A stretch of DNA of 64,000 bases from Escherichia coli phage AZ21, in sequence record LC788708.1. The stretch is one strand, 5' to 3'. Of the stretch, positions 1 to 64,000 are shown one piece after another. Below the pieces are notes generated by a model. The model saw only the letters and a list, made by a program, of their open reading frames with translations. It had not been told where the DNA came from and made no database searches. Both the position numbers and the translations under genes were made by a program. Numbering within the stretch: position 1 is the stretch's first letter; every line of letters begins with the position of its first letter.

Positions 1-467
1 TCGTACGTCCTAATGAACCTCTAGGCAAGTCTCTTGGTATGCTTCCTGGTGATCTAGCAGAAAAGCTAGAGCCTTGGTTGGAGCCAATAGCTGATGGTAT
101 GAAATGGGCCATCGGCGATCATGCATATAAAGGATATGTCGAACGTCAGAAAATTAAATTTTTGGCTATCGAACATGCTCGTGGCAGAACTTTCAACAAC
201 TCCTATGTAATTGTCGATGAAGCTCAGAATATTTCCGTTGAGGCAATGATTTGTCTCCTAACTCGTGTAGGACAAGACTGCCGTTTAATTATCTGCGGAG
301 ATATAGCTCAGAAAGACATTAAAGGTGACTCAGGTCTAGCACTCCTTATGGAAGTCTATGAGAAATACGAAAATGCCCCATTCTCAATGATCGAATTGAT
401 TGATAACGTTCGTTCTGTCGAGTCTAAAGCATTCTATGATATTTTTAAAGACATGGGGAAGGTGTAA
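1..467 (+). CDS. phoH: PhoH-like ATPase, C-terminal part (5' end lies outside window)
   Basis: Frame open from window edge; Walker-B-like VIVDEAQN and PhoH C-terminal motifs. Confidence 0.6.
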   Translation, partial: VRPNEPLGKSLGMLPGDLAEKLEPWLEPIADGMKWAIGDHAYKGYVERQKIKFLAIEHARGRTFNNSYVIVDEAQNISVEAMICLLTRVGQDCRLIICGDIAQKDIKGDSGLALLMEVYEKYENAPFSMIELIDNVRSVESKAFYDIFKDMGKV

Positions 468-468
468 T

Positions 469-690
469 ATGGGAAACGTCGTTCATCTGAGCCGTAAAAC
501 TAAAATACATCGTACTTCACTGAGTGCTGCTAATATTATTACACGTAAGGAAGGAGAAGAAAGTCCTAAGACAACCCTAGCGTGGAAAATTGTAACCTCA
601 AATCCAAATAAACCATTCAATTATAACGAGCTGAGCACCTCCATAGATATTCTATTAAAAGAAGTAGCTAGAGCTAAAGTAATTGAATAA
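469..690 (+). CDS. small hypothetical protein (about 73 aa)
   Basis: ATG preceded by GGGGAAGG RBS; nested in 400..690 track ORF. Confidence 0.35.
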   Translation: MGNVVHLSRKTKIHRTSLSAANIITRKEGEESPKTTLAWKIVTSNPNKPFNYNELSTSIDILLKEVARAKVIE

Positions 691-832
691 GCTAAAAAGC
701 TAGACTGGTAATATACAGGGCCTGGGTATGAAAATACTCGGGCCTTTTCTATCAGAAAATTTTATTTGCCTAATGACCAATAATAATGTAGAATATTCCT
801 TAAATCCTGATAACTATAAAAAGGAAAGCCAA

Positions 833-3163
833 ATGAGCCATCGCATTGAAAAAGTAATTAAACGTGACGGTACTGTAGAAGACTTTGCTCCTGAAAAAAT
901 CAATGGTTGGGCAGAGTATGGTTGCAAAACAGTTGATGTAAGTTGGTCAGCCATTACTATGGCTGCTCAAAAAACTCTGCCTAAAGGGGTTGTAGATTCC
1001 GACACTCTGATGGATGCATTAATTAAAGCTGCTGAAAGTCTTATTAAAGATAATCCAGCATATGATGTGCCAGCAAAGGAATTACGTCTTGCGCAAATGC
1101 GTAAACGCCTTTATGATTCCTTCGAACCGCCTTCTCTGCGCTTCTTCCATGACCATATGGTTAGCGTAGGTGCATGGGAAGACATGAGTGCATGGATTAC
1201 CGATGAGCAATTTGAAGCTCTGAATCAGGTTATCGACCATGATCGTGACCGTCTTTTTACTAGTGGTGGGCTGAAGCAGTTCTTTGATAAGTATTCCCGC
1301 CGTAACATAGCCACTGGTGAAATTTATGAAACCCCGCAGTTTGCCTACATGGGTATGGCAATGGCGATGCTTTCTCAACCTAACTGGACAATTCTAGATG
1401 CAATCGACCTCTACAACGCAATGTCACTCCACAAAATCAACGTTCCTACGCCGCCACTGGTTGGTCTGCGCTCTAGTGACCGTGGATTTGCTAGTTGCTG
1501 TCTCGTGGATTCCACTGACACGTTGGATTCAATCGACACCGCCGAGCACATCGTCTTCAAAATGGTCGCAGCCAGAGCGGGAATCGGGTATCATCTTGAA
1601 AGCCGATCAATTGCTGATCCGGTGCGAAATGGGGCATTCCCGCATTCCGGAAAACTGCCATATTATCGACACATTGACCGCTCAGTAAAGGCCAATACTC
1701 AGCAAACTCGTGGTGGTTCTGCTACAGTGTCTTATCCATACTTCGACCCTGAAATCATTCAATTGATGCAGGTTAAGCAACAACGTGCTACAGATGAGAA
1801 TAAAATCGATAAGATGGATTATTCTCTGAGCTTTAACAATCTTTTGTTAAAACGTTATCTTAAAAACGAAGATATTACGCTAATGTCATACTTCTATGCT
1901 CCAGAAGTTCATGAAGCGTTTTATAGTGATGACGAGGCTAAATTTGAAGAAATCTACGTGGCAGCGGAGAAACGTGTGGCATCTCTTACAAAGATCGACC
2001 ACGAAGGAAAAACAGTTCCTGCAGCTCCTAAAGTCTCTGCAAAAGAAATCCTAGATACTTGGCTACGTATCCGAATGGAAACAGGACGTATGTATGCTCA
2101 TCACATCGGGGAATCTAATCGTCACGGTAACTTCCTTGATCCGATCCGTATGACAAACCTTTGTGTTGAAATTACTCAGCCTACACGCCCGTTCCATCAT
2201 ATCACAGAGCTGTATAAGACAAAAGAGCAGCTTGATCAAATGAAGCCGGAGGATATTGGTGAAGTATCTCTGTGTAACTTAGGCGGTGTTGTACTTGGAC
2301 GCATGGAATCTCTGGCTGAGTGGGAAAAAACTTGCTACATCCTTCTGAAATTCGTTGATACAATTATTGAGATTCAGGATTATCCGTTCCCAACTATGGA
2401 ATATACGGCTAAGAAACGTCGTAATGTTGGTATTGGCCTGATGAACGCAGCAGGTGCAATGGCAGCAGAAGGTCTGGCTTACGAAGGTATTGAAGCCCGT
2501 AACTGGATCCACCGTGAGGCTGAAAAACTGTCTTACTTCCTGCATAAAGCCTCTGTACGCCTAGCTAAAGAACAAGGTGCATGTGAGTGGTTTGATCGTA
2601 CTAAACCATCTAAAGGAATTCTGGTAATCGACACGTACAAGAAAACTGTTGATGAACTAGTATCCGTAGGCCTAGAAATGGATTGGGAGTCTCTGCGGGC
2701 AGATATTCTGAAATATGGTATGCGTAACTCTGTTCTAACTGCTCAGATGCCGGGAGAAAGTTCTTCTGTTCTGTTAGGTGTTACTAACTCTATTGAACCA
2801 CCTCGTAAGATTGTATCTATCAAGGGTAGTGCAGTAAATAAAGTAATTGCAATTGCTCCGGGTGCAACCGATTGGGAGACGTTAATGAGCTATAAACTGG
2901 CTTATGATGTAGATCGTATCGAGTGGATCAAGTGGGTAGCAACTATGCAGAAATTCTTCAGTCAGTCTATCAGTACGAATATGTACTATGACTACACCAA
3001 GTTTGAGAATGAAATCATTCCTGGCCCAGTAGTAGTTCGTGATTTCATGACTGCTGTTAAGTATGGGTGGAAAACTTTCTATTATGCTAACTTCAACACC
3101 GCAAATGGTGGAGGTGCTGGAGAAGAAGCAGCCGGTTGTGCATTCGGTGGTTGTACTATTTAA
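833..3163 (+). CDS. nrdA: ribonucleotide reductase class Ia large subunit
   Basis: ATP-cone start MSHRIEKVIKRDG, catalytic NLCVEI motif, C-terminal CxxGGC tail; AAAGGAAAG RBS before ATG 833; upstream in-frame part of the 728 track ORF judged leader. Confidence 0.9.
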   Translation: MSHRIEKVIKRDGTVEDFAPEKINGWAEYGCKTVDVSWSAITMAAQKTLPKGVVDSDTLMDALIKAAESLIKDNPAYDVPAKELRLAQMRKRLYDSFEPPSLRFFHDHMVSVGAWEDMSAWITDEQFEALNQVIDHDRDRLFTSGGLKQFFDKYSRRNIATGEIYETPQFAYMGMAMAMLSQPNWTILDAIDLYNAMSLHKINVPTPPLVGLRSSDRGFASCCLVDSTDTLDSIDTAEHIVFKMVAARAGIGYHLESRSIADPVRNGAFPHSGKLPYYRHIDRSVKANTQQTRGGSATVSYPYFDPEIIQLMQVKQQRATDENKIDKMDYSLSFNNLLLKRYLKNEDITLMSYFYAPEVHEAFYSDDEAKFEEIYVAAEKRVASLTKIDHEGKTVPAAPKVSAKEILDTWLRIRMETGRMYAHHIGESNRHGNFLDPIRMTNLCVEITQPTRPFHHITELYKTKEQLDQMKPEDIGEVSLCNLGGVVLGRMESLAEWEKTCYILLKFVDTIIEIQDYPFPTMEYTAKKRRNVGIGLMNAAGAMAAEGLAYEGIEARNWIHREAEKLSYFLHKASVRLAKEQGACEWFDRTKPSKGILVIDTYKKTVDELVSVGLEMDWESLRADILKYGMRNSVLTAQMPGESSSVLLGVTNSIEPPRKIVSIKGSAVNKVIAIAPGATDWETLMSYKLAYDVDRIEWIKWVATMQKFFSQSISTNMYYDYTKFENEIIPGPVVVRDFMTAVKYGWKTFYYANFNTANGGGAGEEAAGCAFGGCTI

Positions 3164-3172
3164 TAAAAACAA

Positions 3173-3199
3173 GGAGATCTTCGGGTCTCCTTTTTCTTT
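3173..3199 (+). terminator. rho-independent terminator after nrdA
   Basis: GGAGATC-TTCG-GGTCTCC hairpin followed by TTTTTCTTT. Confidence 0.7.
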
Positions 3200-3209
3200 G
3201 AAATTTTAC

Positions 3210-3238
3210 TTGCTAATCGCTACCAGATTTGCTATAAT
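3210..3238 (+). promoter_or_regulatory. T5-type early sigma70 promoter (TTGCTA-17-TATAAT)
   Basis: -35 TTGCTA 3210-3215, 17-bp spacer, -10 TATAAT 3233-3238. Confidence 0.7.
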
Positions 3239-3269
3239 ATTCCTGAAATAGTGAGAAAGAGGAAAATCA

Positions 3270-4415
3270 ATGACTACTTTACTAAACCTGAATTGGGATC
3301 ATACTAACGCTGACCTTTTCCTGGGAGATTCTCTCGGTATCGCAGATTATGTACGTGTAGCACATCCAGAACTAGAACGTCTGGCACTTCTGCAACGCTC
3401 TCAATTTTGGACTGAAACTGAAATCAGTCTGGAAGCAGATAAGAAACAATGGCCCAATCTCCCTCGTGAAATTCAGGAAATTACACTCCTGAACTTAGCA
3501 TGGCAAACTCAAACTGATTCCTTTATCAGTCGTGCCCCTGAAGCAGCTATTATGCCACTTGTAAGTCGTCCAGAATTGGAAGGTATGCTCAAACAGTGGA
3601 GCTATTTTGAAGACCTGCATAGTCGTGCTTATAGCAATATTATTCGTAATGTGCTGACTGATCCAGCAGAATTTATTGATTCTGTAACCAAAAACCAAGA
3701 AGCATTCGCGCGCATCGCTGATTCTGTTGAACTATTCGATGAACTGTACCAGTTAGGTCAGTATTTCATCGCAGTACGCGATCATCGTGGAGACAATACA
3801 TATCCAGAAACTGAGTTCCCTGAAGTTAAACGTGAAACTCAGGCTAAACTATTGGACGCTTACTTTGCGATCTATGGTCTGGAAGCAATGCAGTTTTACG
3901 CATCCTTTGCATGTACCTTTGCATTAGCAGAGAACGATATTCTGCAAGGTATTGCTAAAAATCTGCAATTAATCGCTAAAGATGAAGCTCTGCACACTCA
4001 GATGTCCAAAGCAATCATCCAGATTATGTTTCAGCAATTTGACAAAGATCTGGTAGATGAGGCAGTAGCTAAAGCACCAGCACAGCTCCTGAAAACTCTG
4101 AAAACTGAAATTGAATGGGGTCATTTCATTTTCAAAGGTCGTAGTCTGATTGGCTTGAATGCAGAACTTCTAGAAGAATATCTGTACTTTGTGGGGCGCA
4201 ATGCATTTATGCACATCGGTGTAGAATGGCCTAGTCACTTACCAGTAATCACCAAAAACCCTATTCCGTGGATCATGAACTGGTTGGATACTACTTCTCT
4301 ACAGCCTGCTCCGCAAGAAATCCAGATTGGTGCAGCTTACCGTGTAGGTCAGGTAACTGAGACCTCTACTGATACTCTGAAAGATCTGGGTAATGAATTT
4401 GGAGATTTCTTATGA
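3270..4415 (+). CDS. nrdB: ribonucleotide reductase class Ia small subunit
   Basis: Di-iron ExxH motifs (KDEALHTQ), ferritin-like fold signature, adjacent to nrdA. Confidence 0.9.
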   Translation: MTTLLNLNWDHTNADLFLGDSLGIADYVRVAHPELERLALLQRSQFWTETEISLEADKKQWPNLPREIQEITLLNLAWQTQTDSFISRAPEAAIMPLVSRPELEGMLKQWSYFEDLHSRAYSNIIRNVLTDPAEFIDSVTKNQEAFARIADSVELFDELYQLGQYFIAVRDHRGDNTYPETEFPEVKRETQAKLLDAYFAIYGLEAMQFYASFACTFALAENDILQGIAKNLQLIAKDEALHTQMSKAIIQIMFQQFDKDLVDEAVAKAPAQLLKTLKTEIEWGHFIFKGRSLIGLNAELLEEYLYFVGRNAFMHIGVEWPSHLPVITKNPIPWIMNWLDTTSLQPAPQEIQIGAAYRVGQVTETSTDTLKDLGNEFGDFL

Positions 4416-4945
4416 TTACAGCAATGTATGCAGTTGGGCCGAATGGGGAGTTCGGCCTCCGCGGTAAACTTCCATGGGGTTCCTTCAAAGAAGAACTAGA
4501 TGCTTTCTATTCTCAACTGGACGTATTAAATCCAGATAACATCATCATTGGTGCGGGTACTTATTTAGCTCTTCCATACGCCGTTAGAGAACGTATGATT
4601 AGGGCTTCTGACCTATTTATTCGTGTTGATCGTCCACTGCCAGACGATATTACGCATGATATTTACACTCCAATTTCTAAGATTGGGGATACATTACCTA
4701 CGTTTCTGAAAGATCAGCAGACAGTGGTTTTAGGTGGCGCAACATTATTGTACGAAATGTATATTCATGGACATATTGAGAGTGCTTTTGTATCCACAAT
4801 CTTTAGTAGTCAAAAACTAGAGGCAGATGTACATCTGGATAATATGATTCTAGATTACAACTATGAATCTACTCGTTTAGTTTACGCAACTGGCGCAAAC
4901 AGTGATAACAGCCTGCGATTTGTACAGGAATTGGTTACTTATTAA
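4412..4945 (+). CDS. frd: dihydrofolate reductase
   Basis: N-terminal [24 protein letters not shown] signature; sits between nrd and thy. Confidence 0.8.
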
Positions 4946-5799
4946 TGGATCAGTATATCGAAGTTGGAAAACGCATTCTATCAGATGGTCAGTGGGTAAC
5001 GAATCCTAGAACAGGGGTTCGTTGCCTCACTATTATTGATGCAGACTTTACTTTTAACGTAGGTGCAGGGGAATTTCCCCTTATTACTACTCGTAAGGCG
5101 TTTGCAAAACAAGCAATAATGGAAATGATTGGGTATCTACGTGGATATGACTCAGCAGCACAATTCCGTGCTATTGGTGTTAACACATGGAATGCTAATG
5201 CAAATGAAAACTCAGCTTGGCTAGACAATCCATACCGTAAAGGTGAGGATGATATGGGACGAGTCTATGGTGTTCAAGGACGTCAGTGGACTAATTCCGA
5301 TGGTCTTATGTTTGACCAACTAGCCAAGATTTATCATAATCTGAAAAGGGGCATTGATGATCGTGGGGAAATTCTAACCTTCTGGAATCCGGGAGAGTTC
5401 TCAAAGGGTTGCTTACGTCCATGTATGCACACTCATCAGTTCTCTATTTTGGGAGATACATTATACCTGAACTCTTTCCAGAGATCTAATGACTTCCTGT
5501 TAGGCCAAGTATTTAACATGGTTCAGTGCTATACGCTTCTAGCATTAATGGCTCAGATTACAGGCCTTAAACCAGGAATTGCACGCCAGAAGATTATCAA
5601 TCTTCATATCTATGAGGATCAGTATAATGTTTTGATGGAGCATAAGCAATTCGATCGTAAACCTTTTGCACCTCCTACTCTAGAAATTAATCCAAATATC
5701 CGAACTCTGGAGGATGTATTGACCTGGGTAAATAAGGATGATTTTACTGTTCGTGGTTACGAACACCACCCTGCTATTGCATACCCCTTTACGGTATAA
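4945..5799 (+). CDS. thyA: thymidylate synthase
   Basis: 284 aa; TS fold motifs (RPCMHTHQF nucleophile region, [13 protein letters not shown]). Confidence 0.85.
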
Positions 5800-5802
5800 T
5801 AT

Positions 5803-6156
5803 ATGTTGACAATACTATTATTTGTTATATTCTTCCTGAAACATTTTATGGCTGATTATCCCCTCCAAACTCCATACATGTTAAGGAAGACCCACAAAAT
5901 AGGGTGGAAACTTCCATTACTAACCCATTCTCTAGTACATGCTGGACTAACCTTTATAATTCTTACTATGTTCACATCACTAGGAATGGCTATAACTTTA
6001 GCTATAATGGAATTAATTCTACACTTTATCATAGATTACTGGAAAGCACAATGCTGTAAATACGATATAAGTGATTCCAGGTTTTGGATAGCTTTAGGAT
6101 TTGATCAGTTACTCCATTACTTAACCTATGCTCTCATAATTTTAATTATAATTTAG
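5803..6156 (+). CDS. multi-pass membrane protein
   Basis: Four hydrophobic segments; very AT-rich. Confidence 0.5.
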   Translation: MLTILLFVIFFLKHFMADYPLQTPYMLRKTHKIGWKLPLLTHSLVHAGLTFIILTMFTSLGMAITLAIMELILHFIIDYWKAQCCKYDISDSRFWIALGFDQLLHYLTYALIILIII

Positions 6157-6161
6157 CTCAA

Positions 6162-6186
6162 ATAGCCCTTCGGGGCTATTATATTT
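6162..6186 (+). terminator. rho-independent terminator
   Basis: ATAGCCC-TTCG-GGGCTAT hairpin then T-rich run. Confidence 0.65.
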
Positions 6187-6195
6187 AAATTTCAT

Positions 6196-6224
6196 TTGCT
6201 TATTTAGTGAAATTTAAATATAAT
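6196..6224 (+). promoter_or_regulatory. T5-type early promoter
   Basis: TTGCTT-17-TATAAT followed by TATAAATTGGAGG. Confidence 0.65.
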
Positions 6225-6250
6225 ATATTTTATAAATTGGAGGTACACAT

Positions 6251-6508
6251 ATGGGACTCTTTAGAAAGAAAGTTTATTTAACAGAAGAGCAAGAACACAA
6301 ACTTCTTACTCTATCAGAATACTATCATTTACCATATGATTATTTTGTAGATAGAGCAATAGAGGAATTCTTAGATAGAGAATTAGAGGCTATAAAACCT
6401 AAGCCTCCTGAGCCGTCTTTAGCATCAAAGGGTCACCAAAGAGAATCCCCAAGAGTTCCGCCAATGCCCCCAATTCCACCAAAAACTAGAGTTGTAACAG
6501 AGTTGTAA
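6251..6508 (+). CDS. hypothetical protein, Pro-rich C-terminus
   Basis: ORF with strong RBS (GGAGG) 8 nt upstream. Confidence 0.5.
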   Translation: MGLFRKKVYLTEEQEHKLLTLSEYYHLPYDYFVDRAIEEFLDRELEAIKPKPPEPSLASKGHQRESPRVPPMPPIPPKTRVVTEL

Positions 6509-6524
6509 TAGAAGGTAAAAAATA

Positions 6525-7004
6525 ATGTCGGTTTTCCACATTTACACAGATGGTGCTTGTAAGTCTAACCCAGGTCCAGGTGCTTGGGGTTTTATTGTCT
6601 ATAATGATAACGACGATCGTTTAGGTTCTAAATCTGGTTATAATCCTAAAACTACAAATAATGAGATGGAACTCACAGCTATTGTAGAAGCTCTACGTTG
6701 GTCTGTTAAAAAAGATAATAGACCAATTGCTATCTATACTGACTCTGCTTATTGCAAAAATGGCATGGAAAGCTGGATGTTTTCTTGGCAAAGGAAAGGC
6801 TGGAAGAAAGCAGATGGTGAAGTTCCTCTTAATCTAGAACTTTGGCAGGAAGCATTTAAATTAACACAGCAGTATATCAACTTTCATAATACTAATCCTA
6901 CCTTTATTAAGGTTAAAGGACATTCTGGTATTAGTGGTAATGAAGCTGTAGACGCCTTATGTAATACAGTTATTACTGAAGCTGAAATGGCTGAGATGTT
7001 ATAA
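6525..7004 (+). CDS. rnh: ribonuclease H (RNase HI family)
   Basis: YTDGAC..NPG, MELTA, YTDS motifs of RNase HI catalytic DEDD. Confidence 0.85.
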   Translation: MSVFHIYTDGACKSNPGPGAWGFIVYNDNDDRLGSKSGYNPKTTNNEMELTAIVEALRWSVKKDNRPIAIYTDSAYCKNGMESWMFSWQRKGWKKADGEVPLNLELWQEAFKLTQQYINFHNTNPTFIKVKGHSGISGNEAVDALCNTVITEAEMAEML

Positions 7005-7031
7005 ATAAATTAAAAATTTTCTTGCTTAAAG

Positions 7032-7060
7032 CCCTCTAATTTAGTATAATATTCGTATTG
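7032..7060 (+). promoter_or_regulatory. T5-type early promoter
   Basis: TTGCTT-17-TATAAT; GAGGAGGG RBS downstream. Confidence 0.65.
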
Positions 7061-7077
7061 AAAGTGAGGAGGGATTT

Positions 7078-7356
7078 ATGCGAATTTATAACTCAAATTC
7101 ATTAGGATTTAAACCATTGAGAAAACGTGCACAATCACCTCGTCAAATAAGAAAGGCTAATATTGGTGAGCCAGAGACACGCCTTCCACCTCCTCCAGAA
7201 CAACGTTTAGTTTATCTGGACGAAGAATTAGCTGAACGCGAAAGAAAAGCTCAAGAAGAGATTGAGCGTAAGAAAATGTGTACTGCTCCAGCGTATAATA
7301 AAGGGGCGTATCAATACGTCTCAGATGCCGAACAAGCTAAGATGGTTGGTAGATAA
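7078..7356 (+). CDS. hypothetical protein
   Basis: ORF behind promoter/RBS. Confidence 0.5.
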   Translation: MRIYNSNSLGFKPLRKRAQSPRQIRKANIGEPETRLPPPPEQRLVYLDEELAERERKAQEEIERKKMCTAPAYNKGAYQYVSDAEQAKMVGR

Positions 7357-7372
7357 TTTTTAAAAAATTCAT

Positions 7373-7401
7373 TTGCTAAACGCTTCAAATTCTCGTATAA
7401 T
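7373..7401 (+). promoter_or_regulatory. T5-type early promoter (A-tract, TTGCTA-17-TATAAT, CATAAATTG)
   Basis: Closely resembles PN25-type architecture. Confidence 0.7.
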
Positions 7402-7439
7402 ATACTTCATAAATTGATAAACAAAAAGGAAAACAAATA

Positions 7440-7955
7440 ATGGCTAAGCAGAAAAACGCAAAAACTCAAGCAGCTCCGGCAGTTAAAACTTTCCCGAAGA
7501 CTGAGGCTAATCGCAAAGCTCGGCTGGAACGTCACCTGCGTAAGCATCCTACAGATGCTCAGGCTGCGCAAGCACTGAATAATCCGGCTCCGATTCGTCA
7601 GAAGCCTAAAGCTAAAAATGCCACCCGTAAATCCTACAAAATGGTTATGTATGTAGAAAATTACGGCCACAAATCTGTCCCAGTTTCCCTGAGCTTTAAC
7701 GCTGGGGCTGAATTGTTCTCTCGTAATGGTATGTCTATGAAAGACTATGAGAAGGCAGTTAACCAGAAGCGTAAACCAACAGCAGATGTATTGCGCGATA
7801 CTCGTGGACAGTTTGGTTCTGTTAAGCCAAGTATCTTTGGCGTAGAGTATAGTAAAGATAATGTTCGTGCTCTGTGTTACGGTGTAGGTATTAAGTTCAC
7901 GGGTGATTCTGCTCGTAAATCTGCTAAACCAGCTCGCAAGCGTAAAGCGAAGTAA
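7440..7955 (+). CDS. basic Lys/Ala/Arg-rich protein, possible DNA-binding
   Basis: Highly basic low-complexity N and C termini. Confidence 0.5.
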   Translation: MAKQKNAKTQAAPAVKTFPKTEANRKARLERHLRKHPTDAQAAQALNNPAPIRQKPKAKNATRKSYKMVMYVENYGHKSVPVSLSFNAGAELFSRNGMSMKDYEKAVNQKRKPTADVLRDTRGQFGSVKPSIFGVEYSKDNVRALCYGVGIKFTGDSARKSAKPARKRKAK

Positions 7956-7964
7956 TAGATAAAT

Positions 7965-7980
7965 AGGGGCGAAAGCCCCT
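7965..7980 (+). terminator. GC hairpin AGGGGCGAAAGCCCCT (no U tract)
   Basis: Perfect 6-bp stem with GAAA loop; same hairpin recurs at 8244. Confidence 0.45.
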
Positions 7981-8019
7981 ACAATCGACTAATTCTCTAA
8001 CTAATCAAGGATATTTTTT

Positions 8020-8235
8020 ATGTTCTCTAAGAAACCACGTTCTGTTACTGAAATCGTTGCTTCCTTTACCACTATCACTGATGAGCTTCAAGCTCGTATT
8101 GAGGCTGATCAAAAAATCGCTGCTGATATTCAGAAACAGCAGGAAGAACTCGCTTTAAAGTTGGCTGAAACCAACAAGAGTGAAAAATCTGCCCAAACTA
8201 TTATGGAAAATATCCTTAAACTGCTGGGCAAGTGA
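8020..8235 (+). CDS. hypothetical coiled-coil protein
   Basis: ORF between two hairpins. Confidence 0.45.
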   Translation: MFSKKPRSVTEIVASFTTITDELQARIEADQKIAADIQKQQEELALKLAETNKSEKSAQTIMENILKLLGK

Positions 8236-8243
8236 TTTAAATC

Positions 8244-8265
8244 AGGGGGGGGCGAAAGCCCCTCT
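8244..8265 (+). terminator. GC hairpin GGGGGGGCGAAAGCCCCTCT
   Basis: Copy of the 7965 hairpin; followed by TATTT. Confidence 0.5.
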
Positions 8266-8279
8266 TATTTGGAGAAACT

Positions 8280-8516
8280 ATGCGTAATTTTGTAGCAAAG
8301 AATGATTTTAACCGTGCTAGCACTCATAAGTCCGCTAGAGATTATACACGACTTTCTAGTCATGAGGTAATGGATACCTGTTATGAAGAGCTGGAAGGTA
8401 GCTGGAATGAGTGTCCCGACTTCTCTATGGAAGAGAACTGGGATGTCAGTGAGGATATGCTTCCTGGTTTTAAAGACCCCAAGAAGTGGGAGTCTATTAA
8501 AGAGACAGCTCTTTAA
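8280..8516 (+). CDS. hypothetical acidic protein
   Basis: ORF with GGAGAAAC RBS. Confidence 0.45.
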   Translation: MRNFVAKNDFNRASTHKSARDYTRLSSHEVMDTCYEELEGSWNECPDFSMEENWDVSEDMLPGFKDPKKWESIKETAL

Positions 8517-8544
8517 TAGTTTTCTACACAATAAAGGATAAGTT

Positions 8545-9246
8545 ATGAAAGTAAAACCATTTGGTATGCTAGATATTGAATCTCTAGGAACTCCAGGAGA
8601 TTGTGGTACTACCCATATCGCAATGCCTTCATTCGCTTTTGTGGCTATGCATGGAATTGATAAAGACCCTGATCTAGTATTTGTTACTTTAGATGTACAA
8701 GATCAACTTAATTCTGGTGCCAAAGTTACAGCATCTACTCTAGCATTCTGGATGGATCAGGCTAAACATAGCCCGTCTGCTATCCACATTATGGAAGCTA
8801 TGAATGAGCGTAATCCAAAACTGGTTGCCTTCCAAAATGGTAAACATCATTGCACTAATAAACTTGGCTCTAACCATGCTGCCTTCTCTATGGCTCAAAA
8901 TATTATGGAGTTGGCTCTAGGCGAAAATGCTTTGTATTATGGCAATGGCCCAGAGTTTGATATGACTATCTACTCTGCAAACACTTTCCATGCTGGAACC
9001 AATGAAGAAATAGTTCCGTGGAAATTCTGGAACTTGGGTAATGTTAGATCTCTTCGTAATCTCTGGATGCAAACTGGCTATAGTTATAAAGCTCTAGAAA
9101 CCGAAGGTATTAGCTGGGCAATAGCTAAAATGGAGAAGATGGACACCATTCGTTATGGGATCTATCCGGTTAAGCACGACCCAGCATTCGATGCCCTAGT
9201 TGAGAGCTATTGTGTTGCAGCTATGATCGAAAAAATGAAAATTTGA
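8545..9246 (+). CDS. possible DEDD-type 3'-5' exonuclease
   Basis: N-terminal LDIESLG motif resembles exo I motif of DnaQ-like exonucleases; weak. Confidence 0.4.
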   Translation: MKVKPFGMLDIESLGTPGDCGTTHIAMPSFAFVAMHGIDKDPDLVFVTLDVQDQLNSGAKVTASTLAFWMDQAKHSPSAIHIMEAMNERNPKLVAFQNGKHHCTNKLGSNHAAFSMAQNIMELALGENALYYGNGPEFDMTIYSANTFHAGTNEEIVPWKFWNLGNVRSLRNLWMQTGYSYKALETEGISWAIAKMEKMDTIRYGIYPVKHDPAFDALVESYCVAAMIEKMKI

Positions 9247-9247
9247 T

Positions 9248-9276
9248 TTGCTTCCGGCTCCAAAATTCTGTATAAT
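9248..9276 (+). promoter_or_regulatory. T5-type early promoter
   Basis: TTGCTT-17-TATAAT then CATAAATTTGAG. Confidence 0.65.
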
Positions 9277-9316
9277 ATATTCATAAATTTGAGAAAACAA
9301 TAAAAGGAAAACAAAT

Positions 9317-9499
9317 ATGCCAGTATCTAAAAATGTTCGTAAAAATGGTAAGAAAGCTACTCGTAATCTGGGTATCCGTCGTATGGCTGAACGTCAATCA
9401 GGTATCCAGAAAATCTTTGATCTGCTAAATCGTGCTAATCCTAAAATTGATAACAGTAACGATACTGTTCTGCGCACCCTGCTGGCAATTGGTCTGTAA
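9317..9499 (+). CDS. small basic protein
   Basis: ORF behind promoter, AAAGGAAAAC RBS. Confidence 0.45.
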   Translation: MPVSKNVRKNGKKATRNLGIRRMAERQSGIQKIFDLLNRANPKIDNSNDTVLRTLLAIGL

Positions 9500-9552
9500 T
9501 AGACCAAATTTAAACAAATTCAAATCTCAAACTTCATATAAGGAAGCAAATA

Positions 9553-10191
9553 ATGACTACTCGTATCTCTAAAACTCGCGCTCTGGCAACTATCAAATCT
9601 CTGGAAGCTAAAATCCGTAAAGCTACTGAACAACAGCTTCTGATCGCTGTTGGTGAAGGTAAGGATAAAAACCAGGTTGTAGTTGGCGCTGCAATCGAAG
9701 TAGATGCCCTGTCTACTCGTATTAAAACTGATTTCCAATCTCTGCTGGATATGATGTCTCAGCGTGATCGTATTAAATCTGCTCTGATTAAGAGCAATGC
9801 AGAAACAATCGTTGAGATTGGTTCTCGTAAGATGACTGTTGCGGAAGCAATTGAAGCTAAGCGTTCTATGGAGCTTAAAGCTCAGCTGCTGGCTAACATG
9901 CGTAAGCAGTTCCATGCCGCTACGATTAAGTTTAATACGCAGAAAGCACAGTTTGATGCTAAATATGAGCGTTTGCAGGATAGCATGGCTACCCGCGATA
10001 AGAAAACTTCCGAAGATGAAGTTAAAATGCAGCTCAATCTGCTGGAACTCAAGAATACTCCATTCTTGATTGATCCGCTGGAACTGGAGAAGCTGATTAA
10101 GCAGCATGACGAGGAATACCAGGACTTTGCAACAAATGTTGACTTTGTTCTATCCGAGTCTAACGCCTCTACCTTCATTGAAGTAGAGTAA
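9553..10191 (+). CDS. coiled-coil protein
   Basis: High codon regularity; antisense ORFs rejected. Confidence 0.55.
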   Translation: MTTRISKTRALATIKSLEAKIRKATEQQLLIAVGEGKDKNQVVVGAAIEVDALSTRIKTDFQSLLDMMSQRDRIKSALIKSNAETIVEIGSRKMTVAEAIEAKRSMELKAQLLANMRKQFHAATIKFNTQKAQFDAKYERLQDSMATRDKKTSEDEVKMQLNLLELKNTPFLIDPLELEKLIKQHDEEYQDFATNVDFVLSESNASTFIEVE

Positions 10192-18460: not shown

Positions 18461-18814
18461 ATGAGCCGTACATATCGTAAACAATCGGGGAATCGTCACT
18501 GGCGTGATGCACATCGTTCTAAATTCAACTTTACTCTTGGGTACAATCGTCGTTTCTTTGCTTTGAAGGAGCCAGCAGTCCCGTATACTAGAGAAGAAGT
18601 TGAAAAGGAATTACAAGACGATATCATTAAATATGAGAAGAAGGATGGTTATAACTGGAATTCCATTAGTAAGAATGTTAAGTGGCACTCTAATAAAATG
18701 GTTCGTCAAGGGAATCGTCAAGAACTTCACCGCGTGATGAAAGATCCAGAAAATTACGACTATAATCGCGATCATGACATGCGTAAGCGTGGGTTATGGT
18801 GGTGCTATGACTAA
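18461..18814 (+). CDS. hypothetical basic protein
   Basis: ORF with GGAGG RBS. Confidence 0.5.
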   Translation: MSRTYRKQSGNRHWRDAHRSKFNFTLGYNRRFFALKEPAVPYTREEVEKELQDDIIKYEKKDGYNWNSISKNVKWHSNKMVRQGNRQELHRVMKDPENYDYNRDHDMRKRGLWWCYD

Positions 18815-18831
18815 ATTCTGAAATAATTCAT

Positions 18832-18860
18832 TTGCTAAACCTCTCTTTTCTTGCTATAAT
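18832..18860 (+). promoter_or_regulatory. T5-type early promoter
   Basis: TTGCTA-17-TATAAT. Confidence 0.65.
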
Positions 18861-18890
18861 ATGTTTATAAATTGATGAGAGAGGTTTGAA

Positions 18891-19172
18891 ATGAAAACTC
18901 GTCTAGACTGTGCTGTTCATGTTCTTGAGCATGATGTTGCGGGAACCTGTATGTCCTACCATGAAGCAGGTCGTTTAATTAAAGAACGTGTGGCAGATGT
19001 GTGCGGATTGAAGATTACTGCTGAGGAAGCTGATGATCTTTTAGGTCAAGCACTGGAGAAAACCGAAATGTTCCTCTGCGATTCTTGTTCTTGGTGGTGT
19101 GAAGCTCACGAACGTTCTTTCAACGATTATGATGTATGTCGTGATTGTAGTGGGGAGGATGAAGATGAATAA
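18891..19172 (+). CDS. Cys-rich small protein (possible zinc binding)
   Basis: CxxxC...CDSCSWWC...CRDCSG. Confidence 0.45.
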   Translation: MKTRLDCAVHVLEHDVAGTCMSYHEAGRLIKERVADVCGLKITAEEADDLLGQALEKTEMFLCDSCSWWCEAHERSFNDYDVCRDCSGEDEDE

Positions 19173-19464
19173 GTTTATTATTGCACTGATGATCTCCGCA
19201 GTTAGTTTCGGTTCTCTGGCGTCTACCAAAGTTTCTATGAAAAATGGTAATGTTAAAGTCCAACAGAACGGTATTATTACCGAGTATGGTAAAGTTCGCG
19301 ATGTTAAAGAACGTAATGGTAAAGTAGAAATCTATACTAATAAAAACTTCTCTACTCCAGCCGTTACTATTGGCAAACGTGGTGAAATAACCACTCAACG
19401 TACTAATAGTTCCAGCTCTTTTACTTGTCGTTATGATTGCGACTTTGAAGGTGAAGATGAATAA
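19159..19464 (+). CDS. secreted small protein
   Basis: Signal peptide MKMNKFIIALMISAVSFGSLA; internal start of the 19099 track ORF. Confidence 0.45.
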   Translation: MKMNKFIIALMISAVSFGSLASTKVSMKNGNVKVQQNGIITEYGKVRDVKERNGKVEIYTNKNFSTPAVTIGKRGEITTQRTNSSSSFTCRYDCDFEGEDE

Positions 19465-19852
19465 TTTAGACCCTAGAATTAAATTTGCAATTACAGAAAT
19501 CCAAGATCAAATTGATGAGGACTTCACTGTTTGGTCAAGGTCTGGTAATGGGGAATATTGCCAGCTTTATAGCATGAAAATGGGTATCTCAATTGAGCTT
19601 AATATCAACTCTGAAGGCAGAGTAGAAGCCCAACCCATGTTCAGTGTTCCAGGCTTCTCTGGATTTGTTGCAGGTATAAAATTGTGTCTACCAAATAACC
19701 ATCTTCATCGAATTATTTGTCAGCTAGAGACTATTAAGCATTTCTTGCCAGAAGATAACATTAATGACTACTACCACGAAGTTGTAGCAGCTCATATGAT
19801 GAAAGAATCTAAACGTCGGAGAGAAGAACGTGAAAAGACTAAACATCAATAG
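19433..19852 (+). CDS. hypothetical protein
   Basis: ORF. Confidence 0.45.
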   Translation: MIATLKVKMNNLDPRIKFAITEIQDQIDEDFTVWSRSGNGEYCQLYSMKMGISIELNINSEGRVEAQPMFSVPGFSGFVAGIKLCLPNNHLHRIICQLETIKHFLPEDNINDYYHEVVAAHMMKESKRRREEREKTKHQ

Positions 19853-20126
19853 CACAGTGCAGATTCCAGCAACTAAGGATGTTTTAACATTCCTACGGAG
19901 TGAAAACGCTCAGTTTTGGCATGATCATGTTGTAAAGAACGGTAGTATTCCAGATGTAGTTGCCTTTGCCAAAAAACGTATTGAAGAATATAAAGATCCA
20001 GAGATTAAAGATGGGATGATCACTATACAATTGTGGGTAGCCATGAATACGTTTGGGCCTACTATGAGTCTAGGAGTTACTCCACTGTTTACTAATATTC
20101 TAATTAAGGAAAAGGATCTGAAATGA
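19830..20126 (+). CDS. hypothetical protein
   Basis: ORF, overlapping coupled start. Confidence 0.45.
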   Translation: MKRLNINSTVQIPATKDVLTFLRSENAQFWHDHVVKNGSIPDVVAFAKKRIEEYKDPEIKDGMITIQLWVAMNTFGPTMSLGVTPLFTNILIKEKDLK

Positions 20127-20407
20127 TTATCTCTCCATTTGCTCTTTGGTTCGTCATTGGATCTATAGTAGCTATTTACAGCTTGGTTGATGATCTGTAT
20201 ATTTCTAAGAATAAAGATGTAATATTATACGTTATACATAAAACTCGACCGTTAGATCTGCCTCCTCTTGATGATAAAACATTACTCAGATGTGCTAGAT
20301 CTATGATATTTGTTGTGGATATTCTTCTAGGCCCAACATCTGTGTTTTTCTTTTATAGAAAGACTCGTAATATGAAAAAATTTAAAGCTGAAATGCAGAA
20401 TACCTAA
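20123..20407 (+). CDS. small membrane protein
   Basis: Two hydrophobic helices. Confidence 0.45.
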   Translation: MIISPFALWFVIGSIVAIYSLVDDLYISKNKDVILYVIHKTRPLDLPPLDDKTLLRCARSMIFVVDILLGPTSVFFFYRKTRNMKKFKAEMQNT

Positions 20408-20481
20408 AGAACTCGCGTAGGACCGAGTTGCGTCACCTGCAACTGTTACGGATAAGGGAGTCGTGCCCCTTAGTGCGGTAA

Positions 20482-20862
20482 GTGGTGAGGTGGCTGCTAG
20501 CCATAACTGGAGATAATATGACTATATTACTAATTCTTGTTACAACTTGGTTTTTAATAGGTGCTGGATACGCAATAGCTATTATTAGACATTTGGACGA
20601 ATACTCTGCTGAATGGTTTGTTAAATATCTACGTATTGATGATCAAGAACAGAAGTTTAAAGATGAAAAGCAGAAAAAAGCAGTAAATAATATGACAGCC
20701 AAAGAATGCTTGTTCTACATGCGTATTGTAGGGTTCTTTGGACTATTAGTTGCTGGCCCAATTGGTTCTACCATTGCTCCCTATAAAGAAACAGTTGCTG
20801 ACATCAAATTGTGGAGAAATGCAGGGGTACTACGCAAAGCTAGAGAAACTAATATTACATAA
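20482..20862 (+). CDS. membrane protein
   Basis: Hydrophobic N-terminus. Confidence 0.45.
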   Translation: MVRWLLAITGDNMTILLILVTTWFLIGAGYAIAIIRHLDEYSAEWFVKYLRIDDQEQKFKDEKQKKAVNNMTAKECLFYMRIVGFFGLLVAGPIGSTIAPYKETVADIKLWRNAGVLRKARETNIT

Positions 20863-20956
20863 GATTGATACTAAATCAACTTACTAGCAAAAGCAAATAA
20901 TGACAAAGTCCAGCCTGCACTTTTGCGACTGGGCTATTTTTATAATAAAATTTTAG

Positions 20957-20985
20957 TTGCTTAGATGCCCAAACTTTTGTATAAT
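20957..20985 (+). promoter_or_regulatory. T5-type early promoter
   Basis: TTGCTT-17-TATAAT. Confidence 0.65.
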
Positions 20986-21016
20986 ATGTTTATAGATTGA
21001 GGCAAGAGGATTAAAT

Positions 21017-21715
21017 ATGAGGATTATTTCTAAGTTCGCCGATGTGTATGATTTGCAGAACAGTTTGTTCGACCCAGATCGTGTTTGGGAACGTAAAACT
21101 GAAGAGTTGCTGGTTAAAGTAACCGATGATGCAGAAAAGAACATTGTGCATACTCGCCAGGTATTTCGTGATGGTTCGCTATCTTTCCGTGGTGATTTCG
21201 AATATTTTGTAAACCCACTATTTGTTGCAGGTGAAGTTTACTGGTTACACGAGCTGTACTGCTGGCATCCAGCATTTAGCTTCAAAACGTTTAATCTCGA
21301 CACTATGTTCGATAAAATGGAAGAGATGGGATTACATGCTCGCTCTTACTTAATGGATAAGAGTCGTGGAGATGTTCGTGAAACAGTACGTGATTTGCTC
21401 TCTGAAGCAAAACCTAAAGCAGAACGTATCTTATCCGAACTGCGTGTACCGATTGCATATGTGAAAGGTATTAAGAAGAACGATAACGATGATGTTCGTA
21501 ACTTCGTGATTCAGACTAACATTCGTTTCCATCAGTCAGGTATTCCGTGGCAGGAAATTGAAAGTAACTTATACCGTTTACACCAAGTTCTCGAACAGTA
21601 TATCTTCGGTGTACTAGGAACTGGTGAGCCTGATATGATTAAAGTATCAGATAAAGACAGGTTAGCAGCGCATGGATTTGATACAAAAACTTCTTTCAGG
21701 AATATGGCACGGTAA
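21017..21715 (+). CDS. hypothetical protein
   Basis: ORF behind promoter, AAGAGGA RBS. Confidence 0.5.
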   Translation: MRIISKFADVYDLQNSLFDPDRVWERKTEELLVKVTDDAEKNIVHTRQVFRDGSLSFRGDFEYFVNPLFVAGEVYWLHELYCWHPAFSFKTFNLDTMFDKMEEMGLHARSYLMDKSRGDVRETVRDLLSEAKPKAERILSELRVPIAYVKGIKKNDNDDVRNFVIQTNIRFHQSGIPWQEIESNLYRLHQVLEQYIFGVLGTGEPDMIKVSDKDRLAAHGFDTKTSFRNMAR

Positions 21716-22121
21716 GTGGTATATCCTGGGAGCAGGTCTAGCGATAGGCATCGGGTTCGGTGCTTATCACTTAGTAGATAAAGTGGAGACTTTAGCAGGA
21801 GATCTTGCGGTAGCTACTAAAAAGATTTCTTCTCTAGAAACTTCCCTTAATAAGGTGAAAGCTGAAAGTGAACTTCGGGAGACTCGGATGAATCAGTATT
21901 TCACGATGAATAATACTTCTCAAGCAGATCTAGACAAAAAGATTAAGCAGTTAGATAAAGCTCTTAGTCGACAAGATATTATAGCTGCAAAGCCTGGATT
22001 GGTAACATTAATTGCTAAAAAGCAGAGTAAAGAGTTCGAGGAAAGATTAGCGTGTTTAACTGGAAACTTGGAATACTGCTCGCAGCCGCAATCACAATCA
22101 CAGGCTGTGCAGAAGAAATAA
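21672..22121 (+). CDS. i-spanin-like (type II membrane, periplasmic coiled coil)
   Basis: N-terminal TM WYILGAGLAIGIGFGAY then coiled coil; next gene starts inside its 3' end. Confidence 0.55.
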   Translation: MDLIQKLLSGIWHGKWYILGAGLAIGIGFGAYHLVDKVETLAGDLAVATKKISSLETSLNKVKAESELRETRMNQYFTMNNTSQADLDKKIKQLDKALSRQDIIAAKPGLVTLIAKKQSKEFEERLACLTGNLEYCSQPQSQSQAVQKK

Positions 22122-22405
22122 AACCAGAGCCATCTCATGAGTTAAAGCAAGCTCATGTAGACTGGCCTAAAGGACTTCAACCTTGTAGCTTTGACTTTAA
22201 GTTTGAAAAGAAATTAGCTACAAATGGAGAAGATGGCGTAGTAGTTGTTGTACCATACAAAGATTGGAATGCAAAAGCAAAATGTGAGGAAGCAGTTTAC
22301 TCTTACATTTCACGACTGACTGGTATGGTTTGCTTCTATCGCCAAGATTTACAAGAAAAACGTTGCTTAGTTTACTATCCACCAATTAACAATAGGAAAG
22401 ATTAA
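22052..22405 (+). CDS. o-spanin-like outer-membrane lipoprotein
   Basis: Lipobox ITGC after signal peptide; overlaps i-spanin 3' end. Confidence 0.55.
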   Translation: MFNWKLGILLAAAITITGCAEEIKPEPSHELKQAHVDWPKGLQPCSFDFKFEKKLATNGEDGVVVVVPYKDWNAKAKCEEAVYSYISRLTGMVCFYRQDLQEKRCLVYYPPINNRKD

Positions 22406-23157
22406 TGTCAGTATTAGTCGGTTTACATGGTGAAGCTGGTTCGGGAAAAGATACCGTTGCAAAATTAATTATCGATTGGTGTAATGACACGTATCCAACG
22501 TGTTTATCCCGTCGTTATAGTTTTGCTAAGCCCGTTTATGAACTTGCATCCGTAATCCTCGGTGTAACTCCGGAGTTTCTAGGAGAGCGCAGGGGAAAAG
22601 AGATTGACCAATGGTTTACTGTCACACAATCTCAATTGGAGCGAGCCAGAGATGTGTGGTTTAAGTACGGTATCGATAAGTTTGAAGACTTCTCGTACAT
22701 TTGGCCTATTTTTGAGGAAAAGTATCTTAATCCTCAACAACTTATCTCAGAGAATAAAGAAGACGGATTTTATAGTTTATTTATTTCTCCGAGAAAAATG
22801 TTACAGCTCGTAGGGACAGAGCTAGGAAGGCAGCTGGTGCATGAACGCATTTGGCTCATAATTCTGGAGCAATCCATCGCTAAAGACGACCCAGATGTCG
22901 CCGTAATAACAGATGTTAGATTCCCCAATGAAGGAGAGTTACTCAGAGAAACAAACCATTTAGATATGGATTCTTTGATAGTAAATGTAGTACCCGCTGA
23001 GCAGAAGTTCACTATTAAATCAGATCATCCATCTGAAAGTGGTATTCCTGCAAAATATATTACTCACGAATTAGTTAATAAATTCGATGGTATCAATAAC
23101 CTTAAACTAGAAGTTTATAACTTCTGTGACTTAGAGCTAGAACCACTAGTTGGATAA
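22405..23157 (+). CDS. dnk: deoxynucleoside monophosphate kinase
   Basis: P-loop GLHGEAGSGKDT at N-terminus; 250 aa. Confidence 0.7.
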   Translation: MSVLVGLHGEAGSGKDTVAKLIIDWCNDTYPTCLSRRYSFAKPVYELASVILGVTPEFLGERRGKEIDQWFTVTQSQLERARDVWFKYGIDKFEDFSYIWPIFEEKYLNPQQLISENKEDGFYSLFISPRKMLQLVGTELGRQLVHERIWLIILEQSIAKDDPDVAVITDVRFPNEGELLRETNHLDMDSLIVNVVPAEQKFTIKSDHPSESGIPAKYITHELVNKFDGINNLKLEVYNFCDLELEPLVG

Positions 23158-23169
23158 TCAAGGATCGCT

Positions 23170-23769
23170 ATGACTAATAAAAAAGAAGAAAAGACTAACC
23201 TGTTTCACTCCATTCGCCAATCTAACGAGTATACCTTTTTCTTTGATGAAGAATTAGGCCCGCCTGATGAATACCGTGATTTATCAATGGTACTTATGCA
23301 GGCAAATGAGGACGACGAAATTAATCTGATGATTAATGGCCCAGGTGGTTATGTTGATACTGCTGCACAGTTAGCTAACTTAATTGCTAATTGCCGTGGA
23401 ACAGTTATAGGGCATCTGATTGGTCCTAGTGCTTCTGCTTACTGCACAATTTTCCTATCCTGTCATGGATGGGTAGTACATCCACATGCTACGTTAATGG
23501 GACACACGTTCTCTGGCGGATTCTGTGAGAAAGGTCAGGAAATCAAGAAAGCCTATGAATCTTACAACAAGTTTGTAGAAGATATGATGCTAGATGTCTA
23601 CTATCCCTTTTTCTCAATAGATGAAATCGACGAGATGGTAAAAGACAACAAAAATATCTATCTAGATAGCAAGGAAATCCATAAGCGTATTGAAATCTTG
23701 GCGAAATATCGATCTGAGCAATATAATAAAGCCCAGTTACCTCAATCCGAGGAGTACAACGAAGAGTAA
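23170..23769 (+). CDS. ClpP/SppA-like serine peptidase-fold protein
   Basis: INGPGGYVDTAAQLANLI...GPSASAYCTIF pattern resembles ClpP-family fold. Confidence 0.5.
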   Translation: MTNKKEEKTNLFHSIRQSNEYTFFFDEELGPPDEYRDLSMVLMQANEDDEINLMINGPGGYVDTAAQLANLIANCRGTVIGHLIGPSASAYCTIFLSCHGWVVHPHATLMGHTFSGGFCEKGQEIKKAYESYNKFVEDMMLDVYYPFFSIDEIDEMVKDNKNIYLDSKEIHKRIEILAKYRSEQYNKAQLPQSEEYNEE

Positions 23770-23777
23770 GTAATTTT

Positions 23778-23810
23778 AAGCCAGGGTTTAACGACCCTGG
23801 CTTTTCTTTT
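23778..23810 (+). terminator. rho-independent terminator
   Basis: AAGCCAGGG..CCCTGGCTT then TTTCTTTT. Confidence 0.75.
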
Positions 23811-23925
23811 ATCTAAAATTCTTCTTGACAACGACAAAATTTTGTGCTCCAAAGAAAATCTTTAAAAACACATTGTAATTTTCCTCCAAAATTAGTATAA
23901 TGGTACTGGTTAGAGGAGGTTACAA

Positions 23926-24582
23926 TTGGAAAAGTTCTTACAATTATTAACGGTACTGCTCCAAGAAGCGAAAGATCCAGCATCGCTTCTTAAACGTCTG
24001 CTAACTATCTTAGTTGCTGTCATTATTTTCTTATTTGTTAGTAATACTAGCGAGGTGATGTCATTCTTAAAGACTTTCTCCACGTCTGCGGTTCTACAGG
24101 ATGTTCAAACTCAAAGGATAGATAACTTTCCTAATGTAGCTAGAGAAAAGAGCATGGTACTCTTTTCTCAAACGGGTGCGGATGCTGTTTTTGTAGTCAA
24201 GTATAAACCCGATGCCATTAATGATTATTCTAACATTATTGCATGGGAAAGCAATGCGCAATTAGATAGGGCTGACTTGGCCGATAAAGCAGTAAATAAA
24301 ACGTCTGAGCTATACAGACGTCACTTAGAGGGCTTTAACTACGCATCGGATTTAAGTGTAAGAGTAAATAAATATACGGGGTTAAATATACCTGCGTTTA
24401 AGAACGTTACTTTTAATTACATATACACTTGTCCATATTTCAATCTAAACAATATCTATGCTGGATATATTGGTATTGCTTGGAAAGATAATCCTGTAGA
24501 TGCAGCCGATTCTGAGAGATTTAAGGAATATTTAACAAAGCTCTGTTCTCCACAACAGAGATCTTTAGGTAGATCAATATGA
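23926..24582 (+). CDS. holin-like membrane protein (TTG start)
   Basis: 218 aa, N-terminal TM, directly upstream of endolysin, GAGGAGG RBS. Confidence 0.5.
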   Translation: MEKFLQLLTVLLQEAKDPASLLKRLLTILVAVIIFLFVSNTSEVMSFLKTFSTSAVLQDVQTQRIDNFPNVAREKSMVLFSQTGADAVFVVKYKPDAINDYSNIIAWESNAQLDRADLADKAVNKTSELYRRHLEGFNYASDLSVRVNKYTGLNIPAFKNVTFNYIYTCPYFNLNNIYAGYIGIAWKDNPVDAADSERFKEYLTKLCSPQQRSLGRSI

Positions 24583-24992
24583 GTTTTAAATTTGGTAAAA
24601 ATAGCGAAAAACAATTAGCTACCGTTAAGCCAGAGCTACAAAAAGTAGCTCGTAGAGCGTTAGAATTATCCCCATATGATTTCACAATCGTACAGGGTAT
24701 TCGTACAGTAGCACAAAGTGCCCAGAATATTGCTAATGGTACTTCATTTTTAAAAGATCCTAGTAAAAGCAAGCATATTACTGGGGATGCGCTTGATTTT
24801 GCTCCATATATTAATGGCAAAATTGATTGGAATGACTTAGAAGCATTTTGGGCGGTTAAAAAGGCTTTTGAACAAGCGGGTAAAGAACTAGGTATTAAAC
24901 TTCGTTTTGGTGCTGATTGGAATAATTCTGGAGACTATCACGATGAAATAAAACGTGGTACCTATGATGGCGGTCATGTCGAACTAGTTTAA
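24579..24992 (+). CDS. lys: endolysin, L-alanyl-D-glutamate peptidase (M15-like zinc peptidase)
   Basis: 137 aa; KHITGDALDF...DGGHVE zinc-binding H..D..H pattern. Confidence 0.8.
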   Translation: MSFKFGKNSEKQLATVKPELQKVARRALELSPYDFTIVQGIRTVAQSAQNIANGTSFLKDPSKSKHITGDALDFAPYINGKIDWNDLEAFWAVKKAFEQAGKELGIKLRFGADWNNSGDYHDEIKRGTYDGGHVELV

Positions 24993-25002
24993 TTAATAAT
25001 TG

Positions 25003-25028
25003 AGGCGGGAATATTCCCGCCTTTTTAG
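25003..25028 (+). terminator. rho-independent terminator
   Basis: GAGGCGGG-AATATT-CCCGCC then TTTTT. Confidence 0.75.
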
Positions 25029-25069
25029 GCAAAGGGGGCTTTAATAATTTTTGAAGATAGGAGAAAGCC

Positions 25070-25486
25070 ATGTTTGCAGAACTATTCACTATGATGCTGC
25101 TAAGTATCTGGAAAATAAGTCTAGTAGTATTCGTTTTAATGATAGTCTTTACTATCCTTGCATTAACTACCCGAAATAGCTTATTAATAAAGGTTATTCA
25201 CGGACTAGAGTATATAATTATGGGTTCATTCGGCGTTTGTAAATGCAATTGCCATAGAGATACGAAATATTGTTGGTTATGGATGGAACTAGAGAATCCT
25301 ATATCCATAGCTTTGGCTGTTTCATTCGGCATGATTCTTATGGCCCTTACTCTAGCATTAATACCTTTGATGTTAGCTGGGGGAGTTACAGCGTATTTCA
25401 CCCTTTTCTCCCCGATACTTATGTACTCAATTTACCCGATAACTATGTATCTAGTTAGGAAAAGATTTATCCATGCAGTAGATTAA
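25070..25486 (+). CDS. multi-pass membrane protein
   Basis: Four hydrophobic segments. Confidence 0.45.
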   Translation: MFAELFTMMLLSIWKISLVVFVLMIVFTILALTTRNSLLIKVIHGLEYIIMGSFGVCKCNCHRDTKYCWLWMELENPISIALAVSFGMILMALTLALIPLMLAGGVTAYFTLFSPILMYSIYPITMYLVRKRFIHAVD

Positions 25487-25499
25487 GATAAAAAAGTAG

Positions 25500-25528
25500 T
25501 TGACTTTTAGCCCTACTTATTATATAAT
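25500..25528 (+). promoter_or_regulatory. sigma70 promoter TTGACT-17-TATAAT
   Basis: Near-consensus hexamers, CATAAATTAG follows. Confidence 0.65.
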
Positions 25529-25563
25529 ATATACATAAATTAGTTAAGAGAGGTATATATATT

Positions 25564-25992
25564 ATGTCTGATCGTTTCTATACTCAAATGGCGGAACATT
25601 TTCGTATACCACATTACGAGCTAAACATTGCACTCCGTGATCATGACTCTCCTGAGTACAAAAAGCTCGAAAAGAAAGCGGAAAAATCTATTGATACAAA
25701 GGTAGGTGCATCTATGTCTAAGGGCAAAAAGTTAACTCGTCTTGATCTTAATAAAATTTTAACTGAACTTTTGGGTACTGATATTGAAGGTGCTAAATTA
25801 CCGCTTCTTGTACTAGAGACTATGATTAAAAAGGTCAAAAATAAAGAATATAAGAAGGTAGAAGTCCCGGAAGGCAGATTAAAAGCTCCTTATCAGGAAG
25901 CATTAACCGAGTGTTTGGGTGTAAATCTTGATCTGAGCACCGCAACCGTAAAAACTATGAAAAACTTCTTAGAGGCCATTAATAAATTGTGA
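25564..25992 (+). CDS. hypothetical protein
   Basis: ORF with AGAGAGG RBS. Confidence 0.45.
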   Translation: MSDRFYTQMAEHFRIPHYELNIALRDHDSPEYKKLEKKAEKSIDTKVGASMSKGKKLTRLDLNKILTELLGTDIEGAKLPLLVLETMIKKVKNKEYKKVEVPEGRLKAPYQEALTECLGVNLDLSTATVKTMKNFLEAINKL

Positions 25993-26495
25993 TTACTAGG
26001 GAAAGATTATTAGAGGTACTAGAGTATCACGAAGATGGTACTCTAACCTGGAAACCTAGACCAGAAGGTACAAGAGGTTGGAATACCAGCCTTAACAATA
26101 TGCCTGCTGGGTCTATTAATGCTGATGGCTATCTAATGCTCTCTATTGATAGAGAACGAATACTTGCGCATAGGGCAATCTTCTTTATGCACAAAGGCTA
26201 TTTACCTGATATAGTAGATCATGATGATACCAATACTCTAGATAATCGTATTGGTAACTTAAGAGAAGCTACAAAAGCTCAAAATGCTTTTAATAGGAAA
26301 TCGGCTAATAAAAATAACCTATTGGGATTAAAAAATATATCTCAAAGAGGGAAGTCTTTTAGAGTAAAAATCTCTAGGGCAGGAATCAATTATATGAAAA
26401 CGTGCAGTTCTTTGGAAGAAGCAATTGCATGGAGAGATGAAAAACTAGAAGAACTCCACGGTGAGTTTGCCAGCAAAGGAAATAAAAATGTCTAA
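25989..26495 (+). CDS. HNH homing-endonuclease-like protein
   Basis: HRAIFFMHKGYLPDIVDHDDTNTLDNRIGNLREATKAQN motif (HNH_3 type). Confidence 0.7.
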   Translation: MITRERLLEVLEYHEDGTLTWKPRPEGTRGWNTSLNNMPAGSINADGYLMLSIDRERILAHRAIFFMHKGYLPDIVDHDDTNTLDNRIGNLREATKAQNAFNRKSANKNNLLGLKNISQRGKSFRVKISRAGINYMKTCSSLEEAIAWRDEKLEELHGEFASKGNKNV

Positions 26496-26778
26496 ATTAG
26501 TCTATCTATTAAAAGGTTCCACCTGTAACCCGTGTAAACTTTTCGAGCCAGTATTTGATAAAGTAGTCAGTGACTATAATTTGGAAATCCATAAAGAGAC
26601 TGATAATACAGAATTAATGCAGAAATTTGGTGTGCGCCAAGTTCCTGTAGTAGTTCTGGCGGATCGCTTACCTAATGGTCGAGTAGAAGCTAATCATATT
26701 CTGATTGGACGTCAGCTTCGTAAAGAAACTATGCACGAAGCTATTAAAAATTTCCTGGATGATAATCCAGAGGACTAA
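26461..26778 (+). CDS. thioredoxin/glutaredoxin-like protein
   Basis: CNPC active-site CxxC in a thioredoxin-fold context. Confidence 0.55.
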   Translation: MSLPAKEIKMSKLVYLLKGSTCNPCKLFEPVFDKVVSDYNLEIHKETDNTELMQKFGVRQVPVVVLADRLPNGRVEANHILIGRQLRKETMHEAIKNFLDDNPED

Positions 26779-26783
26779 TAAAC

Positions 26784-26816
26784 AAAGCCTGATTTTAGCT
26801 GATCAGGCTTTTATTT
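26784..26816 (+). terminator. rho-independent terminator
   Basis: AAGCCTGAT..ATCAGGCTT then TTTATTTT. Confidence 0.75.
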
Positions 26817-26819
26817 TAC

Positions 26820-26848
26820 TTGCTTTTTGCTAAAAATTTTGGTATAAT
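26820..26848 (+). promoter_or_regulatory. T5-type early promoter
   Basis: TTGCTT-17-TATAAT. Confidence 0.65.
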
Positions 26849-26875
26849 ACTTATATAAATTGATTGGAGGATTAA

Positions 26876-27121
26876 ATGTTAGCGGAACAAGCAAAACGTT
26901 TAGCTAGAATAAATAGAGCTGCACTCCTTAAGAGCAAGAAGAAAACGTATAAGTATGTTAAAAAGAGAATAGTTTCTTCTGTAGGGATTGGAAGTTCTTT
27001 TGTACAGTTTAATCGTGATGAAATTAGTTATGAAGTTATAAAAGCCCTCTATAAAGAGGGTTATACTCTCCAACTATCTAATGATTATGGCACAACTATT
27101 TTAACTGTTATTTGGGAATAA
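26876..27121 (+). CDS. small basic protein
   Basis: ORF with GGAGG RBS. Confidence 0.45.
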   Translation: MLAEQAKRLARINRAALLKSKKKTYKYVKKRIVSSVGIGSSFVQFNRDEISYEVIKALYKEGYTLQLSNDYGTTILTVIWE

Positions 27122-27123
27122 TT

Positions 27124-27987
27124 ATGAAAAAAGAATTTAATGTACATAAAACTCTAGTAGTGCCTGATGATGCCAACTTGTTTTTCGTTGGTGATATTCA
27201 TGGATGCAATGATTTGCTAGAAGATGCGTTGAAGTTAGCTGGGTATAATAGCAAAAAAGATTGCGTAGTATGTGTCGGAGACTTAATAGACCGAGGCACA
27301 CAAAACCTACAAGTTTTAGCCAAATTCCTGTATAATCCACGTTTTATCAGTGTACGTGGTAATCATGACCAATTTATGATTGTAGGAGATTGGGCTAATT
27401 GGATGTATAATGGTGGTATGTGGGCTATGAATGAACTAGATGCAGACACCATTAAAAATATTGCCGAAGATATGGCTGAAAAAATGCCAGTATTCCTAAC
27501 TGTTAGACATCGTGGTAAGAAGTTTGGTGTTGTTCATGGTGGTGTACCTTTTACGTACAAAGAATGTGGTAATGAAGTAGAAACCCCAGTATGGGATAAT
27601 CTTATTGCACAAATAGAAGCAGCTAAGGAAAACCCACATGACCATCCTGAATACCATATTGAACCATATTTATGGGATCGAGATGTAATCCAAGAAATAG
27701 GCTTCTACTTGTCCAAAAATGGTGAGGAACACCCGTATTTCCAGCGTTATGCAGGATTTAAAGAAAAATACATGGTAGAAGTGCCAGAAGTTAAAGGTGT
27801 AGATTTCGTGTTTCACGGACATACTGGAGTTCCTTACCCACTTCTTTATAAGAACCGTGTTTATCTTGATACTGGCGGTGTTTTCAACGGGCAGTTGACG
27901 GTTGCGCAAGTTAACGATGAAACTGGCAAAATCACCACATTTACCACAGATAAAAATAATAGCTGCGGTGTACAGAGGATTCTTTAA
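27124..27987 (+). CDS. Ser/Thr protein phosphatase (calcineurin-like, lambda-PPase type)
   Basis: GDIHG...GDLIDRG...GNHD metallophosphatase motifs. Confidence 0.8.
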   Translation: MKKEFNVHKTLVVPDDANLFFVGDIHGCNDLLEDALKLAGYNSKKDCVVCVGDLIDRGTQNLQVLAKFLYNPRFISVRGNHDQFMIVGDWANWMYNGGMWAMNELDADTIKNIAEDMAEKMPVFLTVRHRGKKFGVVHGGVPFTYKECGNEVETPVWDNLIAQIEAAKENPHDHPEYHIEPYLWDRDVIQEIGFYLSKNGEEHPYFQRYAGFKEKYMVEVPEVKGVDFVFHGHTGVPYPLLYKNRVYLDTGGVFNGQLTVAQVNDETGKITTFTTDKNNSCGVQRIL

Positions 27988-28508
27988 TGAAAGTTCGCTT
28001 TTGGAGTGATCTCCACTTGGGGCATGCAAATATTACTAAATTCAGACCAATCTTCTCTACTATGGAAGAGCATGATGAATTTATTATGGATACTATTACA
28101 TCTATGAAAGATAAGCGTACAGTATTCTATATTTTAGGAGACGCATTTGTATCTAGAAATGGTTTGGAGAAGTTCGAAAAACTCTTTGGCAATGTTAGAA
28201 CTACGTTAGTTTTGGGAAACCACGACTTAGAACGAGAAGGATTATCTTTCAAAGACTTAATAGGGGTTGTAGATAATGTACAATCACTAGTTAAATATAA
28301 AAACTTCTGGCTTTCCCATGCTCCAGTGCACCCTGGGGAGCTGAGGGGTAAAAAGAACCTACATGGACATACTCACTTTGAGTTAATGGGAGACCCTCGT
28401 TATATTAACGTTTGTATCGAGTATGCAAAATCTCCAGTACGCCTGGAAGACATCATGAGTGGTAAGTACACTTCACATGATAAAACTAGCTGGATGTTAA
28501 ATGTCTGA
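27987..28508 (+). CDS. second calcineurin-like metallophosphoesterase
   Basis: DLHLGH...GDAF...GNHD...GHTH motifs. Confidence 0.7.
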   Translation: MKVRFWSDLHLGHANITKFRPIFSTMEEHDEFIMDTITSMKDKRTVFYILGDAFVSRNGLEKFEKLFGNVRTTLVLGNHDLEREGLSFKDLIGVVDNVQSLVKYKNFWLSHAPVHPGELRGKKNLHGHTHFELMGDPRYINVCIEYAKSPVRLEDIMSGKYTSHDKTSWMLNV

Positions 28509-28616
28509 GTATATAGCTGAGGGTATTATTAAACGAATCATACAAGCGATAGCAATACTTATAATCATTTGTATTGCTATTGGTGCGGGATTAGGCATTT
28601 TAATTAAAAGTTTTAT

Positions 28617-28645
28617 TTGCTAAAATGCTTAAGTTTCTGTATAAT
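28617..28645 (+). promoter_or_regulatory. T5-type early promoter
   Basis: TTGCTA-17-TATAAT. Confidence 0.65.
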
Positions 28646-28675
28646 TACTTTATAAATTGATGAGAAGGAATCAAA

Positions 28676-29104
28676 ATGAACAAAGTTGATAAAGCTCTAG
28701 TTTTCGCAGCAGCAGATAAGTTTGAACAAGTTAAGGCAACTTTCCGAACCTTGTTCCAGTCTTACGTTCAAGATAAGTCTAATCCTATCTCTGAACGTTT
28801 GATGGTCTGGGAATGCTACGCAACTGATGCCCTATTAATGGCATATTACAGGGGTGAGGCAGACGAAGAGATCGAAGAACTTTTTACTGAAGATACTCCA
28901 CGTTATCAGGCAGTTTATTTCCAAGACCTAGCTGAGCGCATCATTCCTGATGATCTTTGGAATAAATACTACGGTGATCCTGAAGATGAAGGAATGACTC
29001 CAGAAGCCTGTATTGAGCTGATCTGCAAAGATCATCCTGAAATTGCAGAGAAATTTGAAAAAGTTTTTGCTTCTGAGTTCTCCGGCGTTGTTAACGATTG
29101 GTAA
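28676..29104 (+). CDS. hypothetical acidic protein
   Basis: ORF with GAGAAGGAATC RBS. Confidence 0.5.
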   Translation: MNKVDKALVFAAADKFEQVKATFRTLFQSYVQDKSNPISERLMVWECYATDALLMAYYRGEADEEIEELFTEDTPRYQAVYFQDLAERIIPDDLWNKYYGDPEDEGMTPEACIELICKDHPEIAEKFEKVFASEFSGVVNDW

Positions 29105-29121
29105 GTAATTAAAAAATTCAG

Positions 29122-29150
29122 TTGCTTTAAGCCTTAAAATTCTGTATAAT
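29122..29150 (+). promoter_or_regulatory. T5-type early promoter
   Basis: TTGCTT-17-TATAAT. Confidence 0.65.
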
Positions 29151-29182
29151 AAGTTCATAAATTAATGAGAGAGGAAATTCTA

Positions 29183-29461
29183 ATGAAAAACATGACTAAA
29201 GACTTCGACGCCTCTAACCTTACCAAGACTGAAATGGCCAATGTATTAGCAATTCTCCTCGACATGCAAGGATTTGAGGGGCAACTGATGAAAATGTCTA
29301 TTCCAGCGATGAAGAAGATGTACGATTCCCTTAACAAGAACGCTATGGCCTTTAACTTAGCAAAACAAGAGGCGCGCTTTGCTAAGGAGCATCAAGCAGT
29401 GGCAGAACGCCGAGCAGCTAGCTTTGAGCGTGAAGTTAAGCAACTGAAAGGTAAGAAATAA
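29183..29461 (+). CDS. hypothetical protein
   Basis: Internal ATG of the 29165 track ORF after GAGAGAGG RBS. Confidence 0.45.
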   Translation: MKNMTKDFDASNLTKTEMANVLAILLDMQGFEGQLMKMSIPAMKKMYDSLNKNAMAFNLAKQEARFAKEHQAVAERRAASFEREVKQLKGKK

Positions 29462-29483
29462 GGACTAAGGGAGTATATAATTA

Positions 29484-29765
29484 ATGTTAATTGAAATTCT
29501 CATTGGATTGCTAGTGCTTATGACACTAGCAGCGATTGGTGGGGTTATTGGTATTGTAAGCATACGAAAAAACATGGAGAGTATGCTTATTACTAATAGT
29601 GGACTTCACTGCCGCTTAATAGAACAAGAACAAGATATTGAACTAGCACAAAGACGCTCGGATATTCTAAAAGAAAAATTAAACAATATTGAAGCAATAG
29701 CTGGGAATACAAAACTACCTAATAAAGTAATGCGTGCTCAGATAATTACGGAGATTAAAAAATGA
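29484..29765 (+). CDS. small membrane protein
   Basis: N-terminal TM. Confidence 0.45.
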   Translation: MLIEILIGLLVLMTLAAIGGVIGIVSIRKNMESMLITNSGLHCRLIEQEQDIELAQRRSDILKEKLNNIEAIAGNTKLPNKVMRAQIITEIKK

Positions 29766-30007
29766 TGATGTTTATTCTAGCGTTTTATCTAATTGTGGTT
29801 GGTGTACTGGTTACTAAATATCACACATGGACGCCAAAGAATGTTGTTAAGGTAGCCTTATTTGTTATTCCAGTTCCACTTATTATCTTTTCTATGTTAC
29901 TAGTGATGTTAGTTGGTAAAGTAACAAAAACCGATATTAAACGAATTGCGGATGAATTGCAACAGTCTTGTGATATGGTAGAGGATATTCTTAAAGATGA
30001 AGCTTAA
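29762..30007 (+). CDS. small membrane protein
   Basis: Two TM helices. Confidence 0.45.
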   Translation: MMMFILAFYLIVVGVLVTKYHTWTPKNVVKVALFVIPVPLIIFSMLLVMLVGKVTKTDIKRIADELQQSCDMVEDILKDEA

Positions 30008-30323
30008 TTTTAATGAATTAAATACCTTACATGAGATATTACAGTTTGTGAATAACAATATTAGTATTCCGGACGATACACTAGAAGTTCTCAGGATAAT
30101 TGAGAAAAAGGTAGGAATTGAAATTGAGGACTCTTGGAAACCACTTTCTGTATTAACACCACTTAATATGAAAGTGATAGTTAAAAATATCAATACTGGT
30201 GAAGAGTGTGAAATGATTCGTAAAGAACTAGCTGATAGCTATTCACCAAAGTCTGTAGTAATGTACCATGATGATACTGCTAAGACTCTACAGACAGCTA
30301 ATTACGTATGGCGTCTCCCATGA
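29997..30323 (+). CDS. hypothetical protein
   Basis: ORF. Confidence 0.45.
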   Translation: MKLNFNELNTLHEILQFVNNNISIPDDTLEVLRIIEKKVGIEIEDSWKPLSVLTPLNMKVIVKNINTGEECEMIRKELADSYSPKSVVMYHDDTAKTLQTANYVWRLP

Positions 30324-30422
30324 TTGATTTAGTACCAATTACTGCTGGGCTAATAGCACTATTAGTGCTTGCAGTTTTTATTATTGTGGAGCAGGCCAAA
30401 GTAATAAGGAGACTTAAAAACA

Positions 30423-30623
30423 ATGATAAAACGTCTTGTTTATCAGGCACCAAAGATTGTAACTGAGTATTTTGTATTACTGCCTCAGATTGTATTTCTA
30501 ACAGCATTATTTAATATACTTTTTCGGCATCTAGGAATAACGGAAAATATCTTCTACACTTCTGAACTACTTCCTTTTATGTACGAAGGCATCATCGTGG
30601 CAATTAACGGAGTTCGTAAATGA
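30423..30623 (+). CDS. small membrane protein
   Basis: TAAGGAGA RBS; antisense 30298-30507 ORF rejected. Confidence 0.45.
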   Translation: MIKRLVYQAPKIVTEYFVLLPQIVFLTALFNILFRHLGITENIFYTSELLPFMYEGIIVAINGVRK

Positions 30624-31081
30624 CAGCACTACAACAACTACAGAATTACTGGTTTGATAACCAATTTAACGATCTCTTCATCCAGTTGTTTGTCGAAACG
30701 AACGGACGCTTCAACTACCGATTCTTTAATAAGTTTCACGAAACAAAATTCTCGCATACAGAAATTAATGCAGCGATCCAAGACCTAACTGGTTCTAAAG
30801 TAATTCAGTATCGTGAAGTAGACTTTACACCAGATTGTTTTGGGTTTGAATTGTTTAAGAAAGCATATAAATTTGGTAAGTTTGAGGATGCTCGTCAATG
30901 GGTTCATGATTTCTGGTACAACACTGATATTGTTCCTAGTCGTGTGCTGATTCTTAACTGGATTGCTAAACAACATCCACCTAAAGCTCAATCGTCCTTC
31001 TTACCAACTGACACAGGAAACCTTTACCATGACAGAAAAGAAAAATCCATTGCTGGAGCAGATGAAGGAATGGGAGAGTAA
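30620..31081 (+). CDS. hypothetical protein
   Basis: ORF, coupled start. Confidence 0.45.
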   Translation: MTALQQLQNYWFDNQFNDLFIQLFVETNGRFNYRFFNKFHETKFSHTEINAAIQDLTGSKVIQYREVDFTPDCFGFELFKKAYKFGKFEDARQWVHDFWYNTDIVPSRVLILNWIAKQHPPKAQSSFLPTDTGNLYHDRKEKSIAGADEGMGE

Positions 31082-31400
31082 TATTGAATCTGGTCTGGTA
31101 GACGGAGAAGATATTGTTAACTCTATGCTAGAAGTAACAATAGATAATATAAATCCTATTTTGGCCAGTGAAACCTCAGATCTTATAGGACTTTCTAGTA
31201 CTTTCGATTCTTTGGCTAAATTAGCCTTAGATGACAAAGAGATAACCAAAGAAGATCTCGCCTCAGCTATGAATATGGCTATTAACGCTTACATTGGCAA
31301 ACGTACCGATGAACTCGACAAACAAATCAAAAAGCGTGATACAACACTAAATCTTATGGAAACGGCCACTATTTTAAGAAGTGGTAAACAACTTCATTAA
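31029..31400 (+). CDS. hypothetical protein
   Basis: Internal Met of the 30963 track ORF (MTEKKNPLL). Confidence 0.4.
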   Translation: MTEKKNPLLEQMKEWESNIESGLVDGEDIVNSMLEVTIDNINPILASETSDLIGLSSTFDSLAKLALDDKEITKEDLASAMNMAINAYIGKRTDELDKQIKKRDTTLNLMETATILRSGKQLH

Positions 31401-31433
31401 TTCTAGAGGCCGGGACTTGATTGTTCTGGCCTT

Positions 31434-31652
31434 TTGTGTTTCAAGGAATATAATATGAAAGCACTAGATAATTACTTAAAGGCTAAATATAGTCCTATAG
31501 AAGATCAATCTGCTGTAACTTGTGAAATAAGTCGAAATAATACAGTACGATTAGCTCAAAAAGGCGGAGGAACATCTGCTAATATTATTTGGCTATCCGA
31601 AGAACAAGCAAAAGACTTGTACCATAAACTAGACAAGTTATTTAATAAGTAG
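31434..31652 (+). CDS. small hypothetical protein
   Basis: ORF. Confidence 0.4.
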   Translation: MCFKEYNMKALDNYLKAKYSPIEDQSAVTCEISRNNTVRLAQKGGGTSANIIWLSEEQAKDLYHKLDKLFNK

Positions 31653-31653
31653 T

Positions 31654-32094
31654 ATGAGAGAAAAAGTAAATGAATTACTAATCGAGGAAGCTAACAACTT
31701 TCCAATAAATAGGTTTGTCAAATCTGATGGATCTATTAATAGAACTAAGATTAAGCAGCTACATCCCGACTTTCAACAAGAAGCACTAAACCTTATATTT
31801 ATCAAGAAAGCTGTTGCAGTTCATGGGGCTTTCTTTGGGTATGAGCGTGTAAATTACAAAACAATGCAACAGCAAGTCGAGATCTACTGTCCAGATCATG
31901 AAGGGTATTATTGGCAAACTGCTAGATCTCATTTAGAAGGGCATGGTTGTCGACTGTGTGCACACAAGGTTGTGCAGCGTGTCACGGATTATGGAACTTA
32001 TACCGTACCAGCATGTTATCATAAATTTGTAGTTGACGATAATCATATAGTTTGGTATAATAAGTTTTCAAAGTTAAGAATGGAGATAAAATAA
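31654..32094 (+). CDS. zinc-ribbon protein (CPDH...GCRLC)
   Basis: Same C..H..G.GC..C motif as N-terminus of the 49949 protein. Confidence 0.45.
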   Translation: MREKVNELLIEEANNFPINRFVKSDGSINRTKIKQLHPDFQQEALNLIFIKKAVAVHGAFFGYERVNYKTMQQQVEIYCPDHEGYYWQTARSHLEGHGCRLCAHKVVQRVTDYGTYTVPACYHKFVVDDNHIVWYNKFSKLRMEIK

Positions 32095-32279
32095 TGGAAA
32101 CTCTTTTTCTTTTAATGCTCGTAGGTTCTCTGTTACTAATACTAGCACTTCTACTAATCTGCAATATTCTTAACAACAAGAATCTAGAGCTAAAGTGTGA
32201 GAACCAAATCCTTAATCGTGAACTTAAACAATATAACATCGCAGCCCATAAACTGTTAGACAAACTGGAGAATAAATAA
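32094..32279 (+). CDS. small membrane protein
   Basis: Single TM. Confidence 0.4.
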   Translation: METLFLLMLVGSLLLILALLLICNILNNKNLELKCENQILNRELKQYNIAAHKLLDKLENK

Positions 32280-32884
32280 TGACTTTTAATACACAACAAT
32301 CTATTCAAGTAGTGCCAGATCATGAACTGAACACATGGGATTATAGCTTTAAAGATTTAACTGCTACTATACAATTTAAATCTATGAAGCTAACATTTGC
32401 ACACACTGATCTTAGAGCCTGTAAAGATCTTGAGGATAAGCTCGAAGATGCTCGTAAGATTTTTGGCAAGGCTCGCATCCCGGCTGATAATCTAATTAAC
32501 GCATTAATCGATGTAGGATACAAACTCGTGAAGACTGAGGTGAACCGCCCTAGTACTCCAGTGACTGTTAGAGATCCGTGGCAGCCAGGGACAATCTCAA
32601 TGCTAAATAAATCATCGGATATACACAATGTTCCATGCGGTGGTGTGGTAAGTAGTACGCAGTCATACAAGTTTGGTGAAGATTACGGCCCTTCTGTGCA
32701 GTTGAAACATACTCAAGAAGCTTTTGAATCTGATATGCGAAGCGTAGCACCTGTGGATGCTGGAGTTTCTAGGAGTTCTGTTTGTACTATTCATTTTAAT
32801 AATCCTAGTAAACATGGAAGTTTAGAGGATGCTATCCTTGAAGCGTTGGGAGCTGCTATTAATGAAGATAAAAGAGGTAGTTAA
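32279..32884 (+). CDS. hypothetical protein
   Basis: ORF. Confidence 0.45.
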   Translation: MTFNTQQSIQVVPDHELNTWDYSFKDLTATIQFKSMKLTFAHTDLRACKDLEDKLEDARKIFGKARIPADNLINALIDVGYKLVKTEVNRPSTPVTVRDPWQPGTISMLNKSSDIHNVPCGGVVSSTQSYKFGEDYGPSVQLKHTQEAFESDMRSVAPVDAGVSRSSVCTIHFNNPSKHGSLEDAILEALGAAINEDKRGS

Positions 32885-33774
32885 TGGGATTTTATAGTAA
32901 TAGAAAACCAAAAGGTGTAACTGGTAAATTCGCAGTTGAAGAAAGACCTTTTCCACCGGTCGATGTAGAGAAACTACGTGAACTTCTAGAAATGCTAGAA
33001 GGTTGCCATGAACGTTGTTATTCTGAACTCTCTTTAAATGAGAAACGTGTTGTTGAGATGTTCTGTATTCGTTCAGCTAGAACAGCTAAAGGTACTTCTC
33101 CAAAAGATGAAGTAAAAGAGTACAGAGTTCTAGTGATGCATGCTTGGGCACAACGTTTTGCAGTTCATTCGCTTCAGGAATGGTTTAATCTTCCAGCCTA
33201 TAAAGATTTTCATGTTTACGAAGATGAGGTTATGAATTATAATGAGTTGTATGGTTTGTCCTTCAAAAAGACAGGCTCACCGATGCATGATGCACTCAAT
33301 TCATTCCCTGATCATTACCTTCCAGTTCGTGAATATAGAGATCGTGAAGGAAATAAACCCTGCTTCACTATTTGGAATAAGTCTAAGACGATATCTGATC
33401 TAGATAATTATTGGTTTCGCACAAAAGAAGGATTCCTAGGAACAGAACCTTTACCTAAGGATCTCAAACCTATCCTTCCGCCTGCGAAACCTAAACATGA
33501 AGTAACGATTGCTATTAATAGAATAATTCTAGGAGCAGATGATCTTACTAAACAAATCGCCGCAGTTATCGCAGTTCTGTTTGACGGTACAAATTCTTCT
33601 GCACGTTATGAGAAGCTAACGGATAACAAATTGCAGATACCTAACGAGTTGTATGAGAGTTCGTGCAAGATCTATGATAACTTTAGTAAAGTAGATTACC
33701 CCGTGAGATCCATTAAAGAACTCATGGAGTATGCGGAGATGGGGATGAAAGGAAATCTCATGTTCGATGAATAA
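32884..33774 (+). CDS. hypothetical protein (last + strand ORF before repeat region)
   Basis: ORF. Confidence 0.5.
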   Translation: MGFYSNRKPKGVTGKFAVEERPFPPVDVEKLRELLEMLEGCHERCYSELSLNEKRVVEMFCIRSARTAKGTSPKDEVKEYRVLVMHAWAQRFAVHSLQEWFNLPAYKDFHVYEDEVMNYNELYGLSFKKTGSPMHDALNSFPDHYLPVREYRDREGNKPCFTIWNKSKTISDLDNYWFRTKEGFLGTEPLPKDLKPILPPAKPKHEVTIAINRIILGADDLTKQIAAVIAVLFDGTNSSARYEKLTDNKLQIPNELYESSCKIYDNFSKVDYPVRSIKELMEYAEMGMKGNLMFDE

Positions 33775-33781
33775 ACTCTAC

Positions 33782-33810
33782 TTGACGTTATGATTTCTGC
33801 ATGTTATAAT
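33782..33810 (+). promoter_or_regulatory. near-consensus sigma70 promoter TTGACG-17-TATAAT firing into non-coding repeat region
   Basis: No ORF for about 1.8 kb downstream. Confidence 0.55.
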
Positions 33811-34138
33811 AACTCTATGAAATAACATAGAATAAAGAGATCCACCCGGATACGGATGGTGGATGGGAAACTTCTATTTCCCCCGTAGCTTGTCGGAGGG
33901 CTAGGGAAATCTTAAGAAGTTTTGTACCATCTCACGCAATTCGTATCCCAGGGGTGGAGCATCTCTTCCAATCTTTGGGGATCTTATACTTAAATTAAAG
34001 GTAAAACTTTTGGTCACATAATTTACATTCAAGATGATACACTGGTTGCCGCCATTCTTCCTAGGATGGCACAACACTTTCTTCTAGACTCCTAAGTTTC
34101 TAGGAATACTAACTCTAGAGTTTACACTAAACTTTGAA

Positions 34139-34876
34139 TCGGATTCGCACATGCTCTAGGGCAGTTTTTCATCTACTATAAATATCCTAGGCCGGTTTTC
34201 CTATACAGGGCGGTTATGGGGAGGGCGGTTATTTCTAGACAATAAAATTTACTCTTGTCAGTCCAGAAATTACTGTCGGATTTGCACATTGTGTTTCTAG
34301 AAATTTATGGTCGGATTTGCACAATTGCCTAAGTTTTTAGGAACATATAATCTCCTGAAAATGGCAGCATTATTTCGGGCCGAAGGCCCATGATTGCCTG
34401 AGTTTTTTTAGAGACACAGAAATTTTCACTTGTCAAGCTATTTTGCCCCATTTTGCTAATAAAATTTTACTTTATCTCCCCTAATCTCAAATTAACCCAA
34501 ATCTTCTCAACTCTTCTCCAAAATCCCCGCAAATCAGGTGCTCCGCACCAAACATGCGCCCCTCCCGTAGTTCCCCCAAGTTTCTCTCGATCTCTCAACT
34601 TCTCCCCAAACTCATACAATCACACACCCTCCAATCGAAGTCACAAAAATCTTGTCGGATTCGCACAAATAAACCCATGTCGGATTTGCACATATTCTAG
34701 TTAATTCCACAGGATTGATGCGCAGCATCGGATTGCTGGAGTTTTTGGGAGAATTCATTGTCGGATTCGCACACTATAAAAATTTTTCGGGTCGGATTTG
34801 CACACTACCAAAAATTGTCGGATTCGCACATACACGCCCACGCGTAATCCATGGGGGCAAATGTCGGATTTGCACA
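34139..34876 (+). repeat. nine dispersed copies of 15-bp motif TGTCGGATT(T/C)GCACA
   Basis: Copies at 34139, 34274, 34309, 34653, 34678, 34759, 34789, 34816, 34862, all same orientation. Confidence 0.8.
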
Positions 34877-34903
34877 AAAGCGCAGGGCAATTGCCCTGCT
34901 TGC

Positions 34904-35078
34904 CTGAATGCGAATGATAATGAGAATCATTTGCATTTAAAAAGCGGAATGAGAATGATAATAATTCGCATTTAAGAATGGAAGTGAGAATTATTCAGGA
35001 AGTGAAACGATTCTCATTTAAAAAGTGAAACGATTCTCATTTAGAAAGTGAAACGCGAATGATAATGATTCGTATTTA
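34904..35078. promoter_or_regulatory. array of Fur-box-like AT-rich palindromes (GAATGATAATGAGAATCATT family)
   Basis: At least five overlapping units, incl. tandem AAGTGAAACGATTCTCATTTA x2; related copies at 35413, 35805, 39463. Confidence 0.5.
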
Positions 35079-35290
35079 AGAATGGAAGTGAGAAACACTA
35101 TTATTTAAGTTATCCACAGACTTATCAACAGCACGATTTGACTTGACAGAATCCTAGCCATTTTGAGGCGTTATCAACAGACTTATCAACAGCTTATCCT
35201 ACTGTATAAATATACAGTATTCCTATGCAGTGAATAATTCTAATATACAGCTAAAACGCTCTCAAACGCATTCTAACGCGTTTAATTTTG
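35076..35290. repeat. left arm of about 215-bp imperfect inverted repeat (contains DnaA boxes TTATCCACA / TTATCAACA)
   Basis: Hand alignment with reverse complement of 39121-39336 (shared AAGTGAGAARCACTATYATTTAAGTTATCCACA, CAGACTTATC, ACTGTATAAATATACAG, AAACGCATTCTAACG). Confidence 0.75.
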
Positions 35291-35585
35291 GTGGGGATAC
35301 TAAAACAAGGGCAAAATTGGAGGAGGCTTGAAAATTAGTTAGCTCGCTAATGATCACACACGGCGACACGTAACACCCTAACCATTAGCAGGCTAACCAT
35401 CGCGGGCGTGGTCAAATGAGAATGATTCTCATTTGTGGATTGGGGGCGCTTCCTGATAGTTGCGCCCCGTGATTATTATAGTAGGGGGCAACCGTTACGC
35501 TTTGCCCACTCCCGCCACTCATCTTGGTGCCTAGACTTGCGACGGCGTACTAAAAACCGCTTGTACCAGTGATTAAACCATCGTT

Positions 35586-35789
35586 TCATAAATCCTCCTC
35601 CGGTAGTCGATGCGTGATCTTTTCCTCCTCCCCATAGGAATCCACCAAATACTGATAATAACCATCGTGATCATAAATCACTTTATCATATTCCCCACGC
35701 TCGACCGCTTGCCGATTTTCCAACGTATCAGGCACAAAGAAAGTATCAACGGTAACAGTAGTTTTAGTTACAACAATTTTATCACTCAT
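35586..35789 (-). CDS. small acidic protein
   Basis: Fur-like palindrome overlaps its upstream region. Confidence 0.45.
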   Translation of the reverse strand: MSDKIVVTKTTVTVDTFFVPDTLENRQAVERGEYDKVIYDHDGYYQYLVDSYGEEEKITHRLPEEDL

Positions 35790-35915
35790 AATGCCATCGC
35801 CCCTAGAATGAGAATGATTATCAATATCATTGTGAAGCCATTACCAAATCGTAAACGCTGGGAATGTTTCCCAGCGGTATTATTAGACTTATGGCTTTGT
35901 GTTTTTCGCCACCAG

Positions 35916-36116
35916 CTATTCACGGTAGACGCTCCATCCGTCTAGCTTCCATTCTTCCCCCTTGCGAATATTGAAAAACCAATCATTAAAATTGTAACCA
36001 TCTTCTGACATGATCACGCCGTTTTCTTTCATGTACAAAAATTCATCACTAGTAAAATATTGATTACTAACTTTAAAACCTTGTTTCATTTTTTCTAGTG
36101 CTTCATCTTTAGTCAT
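35916..36116 (-). CDS. small hypothetical protein
   Basis: Start overlaps upstream stop (ATGA). Confidence 0.45.
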   Translation of the reverse strand: MTKDEALEKMKQGFKVSNQYFTSDEFLYMKENGVIMSEDGYNFNDWFFNIRKGEEWKLDGWSVYRE

Positions 36117-36457
36117 TGCGCCACCTTTCGAAACGCTGTTTCAATACTATCCGCAGTGGATTGAATATATGCGCCTTTGAGTATCAGCCGCTCGGTGCAT
36201 ATCTTGCGAAAAATATTAATAAAATCGTCCTCATTTTCTGCGATTAATGCCTCACCCATAACCTGAACGTCGCAAGATGCAAAGGTCAAAAATTGAAACG
36301 CTAGTTCACGGGCAACGACCGCATTGATTTTATAATGCGCCTTGCCTTCATAGATATTAATAACGCCCTTATAAGCTGGCGAAAGCTGATTTAAGTAGTT
36401 TGCTAATAATGCCGGACGGCAATTAGCAACAAAACGATTGCCCTCATAAATAACCAT
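36113..36457 (-). CDS. hypothetical protein
   Basis: GGGAG RBS. Confidence 0.5.
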   Translation of the reverse strand: MVIYEGNRFVANCRPALLANYLNQLSPAYKGVINIYEGKAHYKINAVVARELAFQFLTFASCDVQVMGEALIAENEDDFINIFRKICTERLILKGAYIQSTADSIETAFRKVAQ

Positions 36458-36584
36458 TTGATAGTCTCCCGATTAGATAGCCAGATAATAACATAAAGAT
36501 CCCCAATAAAAGAGGATCATTCTTAAATAAGGTGGCGGTAAAACCGCCAACCATTGCAAGGAGAATAACAATAATGCTTTTCAT
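36446..36584 (-). CDS. small membrane protein (about 46 aa, below track cutoff)
   Basis: Hydrophobic MKSIIVILLAMVGGFTATLF; stop overlaps next start. Confidence 0.3.
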
Positions 36585-36793
36585 AGTACCCCACGAAACG
36601 CAGCGTAAAAGGTGGCAAAGTGTTTAACTGTTTCAGCAATCACGTTGCCGCGCTTATCAAATTTCTTTTCTGTAACACGAAAGGCATTTTTATTACGTGC
36701 TACATATTCGATTTTACAATCTTCCCGCTCGAACGTGTTAACATCCACCAGCTTAAAGCCTTTCGAACGTGCAAGAGAAACGTTGCGGATCAT
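36581..36793 (-). CDS. small hypothetical protein
   Basis: AAAGGGGA RBS. Confidence 0.45.
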   Translation of the reverse strand: MIRNVSLARSKGFKLVDVNTFEREDCKIEYVARNKNAFRVTEKKFDKRGNVIAETVKHFATFYAAFRGVL

Positions 36794-36795
36794 TT

Positions 36796-36978
36796 TTATT
36801 CCCCTTTACTAGTCATGCAGCCCAGCAGATAAGAAAATACAGCGATGCCAGCACCAATAGTAACCATTGGTTTTATATTTACTAAACCGCAATAGGAATC
36901 CTGAATACCATAAGCGGTGGCGAAAAGAGTCAAAATAGCGCCCAAGATACCCGCTAAAATAGCTCGAAAAATAACCAT
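36796..36978 (-). CDS. small membrane protein
   Basis: Two TM helices; GAGGAG RBS. Confidence 0.45.
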   Translation of the reverse strand: MVIFRAILAGILGAILTLFATAYGIQDSYCGLVNIKPMVTIGAGIAVFSYLLGCMTSKGE

Positions 36979-37027
36979 TTGTAATACTCCTCTAGTTAGT
37001 GGGGCGAAAGTAACGCCCCGTTATTAA

Positions 37028-37258
37028 TTACATTAAAATAATTTTTGCCGCTTGTTTTTTGGTACAGTGTTCCGCTTTCAGGGTGTCCAGCAAAAAGCCC
37101 GCCGTTTGCTGATCGATTTTATCGGCATTATATAGTTCTTGGATGGTGTTATAAGTTTTAGCAATGCCGTATTCTTGTACCATTTCTTGAATAATCCAGC
37201 GATTTGATACCCAGCCTTTACCAGTGAAAAGAGCGTCAGAAGAAGAGTAAGCAACCAT
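37028..37258 (-). CDS. hypothetical protein
   Basis: Start moved to the Met with GGAGG RBS (MVAYSSS...). Confidence 0.45.
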   Translation of the reverse strand: MVAYSSSDALFTGKGWVSNRWIIQEMVQEYGIAKTYNTIQELYNADKIDQQTAGFLLDTLKAEHCTKKQAAKIILM

Positions 37259-37364
37259 TTTAAGCCTCCAAATTTTTGGGAAAATTTTCAACCGTCCTCA
37301 AACGGTGTAAAGGCATTATAACAAAAAAGGCCGCCATAAAAGGCGACCTTTACAAAACTTTACA

Positions 37365-46210: not shown

Positions 46211-47968
46211 ATGGGTTTTTTCGCTGGTAAGTATAGCGATGGTAAGACCGTACTATCTTTAAATACTGAATCTGGTGGTGACATTAATCGTCACTATAGT
46301 CCAAATGCCAATAGTATTTTTCATAGTGATATGCCATTTGTCCTAGTTGATGGTACTTATGAGTCTGGGTTAGGTGATGCCGGTAATGGGTTTTTTGTAT
46401 GTCAGATGCCCTCTGACATAATAAATATTAAATCTAACGATCCTGGTAGAGTTATACTAACTGCTATTGAAATTAATGGTACTCACAGAGCTTTTCTTAA
46501 CGGTACTCAGAGTAAAGTAGGTCAAACTATAGCTGCCACTCAAGCAGATCCTTTTAGATCTTTTGCTAGTGTTTCCCAGACTAGTGGATTTGCATTTGGT
46601 AATAGCCTGGCATCTGGTACATATAACTATAATCCATCTATAGGGCATGAAGAATCTATTTCTAGAAATGGTACTGGTGGAACCACCCTACATAGTACGT
46701 ATCATGGTATAGTTAGGCCAGGTGCAGGAGCTCCAGTAGGGGTTACTGTTGCAGAAGCTTTTGCACAGTTGGGTTTTCCTACTAATAGTAGTACAGTACC
46801 TATAGATGGTAATAATCAATATTACTGGGACCCAGGATGGATGTCTCCTTTAGGATCAGCACACAGAGGGCACGATTGGTTTTATGTTTGTAACTCTAAC
46901 ATACGTGGGTATGGTGGGGTAAGACAAGGTCTTCCTGGTAGTGTAAATACTATGTATCATGATGGTGGCAACAGATTTGTTTGTAGGGGTTCTACAACTA
47001 ATTTAGCTAATCAATCTAGTGATTCTACAATACTACAAGATTGGTATAACATAACTCCTACTAAGGTTATTTGGTACGTCTTGAATTTAAGATATTCTGG
47101 CGGCAATATGAGTATCTCTGGTAATCCTTTTACTGGTTCAGATATTCTTATATCTCCTTCTAATTTCATAATTAAAGGGGTTAGTCTTCCCAATACTGGA
47201 TACAAGTTTATTAACCAGAACGCTTTCGGTAACTTAGGTTATAGACCAGATATGGAATATATTGGAAATAATGCAGCGTACACTGGGGCCTTCGGAGATA
47301 CTACTGCAAGGTGTGAACTTGTAGGTTCTAGTAATGGGGGTTTATGGTCTCCTGTGGACTATGGAGGGGCTAAGTCTCAAATTAGTATTTACAAATTCGG
47401 AGCTGGTAAGCAATGGTACGTAAACTCTAATGATAATACTATCGGTAATGAACACGGGGTTGTTTGGGGGCCTTCAGCAGTTCCACTACGACTTTTTAGC
47501 GGAAATGTTGGTAGTTCTTACATGGGGGATGATATTACTCCCAGCTATCCAGGAACTGGAGATAGATACGTTGGTTTATCAACTATTGGGCTAGGTATAC
47601 CGGGTGGCAATGCTACCGTAATTCTTACCACTGAAGTTATATCAGGTAATCTTAACTGCGCGGGTGTTCCCGCTAATACATGGAATAACGGTGTATTTCA
47701 GGTTCAAGGAAGAAGAGCATATAGTTATAGTAATGGGGATGCAATATTTCATCAGATTTTAACATTACCAGTAGGGTATTTAGTACCTTTTCATACTACA
47801 TCTGCTTTTAGATACACACCTAACAATGCCCTAAGTAGAAATAGTTTTATATACACTGCTAAAAATCTGGGGAATGGAAATGTAGAGCTAGGGGTAGTTA
47901 TGCACGTAAGTTTAGGTAGTGCAGTTTTCCTACCTAGATTAAGAGTAACAGTTCAACGCCTAACCTAA
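46211..47968 (+). CDS. receptor-binding tail tip protein (pb5/Oad-like, 585 aa)
   Basis: Position next to llp; Gly/Ser/Asn-rich beta protein; N-terminus MGFFAGK..SGGD resembles T5-group RBPs. Confidence 0.55.
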
Positions 47969-47978
47969 AGGAGGATAT

Positions 47979-48461
47979 ATGGCAAATGATGTATTAGTTC
48001 CCGATCTCATGTCTCCCGAAGGCATGGATGTTATTGAAGCCTATTTACAGTGCGGTAGTGATGTTCCTGCCGCCGCTCGTAGTCTTGGAATGTCCGAGAT
48101 TGCATTTCGTGATATAATGAATCGTGGGGAAGTTAAAAACTATCTCAACGATATCTTTATGGAAAGCGGCTTCCGTAATCGTGACCGCTTATTCGGAGTT
48201 CTTGATGAAGTTATCAAACGCAAGTTGGAAGAACTCGAAGAAACTGGCATGGGTTCTGACCAGGATATCATGGATATTCTCTGGAAGGCGCACAAGATGA
48301 AGATGGAAGAAATGAAAATGATGGTAGAACTGGAGAAAGTGAAGGCAGCAGCCCGTACTCCGGCTAACCAGACTAATATTCAGAATAATATTATTGCTGG
48401 AAGTGGTGACGAAAACTATATGAATCTTATTACCGCTCTAGCAGGAGGAGGTAAGAGATAA
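47979..48461 (+). CDS. terS: terminase small subunit
   Basis: HTH-like N-terminus, directly upstream of and coupled to terL. Confidence 0.55.
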
Positions 48462-49777
48462 TGAAAGTCTCTAGAGATTATATTAACACCACAGATGTTA
48501 TTGACTTTGGTATTGACAAACGATTTTTTCGTCTGCCAGTCTCTAGCATTCTAGCTCAAGAGGGGATTACACCTAACGCCCCTCAGGTTGCAATTATTAA
48601 TGCGTTAGAAGATCCTAGACACCGTTTCGTAACTGCGTGTGTATCACGTCGTGTAGGTAAGTCATTCATCGCATATACACTTGGGTTCCTAAAACTTCTG
48701 GAACCCAATGTGAAGGTGCTGGTAGTTGCACCTAACTACTCACTGGCTAACATAGGTTGGTCACAGATTCGTGGTCTTATTAAGAAGTATGGATTACAGA
48801 CTGAACGTGAGAACGCAAAAGATAAAGAGATTGAACTAGCGAATGGTTCTCTCTTTAAGCTGGCTTCTGCGGCGCAGGCTGACTCCGCGGTTGGTCGTTC
48901 ATATGACTTCATCATTTTTGACGAAGCAGCGATTTCCGACGTTGGTGGTGCAGCTTTCGATATTCAGTTACGTCCTACTCTAGATAAGCCAAACTCTAAA
49001 GCTCTGTTTATTTCCACACCTCGTGGTGGTAACTGGTTTAAAGAGTTCTATGAGAAAGGATTTAACGAAACTCTACCTAACTGGGTATCTATTCATGGTA
49101 CATATCGTGATAACCCACGTGCTGATCTGAACGATATCGAAGAAGCGCGTCGTACTGTTAGTAAAAACTACTTCCGTCAAGAATATGAGGCTGACTTCTC
49201 TGTATTCGAAGGTCAGATCTTTGACACCTTCAATGCTATCGAACATGTTAAAGACCTCAAAGGTATGCGCCACTTCTTTAAAGATGATGAGGCTTTCGAA
49301 ACATTACTTGGTATCGACGTTGGTTATCGTGACCCTACAGCAGTTCTTACTATCAAGTATCACTATGATACTGATGTTTATTACGTACTGGAAGAATATC
49401 AGCAAGCTGAAAAGACTACAGCTCAACACGCTGCTTATATCCAACACTGCATAGATCGTTATAATGTTGATCGTATATTTGTAGACTCCGCCGCTGCTCA
49501 GTTCCGTCAGGACTTAGCATATGAACATGAAATCGCTTCTGCTCCTGCTAAGAAATCTGTCCTAGATGGTCTGGCATGCCTACAAGCACTGTTCCAGCAA
49601 GGTAAGATCATCGTAGATGCTTCATGTACCTCATTGATCCACGCCCTAGCGAACTACAGGTGGGACTTCCAGGAGGGCGAAGAGAAATTATCACGTGAAA
49701 AACCACGTCATGATGCGAACTCTCACCTTTGTGACGCACTGCGTTATGGAATTTACTCAATTTCCCGTGGGAAATAA
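48461..49777 (+). CDS. terL: terminase large subunit (438 aa)
   Basis: Walker A VSRRVGKS, Walker B IIFDEAA, C-terminal nuclease Asp residues. Confidence 0.85.
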   Translation: MKVSRDYINTTDVIDFGIDKRFFRLPVSSILAQEGITPNAPQVAIINALEDPRHRFVTACVSRRVGKSFIAYTLGFLKLLEPNVKVLVVAPNYSLANIGWSQIRGLIKKYGLQTERENAKDKEIELANGSLFKLASAAQADSAVGRSYDFIIFDEAAISDVGGAAFDIQLRPTLDKPNSKALFISTPRGGNWFKEFYEKGFNETLPNWVSIHGTYRDNPRADLNDIEEARRTVSKNYFRQEYEADFSVFEGQIFDTFNAIEHVKDLKGMRHFFKDDEAFETLLGIDVGYRDPTAVLTIKYHYDTDVYYVLEEYQQAEKTTAQHAAYIQHCIDRYNVDRIFVDSAAAQFRQDLAYEHEIASAPAKKSVLDGLACLQALFQQGKIIVDASCTSLIHALANYRWDFQEGEEKLSREKPRHDANSHLCDALRYGIYSISRGK

Positions 49778-49787
49778 ATAAGTATAG

Positions 49788-49826
49788 GATGGGATACTAC
49801 TCAGTTGGTATCCCATTCCTGCATTT
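49788..49826 (+). terminator. hairpin GGATGGGATAC..GTATCCCATTCC
   Basis: 11-bp stem then TGCATTTT. Confidence 0.5.
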
Positions 49827-49948
49827 TAAAATCCCCTTTACAAATTCGACATGATTATGTATACTATATTCATTGATCGGGAGAACTTCTCCCCTAATAG
49901 AACGTAAACAAGAAAAATTAGTGCTCTATACGGAGTGTAGGAGATTCT

Positions 49949-50623
49949 ATGGGTCGACAAAAGCTAACAATAAAAGATATAAATACTAGATTAGCTGATC
50001 GTGGAATCCAAATTGTCGGTGAATATGTAAACCAACGTACAAAAACAGTATTTAAGTGCCAAAGAGCACACGTTTGGGAAGCAACGCCACATTCTATACT
50101 CCATATTAAGAGGGGTTGCCCACACTGCGCACCTAATACTATATTGCTAGATGAAGTTAATAACAGGATATCCAGTATAGGGTATACACTGTTAAATAAC
50201 TATACTAATGCAAAAACAAAACTACATCTACGCTGTAATAATGGTCATGAATGCGATATTACCTTAGATGGGTTGACGCAAGGTAGAAGATGTCCTTATT
50301 GCTCCCTTAAATGGGATAATGGTGGATTTCTCTATATCATGTCCTCTTCTAGGGGTACTAAAGTAGGTATAGGTTTATACCCCGAGAAGCGATTGAACGA
50401 GGTTAAAAGAGAGTCTGGATTTTCAGATCTATACTTATTTACCACGTATCACTTACCTGATAGAGAAACTGCTCTAGATTTAGAAAAAGAAGTCCATAGA
50501 GAATATTATAATAAAAACTGTGGGTTTTCAAAATTTACAGGAAGCACAGAATTTTTTAATGTTGCTCCAGAGGATATAGTAGTCTTTCTAAGTAACTTTG
50601 GATTGGAGGAATATGGCCACTAA
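49949..50623 (+). CDS. duplicated zinc-ribbon plus GIY-YIG-like (T5orf172-type) nuclease-domain protein
   Basis: Two C..H...GC(P)xC repeats; C-terminal GFLYIM..TKVGIG..R..E GIY-YIG-like core. Confidence 0.55.
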   Translation: MGRQKLTIKDINTRLADRGIQIVGEYVNQRTKTVFKCQRAHVWEATPHSILHIKRGCPHCAPNTILLDEVNNRISSIGYTLLNNYTNAKTKLHLRCNNGHECDITLDGLTQGRRCPYCSLKWDNGGFLYIMSSSRGTKVGIGLYPEKRLNEVKRESGFSDLYLFTTYHLPDRETALDLEKEVHREYYNKNCGFSKFTGSTEFFNVAPEDIVVFLSNFGLEEYGH

Positions 50624-51050
50624 TACTAAGTACAAACGTGATGCCATTTCCATAATGAGGGATGGTATAAAATCTAGGTATAGTAAGGATGGTTGCTGTG
50701 CTATATGCGGTAGTGATGAAGCCCTAGAACTTCATCACTATCATACTATATCTCAACTAATTAAAAATTTTGCTAAAGAACTCCAGCTGGATTTCACTGA
50801 TGAGAATATCGTCCTTTCAAATAGGGAAGCATTCTATAAGAAATATGAGCATGAATTAGTTAGAGACGTAGTAACATTATGCCAGCATCATCACCAATTA
50901 TTACATAAGGTTTACACAAAAGAACCTCCTTTATTTTCTGCTAATAAGCAAAAAGTGTGGGTTCAAAAGCAGAAAGACAAATTACAGAATCCTCAAGAAA
51001 AGACACAAGTCAAGACTGAAACAAAATCAGGATTCGCAAGGTTCTTATAA
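50598..51050 (+). CDS. HNH endonuclease
   Basis: CAICGS..LELHHYH..HHQLLHKV HNH motif. Confidence 0.65.
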   Translation: MDWRNMATNTKYKRDAISIMRDGIKSRYSKDGCCAICGSDEALELHHYHTISQLIKNFAKELQLDFTDENIVLSNREAFYKKYEHELVRDVVTLCQHHHQLLHKVYTKEPPLFSANKQKVWVQKQKDKLQNPQEKTQVKTETKSGFARFL

Positions 51051-52267
51051 TGGGTTTTAAAAGCTGGATTACTGAAAAGCTAAATCCGGGTCAACGTATT
51101 ATAAGAGACATGGAACCAGTTAGTCATCGCACTAACCGTAAGCCTTTTACCACTGGACAAGCCTACAGTAAAATTGAGATTCTCAATAGAACTGCTAATA
51201 TGGTTATAGATAGTGCGGCGGAGTGTTCTTATACTGTCGGAGATAAATATAATATTGTCACGTATGCCAATGGCATCAAGGCAAAGACTCTAGACACTCT
51301 CTTAAATGTACGACCTAATCCATTCATGGATATAAGCACATTCCGTAGACTTGTAGTCACTGACCTACTTTTTGAAGGTTGTGCATACATCTATTGGGAT
51401 GGCACAGCACTTTACCATGTCCCTGCTGCACTAATGCAAGTAGAGGCAGATGCCAATAAGTTTATCAAAAAATTTATATTTAATAACCAGATAGACTATC
51501 GCGTAGATGAGATTATCTTTATAAAGGATAACAGTTACGTGTGTGGCACAAATTCTCAAATTTCTGGACAATCTCGTGTTGCTACTGTTATTGATTCTCT
51601 TGAGAAGCGTTCTAAGATGCTTAACTTTAAAGAGAAGTTCCTAGATAACGGAACCGTGATTGGTCTTATTCTTGAGACGGATGAAATCCTGAACAAGAAA
51701 TTGCGTGAGCGTAAACAAGAAGAATTACAACTAGATTATAATCCTAGTACTGGTCAGTCCTCTGTCCTGATTCTAGATGGTGGTATGAAAGCTAAACCGT
51801 ACTCCCAAATATCCTCTTTTAAAGATCTAGACTTTAAGGAAGACATTGAAGGATTTAATAAATCTATCTGTCTAGCCTTTGGTGTTCCGCAAGTGCTACT
51901 TGATGGTGGTAATAATGCGAACATTAGACCAAATATCGAACTGTTCTATTATATGACTATCATCCCTATGCTGAACAAGCTGACTAGTTCTCTTACTTTC
52001 TTTTTTGGTTATAAGATTACTCCTAATACTAAGGAAGTAGCTGCATTAACACCAGATAAAGAATCTGAGGCTAAACATTTAACCTCATTGGTTAATAATG
52101 GTATTATAACTGGTAATGAAGCTCGCTTAGAGCTGAACCTTGAACCTTTAGATGATGAGCAGATGAATAAGATTCGTATTCCTGCTAACGTTGCTGGTTC
52201 TGCAACAGGTGTATCCGGTCAAGAAGGTGGTAGACCTCAAGGTTCCACCGAGGGAGATAAAGAATGA
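51050..52267 (+). CDS. portal protein
   Basis: Size and position between terL block and head genes. Confidence 0.7.
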   Translation: MGFKSWITEKLNPGQRIIRDMEPVSHRTNRKPFTTGQAYSKIEILNRTANMVIDSAAECSYTVGDKYNIVTYANGIKAKTLDTLLNVRPNPFMDISTFRRLVVTDLLFEGCAYIYWDGTALYHVPAALMQVEADANKFIKKFIFNNQIDYRVDEIIFIKDNSYVCGTNSQISGQSRVATVIDSLEKRSKMLNFKEKFLDNGTVIGLILETDEILNKKLRERKQEELQLDYNPSTGQSSVLILDGGMKAKPYSQISSFKDLDFKEDIEGFNKSICLAFGVPQVLLDGGNNANIRPNIELFYYMTIIPMLNKLTSSLTFFFGYKITPNTKEVAALTPDKESEAKHLTSLVNNGIITGNEARLELNLEPLDDEQMNKIRIPANVAGSATGVSGQEGGRPQGSTEGDKE

Positions 52268-52752
52268 TTGATTATAGTGGTCTAAAGACCATTTTTGGAG
52301 AAAAACTGCCAGAATCTCATATCTTCTTTGCTACGGTTGCTGCGCATAAATATGTTCCTAGCTATGCTTTTCTGCGTAGAGAACTAGGACTTTCATCTGC
52401 GCATACTAACCGTAAAGTATGGAAGAAATTTGTAGAGGCTTATGGTAAGGCTGGTCCAGTAGACGTTGTCCCTGGAGCCCCTACGTTGCAGGTAACTCCG
52501 GGTGAAAATTCAGTAACTTATATAATTACTGAGGGTACTAATACCGACTCACCAATCACCCAGTATAAAGTATACTATACTGATGGGGTTACTGCGAAAA
52601 CCTATAACTCTGGATCTTCTAAAACAGGTACTATTCCTACCTTAGAAGCAAAAGAGTATACTTTCCAGGCAGTAGCTGTTAATGGGGCGGGAGAATCTCC
52701 TAAGTCTACAGCAGTAAAAGCTACCCCAACTGCACCTGGTGTTGGAGGCTAA
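52264..52752 (+). CDS. head decoration protein with Ig/FN3-like domain (pb10-like)
   Basis: C-terminal beta-sandwich pattern; position portal-protease. Confidence 0.55.
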   Translation: MIDYSGLKTIFGEKLPESHIFFATVAAHKYVPSYAFLRRELGLSSAHTNRKVWKKFVEAYGKAGPVDVVPGAPTLQVTPGENSVTYIITEGTNTDSPITQYKVYYTDGVTAKTYNSGSSKTGTIPTLEAKEYTFQAVAVNGAGESPKSTAVKATPTAPGVGG

Positions 52753-52755
52753 TAA

Positions 52756-53388
52756 ATGACACAAGCTGCTATTGACTATAACAAGTTAAAATCAGCACCG
52801 GTTCATTTAGATGCTTATATTAAATCTATTGATAGCGAATCCAAAGAGGGTGTTGTAAAAATCCGTGGATTCGCTAATACAATTAGTAAAGATCGCGCTG
52901 GTGATGTAATTCCTGCTTCGGCATGGAAAACATCTAATGCACTTGCTAACTACATGAAAAACCCGATTATTCTTTTCGGACATGACCATCGTCGTCCAAT
53001 CGGCAAGTGTATTGATCTTAACCCTACTGAAATGGGTCTCGAAATCGAATGCGAGATCTATGAAAGTTCTGATCCGGCTATCTTTTCACTAATTAAAAAC
53101 GGTGTACTGAAAACTTTTAGTATCGGATTCCGCTGCCTAGATGCAGAGTGGGATGAAGCTACTGATATATTTATTATTAAAGATTTAGAACTATACGAAG
53201 TTTCGGTAGTTTCTGTACCTTGTAATCAGGACTCAACATTCAACCTCGCTAAGAGTATGAATGGTCATGATTATACTGAATGGCGTAAATCTTTTACTGC
53301 AATAAGTTCTAAAGCTGTCCCAGCTCAAGAACGTAATCTTTCTGAACTAGAAAAACTTGCGATAGCTTTAGGCTACGTTAAAGAATAA
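52756..53388 (+). CDS. prohead protease (HK97-family serine protease)
   Basis: LFGHDH motif and catalytic Ser context; 210 aa. Confidence 0.7.
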   Translation: MTQAAIDYNKLKSAPVHLDAYIKSIDSESKEGVVKIRGFANTISKDRAGDVIPASAWKTSNALANYMKNPIILFGHDHRRPIGKCIDLNPTEMGLEIECEIYESSDPAIFSLIKNGVLKTFSIGFRCLDAEWDEATDIFIIKDLELYEVSVVSVPCNQDSTFNLAKSMNGHDYTEWRKSFTAISSKAVPAQERNLSELEKLAIALGYVKE

Positions 53389-53405
53389 CGGAGAATTATT
53401 TAAAA

Positions 53406-54782
53406 ATGACTATTGATATTAATAAGCTGAAAGAAGAACTTGGTCTGGGTGATCTGGCTAAATCTCTGGAAGGTCTGACCGCTGCTCAGAAAGCTGCTGA
53501 AGCTGAACGTATGCGTAAAGAGCAGGAAGAAAAAGAACTGGCTCGTATGAATGATCTGGTTTCTAAAGCAGTTGGCGAAGATCGTCAGAAGCTAGAAGAA
53601 GCTCTGGAACTGGTTAAATCCCTGGATGAAAAATCTAAGAAGAGCGCAGAACTGTTTGCACAGACTGTAGAAAAACAGCAGGAAACTATTGTTGGTCTTC
53701 AGGACGAAATCAAATCTCTGCTAGCAGCTCGTGAAGGTCGTTCCTTCGTCGGTGATAGCGTAGCTAAAGCACTGTATGGTACTCAAGAAAACTTTGAAGA
53801 CGAAGTGGAGAAACTGGTTCTTCTGTCCTACGTGATGGAAAAAGGTGTATTTGATACCGAACATGGCCAGAGACACCTGAAAGCTGTAAACCAGTCCTCT
53901 TTAGTAGAAGTTTCTAGTGAAAGCTATGAAACTATTTTCTCCCAGCGTATTATTCGTGATCTGCAGAAAGAACTGGTAGTTGGTGCACTGTTCGAAGAAT
54001 TGCCGATGTCCAGCAAATTGCTGACTATGCTGGTTGAACCAGAAGCTGGTAAAGCTACTTGGGTAGATGCTAGTGCATATGGTACTGATGCTACTACTGG
54101 TGACGAAGTTAAAGGTGCTCTGACTGAAATTCAGTTCAAAACCTATAAACTGGCTGCTAAGTCCTTCATTACTGATGAAACTGAAGAAGATGCAATCTTC
54201 TCCCTGCTACCGTTGCTGCGTAAGCGTCTGATTGAAGCACACGCTGTTTCTATCGAAGAAGCATTTATGACTGGTGACGGTACTGGTAAGCCTAAGGGTC
54301 TGCTGAAACTGGCTGAAGGCGATAAGGCTAAAGTTATTACTGAAGCTAAAGCTGATGGTTCTGTTCTGGTAACTGCTAAAACTATCTCTAAACTGCGTCG
54401 TAAACTGGGCCGTCATGGTCTGAAACTGAGCAAACTGGTACTGATCGTATCTATGGATGCTTATTACGATCTGCTGGAAGATGAAGAATGGCAGGATGTT
54501 GCCCAGGTTGGTAACGATGCTGTTAAACTGCAAGGTCAGGTTGGTCGTATTTACGGTCTGCCGGTTGTAGTTTCTGAGTTCTTCCCGGCTAAAGCTAACT
54601 CTGCAGAGTTCGCAGTTATTGTTTATAAAGATAACTTCGTAATGCCGCGTCAGCGTGCTGTTACTGTTGAACGTGAGCGCCAAGCTGGTAAACAACGTGA
54701 TGCGTACTACGTTACTCAGCGTGTTAACCTGCAACGTTACTTCGAAAACGGCGTTGTATCCGGTACTTACGCTGCATCTTAA
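53406..54782 (+). CDS. major capsid protein precursor with N-terminal scaffold domain (458 aa)
   Basis: Coiled-coil delta domain of about 160 aa then HK97-fold region; very high codon bias. Confidence 0.85.
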   Translation: MTIDINKLKEELGLGDLAKSLEGLTAAQKAAEAERMRKEQEEKELARMNDLVSKAVGEDRQKLEEALELVKSLDEKSKKSAELFAQTVEKQQETIVGLQDEIKSLLAAREGRSFVGDSVAKALYGTQENFEDEVEKLVLLSYVMEKGVFDTEHGQRHLKAVNQSSLVEVSSESYETIFSQRIIRDLQKELVVGALFEELPMSSKLLTMLVEPEAGKATWVDASAYGTDATTGDEVKGALTEIQFKTYKLAAKSFITDETEEDAIFSLLPLLRKRLIEAHAVSIEEAFMTGDGTGKPKGLLKLAEGDKAKVITEAKADGSVLVTAKTISKLRRKLGRHGLKLSKLVLIVSMDAYYDLLEDEEWQDVAQVGNDAVKLQGQVGRIYGLPVVVSEFFPAKANSAEFAVIVYKDNFVMPRQRAVTVERERQAGKQRDAYYVTQRVNLQRYFENGVVSGTYAAS

Positions 54783-54801
54783 TACAGGCTTTTCAGCCGA
54801 T

Positions 54802-54829
54802 AAGGAGAGCTTCGGCTCTCCTTTTTTAT
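54802..54829 (+). terminator. rho-independent terminator
   Basis: AAGGAGAGC-TTCG-GCTCTCCTT then TTTTTT. Confidence 0.8.
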
Positions 54830-54841
54830 TGGGAAAAATAA

Positions 54842-55354
54842 ATGCAAATCATCACAGCCGAAGATTATAGATTATATGGTGGTTTAAAACGACCTGAATT
54901 AGAATCTGGTGTAGAAATGATGATTACTGCTGCCAATGCGCTGATTACGAGCCTTCTAGGCATGGATGATGCTGATGCGGTAGACCAGTTAATCAATACA
55001 AAACCTACACGTAGGAAATATTTTCTGAGCTCACCATCTGCTACCTCCGTAACTAAAGTGACGATTAACGATAATGAGATTGACCCAGAGCAGTATAAGC
55101 TATACTCTGATGGTATTATCCTTCTCAAATTTAATCCTCCAGAAGGTTATATGGATGTAGCATATACACAAGGTGGATTCAATCCAATACCTGAAGATCT
55201 CAAACTTGCAGCATGTATGTTAGTAGATCATTGGCACAAACAAGATTACCGCCAAGCTAAAACAATTGGTGGTGAAACAGTAACCTTCAATAGCACTAAG
55301 TCTGGTATCCCAGAGCATATTCGTACTATTATTGAAGTGTATAGGAGAGTATAA
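54842..55354 (+). CDS. head completion/connector protein
   Basis: Position after capsid gene. Confidence 0.5.
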   Translation: MQIITAEDYRLYGGLKRPELESGVEMMITAANALITSLLGMDDADAVDQLINTKPTRRKYFLSSPSATSVTKVTINDNEIDPEQYKLYSDGIILLKFNPPEGYMDVAYTQGGFNPIPEDLKLAACMLVDHWHKQDYRQAKTIGGETVTFNSTKSGIPEHIRTIIEVYRRV

Positions 55355-56121
55355 TGTCTCTTTCCGATCTAGCTAAACAAATTATTAAAGAGCAGCTAGA
55401 TACTGCAGGACGATCTGAAAATAATAAGAATACTGTTGTGTATTCTGTTGAGACAGGGTTAAAAGATCCTACCAGAGATGGTACTGTTGCTCAAGTATCT
55501 TTTAAGTTTTCAAAACCCGTATCACAAGATCTTCTTGATGTTAGAACAGCCTCTATACTAAAAGCAGTATCCTCTAGTTTAGATCTTTCGGGGGATTTAG
55601 GTGCTCTAGAGAACTTAATACAAGCAACCGCGGGTAAAAAATCCTCTGTAGGTAAAAAACGTTCTACAGGCAGAGTACAGGTAAACTTTGGGGATCCTAG
55701 AGACGTAGAGGATGGATACTCAGGTGCAATAACAGGTGCTTCCGGACGTTTTGTATCAAATAGCAATATGAAGGTTATATTAGAGATAGTTGCTAAAGAG
55801 TACTTAATAAAGGATATGAAAAAGACAGGAGCGCCATTAAAATTTAGAACTGGCAGGTTTGCAAATTCTCTGAAAATTAAGGATGTTATGCTTAGAGATG
55901 CAGAGACTAGTAAAGGTGCTCCTGAATTAAACGTGACGTATAATTATATGGTACGTCCATATTCTGTATTTAATCCAGCAGTATCTACATATCGAAGATT
56001 ATCTCTACGACCTTACCCAGGCGCTAGAAACCCCCAAAAACTTATTGGTGAGGCTATAGCAAAAGCTGCAAGAGACCTGATTCACTCTAGATATAAAATC
56101 AAGGTTAATCAAGGAACCTAA
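55354..56121 (+). CDS. head-tail connector/tail completion protein
   Basis: Position. Confidence 0.45.
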   Translation: MSLSDLAKQIIKEQLDTAGRSENNKNTVVYSVETGLKDPTRDGTVAQVSFKFSKPVSQDLLDVRTASILKAVSSSLDLSGDLGALENLIQATAGKKSSVGKKRSTGRVQVNFGDPRDVEDGYSGAITGASGRFVSNSNMKVILEIVAKEYLIKDMKKTGAPLKFRTGRFANSLKIKDVMLRDAETSKGAPELNVTYNYMVRPYSVFNPAVSTYRRLSLRPYPGARNPQKLIGEAIAKAARDLIHSRYKIKVNQGT

Positions 56122-56124
56122 TAA

Positions 56125-56610
56125 ATGGATTATAGAACAAGTATTGCACAAGCTCTGGTTGACCGTATATCTAAACAGTTGGATGGTTCTCAACCTGACG
56201 AATATTTTAATAACCTATATGGAAACGTTTCTCGTCAAACTTATAAATTTGAGGAAATACGAGAGTTTCCTTATGTGGCAGTTCATATCGGAACTGAAAC
56301 TGGGCAGTATCTTCCTTCGGGCCAACAGTGGATGTTTTTAGAACTTCCAATCCTGGTGTACGATAAAGAGAAAACAGACATTCAAGAGCAACTTGAAAAA
56401 CTCGTAGCGGATATAAAAACCGTTATTGACACAGGTGGAAATTTAGAATATACTGTTAGTAAACCTAATGGATCGACCTTCCCATGTGAGGCAACTGATA
56501 TGATCATTACATCAGTTAATACAGATGAGGGTCTACTGGCCCCATATGGTTTAGCAGAAATAAATGTAACAGTGAGGTATCAGCCTCCACGTAGGTCACT
56601 TCGCAGATAA
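56125..56610 (+). CDS. tail terminator-like protein
   Basis: Position immediately upstream of tube gene. Confidence 0.45.
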   Translation: MDYRTSIAQALVDRISKQLDGSQPDEYFNNLYGNVSRQTYKFEEIREFPYVAVHIGTETGQYLPSGQQWMFLELPILVYDKEKTDIQEQLEKLVADIKTVIDTGGNLEYTVSKPNGSTFPCEATDMIITSVNTDEGLLAPYGLAEINVTVRYQPPRRSLRR

Positions 56611-56636
56611 GTTACAGATTAGGAGAAAATAATTAA

Positions 56637-64000: not shown

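Follow-up and report, generated by a model that had tools for sequence, protein, structure and literature searches.

The window, by which we mean the whole 64,000-nt stretch of Escherichia coli phage AZ21 DNA analyzed here (LC788708.1), is 100% identical to the T5-like Escherichia coli phage AZ23 (LC788707.1). Three nuclease-type open reading frames had been noticed in it from the letters alone and regarded as homing-endonuclease-like genes, two of them as insertions between the terminase large subunit gene (terL) and the portal gene. All three exist where that sequence-only reading placed them; however, they are not equivalent, and the start of the third was off. Genes 1 and 2, which come and go among T5-like relatives, will be referred to below as homing endonuclease genes (HEGs), while gene 3 is constant. 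No further paralogue of the gene 1, gene 2 or gene 3 proteins was found within the window. The features discussed are listed below by position and strand, together with the evidence for each.

25564..25992, + strand: conserved gene of unknown function upstream of gene 1 (phrog_4328), by profile match and slot comparison
25989..26495, + strand: gene 1, a free-standing HNH_3-type HEG of 168 aa, by Pfam HNH_3, phrog_99 and patchy slot occupancy
26488..26778, + strand: thioredoxin-like gene downstream of gene 1, with its true start at ATG 26488
48461..49777, + strand: terL (Terminase_6N/6C), Epseptimavirus-type allele, by profile match and windowed identity
49787..49818, + strand: terminator-like hairpin after terL, 13 pairs and then a T-run, common to HEG-less genomes
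49837..49865, + strand: promoter-like TTTACA-17-TATACT, conserved in all relatives and a putative promoter in the T5 st0 record
49874..50612, + strand: inserted segment, a 75-nt leader plus HEG coding sequence, by spacer comparison with HEG-less alleles
49949..50623, + strand: gene 2, a free-standing T5orf172 (GIY-YIG superfamily) HEG of 224 aa with two CapR/DUF4379 zinc ribbons, by domains, fold and distribution
50613..51050, + strand: sciA (gene 3), a conserved nicking endonuclease gene, 145 aa, by phmmer, synteny and conserved ligands
50613..50905, + strand: divergent tract linked to the HEG, covering the 5' two-thirds of sciA, by windowed identity, with a breakpoint near 50900-50920
51050..52267, + strand: portal protein gene, by profile match, 97-100% identical to HEG-less (L013) and HEG-bearing relatives

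Gene 1 and the junction it occupies

Gene 1 matches the HNH_3 profile (PF13392) over profile positions 2-45 of 46 with an E value of 3.4e-13 and 49.4 bits, the curated cut-off being 24.8, and it matches phrog_99 at 8e-52, which bears out its initial assignment as an HNH_3-type gene. The gene is translationally coupled on both sides, its GTG start overlapping the stop of the upstream gene (GTGA) and its own stop lying just past the thioredoxin start. Relative to empty sites the net insertion is 500 bp, and the last codons of the upstream gene have been rewritten by the insert, ending in NKL before the stop here versus NNYE at empty sites.

Occupancy of the slot was surveyed in 23 sampled IMG/VR relatives, T5 among them. 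It is empty in 17 (T5 included) and holds the same gene in one; the remaining five carry other HNH genes, which represent three lineages with 31-36% amino acid identity to gene 1. Phage TrudiRoth also has a different HNH gene at this position, 37% identical to gene 1 and annotated as 'putative homing endonuclease'. Full-length gene 1 was found in only 16 phage records, from Escherichia and Salmonella phages, at 94.6-100% nucleotide identity. Gene 1 is a free-standing HEG placed precisely at a junction of two genes where most relatives have no insert, and its putative activity would be to nick or cleave the empty allele at a specific site. Compared with empty-site relatives, identity drops to 84-88% over the first ~75 nt of the thioredoxin gene (trx), which encode the CxxC motif, from 96-100% in the surrounding DNA, and this divergent tract at the trx 5' end hints at a candidate target for gene 1.

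Gene 1 is similar in size and in its HNH_3 module to the free-standing HNH HEGs of T5-like phages (F-TflI/II/IV, hegA-G of T5) and to I-HmuI-type HNH_3 enzymes, and like the former it is sporadically distributed and inserted between genes. A short 3' nucleotide patch is common to gene 1 and T5 hegF/F-TflVI (78-83% over 69 nt). However, the HNH HEGs of T5 are located in the tRNA cluster, whereas gene 1 is located upstream of a thioredoxin gene. It is less than 45% identical to other T5-like HNH genes, and its sequence similarity to I-HmuI (1U3E) reaches only E 0.38.

The nickase gene between terL and portal

Profile matches confirmed the terL and portal genes that bound the second locus. Gene 3 had been described as an HNH gene at 50598-51050, and while the reading frame is indeed of nuclease type, its start is ATG 50613, 15 nt downstream of TTG 50598. 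From this ATG the alignment to crystallised T5 SciA spans residues 1-145, and orthologous starts agree with it. That alignment has a phmmer E value of 1e-92 and 95-97% identity (PDB 9QGV/9QGX), with a matching fold, and gene 3 differs from T5 SciA (T5.153/T5p149; PF26848) by a few conservative substitutions. Residues C29, C32, H41, H42, C90, H93, H94 and H98, comprising the CxxC...CxxHH metal ligands, are invariant or nearly so in 31 homologues and are all present in gene 3, including H42, which was mutated in both crystal constructs.

Synteny of terL, sciA and portal was surveyed in 31 sampled loci and 530 database records, the latter being the T5-like records returned by the sciA search, which included Klebsiella, Providencia, Proteus and Erwinia phages. 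sciA lies between terL and portal in all 31 loci and in the 530 records, and the PF26848 family was found only in T5-like phage contexts. In one sampled genome (L030) sciA is broken. The assumption that terL and portal are usually contiguous is untrue for the T5-like family, in which sciA always separates them. We likewise rejected gene 3 as a HEG, since its distribution is not sporadic: every T5-like record searched has it, at the same place, and its divergence follows phage lineage. From its sequence and context we take gene 3 to be SciA, a His-Me/HNH-like nickase and a core gene of T5-like phages rather than an insertion. Based on the PDB titles and the annotation of relatives, SciA is predicted here to make the site-specific single-strand interruptions (GCGC-containing sites) of T5 virion DNA.

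Gene 2, its insertion site and the linked sciA tract

The description of gene 2 as a duplicated zinc-ribbon plus GIY-YIG-like (T5orf172-type) gene agrees with its domains, all of which score above cut-off: DUF4379 at residues 29-62, CapR at 78-119 and T5orf172/MUG113 at 126-211. The fold is GIY-YIG, the nuclease motifs look intact, and the zinc-ribbon CxxC/H ligands are invariant. Intact copies are under purifying selection, with dN/dS ~0.1 at dS 0.15-0.64. At the protein level gene 2 is 90% identical to T5.154/T5p150 of T5 ('YomD-like', 'endonuclease') and 99% identical to homologues in SB9 and TrudiRoth; the copies in TrudiRoth and IrisVonRoten, both BASEL phages, are labelled 'putative homing endonuclease'. 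The T5 and BASEL-phage genes share with gene 2 the slot, the two CapR-like zinc ribbons with a T5orf172 domain, and the proximity to the terminase. CapR-like zinc-finger repeats joined to T5orf172 are the typical architecture of a HEG class found in ICP1 and other phages, often near the terminase and at exchange boundaries (PMC10448857). We found no mapped cleavage site in the literature for the T5 lineage of gene 2.

The slot of gene 2 is the spacer that separates sciA from the late promoter following terL. Here an insert of 739 nt (49874-50612) takes the place of the 18-nt RBS spacer (ACAGTTGAGGAGAAYACT) of compact HEG-less alleles, and the terL-sciA spacer measures 839 nt versus 118 nt in compact empty sites. 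The last 11 nt of gene 2 overlap the beginning of sciA, whose RBS (GGAGGA) is provided by the 3' end of gene 2. A hairpin at 49788 and the leader had been considered markers of the insert. However, HEG-less relatives have the hairpin and the promoter-like element nearly unchanged, and both therefore belong to the terL/late operon and not to the insert. The hairpin is the predicted terL terminator, and the promoter-like element probably drives the HEG, sciA and portal.

Gene 2 is present in 86 of the ~530 T5-like records, in 73 as an intact copy and in 13 as a decayed one. Remnants show a mutated start codon, internal stops and deletion of the nuclease domain, and keep the last ~55 nt, which serve sciA translation. 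Around 12 genomes of the HildyBeyeler type hold only the HEG leader, and in Erwinia phage Key no endonuclease gene separates terL from the nicking endonuclease (PMC10194208). The Klebsiella phage Sugarland carries a 53% aa homologue in the same slot; because this is a different genus, the association of gene 2 with the site must be old, and part of its patchiness could be due to repeated loss rather than recent gain. Homing insertion, as judged by presence or absence at a fixed site, is thus supported for genes 1 and 2, for which close relatives have empty sites, but not for gene 3, which all relatives carry. The two insertions proposed between terL and portal are reduced to one, gene 2, next to a resident gene.

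Divergence linked to gene 2 extends into sciA. Over 50613..50905 the identity of the AZ21 sequence to HEG-bearing genomes is mostly 92-100%, with one window at 88%, compared to 68-85% for HEG-less ones. For sciA nt 1-291, dS against HEG-less alleles is 1.7-2.8, synonymous sites being saturated, versus a dS of 0 against L013 for nt 292-435. The window is a mosaic: terL is 95-100% identical to that of sampled locus L027 except for one 60-nt window (85%), with 70-95% identity to T5, the HEG and the sciA 5' part are T5-type, and the sequence from ~50920 onward resembles L013. Recombination breakpoints accordingly flank gene 2 and the sciA 5' tract on either side, and in this respect the suggested use of these genes as markers of gene flow is sound. 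In T5 the cassette sits beside a T5-type terL, whereas in AZ21 it sits beside an Epseptimavirus-type one.

The T5-type sciA 5' allele was found in the same 86 records as gene 2, 73 with an intact HEG 3' end and 13 with a remnant (60 of the 86 listed individually), a count that overstates the number of independent events because the records are phylogenetically non-independent. The allele is absent from all 19 HEG-less sampled loci. At least four sciA allele classes exist among the sampled loci. SP01, vB_Sen_I1 and PNJ1902, which form one lineage, combine the HEG with another sciA 5' allele, which the HildyBeyeler type also has; the linkage of gene 2 is therefore not to one unique sciA allele. 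Between the Klebsiella phages Sugarland (HEG present) and FZ41 (HEG absent) the flanks are 93-100% identical, compared to 60-71% for the first ~180 nt of sciA. No single motif was found that would, in both clades, tell HEG-linked sciA alleles from HEG-less ones. Gene 2 and the first ~290 nt of sciA travel together as one cassette.

Probable homing and the diversity of sciA alleles

We consider it highly probable, at roughly 80%, that the three genes form two classes, genes 1 and 2 being free-standing HEGs and gene 3 being SciA, a resident core nickase gene. The differences among T5-like genomes stem chiefly from HEGs (PMC10644984), and the overall finding is an ordinary one, largely annotated already in relatives. 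The linkage within the gene 2 cassette is most likely explained if HEG-less phages have a recognition or cleavage site for gene 2 within the 5' region of sciA or immediately before it, with the linked allele being resistant; sciA would then be not only the neighbor but possibly also the target of the HEG. In a mixed infection the nuclease would cut or nick the cognate site of a co-infecting relative without the HEG, and repair off the HEG-bearing template would copy the HEG in and co-convert the adjacent DNA. Gene 1 would have arrived in this manner at the junction of the conserved gene of unknown function and the thioredoxin gene, and gene 2 has replaced the sciA ribosome-binding site by its own 3' end. 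Cleavage of the HEG-less allele by gene 2 and its biased inheritance are putative, suggested by the flanking breakpoints and the linked divergent tract. The sequence data show domains, folds, presence and absence, decay products, linkage, breakpoints and purifying selection directly; nuclease activity, the position of the target and continuing homing are inferred.

T-even HEGs cause localised marker exclusion and co-conversion of flanking markers. We use the Seg and Mob HEGs of T4 as a working analogy only, which the mosaic breakpoints, the sciA dS pattern and the Klebsiella tract fit: an intergenic HEG, a target in a neighboring gene that is essential or conserved, co-conversion, and resistance of the linked allele. 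However, the nuclease families and DNA-binding domains differ from those of gene 2. We propose tentatively, giving it somewhat less than an even chance, that the T5orf172 enzyme targets the sciA 5' coding region or the RBS spacer of HEG-less phages, and that HEG and resistant allele form a ~1-kb mobile cassette. This cassette would repeatedly have placed breakpoints where the packaging module meets the head module, in both Tequintavirus and Epseptimavirus and, through a sister lineage of the HEG, in Klebsiella Sugarlandvirus.

The divergent sciA 5' part might instead represent functionally distinct SciA alleles, differing for example in nick-site preference and kept by selection, with the HEG hitch-hiking and no targeting involved. 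The N-terminal 97 residues differ at 17-20% of non-synonymous sites between classes (dN 0.17-0.20), the catalytic core and, as the DNA co-crystal suggests by analogy, the DNA contacts lie in the 5' part, and the existence of at least four classes is in keeping with such a role. We nevertheless find this unlikely, as dN/dS is 0.07-0.15 with no sign of positive selection and the catalytic and zinc ligands are all conserved. Furthermore, the divergent tract begins exactly at the HEG insertion point, recurs in a second, independent clade whose HEG belongs to another lineage, and has a smaller counterpart bordering gene 1. It could also be argued that gene 2 no longer homes and has been domesticated as an accessory gene, whether a CapR-like regulator, a packaging helper beside the terminase, or a nuclease retained solely to keep out rival phages. 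Strong purifying selection (dN/dS ~0.1), the location near terL in the late operon, where its coding sequence overlaps that of sciA, and the long tenure of the same slot in another genus would all suit such a gene, and possible domestication of HEG-like nucleases near the terminase has been warned of (PMC10448857). Yet ~84% of relatives share terL, sciA and portal without the gene, and the 13 records with decayed copies lacking the nuclease domain indicate that it is dispensable. As it and the DNA next to it also pass from one terL background to another, and as the nuclease motifs of its GIY-YIG fold seem intact, we regard domestication as rather doubtful.

Far less probable is that gene 3 is a packaging-associated HNH protein aiding terminase cutting, as HK97 gp74 is, and neither a nickase nor a homing enzyme. 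Its position between terL and portal is conserved in every relative, and HNH proteins adjoining the terminase are known packaging factors (PMC10448857). However, gene 3 is orthologous, at 95-97% identity, to the protein whose crystal structure with GCGC DNA is entered as 'SciA nicking endonuclease', and the broken sciA of L030, if real, would make the gene dispensable. HK97-type HNH dependence reportedly concerns Terminase_1, and the terL partner here is Terminase_6N/6C instead. Finally, hardly any weight can be given to all three genes being ancient fixed residents without mobility. This is true of gene 3, with 530 records at the same position and lineage-tracking divergence, but for genes 1 and 2 it is already refuted by presence and absence: close relatives with 96-100% identity in the flanks have clean empty sites, the gene 1 slot of some relatives holds unrelated genes, and gene 2 has left decay products.

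In annotation, the HNH-like gene between terL and portal should be corrected to the nickase SciA and not counted as mobile DNA, while genes 1 and 2, as the two true HEGs, serve well to mark mosaic boundaries. With hundreds of genomes in empty, occupied and decayed states, these phages are a well-sampled natural system for the life cycle of free-standing HEGs. What is new relative to the literature consulted is the complete linkage, in two independent clades, of the terL-proximal HEG with a hyper-divergent sciA 5' part, which offers a concrete and cheap hypothesis for the cut site of an uncharacterised T5orf172 enzyme. If the sciA-targeting proposal is true, the allelic diversity of the T5 nicking enzyme would be driven by a selfish element and not by SciA function.

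Nuclease-type genes of the window and the resident SciA

At 100% identity, the window matches Escherichia coli phage AZ23 (LC788707.1), a T5-like phage of the Demerecviridae, and many Salmonella and Escherichia T5-like phages show 92-97% identity to it. All three nuclease-type ORFs that the sequence-only reading had taken to be homing-type are present in the window, two of them between the confirmed terL and portal genes.

Features of the window
25989-26495, gene 1, HNH_3-type ORF
48461-49777, terL (confirmed)
49787-49818, terminator-like hairpin after terL
49837-49865, promoter-like element TTTACA-17-TATACT
49949-50623, gene 2, zinc-ribbon and T5orf172 ORF
50598-51050, gene 3 (sciA) as first delimited
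51050-52267, portal (confirmed)

By domain content and fold, gene 1 is an HNH_3 protein (Pfam E 3.4e-13; phrog_99 ‘HNH endonuclease’, 8e-52), while gene 2 joins a DUF4379 zinc-ribbon repeat (residues 29-62) and a CapR zinc-ribbon repeat (78-119) to a T5orf172/MUG113 nuclease domain (126-211). For gene 3 the match to phrog_3497 (unknown function) was strong and that to an HNH PHROG weak, with no significant Pfam match in the library copy used. NCBIfam searches with all three proteins gave no useful match, no solved structure was significantly similar in sequence to the product of gene 1 or gene 2 (for gene 1, I-HmuI came up at a weak E of 0.38), and phmmer found no further paralogues of the three proteins among the window ORFs. 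Relatives already label the three genes ‘HNH endonuclease’, ‘putative homing endonuclease / GIY-YIG nuclease family protein’ and ‘nicking endonuclease / SciA’, respectively.

Gene 3 is the T5 nicking endonuclease gene sciA rather than a gene of the homing type. A DNA search returned 530 phage records, essentially every T5-like phage, including those of Klebsiella, Providencia, Proteus and Erwinia, with identity dropping with phylogenetic distance; several of these records name the gene ‘nicking endonuclease’ or ‘SciA’. The protein search gave 61 homologues, all placed in PF26848, of which the few with source names are mostly from T5-like phages, Vibrio phages included, and one UniRef entry is titled ‘Nicking endonuclease’. 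All relatives thus carry the gene at the same place with lineage-like divergence, the very pattern that the sequence-only reading had named as the mark of a non-mobile gene, and in this third of its interpretation it was wrong. Alignment places the true start at ATG 50613 (MATNTKYKRD...), 15 nt 3' of the TTG at 50598 first chosen, in agreement with the starts of orthologues whose genomes lack gene 2. The evidence that SciA nicks GCGC-containing sites comes from PDB entries 9QGV and 9QGX and from how relatives are annotated. The window shows no shortage of GCGC, with 97 occurrences where 91 are expected.

In the Salmonella phage SP3-like locus L030 (IMGVR_UViG_2974606035, 3001-3397) sciA seems broken, with residues 1-52 intact, then a frameshift or deletion after which the alignment resumes for 64-145 only; either the phage is T5-like but naturally nick-less, or the break is a sequencing error. 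The T5 st0 record AY692264 labels T5p152, the gene upstream of terL (L056 1-14), as ‘probable sciB protein, involved in formation of single-chain interruptions’, in conflict with other records and PHROGs, which give the terminase small subunit.

The slot of gene 1

Gene 1 is a free-standing HNH homing endonuclease gene (HEG) in a hot-spot slot between a phrog_4328 gene and a thioredoxin-like gene (trx). It is full-length in only 16 records, from Escherichia and Salmonella phages, at 94.6-100% nucleotide identity. Among 23 IMG/VR relatives sampled, the slot is empty in 17, T5 included, and holds gene 1 itself in one; the remaining five have alternative occupants from three further HNH_3 lineages, which share no more than 31-36% identity with gene 1. 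In TrudiRoth the slot has another HNH gene, labelled ‘putative homing endonuclease’ and 37% identical to gene 1; the HEGs annotated in that phage match the window at gene 1 only.

The exact insertion boundaries can be read against the empty junction (...ATTAATAACTATGAGTAAATTAGTA...), in which the stop of the upstream gene and the start of trx overlap (ATGAGTAA). Where gene 1 is inserted in the window, its GTG overlaps the upstream stop (GTGA) and its own stop sits just 3' of the trx ATG at 26488, a net insertion of 500 bp. ATG 26488 (MSKLVYLLKGSTCNPC...) is most likely the trx start, and not GTG 26461, with which the longest ORF (26461-26778) begins; the orthologous starts in empty-site genomes settle the choice. 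The flanks are 96-100% identical to empty-site relatives, except at the very 5' end of trx, where the ~75 nt encoding the CxxC motif reach only 84-88%. These trx 5' haplotypes track gene 1 occupancy only in part.

Salmonella phage vB_Sen_I1 (MT233524.1 78262-81201) has a counterpart of window 25000-27500 that is ~440 bp longer and holds the same HNH gene (98.6%), with a further small insertion nearby. The tRNA region of the window (12768-17250) is strongly reduced, with 6 tRNA genes only; between 16943 and 17249 ~7.8 kb is absent relative to TrudiRoth, where the counterpart has some 20 tRNAs along with three genes for putative homing endonucleases.

Insertion and decay of gene 2 upstream of sciA

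The insert upstream of sciA is gene 2, a free-standing HEG of the T5orf172 class, which is present in only 86 records, T5 among them (T5.154 / T5p150). When occupied and empty junctions were aligned, the terL stop, the hairpin and the promoter-like element proved common to all genomes. Where the HEG is absent and the site compact, as in Sepoy, these elements are followed directly by an 18-nt RBS spacer and the sciA start, for a terL-sciA distance of 118 nt; in the window this spacer is swapped for 739 nt (49874-50612) and the distance is 839 nt. The gene 2 stop (50621-50623) overlaps the sciA start, and the 3' end of gene 2 provides the sciA ribosome-binding site, GGAGGA. The hairpin and AT-rich stretch to which the sequence-only reading pointed thus belong to terL and the late operon and are no part of the insert.

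No regulatory RNA structure is claimed for the HEG leader, as folding of 49866-49965 was no better than that of shuffles (z = -0.63). Composition was also set aside as a sign of foreign DNA, since 47.5-53 kb shows only a mild, non-diagnostic GC dip that reaches into the portal gene. The idea that the Pfam family takes its name ‘ORF172’ from the T5 orthologue of gene 2 was dropped, as three T5 records name it T5.154, T5p150 and ‘YomD’ (between ORF144 and ORF142). Tblastn with the gene 2 protein matched a second place in the AZ23 record (LC788707.1), outside the window; in other T5-like genomes as many as 5 places match, with paralogues ~36% identical at other loci.

Four states of the terL-sciA slot were drawn from 31 sampled loci and the phage database.

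States of the terL-sciA slot
Compact empty site: majority of records (no direct count)
Intact gene 2: ~73 records
Decayed gene 2: ~13 records (Gostya9, DT57C, DT571/2, smaug, others)
Leader-only allele, HildyBeyeler type, with unrelated ~115-nt filler: about 12 records

Intact copies are under purifying selection (dN/dS 0.08-0.19 at dS 0.15-0.64). The decayed copies aligned (Gostya9, DT571/2 and locus L029) retain the first zinc ribbon, contain stops and have wholly lost the nuclease domain, and ACG stands in place of the ATG start codon in Gostya9 and DT571/2. These decay products keep the last ~55 nt of the gene, which serve sciA translation.

HildyBeyeler (L002 1800-2059) and ~11 similar records represent a third spacer allele, in which the HEG leader is kept for its first ~53 nt and then gives way to non-coding filler in place of the HEG. 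At the sciA 5' end, the HildyBeyeler type and the HEG-bearing SP01 group have matching alleles.

Linkage of the HEG to a divergent sciA 5' tract

Segment-wise identities divide the first ~290 nt of sciA into deep allele classes. A T5-type allele is found in most HEG-bearing and all remnant-bearing genomes sampled, and its carriers are mostly 92-100% identical to the window in 60-nt windows (one at 88%), while 19 HEG-less loci show 68-85% identity in this part. Between classes, synonymous sites are saturated (dS 1.7-2.8; dN/dS ~0.1). Against the HEG-less locus L013, the last third of sciA and the portal gene of the window are 97-100% identical, with a dS of 0 over sciA 292-435. A junction query of the gene 2 3' end with the sciA 5' part returned 86 records with an organism breakdown identical to that of the gene 2 query; the gene 2 3' end is contiguous in 73 and the final 55 nt alone are present in 13. 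Among the matches listed (60 of the 86 records), the T5-type allele was always accompanied by at least a trace of the HEG. SP01, vB_Sen_I1 and PNJ1902 form an exception class, combining the HEG with the HildyBeyeler-type sciA allele.

The window is a three-part mosaic. Its terL is Epseptimavirus-like (95-100% identical to the relative L027 except in one window, 85%; 70-95% to T5), gene 2 and the sciA 5' part are T5-type, and from ~50920 on it matches L013, L012 and L006 at 97-100%. The ~1-kb HEG cassette is thus bounded on either side by recombination breakpoints, as reported for phage HEGs (PMC10448857).

A localised divergent tract beside the HEG recurs in another clade, with another HEG lineage. 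Klebsiella phage Sugarland, of a different genus, carries a 53%-identical T5orf172 gene in the terL-sciA slot (L055 2355-3653) that overlaps sciA as gene 2 does. This arrangement occurs in 8 records, and most other Klebsiella T5-like phages have sciA alone. Between Sugarland and the HEG-less vB_KpnS_FZ41 (L060), terS, terL, the spacer and the portal gene are 93-100% identical, compared with only 60-71% over the first ~180 nt of sciA. The T5orf172 family's tie to this site is thus old, and its patchy distribution reflects losses and transfers. When the Escherichia/Salmonella and Klebsiella clades were searched for a motif kept in all HEG-less and changed in all HEG-linked sciA alleles, only the RBS spacer qualified; as the insert replaces it trivially, the gene 2 target was not located.

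The course inferred from established HEG biology, with the T-even Seg/Mob enzymes and the T5orf172 HEGs of ICP1 as models, is that the nucleases would cut the HEG-less allele in a mixed infection, repair would then copy the HEG with adjacent markers, and linked sciA or trx variants would confer resistance. The trx 5' tract, as a weaker version of the sciA signature, suggests without proving a gene 1 target in the trx 5' end.

The endonuclease gene that separates terL from the nicking endonuclease gene is explicitly described as variable in PMC10194208, and T5-like genomes are stated to differ mainly through their HEGs (PMC10644984). Given these reports and prior annotation, the finding is real but ordinary. 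The complete, replicated linkage of the terL-proximal HEG to a hyper-divergent sciA 5' end is the sole element that we did not find described, and it yields a testable guess at the target of the gene 2 enzyme.

What the first reader, a model, noticed from the sequence alone, without database searches (positions are those of the whole stretch)
33782..34470. Near-consensus promoter firing into ~1.8 kb of non-coding DNA: candidate ncRNA or boundary transcript
TTGACG-17-TATAAT at 33782-33810 sits right after the last early ORF and points into a region with no ORF of 60 codons or more. That region is rich in CTAG and small hairpins, and contains the tandem GGGCGGTTAT x2 at 34203-34232. A transcript from here would cover the repeat arrays. 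It could be a structured ncRNA, or transcription could modulate the DNA-transfer pause site.
Basis: seen in the sequence. Interest (0 to 1): 0.5.

Follow-up and report, generated by a model that had tools for sequence, protein, structure and literature searches.

The report
Orphan promoter at T5 repeat boundary
In this T5-like phage a strong bacterial-type promoter, kept in every relative examined, fires into gene-free DNA, first through a 133-base hairpin and then toward the edge of the 10-kb terminal repeat; it probably makes an untranslated "boundary" transcript whose role has never been tested.

Summary
TTGACG-17-TGtTATAAT (33782-33810, + strand) is one of only two promoters this close to consensus in the 64-kb window (0.17 expected by chance). 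It starts 8 nt after the stop codon of the T5.018-like gene and faces 1.8 kb with no conserved ORF.

The window is a T5-like phage (100% identical to AZ23). The flagged stretch is not the injection-stop region. [quoted passage not shown]

A near-consensus extended -10 promoter sits at the same place in the Tequintavirus, Epseptimavirus, Sugarlandvirus and Myunavirus genomes checked, although the flanking genes and spacer differ.

New here: every lineage folded has a short hairpin and then a long (76-145 nt) hairpin whose sequence is not conserved, starting 25-60 nt after the -10. In the window it lies at 33835-33967 and is the most stable 150-nt fold in all 64 kb. Conserved DNA motifs follow, up to a nearly invariant repeat boundary.

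Best reading: an independent, untranslated, structured boundary transcript that acts locally on end processing or replication. Whether the hairpin works as RNA or as DNA is unresolved. The promoter enters the cell only after the transfer pause, so it cannot modulate that pause.

The parts
32884..33774 (+). Last gene of the leftward early operon (T5.018-like, 296 aa). Context only.
   Evidence: ORF list. Annotated as a hypothetical protein in AZ23. Residues 22-188 are 44% identical to T5 ORF018, and the C-terminal part differs.
33782..33810 (+). Sigma-70 promoter with an extended -10: TTGACG, 17-nt spacer, TGtTATAAT. Predicted start near 33817.
   Evidence: In 31 distinct relatives the hexamers and TGn are conserved while the spacer varies. 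The same element is present in T5, BF23, phiR2-01, IME260 and three related Klebsiella phages (Sugarlandvirus-type), and My1.
33814..33831 (+). Short hairpin close to the promoter (TCTATG / CATAGA).
   Evidence: Folds. Every lineage folded has a comparable short hairpin, with compensatory changes within type C: AAAACAA/TTGTTTT against ACAATAA/TTATTGT.
33835..33967 (+). Long imperfect hairpin or inverted repeat, 133 nt, 54 pairs, -63 kcal/mol as RNA.
   Evidence: z = -5.2 on either strand. It is the most stable 150-nt fold in the 64-kb window: -64.2 against a mean of -31.5+-7.0. Analogous hairpins with non-homologous sequence occur in T5, DT57C, BF23, EscoHU1, chee24-type, phiR2-01, IME260, phi1_146058 and My1. 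Compensatory changes occur within the T5 type.
33977..34106 (+). First conserved block of the spacer: a G-run (33977-33980), TTCAAGATGATACAC, a GCCAT..ATGGC hairpin around CCTAGG, and the palindrome CCTAAGTTTCTAGG.
   Evidence: Alignment with T5 starts here. Conservation profile. Found in 441 phage records.
34061..34300 (.). CTAG cluster: 8 sites, mostly in the context TTCTAG(A/G).
   Evidence: The sites fall in conserved columns.
34207..34232 (+). G-rich pair AGGGCGGTTAT-GGGG-AGGGCGGTTAT, lying on the non-template strand for this promoter.
   Evidence: only copies in the window. Nearly invariant. Also present in IME260 and My1.
34138..34323 (+). Three 'direct repeat D' iterons on the unique side (34138-34151, 34275-34288, 34310-34323), consensus GTCGGATT(T/C)GCACA.
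   Evidence: 10 matches against 0.36 expected; 9 of them lie between 34138 and 34876, all on the + strand. They correspond to T5 DRD copies 7-9.
34377..34410 (+). GGGCC-GAA-GGCCC hairpin, a 12-nt spacer, a T-run, then the last unique base. The terminal repeat begins at 34411.
   Evidence: Nearly invariant from 34357 to 34436. The boundary comes from T5 (LTR end 10139), EscoHU1 (9914) and BF23 (9743, by PhageTerm), all at the homologous site ...CCTGAGTTTTTA|GA.... IME260 has a different hairpin plus a T-run at the same place.
34411..35585 (.). Non-coding right end of the terminal repeat: a C-rich tract (about 34440-34650), six more DRD iterons, the nick region, AT-rich repeats and DnaA boxes (the published injection-stop region).
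   Evidence: Davison preprint 10.1101/866236. The whole repeat spans 34411-44976 in the window.

Best explanation
The promoter at 33782-33810 is a genuine transcription unit of its own, read by host sigma-70 RNA polymerase. It can act only once second-step DNA has entered the cell.

It starts an untranslated RNA near 33817. The first ~150 nt of that RNA fold into a short hairpin and a 133-nt long hairpin. Transcription then runs through the conserved unique spacer (CTAG boxes, the G-rich AGGGCGGTTAT pair on the non-template strand, three DRD iterons) to and across the right boundary of the terminal repeat at 34410|34411. Just inside the repeat, a ~250-nt C-rich, G-poor tract would favour Rho-dependent termination.

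I infer that the unit acts locally, on the DNA it crosses. Either the act of transcription or the hairpin-bearing RNA or DNA serves whatever machinery recognises, copies or cuts the repeat end. The closest parallel is transcription from phiOR across the T7 concatemer junction.

Shown: the promoter sequence and its conservation, the conserved hairpin architecture, the absence of a conserved ORF, and the position relative to the repeat boundary.
Inferred: that RNA is made, how long it is, and what it does.
For: 1. Promoter quality is beyond chance: 2 TGn sites at 11/12 or better, against 0.17 expected.
2. The conservation pattern is that of a promoter. The hexamers, TGn and the 17-18 nt spacing are kept while the spacer sequence varies. 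In 26 of the 34 full-length loci exactly one promoter of 10/12 or better with TGn lies 545-645 nt upstream of the boundary hairpin; one locus has a second site, six related loci carry a weaker -35 (TTGCAT, as read in DT57C and BF23) and one is an unrelated chance match. The promoter-proximal segment comes in three sequence types, found in 38, 141 and 201 GenBank phage records.
3. The promoter is kept although the gene upstream differs (T5.018-like, EscoHU1_016, an HNH endonuclease in DT57C), and it is kept in three further genera: TTGACG-17-TGtTACAAT in phiR2-01, TTGACA-17-TGtTAGAAT in IME260, TTGACA-17-TGtTAAAAT in My1.
4. In IME260 an intrinsic terminator lies between the upstream gene and the promoter, so the promoter starts a separate unit.
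5. A long hairpin follows within 25-60 nt of the -10 in all 10 lineages folded. Its sequence is unalignable between lineages. z is about -5 or lower in the window, T5 and My1 and -2.6 to -4.9 elsewhere. Within the T5 type there are 3 compensatory pairs and 3 one-sided changes that keep pairing. It is the most stable fold in the window.
6. No conserved ORF, no Rfam family, no tRNA.
7. The G-rich motifs lie on the non-template strand. GC skew drops to -0.4 to -0.7 immediately inside the repeat.
8. On this strand T5 has no canonical intrinsic terminator until the end of the pre-early operon.
9. The most conserved DNA is at the repeat boundary itself.
Against: - I could reach no transcript data. 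No paper or record that I could read annotates or maps this promoter.
- The hairpin is equally stable on both strands, and G-U against A-C counts show no strand bias: 38 against 33 fixed pairs, and 10 against 4 polymorphic pairs. It may be a DNA-level inverted repeat unrelated to RNA.
- The discriminator (AACTCT) lacks the ATATT element that Klimuk et al. report for the T5 early promoters identified so far, so the temporal class and in vivo activity are unknown.
- The local (cis) role is an analogy. The T7 facts come from my memory, not from a source read here.
- If packaging starts at the right genome end, the promoter lies on the side of the cut that is not packaged.
- Some records place the repeat end elsewhere: Kenya-K36 includes the spacer and promoter in its DTR, and the T5 st0 record stops at the nick.
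Confidence: 0.4

Rival explanations
1. Stand-alone structured small RNA. The promoter makes a ~150-200 nt RNA (short hairpin plus long hairpin) that is released by RNase III cleavage or by pausing and termination after the hairpin. It acts elsewhere in the cell through its shape, for example as a double-stranded-RNA decoy or a protein sponge. The conserved DNA motifs downstream would be a separate matter.
For: The structure is conserved while the sequence is not, in 10 lineages. This fits recognition by shape. The hairpin is tightly coupled to the promoter (25-60 nt after the -10). In phi1_146058 and IME260 a first GC-rich stem is followed by a U-rich stretch. The + strand fold of the whole spacer has z = -5.75 against -3.18 for the - strand.
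Against: The long hairpin has no U-tract after it in types A, B or C, so no defined 3' end is predictable. No Rfam match. No strand asymmetry in wobble pairs. A trans-acting role does not explain why the unit always sits 545-645 nt from the repeat boundary.
Confidence: 0.25
2. DNA-level inverted repeat. The 133-bp palindrome works as a cruciform or single-strand fold-back during replication, recombination or duplication of the terminal repeat. The promoter only helps extrusion, or is there by coincidence.
For: Stability is equal on both strands and pairing is mostly Watson-Crick (416 Watson-Crick pairs against 31 G-U). It sits beside iterons, DnaA-box-like repeats and the repeat boundary. From memory, a hairpin-forming inverted repeat near the T7 concatemer junction was proposed as a processing intermediate.
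Against: It does not by itself explain the strictly conserved strong promoter, or the promoter's fixed order and distance relative to the palindrome, in all lineages. No cruciform or nuclease data are available.
Confidence: 0.2
3. End-of-operon element. The hairpin is a 3' processing or stabilising site, or a transcription barrier, for the leftward early operon. The promoter is a redundant internal promoter with no role of its own.
For: In the window the promoter starts 8 nt after the stop codon with no terminator between them. Read-through RNA would therefore carry the hairpin at its 3' end, much like the RNase III sites of T7 or lambda sib (from memory).
Against: IME260 already terminates the operon before the promoter. 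The promoter is better conserved than the hairpin sequence. The unit persists when the upstream gene is replaced.
Confidence: 0.1
4. One reading: transcription from this promoter modulates the DNA-transfer pause.
For: The promoter points toward the injection-stop region.
Against: The promoter lies outside the terminal repeat, about 1.1 kb beyond the shear point, so it is not in the cell during the pause. The right-hand repeat has no adjacent copy.
Confidence: 0.02
5. A missed small protein gene. The only consistently open small frame is 34307-34393 (28 aa).
For: The frame is intact at full length in 21 of 33 loci.
Against: It has no ribosome-binding site. It lies 490 nt from the promoter. It overlaps a DRD iteron and the boundary hairpin, whose DNA is nearly invariant for other reasons. 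It is broken in 12 loci.
Confidence: 0.03

Closest known systems
T5 'Repeat Region 3' and injection-stop region (AY587007 9194-10409; Wang 2005 annotation; Davison preprint 10.1101/866236)
   Same: [quoted passage not shown] It holds DRD copies 7-9, and the remaining DRD copies, the nick and the DnaA boxes lie just beyond in the repeat.
   Different: The promoter, the short and long hairpins and the first conserved block (33782-34137) lie outside the published region. The preprint text contains no occurrence of 'promoter', and none of the records I read annotates one here.
T7 phiOR promoter, pacB and the concatemer junction (recalled from memory: Chung & Hinkle 1990; Chung, Nardone & Hinkle 1990; Zhang & Studier 2004)
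   Same: An orphan promoter in unique DNA next to the terminal repeat fires across the repeat boundary. Short repeat arrays and a hairpin-forming inverted repeat lie nearby. In T7 the transcription is tied to concatemer processing.
   Different: Host sigma-70 polymerase here, phage polymerase in T7. The promoter lies on the opposite side of the repeat. The repeat is 10 kb, not 160 bp. The palindrome is 133 bp. No functional data exist for T5.
RNA-primed or transcription-activated origins (ColE1 RNA II, T4 oriF/oriG, mitochondrial LSP-CSB; from memory)
   Same: A promoter about 0.5-0.6 kb upstream of a critical site, a highly structured 5' RNA, G-rich blocks on the non-template strand, and iterons and DnaA-box-like repeats close by.
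   Different: No evidence of initiation here. From memory, electron-microscopy work placed the main T5 origins near the genome centre. No DNA-unwinding element was identified.
HK022 put RNA and other promoter-proximal antiterminator RNAs (from memory)
   Same: Hairpins formed by the first ~100-150 nt of a transcript that then has to cross a long untranslated stretch exposed to Rho.
   Different: No sequence or size similarity. No terminators to be overcome have been shown. Not tested.
RNase III processing hairpins of T7 early RNA and lambda sib (from memory)
   Same: A long, mostly Watson-Crick RNA hairpin just after strong promoters or at an operon end.
   Different: Two to three times longer. 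The cleavage determinants could not be assessed with these tools.

Membership tests
Sigma-70 promoter, extended -10 class | -35 and -10 hexamers close to TTGACA/TATAAT, 16-18 nt apart, with TGn immediately upstream of the -10 | tested here: met
   TTGACG-17-TGtTATAAT, 11/12. Sites this good are rare: 2 observed against 0.17 expected.
Sigma-70 promoter, extended -10 class | Hexamers and spacing conserved in relatives while the spacer drifts | tested here: met
   31 distinct relatives plus phiR2-01, IME260, RCIP0070, Kpn2-P1, phi1_146058, BF23 and My1.
Sigma-70 promoter, extended -10 class | Initiates transcription in vitro or in vivo | not testable with these tools
   No transcript data were reachable. 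The papers read map other T5 promoters only.
T5 early promoters (Klimuk et al. 2020) | ATATT element in the discriminator | tested here: not met
   The discriminator is AACTCT. The criterion is taken from PMC7472727.
T5 injection-stop signal | [quoted passage not shown] | tested here: not met
   33782-34410 is unique DNA outside the repeat. The boundary is at 34410|34411 and the shear point maps to about 34930.
Curated RNA families (Rfam 15), tRNA and tmRNA | Covariance-model or ARAGORN match | tested here: not met
   No match at E of 1 or lower in the window or in four relatives. No tRNA or tmRNA.
Structured ncRNA (generic) | Structure conserved through sequence change, with compensatory substitutions | tested here: met
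   Long hairpin in 10 lineages whose sequences cannot be aligned. 3 compensatory pairs within the T5 type.
Structured ncRNA (generic) | Evidence that the pairing is selected on the transcribed strand (more G-U than A-C) | tested here: inconclusive
   Fixed G-U pairs 38 (+) against 33 (-). Polymorphic pairs 10 G-U-type against 4 A-C-type.
Intrinsic terminator | GC-rich hairpin immediately followed by a U-tract | tested here: not met
   The long hairpin has no U-tract after it in types A, B or C. The boundary hairpin is separated from its T-run by 12 nt.
Protein-coding gene | An open frame conserved in relatives | tested here: not met
   Only a 28-aa frame persists, in 21 of 33 loci, and it overlaps invariant DNA motifs.
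T7-type transcription-linked concatemer-junction element | Orphan promoter in unique DNA beside the terminal repeat, pointing across the boundary, with repeat arrays and an inverted repeat between | tested here: met
   Anatomy.
T7-type transcription-linked concatemer-junction element | Transcription required for packaging or end formation | not testable with these tools
   Needs phage genetics or a plasmid-transduction assay.

The most novel reading that the evidence does not exclude
The promoter, the long hairpin and the conserved spacer together form the cis-acting site, so far unidentified, at which Demerecviridae start to copy or cut their 10-kb terminal repeat. Host-polymerase transcription would expose the palindrome or form an R-loop at the G-rich pair, and so license terminase or a replication fork at the repeat boundary.
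Probability: 0.2. Interest if true: 0.8.

Novelty: new variant of a known kind. Interest (0 to 1): 0.55.

Why it matters
As far as I know, how T5-like phages generate and package genomes with 10-kb direct terminal repeats is unresolved, and what the large conserved non-coding region at the repeat end does is unknown. The BF23 paper says outright that experimental studies of these sites are lacking.

This work separates that region into two parts. One part lies inside the repeat and is the published injection-stop candidate. The other is a unique spacer that carries its own promoter and a hairpin, conserved in all four genera examined. Neither is annotated in any record, nor mentioned in the Davison preprint or in what I read of the other T5 papers.

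That gives three small, mutable targets: the -10 hexamer, the hairpin arms and the G-rich pair. Mutating them tests whether transcription is coupled to end formation or replication. If the hairpin RNA instead proves to be a stable product, it would be a family-wide phage ncRNA with no Rfam counterpart.

Tried and rejected
- Rfam at a permissive threshold on the window and on four relatives: nothing.
- ARAGORN: no tRNA or tmRNA.
- Tandem Repeats Finder does not pick up the GGGCGGTTAT pair.
- A protein-seeded search of IMG/VR with the T5.018-like protein returned one locus only. A DNA-pattern search on the boundary hairpin worked instead: 25 loci, one of them an unrelated chance hit (L042), which I excluded.
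- Small-ORF screening found no conserved gene.
- A strand-of-action test by wobble-pair asymmetry was inconclusive.
- The - strand 'terminator' at 33859-33842 from the scan is simply part of the 5' arm of the long hairpin. The T5 version has no T-run, so I rejected it as a terminator.
- Literature searches for T5 transcription-start or RNA-seq maps covering this spacer found none. The Bas33 RNA-seq methods describe a gene-level (TPM) analysis, and I found no mention of non-coding regions.
- Gentz & Bujard 1985 and Davison 2015 are not held in the library, so I could not check the classical promoter maps.
Full report
**What the window is**

The stretch 33700-35600 is 100% identical to Escherichia coli phage AZ23 (LC788707), and 457 phage records in the collection, nearly all T5-like Salmonella and Escherichia phages, match it. 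The window's + strand corresponds to the T5 minus strand.

In T5 the homologous region runs from the early gene T5.018 (AY587007 10856-11740, minus strand) leftward into the left terminal repeat, which ends at 10139 in AY587007 and at 10219 in NC_005859, an 80-bp offset between the two records. Aligning the junctions puts the right end of the repeat in the window between 34410 and 34411...CCTGAGTTTTTTTA|GAGACACAG. EscoHU1 (repeat 1-9914) and BF23 (repeat 1-9743, determined from reads with PhageTerm) end at exactly the homologous site. The T5 left terminus maps to window 44976, so the window holds one collapsed repeat copy at 34411-44976.

The finding (33782-34470) is therefore not the injection-stop region. 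It is almost exactly the unique non-coding spacer between the last leftward early gene and the repeat. The published 'Repeat Region 3' (AY587007 9194-10409) reaches only 270 bp into this spacer, to window about 34140.

**Checking the observation**

- The promoter is there: TTGACG (33782-33787), 17 nt, TG (33802-33803), TATAAT (33805-33810).
- At the scan's lax threshold, promoter-like sites are no commoner than chance (31 against 26.8). At 11/12 or better with TGn there are only two in 64 kb, against 0.17+-0.45 expected.
- It begins 8 nt after the stop codon of the 296-aa T5.018-like ORF.
- AZ23 annotates no gene for the next 1811 bp. Two mechanical TTG-start ORFs (83 and 86 aa) inside the repeat part are interrupted in many relatives.
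- CTAG occurs 9 times in 689 nt (2.2 expected), 8 of them within 237 nt, mostly as TTCTAG(A/G). This is a real but not unique enrichment.
- AGGGCGGTTAT occurs twice, 15 nt apart, and nowhere else in the window.

**Conservation of the promoter**

T5 does not align with the window between the gene and 33977. Yet at the same place T5 has TTGACA-17-TGtTATCAT followed by the same AACTCTATGA.

The promoter-proximal segment exists in at least three sequence types:
- type A (the window): 38 records;
- type B (T5): 141 records;
- type C (EscoHU1, DT57C, BF23: TTGACA or TTGCAT, 18 nt, TGtTATAAT): 201 records, many of which share only the -10 and the next ~50 nt.

Of the 34 full-length loci scanned (GenBank regions plus 25 IMG/VR loci fetched through the boundary hairpin), 26 have exactly one promoter of 10/12 or better with TGn, 545-645 nt upstream of that hairpin. 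One locus has a second site, one is the unrelated chance hit, and the other six fall below the threshold; DT57C and BF23 show the weaker TTGCAT -35. In the alignment the hexamers and ATGTTAT(A/C)ATAA are nearly invariant while the spacer is not.

The promoter persists when the upstream gene is different: EscoHU1_016, or an HNH endonuclease in DT57C. It also persists in more distant phages:
- Yersinia phiR2-01: TTGACG-17-TGtTACAAT;
- four Klebsiella phages of the Sugarlandvirus type: TTGACA-17-TGtTAGAAT or TGtTATTAT;
- Pectobacterium My1, in a different subfamily: TTGACA-17-TGtTAAAAT.

In IME260 a canonical terminator separates the upstream gene from the promoter, so the promoter heads a unit of its own.

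**What follows the promoter**

Folding 33811-33990 gives a short hairpin (33814-33831) and then a 133-nt imperfect hairpin (33835-33967; 54 pairs, about -63 kcal/mol). The z-score is -5.2 on either strand. It is the most stable 150-nt fold in the whole window: -64.2 kcal/mol against a mean of -31.5+-7.0.

The segment is poorly conserved in sequence. Even so, the non-homologous T5 version folds the same way, with z = -6.4 and -6.5 on the two strands. So do EscoHU1, DT57C, BF23, the chee24 type, phiR2-01, IME260, phi1_146058 and My1. These hairpins measure about 76-145 nt and start 25-60 nt after the -10.

Among 43 loci, the ~180 nt from 20 nt past the -10 fall into 13 groups that are less than 80% alike. 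Within the T5 type, 60 predicted pairs include 3 compensatory changes, 3 one-sided changes that keep pairing and 1 break. Type C shows compensatory changes in its short hairpin, and exchanged inner hairpin segments that still pair.

Pairing is therefore under selection, and it is coupled to the promoter. I could not decide whether the pairing matters in RNA or in DNA:
- the two strands fold equally well relative to shuffles;
- fixed G-U pairs number 38 on the + strand against 33 on the - strand;
- polymorphic pairs are 10 of G-U type against 4 of A-C type.

**The rest of the spacer**

From 33977 onward the DNA is conserved in 441 records. In order it contains:
- a G-run;
- TTCAAGATGATACAC;
- CTAG-centred palindromes;
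- the nearly invariant ACAGGGCGGTTAT-GGGG-AGGGCGGTTATTTCTAG;
- three copies of the 14-15-nt iteron GTCGGATT(T/C)GCACA (the 'direct repeat D' of the T5 annotation);
- a GGGCC-GAA-GGCCC hairpin, a T-run and the repeat boundary.

The 80 nt around the boundary are the best-conserved part. Six more iterons lie just inside the repeat, and all nine point the same way. The 3' part of the iteron (ATTTGCACA) is one mismatch from the DnaA-box consensus TT(A/T)TNCACA quoted by Davison.

The G-rich motifs lie on the non-template strand for this promoter. Immediately inside the repeat the + strand turns C-rich and G-poor for about 250 nt, with GC skew -0.4 to -0.7. In an untranslated RNA that is the composition expected of a Rho-loading site.

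On this strand T5 has no canonical intrinsic terminator between the promoter and the end of the pre-early operon. The same order of elements recurs in IME260 and in My1: promoter, hairpins, G-run, CTAG boxes, G-rich pair, iterons, boundary, C-rich tract, iterons.

**Interpretation**

The sequence evidence supports a real, autonomous sigma-70 promoter and a structured, untranslated region directly downstream, in a fixed spatial relation to the repeat boundary. That relation is why I favour a local (cis) role: either transcription across the boundary, or an RNA or DNA hairpin that serves end processing, repeat duplication or replication priming. The nearest precedent I know is T7 phiOR and the concatemer junction, recalled from memory and not read here.

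A stand-alone small RNA recognised by its shape, and a purely DNA-level palindrome, remain serious rivals.

The promoter is about 1.1 kb beyond the first-step shear point and outside the repeat, so it enters the cell only after the pause has been released. The right-hand repeat copy has no such neighbour.

**Comparison with what is known**

The repeat arrays and the injection-stop candidate are published. None of the T5, BF23, AKFV33, AZ23, EscoHU1, phiR2-01, IME260 or My1 records annotates the promoter or the long hairpin. Neither is mentioned in the Davison preprint, whose text contains no occurrence of 'promoter'. The experimentally characterised promoters named for this end of T5 all lie inside the repeat.

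The discriminator lacks the ATATT element reported for the T5 early promoters identified so far. No Rfam family matches.

I rate this a new variant of a known kind: an orphan promoter beside a phage terminal repeat. It differs from the known cases in using the host polymerase and in its coupling to a long hairpin. No transcript has been shown, so the functional claims are inference.

Noticed in passing
window 32033-32061 (+): The only other near-consensus extended -10 promoter in the window (TTGACG-17-TGgTATAAT). It lies in the 3' end of ORF 31654-32094, upstream of the 61-aa ORF 32094-32279. The same promoter sequence is also present in HASG4 and AKFV33.
   Followed up: partly
window 34411-44976: The window contains a single copy of the ~10.6-kb terminal repeat, flanked by early genes on one side and the end of the late region on the other. 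It therefore comes from a collapsed or circularly permuted assembly.
   Followed up: yes
window 34138-34876 (+): All nine 'direct repeat D' iterons point the same way and straddle the repeat boundary, 3 outside and 6 inside. The 3' half of the iteron is one mismatch from the DnaA-box consensus. IME260 has 11 copies and My1 about 5.
   Followed up: partly
window 34440-34650 (+): A C-rich, G-poor tract (GC skew down to -0.68) begins about 30 nt inside the terminal repeat. IME260 and My1 have it too. It resembles a Rho-loading site for + strand RNA, and would be G-rich on the other strand.
   Followed up: no
window 40301-40450, 40626-40775 and 58051-58200: These are the next most stable 150-nt folds in the window (-58, -53 and -57 kcal/mol). 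The first two lie inside the terminal repeat and are probably T5 repeat regions 1 and 2. The third lies outside the terminal repeat (beyond 44976) and was not looked at.
   Followed up: no
window 32884-33976, compared with T5 (L004): The T5.018-like gene is mosaic. Residues 22-188 are 44% identical to T5 ORF018. The C-terminal third, together with the promoter-proximal hairpin module, is a different allele that is swapped as a block. The next mosaic joints fall near 33977 and 34028.
   Followed up: partly
L011 (Kenya-K36), L005 (T5 st0); PMC5816814: Public records disagree on the right end of the repeat. The Kenya-K36 'DTR' runs to just upstream of the promoter and so includes the whole spacer. 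The T5 st0 record ends the repeat at the 7.9% nick. The chee24 and chee130_1 repeat lengths given by Svab et al. are about 200 bp shorter than homology with T5 predicts.
   Followed up: partly
window 34307-34393 (+): A 28-aa ATG frame (MVGFAQLPKFLGTYNLLKMAALFRAEGP) is open at full length in 21 of 33 relatives. It has no ribosome-binding site and overlaps an iteron and the boundary hairpin, so it is probably not a gene.
   Followed up: partly
L013 3807-3839 (IME260); T5 type between stop codon and promoter: IME260 has a canonical terminator between the last early gene and the promoter. The T5 type has a hairpin without a T-run there (TCTCGGT...ACCGAGA). The window type has nothing, only 8 nt.
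   Followed up: no
window 34877-34899 and 35100-35265 (-): On the - strand there are promoter-like sites in the AT-rich and DnaA-box part of the repeat, and a terminator-like palindrome (GCAGGGCAATTGCCCTGC followed by TTTT) next to the nick region. Transcription toward the spacer from inside the repeat is therefore conceivable.
   Followed up: no

What the first reader, a model, noticed from the sequence alone, without database searches (positions are those of the whole stretch)
34139..34876. Nine same-orientation copies of a 15-bp TGT-N9-ACA motif, TGTCGGATT(T/C)GCACA, in an ORF-free region
Copies occur at 34139 (partial), 34274, 34309, 34653, 34678, 34759, 34789, 34816 and 34862. Spacing is irregular, often in close pairs 25-35 bp apart. 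The TTT and TTC variants alternate. Each copy is an imperfect dyad, which is the look of a binding-site array for a dimeric DNA-binding protein (phage A2-like or host factor). In T5-like phages this position, between early genes and the pre-early genes, corresponds to the injection-stop / first-step-transfer boundary, so these may be the protein-binding elements of that pause signal.
Basis: partly seen in the sequence, partly recalled or inferred. Interest (0 to 1): 0.75.

Follow-up and report, generated by a model that had tools for sequence, protein, structure and literature searches.

The report
Known T5 "DRD" boundary repeats
The nine repeats are real and strongly non-random, but they are the "direct repeat D" copies already annotated at the inner end of phage T5's terminal repeat (the injection-stop region), and nobody yet knows which protein reads them.

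Summary
Nine same-strand copies of TCGGATT(T/C)GCACA lie in 738 bp, and the 104-kb genome holds no other perfect copy.

The window is Escherichia phage AZ23, a T5-like Tequintavirus. The copies match, with identical spacing, the nine "direct repeat D" (DRD) features annotated in the T5 record AY587007.1. DRD copies 1-6 lie inside the region another T5 record annotates as the injection stop signal. The finding is therefore already known, although papers up to 2026 still assign the repeats no function.

What I add:
- The conserved unit is an asymmetric 12-13 bp core. The TGT...ACA dyad and the T/C alternation are not conserved.
- Co-oriented copies occur in every phage checked from Tequintavirus, Epseptimavirus, Sugarlandvirus, Serratia phage Slocum, Pectobacterium phage My1 and a Vibrio T5-like phage. 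A Proteus phage keeps only relics.
- Wherever PhageTerm or a concordant annotation gives the terminal-repeat end, it lies in the repeat-free gap between two DRD clusters or, in the Vibrio phage, beside the single cluster.
- In all examined lineages but My1, the last copy sits 0-3 bp from the major-nick consensus.
- The motif is not a DnaA box.

Best guess, unproven: docking sites for a conserved phage protein at the boundary between first-step and second-step DNA. A2 with A1 is about 0.3 likely; terminase is a close rival.

The parts
34139..34151 (+). DRD copy 9 (core TCGGATTCGCACA, preceded by AA); outside the terminal repeat
   Evidence: corresponds to T5 AY587007 'direct repeat D copy 9'. 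It is lost or degenerate in BF23, chee24 and EscoHU1.
34276..34288 (+). DRD copy 8 (TG+TCGGATTTGCACA); outside the terminal repeat
   Evidence: invariant in 8 aligned phages
34311..34323 (+). DRD copy 7 (GG+TCGGATTTGCACA); outside the terminal repeat. In T5, BF23, EscoHU1 and Sepoy the repeat end lies 86 bp beyond it.
34363..34409 (+). Terminator-like hairpin (GGCAGCAU...GGGCC-GAA-GGCCC...AUUGCC) followed by a U7 run; context element in the DRD-free gap
   Evidence: MFE -21.7 kcal/mol, z = -2.24; the block is conserved in 8 phages
34412..34413 (.). Inferred inner end of the terminal repeat (TR side to the right in window orientation). Placed by homology to the T5 10139|10140 junction ...TTTTTAGA|TCCACAG.
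   Evidence: not determined experimentally for AZ23
34655..34667 (+). DRD copy 6 (TCGGATTCGCACA); first copy inside the terminal repeat
34680..34692 (+). DRD copy 5 (TCGGATTTGCACA); displaced by exactly 10 bp in BF23, Kenya-K20 and DT571/2
34761..34773 (+). DRD copy 4 (TCGGATTCGCACA)
   Evidence: destroyed in DT571/2
34792..34804 (+). DRD copy 3 (GG+TCGGATTTGCACA)
34818..34830 (+). DRD copy 2 (TCGGATTCGCACA)
34864..34876 (+). DRD copy 1 (TCGGATTTGCACA); last copy, joined to the nick site
34879..34886 (+). Major-nick consensus R/GCGCRGG (AGCGCAGG), 2 nt after DRD1. It corresponds to the T5 'major nick 1, 7.9%'.
   Evidence: The DRD1-nick composite is conserved in 11 of 12 phages examined.
32615..32627 (+). 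Degenerate solitary tenth DRD (TCGGATATACACA, 2 mismatches) inside the T5.019-like ORF
   Evidence: It is perfect in BF23, EscoHU1, DT571/2 and phiR2-01, and also in Slocum, where it lies in a non-homologous ORF and a different frame.

Best explanation
The nine copies are the DRD repeats of T5-like phages. They form a cis-acting array of co-oriented, asymmetric 12-13 bp recognition sites, each usually preceded by a short A-tract. The array brackets the inner end of the terminal repeat, which is the boundary between first-step (FST) and second-step (SST) DNA.

Shown here:
- The array is real, unique in the genome and phage-specific.
- It is conserved from T5 to a Vibrio T5-like phage while the surrounding non-coding DNA diverges.
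- It is always co-oriented where recognisable, it is redundant (single copies are lost without loss of the array), and it is not a DnaA box.

Inferred:
- The sites are read by a sequence-specific DNA-binding protein that is conserved in these phages.
On this view A2 is made during the pause and docks on the first sites to emerge beyond the paused DNA. It stops back-sliding and hands the DNA to the A1/A2 machinery, so that second-step transfer restarts in one direction.
- The copies inside the repeat would do the same job when the right repeat enters.

The binder's identity and the restart role are guesses, not results.
For: Reality and uniqueness:
-.

Identity with the annotated T5 DRD copies and the annotated iss:
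-.

Phage specificity:
- The paired-DRD pattern was found in 43 IMG/VR stretches, all on ~100-123 kb contigs of T5-like genome size; several have lengths identical to T5-like GenBank records seen here. In 185,579 bacterial genomes it was found only on two 2.5-3 kb MAG contigs.

Deep conservation and co-orientation:
-. No locus has sites on both strands.
- A blastn search with 11-base words finds no similarity to Klebsiella or Serratia phages across the DRD part of the region, yet perfect cores are present there.

Other anatomy:
- DRD5 is shifted by exactly 10 bp, about one helical turn, in three phages.
- An A-rich tract lies 7-9 nt upstream of the core.

Position and the A2 candidate:
- T5 DRD1 starts at 9672, next to the nominal FST shear point of ~9618.
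- A2 is a DNA-binding dimer essential for SST, with an unknown mechanism.
- The A2 gene is in the window at 40819-41226.
- A2 is 43% identical to its Vibrio-phage homologue, and the two motifs VRSKL and VRKxHYVR are kept.
- The AlphaFold2 model of A2 is all-helical: two modules joined by a basic Gly-rich linker.
Against: - No binding data exist for any protein.
- Davison places the stop signal left of the shear point. The DRDs then lie right of it, so at the nominal 7.9% they may not yet be in the cytoplasm when A2 is made.
- In the Vibrio phage all copies lie outside the annotated repeat.
- Proteus phage 1 keeps the conserved A2 motifs but has only degenerate or inverted DRD relics.
- The A2 model has no significant structural neighbour (best Foldseek E-value 0.66), so its binding mode is unknown.
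- The terminal-repeat end and the 7.9% nick both lie within the array. That points at least as naturally to the packaging machinery.
Confidence: 0.3

Rival explanations
1. Packaging or terminus array. The DRDs are binding sites for the terminase small subunit (annotated 'SciB' in AKFV33), or another late protein. That protein positions the double-strand cut that makes the terminal-repeat end, and the adjacent 7.9% nick. This would resemble repeats that flank or adjoin the cut site in P1 pac, SPP1 pacL/pacR and lambda cosB.
For: - The annotated repeat end falls in the DRD-free gap. It lies 86 bp beyond DRD7 and about 245 bp before DRD6 in T5, BF23 (PhageTerm), EscoHU1 and Sepoy (PhageTerm).
- The same architecture, with different distances, is seen in phiR2-01, KpGranit, IME260, Slocum and My1. 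In Chester the boundary is 43 bp after the last copy.
- In nine IMG/VR genomes that hold both repeats, one copy has exactly one extra DRD pair.
- DRD1 is 0-3 bp from the nick consensus in 11 of 12 phages.
- The nicking genes sciA and sciB map to the late region. The TerS homologue is annotated SciB in AKFV33, and the fragmentary T5 record M62847 labels it 'sciB: putative'.
Against: - The putative helix-turn-helix part of TerS is poorly conserved between AZ23 and the Vibrio phage (44% overall; the recognition-helix positions differ), although the DRD core is identical.
- No DRD lies at the left genome terminus.
- The five other nick-consensus sites have no DRD nearby.
- Distances from the cut to the nearest DRD vary between genera.
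- Two records, chee24 and Kenya-K20, annotate the repeat end elsewhere.
- The packaging direction of T5 is not settled in the sources I could read.
Confidence: 0.25
2. Host or virion 'brake'. The DRDs are the stop signal itself, caught by a pre-existing host protein or an ejected virion protein as the DNA threads in. Many co-oriented copies would give repeated chances to arrest fast-moving DNA.
For: - The stop needs no new protein synthesis.
- The core is conserved across phages of Enterobacterales and Vibrio in the same way as the neighbouring DnaA boxes and LexA box, which are host-protein sites.
- The array starts about 50 bp from the nominal shear point.
Against: - No array of this motif occurs in 185,579 bacterial genomes, and I could recall no known host factor with this site.
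- The motif is not a DnaA box. It matches 8 of 9 positions at best, T at position 1 is never present, the conserved TCGG lies outside the 9-mer, and the final A is lost in My1 and Chester.
- The Proteus phage keeps the DnaA and LexA boxes but not the DRDs.
- Ejection in vitro through FhuA is complete.
Confidence: 0.12
3. Iterons of a replication or repeat-duplication origin. A phage initiator would bind the co-oriented repeats next to the DnaA boxes and a strand-asymmetric tract.
For: - The repeats are co-oriented and fall in clusters of 6 + 2 + 1.
- DnaA-box pairs lie about 230-330 bp away.
- A 213-bp tract with 7% G lies in the gap.
- A conserved promoter fires into the region.
Against: - No initiator gene lies next to the array. 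The neighbouring T5.018/019-like genes are not conserved in Chester, My1 or Slocum.
- The sites are 12-13 bp, shorter than classical iterons, and irregularly spaced.
- Published electron microscopy places T5 origins near the genome centre.
Confidence: 0.1
4. RNA-level element. The repeats act in a transcript made from the conserved promoter at 33782-33810, as binding sites for an RNA-binding protein.
For: - A strong promoter directly follows the last early gene and points at the DRDs on the same strand. Its -10 element ATGTTATMAT is conserved in all 8 aligned phages and its -35 in those whose aligned sequence reaches it; look-alike promoters occur in Proteus phage 1 and Chester.
- Strict co-orientation is what an RNA motif needs.
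- Y at core position 8 is compatible with pairing to a G.
Against: - No Rfam match.
- No transcript data.
- A terminator-like hairpin plus U7 separates copies 9-7 from copies 6-1.
- The Chester variants lose the GGA.
- I saw no covarying structure around the copies.
Confidence: 0.05

Closest known systems
T5 'direct repeat D' (DRD) copies 1-9 of Repeat Region 3 / the injection-stop (iss) region (GenBank AY587007.1; Davison 2020 bioRxiv 10.1101/866236)
   Same: Same sequence (TGTGCRAATCCGACA on the T5 + strand), same copy number, identical spacings (46, 26, 31, 81, 25, 344, 35, 137), and the same place between pre-early and early genes.
   Different: Nothing of substance. The T/C state differs at four copies (2, 3, 4 and 9), and the record is a different isolate (AZ23).
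DnaA boxes (TTWTNCACA), which Davison proposed as the T5 stop signal
   Same: The DRD sub-string ATTTGCACA matches 8 of 9 positions. Genuine DnaA boxes lie about 230-330 bp away.
   Different: Position 1 is never T. The C variant matches 7 of 9. The invariant TCGG lies outside the 9-mer. The final A is not conserved in My1 or Chester.
Terminase recognition repeats beside a cut site (P1 pac hexamers, SPP1 pacL/pacR, lambda cosB R sites); recalled from general knowledge
   Same: Short repeats in clusters on one or both sides of a site-specific cut.
   Different: Binding by T5 TerS is untested. The TerS helix-turn-helix part is not conserved where the motif is. The nearest DRD is 43-350 bp from the cut.
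Iterons of plasmid and phage origins (for example RK2 oriV, lambda ori); recalled from general knowledge
   Same: Co-oriented repeats in clusters near DnaA boxes.
   Different: The unit is shorter and the spacing irregular. There is no adjacent initiator gene and no evidence of origin activity.
Polar DNA motifs read by translocases (KOPS for FtsK, Chi for RecBCD); recalled from general knowledge
   Same: Strict co-orientation of an asymmetric motif at a place where DNA is translocated directionally.
   Different: Those motifs are spread genome-wide. DRDs are confined to one roughly 740-bp locus plus one solitary copy.

Membership tests
T5 DRD repeats (Repeat Region 3 / iss region) | 13-15 bp sequence TGTGCRAATCCGACA (reverse complement TGTCGGATTYGCACA) | tested here: met
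T5 DRD repeats (Repeat Region 3 / iss region) | Nine copies with the T5 spacing pattern | tested here: met
   T5 copies start at 9672, 9718, 9744, 9775, 9856, 9881, 10225, 10260 and 10397. The window spacings, read right to left, are 46, 26, 31, 81, 25, 344, 35 and 137.
T5 DRD repeats (Repeat Region 3 / iss region) | Location in the untranslated region between pre-early and early genes at the inner end of the terminal repeat of a T5-like phage | tested here: met
Functional injection-stop signal | The cis element is necessary for arrest of DNA transfer at about 8% | not testable with these tools
   Only positional evidence exists. The published discussion puts the stop left of the DRDs.
DnaA box | Match to TTWTNCACA, with conservation confined to the 9-mer | tested here: not met
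   8 of 9 or 7 of 9 matches. TCGG outside the 9-mer is invariant, and the last A is not conserved in My1 or Chester.
Dyad-symmetric operator for a dimeric DNA-binding protein | Two-fold symmetric half-sites, conserved on both sides | tested here: not met
   Half-sites match 4-5 of 7. Information content is 0.64 bits at position -2 and 1.17 bits at -1, against 1.95 bits at position 12 and 1.43 bits at position 13. The arms are lost in My1 and Chester, and all copies are co-oriented.
Terminase (TerS) recognition repeats | Repeats adjoin the site-specific terminase cut | tested here: met
   (ten phages; two further records annotate the end differently)
Terminase (TerS) recognition repeats | Specific binding by the small terminase subunit | not testable with these tools
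   Indirect evidence only: the TerS helix-turn-helix part diverges where the motif does not.
Origin iterons | Cognate initiator gene next to the repeats, and origin activity | tested here: inconclusive
   Neighbouring genes are not conserved with the array. Origin activity cannot be tested here.
Known RNA family | Match to an Rfam covariance model | tested here: not met
   (only two chance-level hits, E-values 0.65 and 0.94)

The most novel reading that the evidence does not exclude
The DRD core, with its attached nick site, is a family-wide polar 'boundary mark' of Demerecviridae. One conserved phage protein (A2, terminase, or an unrecognised factor) would read it and couple two events that coincide on the genome map: the point where injection pauses and restarts, and the point where the terminal repeat is cut during packaging. 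That would explain why the first-step DNA and the terminal repeat end at nearly the same place.
Probability: 0.2. Interest if true: 0.65.

Novelty: already known. Interest (0 to 1): 0.3.

Why it matters
Two-step DNA injection by T5 has lacked a mechanism since the 1960s. Papers from 2020 to 2026 still describe the stop region only as 'rich in repeats and palindromes'.

The DRD array is one of the few elements of that region kept from E. coli phages to a Vibrio phage. It is short, asymmetric and redundant, so it can be scrambled and used as bait. Finding its reader would show whether the pause and restart of injection, the cutting of the terminal repeat and the 7.9% nick share one machine.

As a discovery the finding adds nothing new. 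Its value is as a sharpened, testable target.

Tried and rejected
- DnaA-box reading of the motif. Rejected on the logo and on the My1 and Chester variants.
- General link between DRDs and nick sites. Rejected: six RGCGCRGG sites occur in AZ23, all on one strand, and only the 7.9% site has a DRD.
Rejected: they are absent next to the arrays of Chester, My1 and Slocum.
- Presence or absence of A2 or TerS as a discriminator. Useless: both have homologues in Proteus phages (10 records each), and Proteus phage 1, the one examined, has only DRD relics.
- Structure of A2. The model is good (mean pLDDT 84.5), but Foldseek against the PDB gave nothing significant. The best E-value was 0.66, and only weak hits to tandem helix-turn-helix, Myb or transposase-type domains appeared.
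- IMG/VR scan for three spaced ATTTGCAC 8-mers, meant to find arrays outside Demerecviridae. It returned more than 120 mostly unrelated stretches and was uninformative.
- Rfam scan of the region: nothing.
- Full-text search for the motif string: only unrelated primer sequences.
- Davison 2015 (PMC4743489) could not be read because it is not held.
- Phylogenetic footprint within Tequintavirus and Epseptimavirus. It is weak (core columns 0.906 against 0.872 for the rest) because the whole region is conserved. The informative contrast comes only from the distant genera.

Full report
**Observation**

The nine copies are present on the + strand. As 15-mers they start at 34137, 34274, 34309, 34653, 34678, 34759, 34790, 34816 and 34862. 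With up to two mismatches the 64-kb window holds 10 matches against 0.16 expected from shuffles; the tenth, at 6526, has two mismatches. The 13-bp core TCGGATTYGCACA is perfect in all nine copies.

I rebuilt the whole 104,075-bp genome from the window and two fetched stretches. The nine copies are its only perfect copies. The closest others are a 1-mismatch and a 2-mismatch tandem inside a coding region, and four 2-mismatch sites. Uniform placement would put all nine within 738 bp with a probability of about 6e-17.

**What the sequence is**

The region is 100% identical to Escherichia coli phage AZ23 (LC788707.1, Tequintavirus). It is 82-94% identical to hundreds of T5-like phages. The window + strand is the T5 minus strand.

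The T5 record AY587007.1 annotates 'direct repeat D copy 1' to 'copy 9' at 9672, 9718, 9744, 9775, 9856, 9881, 10225, 10260 and 10397. Those spacings are 46, 26, 31, 81, 25, 344, 35 and 137. They are exactly the window spacings read from right to left, and the sequences are the same.

The other T5 record, AY543070.1, annotates 9140-10149 as 'injection stop signal (iss)'. [quoted passage not shown] The finding is therefore a rediscovery of a described and annotated feature.

The literature assigns the feature no function. Davison favours the DnaA boxes in IRD'-spacer-IRC', together with the DRE repeats, which lie left of the shear point. He says his model 'assigns no role' to the other repeats. 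Papers from 2023 and 2026 still call the mechanism unknown.

**Anatomy of the repeat**

I collected 188 distinct instances from 50-odd loci. Core positions 1-13 carry almost all the information. Position -1 is G in 74% of instances and A in 26%. Position -2 is T in 66%. An A-rich tract lies at -9 to -7. The core columns were constrained by the search criterion and many instances are orthologous, so the flanks are the unbiased part of this logo.

Read as a dyad, TGTCGGA/T/TCGCACA matches 5 of 7 positions in the C variant and 4 of 7 in the T variant. In My1 the copies read TATCGGATTTGCACTG, and in the Vibrio phage TAGAATTTGCACC or TCGGATTTGCACC. Neither the TGT arm nor the final A of the ACA arm is conserved there. 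The unit is thus an asymmetric TCGGATTTGCAC.

No locus has copies on both strands.

The T/C at core position 8 is always T at copies 1, 7 and 8 and nearly always C at copy 6. It is polymorphic at copies 2-4. The alternation seen in AZ23 is therefore incidental.

Individual copies are dispensable. Copy 9 is missing in BF23 and chee24, copy 5 is degraded in EscoHU1, and copy 4 is destroyed in DT571/2. In BF23, Kenya-K20 and DT571/2 copy 5 sits exactly 10 bp, about one helical turn, from its position in T5 and AZ23.

**Distribution**

A pattern of two DRDs 8-38 bp apart occurs in 43 stretches of the IMG/VR viral collection. In 185,579 bacterial and archaeal genomes it occurs only on two MAG contigs of 2.5-3 kb. 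I did not inspect those two contigs; their size suggests mis-binned phage fragments.

Perfect, co-oriented copies are present in:
- Tequintavirus: T5, BF23, chee24, DT571/2, Kenya-K20
- Epseptimavirus: EscoHU1, Sepoy, phiR2-01
- Sugarlandvirus: KpGranit, IME260
- Serratia phage Slocum
- Pectobacterium phage My1 (Mccorquodalevirinae)
- Vibrio phage Chester (Ermolyevavirinae), as eight copies

The A1 protein of Chester is only 34% identical to that of AZ23.

A blastn search with 11-base words finds no similarity between AZ23 and the Klebsiella or Serratia phages across the DRD part of the region. The cores are nevertheless intact there, which is the real phylogenetic footprint. Within Tequintavirus and Epseptimavirus the whole 1.4-kb region is conserved, so the cores barely stand out (0.906 against 0.872).

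Proteus phage 1 (Novosibvirus) keeps the DnaA boxes, the LexA box and the promoter. Of the DRDs it has only a relic of copy 1 (TCGATTACGCACA) and a few inverted TTTGCAG motifs.

**Relation to the terminal repeat and the nick**

The repeat end annotated in T5 (10139), BF23 (by PhageTerm), EscoHU1 and Sepoy (PhageTerm) lies at the same point. It is 86 bp beyond copy 7 and about 245 bp before copy 6. By homology the boundary in the window is 34412|34413.

| Phage | Distance from repeat end to nearest outer / inner copy |
|---|---|
| phiR2-01 | 121 / 245 bp |
| KpGranit | 118 / 137 bp |
| IME260 | 99 / 157 bp |
| Slocum | 124 / 247 bp |
| My1 | 247 / 353 bp |
| Chester | 43 bp after the last copy; all copies lie outside the repeat |

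Two records, chee24 and Kenya-K20, annotate the end elsewhere.

Independent support comes from the IMG/VR loci. In nine genomes assembled with both repeats, one repeat copy has exactly one more DRD pair than the other. In AZ23, therefore, copies 9-7 are unique DNA and copies 6-1 are repeat DNA.

No DRD lies at the left genome terminus.

Copy 1 is followed after 0-3 nt by RGCGCAGG in 11 of 12 phages examined, including the Vibrio phage and the Proteus relic. This is the published consensus of the T5 major nicks, R/GCGCRGG, and corresponds to T5 'major nick 1, 7.9%'. The five other consensus sites in AZ23 have no DRD nearby.

A solitary tenth copy lies 1.9-2.4 kb into the early region. It encodes SD(L/M/I)HN in the T5.019-like protein. 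In Slocum a perfect copy lies in a non-homologous ORF and in another frame, which argues for selection at the DNA level. In AZ23 this copy has decayed to two mismatches, at 32615.

**Context**

The array lies between convergent gene sets.

- A strong promoter, TTGACG-17-TATAAT with an upstream TG, sits at 33782-33810. It directly follows the last early gene and points into the region. Its -10 element is conserved in all 8 aligned phages, and its -35 in those whose aligned sequence reaches it.
- A terminator-like hairpin and a U7 run end 3 nt before the inferred repeat boundary.
- A 213-bp tract with 7% G follows.
- To the right of copy 1 come Fur-box-like repeats, paired DnaA boxes and a 19-of-20 match to the LexA box.

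**Who reads the repeats**

- DnaA is unlikely. The match is 8 of 9 at best, the invariant TCGG lies outside the 9-mer, and the final A is lost in My1 and Chester.
- The adjacent early genes are not conserved together with the array.
- A2 (window 40819-41226) is the essential second-step-transfer protein and binds DNA. It is 43% identical to the Chester homologue and 39% to the Proteus one, and the VRSKL and VRKxHYVR motifs are kept. Its model is two helical modules joined by a basic Gly-rich linker. The model has no significant structural neighbour.
- TerS (window 47979-48461; annotated SciB in AKFV33) is 44% identical to the Chester homologue. Its putative recognition helix is not conserved.

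**Mechanism and odds**

What is shown is a conserved, redundant, polar, phage-specific cis element at the boundary between FST and SST DNA, which is also the terminal-repeat boundary. Everything beyond that is inference.

| Explanation | Estimated probability |
|---|---|
| Docking array for A2/A1 that restarts transfer | about 0.30 |
| Terminase or packaging array that sets the repeat end and the 7.9% nick | about 0.25 |
| Host- or virion-protein brake | about 0.12 |
| Iterons | about 0.10 |
| RNA element | about 0.05 |
| Something else | the remainder |

The first two could both be true if one protein marks the boundary for both processes.

**Verdict**

The feature is already known, and its interest is modest.

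Noticed in passing
window 35200-35219: TACTGTATAAATATACAGTA matches the LexA (SOS) box consensus at 19 of 20 positions, with 0.00 matches expected in the window. It is T5 'palindrome D'. It is conserved in all 8 aligned phages, and look-alikes occur in Vibrio phage Chester (two copies) and Proteus phage 1. Davison 2020 does not mention LexA.
   Followed up: partly
window 34916-34934, 35810-35828, 44725-44749 (and weaker copies at 34950-35080): Fur-box-like sequences matching GATAATGATAATCATTATC with 3 or fewer mismatches: 6 matches against 0.05 expected, all in the terminal repeat. The T5 'DRC' repeats and palindromes E-I are built from them. T5 uses the Fur-regulated receptor FhuA. Davison 2020 does not mention Fur.
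   Followed up: partly
window 33782-33810 (+) and 34363-34409 (+): A strong sigma-70-type promoter (TTGACG-17-TATAAT with TG) directly follows the last early gene and fires into the non-coding region. Its -10 element is conserved in all 8 aligned phages (-35 where the aligned sequence reaches it), and look-alikes occur in Proteus phage 1 and Chester. A terminator-like hairpin and U7 run end 3 nt before the inferred terminal-repeat boundary. From memory, this recalls RNA-polymerase pausing at the T7 concatemer junction.
   Followed up: partly
window 34440-34652: A 213-bp tract has only 7% G on the + strand and a 73-nt G-free run. It lies just inside the terminal repeat. Vibrio phage Chester has about 14 copies of an 8-bp TCTAGNCN unit at the very start of its repeat. 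Proteus phage 1 has about 10 copies of CCATTCTATTAYT at 15-18 bp spacing in the equivalent place.
   Followed up: partly
window 34879-34886, and AZ23 record 7043, 28281, 47780, 56498, 82783: The T5 major-nick consensus RGCGCRGG occurs six times in the genome, always on the window + strand (T5 minus strand) and never on the other. Only the 7.9% site adjoins a DRD, and that composite is conserved in 11 of 12 phages examined.
   Followed up: yes
AZ23 record 6655-6682 (L057; outside the window): A tandem DRD-like pair, TCGGATTTGCACC-TG-TAGGTTTTGCACA, lies on the same strand as the array. It is inside a 612-aa gene on the other strand; from gene order I judge this to be D13-like. No nick consensus lies beside it. 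Conservation in relatives was not checked.
   Followed up: no
window 32615-32627 and loci L047, L049, L052, L054, L180: A solitary tenth DRD lies 1.9-2.4 kb into the early genes. It is perfect in five phages, including Slocum, where the ORF is not homologous. It has decayed in AZ23.
   Followed up: partly
L061 1-10 and L003 1630-1640 (T5 termini): The T5 left end starts TGTCCACTG and the right end finishes CTGTGGATC. Read toward each end, both finish C(A/T)GTGGA(C/T)N. This is a short inverted similarity and may be chance.
   Followed up: no
window 39224-39305 and 39557-39632: A second cluster of DnaA boxes (TTATCCACA twice, plus variants) lies on both strands about 4.5 kb into the pre-early region. 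It probably corresponds to Davison's IRC-spacer-IRD (Repeat Region 2).
   Followed up: no
window 34195-34235: Duplicated GGGCGGTTAT units (ACAGGGCGGTTATGGGGAGGGCGGTTAT) include GGGGAGGG, which fits the KOPS pattern GGGNAGGG. The block is invariant in 8 phages, and a related CAGGGCGGTTAT occurs in Proteus phage 1.
   Followed up: no
window 47979-48461: The terminase small subunit homologue is annotated 'SciB protein' in AKFV33, and the fragmentary T5 record M62847 labels it 'sciB: putative'. If that is right, a gene implicated in T5 nicking is the small terminase.
   Followed up: partly

What the first reader, a model, noticed from the sequence alone, without database searches (positions are those of the whole stretch)
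34904..35435. Cluster of Fur-box-like AT-rich palindromes, including a perfect 21-bp palindrome AAATGAGAATGATTCTCATTT
The units GAATGATAATGAGAATCATT, GAATGAGAATGATAATAATTCGCATT, a tandem AAGTGAAACGATTCTCATTTA x2 and GAATGATAATGATTCG at 34904-35078 resemble the E. coli Fur box (GATAATGATAATCATTATC). There is also the perfect palindrome at 35415-35435. Related copies sit upstream of the last cassette gene (35805-35834) and at 39463-39482. Such density suggests an operator array or titration site for Fur or a Fur-like/phage repressor. Tequintavirus receptors (FhuA, BtuB, FepA) are iron- or cobalamin-regulated, so an iron-sensing link would be biologically coherent.
Basis: inference. Interest (0 to 1): 0.6.

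Follow-up and report, generated by a model that had tools for sequence, protein, structure and literature searches.

The report
Fur-box array in T5 injection-stop region
The AT-rich palindromes are real, conserved look-alikes of the bacterial iron-repressor (Fur) binding site, and they lie in the non-coding "injection stop signal" of a T5-like phage, so a 50-year-old puzzle (why T5 DNA entry pauses) gains a testable host-protein candidate.

Summary
The window is Escherichia phage AZ23, a Tequintavirus. Positions 34904-35435 are the known untranslated "Repeat Region 3" / injection-stop-signal (iss) region at the inner edge of the terminal repeat.

I trained a Fur matrix on 15 E. coli K-12 Fur-regulated promoters. 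It scores phage sites at 21.4, 18.9, 16.8 and 23.1 bits, as high as the best host Fur boxes.
- None of 2000 dinucleotide shuffles reached these scores.
- Only 0.02% of column-permuted matrices did.
- The rest of the 64-kb window is at chance level.

The sites show the Fur hexamer layout F-F-x-R and overlap at 6-bp steps. All 29 T5-like contigs examined keep them, as 54 distinct variants, and so does a distant relative.

The phage palindrome AATGAGAATNATTCTCATT recurs in bacterial genomes directly upstream of fur, fecI-type and TonB-receptor genes (P = 6e-11).

The main array has no gene downstream, so it is not an ordinary operator, and titration of Fur is implausible. It sits beside DnaA-box pairs and a near-consensus LexA box.

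Best reading: a landing pad for pre-existing host proteins at the boundary where first-step DNA transfer stops. Fur binding itself is untested, and the phage DNA-binding protein A2 remains a rival ligand. No paper I could search links the iss to Fur.

The parts
34910..34940 (.). Fur-like unit a1. Overlapping 19-mers at 34910, 34916 and 34922. The best is GATAATGAGAATCATTTGC at 34916-34934.
   Evidence: 12.6, 21.4 and 11.2 bits. 16/19 match to GATAATGATAATCATTATC. Conserved position in all T5-like loci.
34951..34975 (.). Fur-like unit a2, 35 bp after a1. GAGAATGATAATAATTCGC at 34951 and an overlapping site at 34957.
   Evidence: 18.9 and 13.4 bits. Part of a 35-bp-period repeat at 34912-34991.
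35000..35045 (+). 23-bp tandem repeat AAGTGAAACGATTCTCATTTAAA (x2). It carries only Fur-type half-sites, ATTCTCATTT, at 35010 and 35033.
   Evidence: No Fur-matrix hit of 10 bits or more here.
35055..35079 (.). Fur-like unit a3: GCGAATGATAATGATTCGT plus an overlapping site at 35061.
   Evidence: 13.9 and 13.4 bits. The homologous unit scores 13-20 bits in relatives.
35414..35434 (.). Palindrome AAATGAGAAT-G-ATTCTCATTT, containing TGAGAATnATTCTCA. Compare the Fur 7-1-7 motif TGATAATnATTATCA.
   Evidence: 14.4 and 16.8 bits. Present in about 17 of 29 relatives and absent from T5 itself. The same 19-mer lies upstream of fur, fecI-type and TonB-receptor genes in bacteria.
35804..35834 (.). Three overlapping Fur-like sites 15-45 nt upstream of the start codon (35789) of the last pre-early ORF (35586-35789, minus strand).
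   Evidence: 17.9, 23.1 and 14.7 bits, the strongest in the window. Found upstream of the homologous ORF only in L069 and L082 among relatives.
39462..39480 (.). Weak Fur-like site in the divergent pre-early promoter region.
   Evidence: 12.0 bits. About 1.5 sites of this strength are expected by chance in the terminal repeat.
35110..35192 (+). Two DnaA-box pairs (TTATCCACA-GAC-TTATCAACA and TTATCAACA-GAC-TTATCAACA). These are IRC'/IRD' of the T5 iss.
   Evidence: Described for T5-like phages by Davison, bioRxiv 10.1101/866236.
35200..35219 (.). LexA/SOS-box look-alike TACTGTATAAATATACAGTA.
   Evidence: 19/20 match to the consensus. Only two AT-spacer CTGT-N8-ACAG sites occur in 64 kb, and both lie in the terminal repeat. 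Conserved in relatives.
34139..34877 (+). Nine direct repeats TCGGATTYGCACA (the DRD array of the iss), immediately left of the Fur-like array.
   Evidence: family D3..
34882..34899 (-). Terminator-like hairpin GCAGGGCAATTGCCCTGC followed by GCTTTTGTG. It would end leftward (pre-early direction) transcription just after the Fur-like array.

Best explanation
The finding is a conserved array of genuine Fur-box-type sequences inside the non-coding injection-stop-signal (iss) region of a T5-like phage (Repeat Region 3 at the inner edge of the terminal repeat).

What is shown:
- The sequences match the E. coli Fur operator as well as the best host sites do.
- They have Fur's F-F-x-R hexamer architecture, with overlapping sites 6 bp apart.
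- They are conserved across T5-like phages.
- They are identical to sequences found upstream of iron genes in bacteria.

What is inferred: the ligand is host Fur, an abundant protein already present when the DNA enters. The array is not a gene operator, because no gene lies downstream. Together with the adjacent DnaA-box pairs and LexA box, it would form a host-protein nucleoprotein complex on the last stretch of first-step-transfer DNA. That complex would help to hold or pause the DNA at the membrane, or act as a roadblock that stops RNA polymerase from reading (and reeling) into DNA that has not yet been injected, until phage proteins A1/A2 release it. Fur occupancy would make this step sensitive to the cell's iron status.

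My confidence differs by part: about 0.8 that these sites bind Fur in vitro, and about 0.35 that Fur binding matters for the pause. The overall figure of 0.45 covers the whole statement.
For: 1. Identity and location. The window is 100% identical to phage AZ23. It maps to T5 about 9540-9720, inside the iss region, and the estimated shear point of first-step DNA is 9618.

2. Matrix trained only on K-12 promoters. Phage sites score 21.4, 18.9, 16.8 and 23.1 bits. Known promoters score 7-22 bits under leave-one-out. There were 0 sites of at least 14 bits in 72 kb of non-promoter E. coli DNA.

3. Controls. 0 of 2000 shuffles reached the observed counts. Only 0.02% of column-permuted matrices reached the maximum. 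11 of 12 sites of at least 14 bits in the window fall in the terminal repeat.

4. Architecture. 201 distinct units give the consensus nnnAAT-GAKAAT-S-ATTCKC-ATTT, and the left half was not used to find them. Hits come in 6-bp steps, the signature of Fur clusters described in PMC2189734.

5. Conservation.
- 29/29 T5-like contigs carry 1-6 sites of at least 15 bits right of the DRD array.
- There are 54 distinct 19-mers, and all keep the layout.
- The motif is retained where A1 is 65% and A2 57% identical.
- It is also retained in L337 (A1 34%, A2 32%), together with DnaA clusters and a LexA box.

6. Bacterial genomes. The palindrome is found in at least 120 loci. In 25 of them the 5' end of a fecI-type, fur, TonB-receptor or ybiX gene is within 600 bp, and the motif is upstream in 26 of 27 cases (P = 6e-11).

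7. Need for a host factor. The stop occurs without protein synthesis, and injection is complete in vitro with FhuA liposomes, so a pre-existing host factor is needed (Davison).
Against: - No binding data exist. Everything rests on sequence.
- The array co-occurs phyletically with A2: A2 is present in all loci that have boxes, and both are absent from 17 A1-only relatives. A2 could therefore be the true ligand.
- The phage motif systematically prefers GAGAAT/ATTCKC over GATAAT/ATTATC and keeps a conserved A-rich spacer. This could reflect a different specificity.
- T5 itself lacks the perfect palindrome segment.
- How a cytoplasmic protein bound to DNA already inside the cell would stop further entry is not obvious.
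- T5 adsorbs via FhuA, which is most abundant in iron-starved cells, where Fur is mostly off DNA.
- Older literature (Heusterspreute 1987; Davison 2015) could not be read, so prior mention of Fur cannot be excluded.
Confidence: 0.45

Rival explanations
1. The repeats are binding sites for the phage's own dimeric DNA-binding protein A2 (with A1), which is needed to restart DNA transfer. The likeness to Fur boxes is convergent or incidental.
For: A2 is a DNA-binding dimer essential for second-step transfer and belongs to phrog_1725 'DNA binding protein'. A2 homologs are found in all 40 loci L050-L089, which carry the boxes, and in L337 and L236. The 17 A1-only relatives lack both A2 and the boxes. 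Palindromes suit a dimer. The A2 model is all-helical, with weak likeness to three-helix HTH/Myb/homeodomain folds. Conserved phage-specific features (GAGAAT, the CATTT flank, the A-rich spacer) are seen.
Against: The motif stays the same while A2 drops to 57% and 32% identity. The extra direct hexamer (F-F-x-R) and 6-bp overlapping sites are Fur hallmarks, not expected for a simple HTH dimer. The same palindrome serves as a Fur box in bacteria that have no A2. The stop itself needs no phage protein synthesis. The fold search gave no significant match (best E = 0.48).
Confidence: 0.25
2. The boxes are ordinary Fur operators that put phage promoters under iron control: for the last pre-early gene at 35789, or for an unannotated small RNA in the non-coding region.
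For: The strongest site (35804-35834, 23.1 bits) sits 15-45 nt upstream of a start codon, after a terminator-like hairpin. A promoter-like site on the minus strand at 35265-35237 and a terminator at 34899-34882 could bracket a roughly 350-nt transcript across the array.
Against: The main array lies between convergent gene blocks with no ORF downstream. Promoter-like hits in the region are not significantly above shuffles (11 versus 6.5 +/- 2.8), and none lies at 35800-35850. There is no Rfam match. The 35804 site accompanies the homologous gene in only 2 relatives out of about 30.
Confidence: 0.1
3. The repeats are structural DNA only (bent, AT-rich, or secondary-structure-forming) or remnants of repeat expansion. 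The Fur likeness has no protein-binding consequence.
For: The region is a nest of repeats and palindromes whose functions are unknown. A-tract spacers and 23/35-bp periodicity occur. Counts are inflated because the units are copies of one another.
Against: Single sites score 21-23 bits, each improbable on its own (about 0.02 expected at 18 bits or more per 10 kb). The match is specific to the Fur column order. 54 sequence variants keep the Fur layout. The motif is retained in a very distant relative where the surrounding sequence is unrelated.
Confidence: 0.1
4. The array is a decoy that titrates Fur and so derepresses host iron-uptake genes, including the receptor.
For: High-scoring sites are clustered without a gene. 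T5-group receptors FhuA and FepA are Fur-regulated, and their promoters are in the training set.
Against: There are about 6-8 dimer sites per incoming genome, against thousands of Fur molecules per cell (own knowledge). T5 degrades host DNA and shuts off host expression within minutes, so derepression would have no target. Making more receptor on an already infected cell has no evident benefit.
Confidence: 0.03

Closest known systems
Injection stop signal / Repeat Region 3 of phage T5 and relatives (Heusterspreute 1987; Wang 2005; Davison, bioRxiv 10.1101/866236)
   Same: It is the same locus: the untranslated region at the inner end of the terminal repeat, with nine DRD repeats, 60-66-bp DRE-type repeats, palindromes and paired DnaA boxes. 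It is conserved in all T5-like phages.
   Different: The published descriptions I could read call the DRE repeats and palindromes 'impossible to guess' in function. They name only DnaA (plus possibly IHF and Fis) as host partners. Fur and LexA are not mentioned.
Fur binding-site clusters at E. coli iron promoters (Chen et al. 2007, PMC2189734; e.g. fepA-fes, fhuF, ryhB; aerobactin iucA from my own knowledge)
   Same: The same 19-bp consensus, the same hexamer F-F-x-R layout, overlapping sites 6 bp apart, and scores equal to the best host sites.
   Different: The array does not overlap a recognisable promoter and has no downstream gene. It lies in a virulent phage. It prefers the GAGAAT/ATTCKC variant. 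Units are spaced 23-35 bp apart with A-rich spacers.
Gene-free clusters of regulator sites such as the E. coli datA locus or oriC DnaA-box arrays (own knowledge)
   Same: It works like them in being a cis-acting cluster of operator-type sites whose role is to load a protein complex, not to regulate a neighbouring gene. The array is adjacent to real DnaA-box clusters.
   Different: A different protein is involved. Too few sites arrive with one genome to titrate Fur. The proposed role, control of DNA entry, is unproven.
Fur-regulated stx1 promoter of Shiga-toxin prophages (own knowledge, not checked here)
   Same: A Fur box carried on a phage genome of enterobacteria.
   Different: That is a single operator on a toxin promoter in a temperate phage. 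Here there is an array in non-coding DNA of a virulent phage, with no regulated gene.

Membership tests
Fur box (operator of enterobacterial Fur) | Match to the 19-bp consensus GATAATGATAATCATTATC or its matrix at the level of natural sites | tested here: met
   16/19, 15/19 and 17/19 matches. 21.4, 18.9, 16.8 and 23.1 bits, against 7-22 bits for known promoters under leave-one-out.
Fur box (operator of enterobacterial Fur) | Score above composition-matched background and specific to the Fur column order | tested here: met
   0 of 2000 dinucleotide shuffles. 0.02% of 5000 column-permuted palindromic matrices. 0 sites of at least 14 bits in 72 kb of E. coli control DNA.
Fur box (operator of enterobacterial Fur) | Hexamer array F-F-x-R, with overlapping sites offset by 6 bp | tested here: met
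   Hits at 34910/34916/34922, 34951/34957, 35055/35061, 35412/35418 and 35804/35810/35816. Unit consensus AAT-GAKAAT-S-ATTCKC-ATTT. 54 variants keep this layout.
Fur box (operator of enterobacterial Fur) | The same sequence is associated with iron-homeostasis genes in bacteria | tested here: met
   AATGAGAATNATTCTCATT lies upstream of fecI-type, fur, TonB-receptor and ybiX genes in 25 of 120 bacterial loci, P = 6e-11. This is an association, not binding.
Fur box (operator of enterobacterial Fur) | Overlaps the promoter of a gene that it represses | tested here: not met
   The main array lies between convergent gene blocks with no ORF downstream. There is no significant promoter signal. Only the 35804-35834 copy is upstream of a gene, and it is not conserved there.
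Fur box (operator of enterobacterial Fur) | Metal-dependent binding by Fur protein (EMSA, footprint, ChIP, FURTA) | not testable with these tools
   No experimental data were found in the searchable literature.
T5-group injection stop signal (Repeat Region 3) | Untranslated repeat region at the inner end of the terminal repeat, homologous to T5 about 9.2-10.4 kb | tested here: met
   87% identity to T5 9317-10659. The LTR boundary is annotated in phage MM-1. 457 phage records match.
T5-group injection stop signal (Repeat Region 3) | Paired DnaA boxes 3 bp apart, the DRD direct-repeat array and DRE-type repeats | tested here: met
   DnaA pairs at 35110/35122 and 35171/35183. Nine DRD copies and a 62-nt repeat family.
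T5-group injection stop signal (Repeat Region 3) | Cis-acting arrest of DNA transfer at about 8% of the genome | not testable with these tools
   Known for T5 and BF23 from the literature. Not shown for AZ23, nor assigned to any sub-element.
Regulator-titration (decoy) locus | Enough sites, times copy number, to lower the free regulator pool | tested here: inconclusive
   About 6-8 dimer-sized sites per terminal repeat. The Fur pool of thousands per cell is from my own knowledge. Host DNA is destroyed early. The arithmetic argues against titration, but it was not measured.
LexA (SOS) box, noticed beside the array | CTGT-N8-ACAG with an AT-rich spacer, close to TACTGTATATATATACAGTA | tested here: met
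   35200-35219 matches 19/20 and 39196-39215 matches 16/20. No other AT-spacer site occurs in 64 kb. Conserved in relatives, in L337 and in L257. Binding was not tested.

The most novel reading that the evidence does not exclude
The T5 injection stop signal is a composite landing pad for three pre-existing host global DNA-binding proteins: DnaA, LexA and Fur. Their joint binding to the last-entered DNA creates the pause, or blocks polymerase-driven entry, and A1/A2 must undo it. The length of the pause, and so the timing of infection, would then read out the host's iron, SOS and replication state.
Probability: 0.2. Interest if true: 0.85.

Novelty: new variant of a known kind. Interest (0 to 1): 0.62.

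Why it matters
Why T5 DNA entry stops after 8% of the genome, and how it restarts, has been open since the 1960s. Recent papers still describe the stop signal only as "repeats, palindromes and DnaA boxes" with no functional tests.

Showing that its most conserved repeats are high-scoring Fur boxes, next to a LexA box, names concrete host proteins and gives simple experiments:
- Fur gel shifts.
- Infection of fur, lexA and dnaA mutant hosts.
- Iron chelation.
- Box-mutant phage.

If Fur binds, this would be an operator-type array used for DNA-entry control rather than gene regulation, and a link between iron status and infection by phages that enter through iron-regulated receptors. If Fur does not bind, the same sequences define the likely recognition site of A2.

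Tried and rejected
- Rfam search of 33500-36500: nothing relevant.
- Promoter and terminator scan: promoter-like hits are not above shuffles. Only hairpins are of note.
- Distant A1 relatives L090-L106 (37-49% identity): no non-coding Fur-like clusters. The apparent cluster in L095 lies inside a 600-aa ORF.
- Fur-matrix hits at 44725/44731 (19.4 and 18.0 bits): inside the dmp coding sequence (DDDNDYQ) and conserved as coding, so I set them aside as a codon coincidence. The hits at 37673 and 43425 are likewise coding.
- A2 as a Fur-like protein: rejected. There is no PDB sequence match. The single-sequence AlphaFold model is all-helical (pLDDT 76) with no significant fold match (best E = 0.48). 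This neither supports nor excludes sequence-specific binding.
- Titration and decoy readings: rejected on site number and on early host DNA destruction.
- Linking the 35804 site to its downstream gene: the gene (phrog_6973) is widespread, but the site accompanies it in only 2 relatives.
- Literature: Davison 2015 (PMC4743489) and Heusterspreute 1987 are not held. Searches for Tequintavirus + Fur box, T5 + LexA and T5 + fur mutant found nothing relevant.
- Exact assignment of my units to the published names DRE1, DRE2 and DRB is uncertain, because the figures are not held.

Full report
**What the window is.** Positions 34400-35900 are 100% identical to Escherichia coli phage AZ23 (LC788707.1, Tequintavirus). 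They match 457 phage records, almost all T5-like phages of Escherichia and Salmonella. The window runs opposite to the usual T5 orientation.
- Annotation of a relative (MM-1) places the inner boundary of the long terminal repeat near window 34411.
- AZ23 has no annotated gene between 33774 and 35586.
- A blastn alignment maps window 33977-35311 onto T5 10659-9317 at 87% identity.

The finding therefore lies in the untranslated "Repeat Region 3" of the T5 terminal repeat. This region is thought to hold the injection stop signal (iss), where first-step DNA transfer halts at about 7.9% of the genome (Davison, bioRxiv 10.1101/866236). In T5 coordinates the Fur-like array is about 9540-9720. The calculated shear point of first-step DNA is 9618.

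**Gene context.**
- A1 is at 41602-43272(+), A2 at 40819-41226(+) and dmp at 44077-44853(+).
- A minus-strand pre-early block runs from 38929 down to 35586.
- Plus-strand early genes end at 33774.
- The non-coding stretch 33775-35585 is therefore a zone of convergent transcription.

**Checking the observation.** All quoted units are present.
- a 35-bp-period repeat at 34912-34991;
- a 23-bp tandem at 35000-35055;
- a 62-nt repeat family;
- nine copies of TCGGATTYGCACA to the left.

**Testing the Fur likeness.** I fetched 15 well-established Fur-regulated promoter regions from E. coli K-12 MG1655: fepA-fes, fepD-entS, fepB-entC, fhuA, fur, fiu, fhuE, tonB, cirA, exbB, ryhB, sodA, fecA, fecI and fhuF. 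From these I built a palindromic 19-column matrix by iteration seeded with the consensus. It converged on GATAATGATAATCATTATC. Leave-one-out scores of the known promoters range from 7 to 22 bits.

Scanned over the window, the matrix gives:

| Position | Score (bits) |
|---|---|
| 34916 | 21.4 |
| 34951 | 18.9 |
| 35055 | 13.9 |
| 35412 / 35418 | 14.4 / 16.8 |
| 35804 / 35810 / 35816 | 17.9 / 23.1 / 14.7 |

- The 23-bp tandem does not score. It carries only half-sites.
- The copy at 39462 scores 12.0, which is marginal.
- In 72 kb of non-promoter E. coli DNA no site reaches 14 bits.

**Controls.**
- Dinucleotide-preserving shuffles of 34904-35435 give 0.04 sites of at least 14 bits against 3 observed (0 of 2000 shuffles) and a maximum of 8.7 +/- 2.6 against 21.4.
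- The terminal repeat as a whole has 11 such sites against 0.44 expected.
- The remaining 53 kb of the window is at expectation.
- Matrices with permuted columns, which keep AT-richness and palindromy, reach the observed maximum in 0.02% of 5000 trials.

Some terminal-repeat hits (37673, 43425, 44725/44731) lie in coding sequence. The last pair encodes DDDNDYQ of dmp. I set these aside as codon coincidences.

**Architecture.** Hits come in steps of exactly 6 bp (34910/34916/34922 and others). This is the signature reported for real Fur clusters (PMC2189734).

I collected 201 distinct units from 30 phages, anchoring on the right half-site only. The left half, which was not used for the search, recovers AAT-GAKAAT. 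The full unit reads nnnAAT-GAKAAT-S-ATTCKC-ATTT, the F-F-x-R(-R) hexamer layout of Fur operators. The dyad centre coincides with the centre of the 7-1-7 Fur motif: TGAGAATnATTCTCA against TGATAATnATTATCA (motif from my own knowledge of Baichoo and Helmann 2002). The ATTCTC variant also occurs in the K-12 sites of fepB-entC, ryhB, fhuA and exbB.

**Conservation.**
- All 29 IMG/VR contigs whose A1 protein is at least 65% identical carry 1-6 sites of at least 15 bits directly to the right of the DRD array.
- There are 54 different 19-mers of at least 13 bits, up to 17/19 identical to the Fur consensus.
- Two divergent phages (A1 65-67%, A2 57% identical) keep the same units although the arrangement differs.
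- The perfect palindrome is present in most relatives, but its segment is missing from T5 itself.
- Sixteen environmental A1 relatives (37-49% identical) have no such non-coding cluster. They also lack DnaA-box clusters, LexA boxes and a detectable A2.

**Independent evidence that the motif is a Fur box.** These include Massilia, Janthinobacterium, Ralstonia, Nitrosomonas, SAR86 and others. I ran tblastn with K-12 iron proteins against these loci:
- 25 loci have a FecI-type sigma factor, Fur, TonB-dependent receptor, FecR or YbiX gene whose 5' end is within 600 bp.
- The motif is upstream in 26 of 27 cases.
- 7.3 cases were expected from the positions of such genes in the same loci, giving P = 6e-11.

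The same search in viral contigs also hit the limit. Most hits are unrelated phages. Three are very distant T5-like contigs. In L337 (A1 34%, A2 32% identical):
- the non-coding region between divergent operons has ten consensus DnaA boxes and Fur-like sites of 22.0 and 19.5 bits;
- further Fur-like sites lie elsewhere in the contig;
- a LexA box is flanked by DnaA boxes.

The trio of host-type boxes is therefore a deep feature of this phage lineage.

**Neighbours of the array.** Immediately to the right are two DnaA-box pairs (35110-35192), already described for T5-like phages. Next comes TACTGTATAAATATACAGTA (35200-35219), 19/20 identical to the LexA consensus. A second copy (39196-39215) lies beside the inverted DnaA pairs. 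No other AT-spacer CTGT-N8-ACAG site occurs in 64 kb. A terminator-like hairpin on the minus strand (34899-34882) follows the array.

**Interpretation.** The array has no gene to regulate, so "operator" in the usual sense does not fit. Titration is implausible: there are few sites per incoming genome, Fur is very abundant (my own knowledge), and the host chromosome is destroyed within minutes.

The stop occurs without protein synthesis and does not occur in vitro with FhuA liposomes, so a pre-existing host factor is required. Davison proposed membrane-associated DnaA.

My best-supported reading extends that idea. The iss is a pad of operator-type sites for abundant host proteins (DnaA, LexA and, newly, Fur), placed on the last DNA to enter and where two transcription units converge. 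The complex could anchor or plug the DNA. Alternatively it could act as a roadblock that keeps RNA polymerase from pulling in more DNA (by analogy with T7 entry, my own knowledge). A1/A2 would then remodel it.

The parts that are shown are the sequence match, the architecture, the conservation and the context. Fur binding and any role in the pause are inference.

**The main rival.** A2, the dimeric DNA-binding protein needed for restart, may be the ligand.
- For: the boxes and A2 co-occur phyletically.
- Against: the motif is unchanged while A2 diverges to 32% identity, and the F-F-x-R layout is Fur-specific.
- A single-sequence model of A2 is all-helical and has no significant structural match, which decides nothing.

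**Prior knowledge.** None of the searchable papers on T5 or its relatives, up to mid-2026, mentions Fur or LexA at the iss. The DRE repeats are described as of unguessable function. Two older sources could not be read.

I therefore rate this as a new variant of a known kind: known Fur-box clusters, and a known phage locus, but a new identification and an unusual gene-free context. It is interesting because it makes an old question directly testable.

Noticed in passing
window 35200-35219 and 39196-39215: Two LexA/SOS-box look-alikes: TACTGTATAAATATACAGTA (19/20 to the consensus) and CCCTGTATATTTATACAGTG (16/20). Each lies next to a DnaA-box pair inside the inverted repeats of the pre-early region. 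They are conserved in nearly all T5-like loci and in the distant contigs L337 and L257. The T5 literature I could read does not mention them.
   Followed up: partly
window 35916-36116 (minus strand): This 66-aa pre-early ORF has a sub-threshold Pfam hit to the Tad2-like (Thoeris anti-defence 2) domain: E = 0.005, 17.8 bits against a cut-off of 25.
   Followed up: no
IMG/VR loci L227-L339, e.g. L292 1810-1888: The Fur-type palindrome AATGAGAATNATTCTCATT occurs in more than 110 viral contigs that are not T5-like, sometimes in tandem (three copies 30 bp apart in L292). Only 1 of 113 lies beside an iron gene. Fur boxes may be common in phage genomes.
   Followed up: partly
L337 (IMGVR_UViG_3300025008_000072) 7200-8200, 2100-2230, 10440-10580: A distant T5-like contig (A1 34%, A2 32% identical) has ten consensus DnaA boxes, several 17-22-bit Fur-like sites and a LexA box flanked by DnaA boxes. 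This is the same trio as in T5-like phages.
   Followed up: partly
L016, L018, L021, L035, L038 (IMG/VR): The DnaA-box pair TTATCCACAGACTTATCAACAG occurs verbatim in unrelated, high-GC viral contigs, directly after the end of a conserved ORF and before GGAAC-rich repeats. These may be replication origins.
   Followed up: no
window 34929-34942 versus E. coli K-12 tonB promoter (L008 3037-3050): There is a 14-nt identity, ATTTGCATTTAAAA, between Fur-like unit a1 and the Fur-site region of the tonB promoter. This is anecdotal and I did not assess its significance.
   Followed up: no
window 34139-34877: Nine direct repeats TGTCGGATTYGCACA (the DRD array) span the terminal-repeat boundary. Their ligand is unknown. 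They are present wherever the Fur-like array is present.
   Followed up: no
window 35000-35045: The 23-bp tandem contains GTGAAACGATTC. From memory this resembles half-operators of LacI-family repressors (GalR, Cra). I did not test this.
   Followed up: no
window 44725-44749: Strong Fur-matrix hits (19.4 and 18.0 bits) lie inside the dmp coding sequence (DDDNDYQ) near the genome end and are conserved in all relatives. In several relatives another 17.8-bit hit lies about 200 bp further on. I treated these as a codon coincidence.
   Followed up: partly
window 35312-35464 and 35792: Homology to most relatives breaks at 35792, the start codon of the last pre-early ORF. The 153-bp segment that holds the perfect palindrome is replaced by 38 bp in T5. 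These look like cassette-like variable junctions next to Fur-like boxes.
   Followed up: partly
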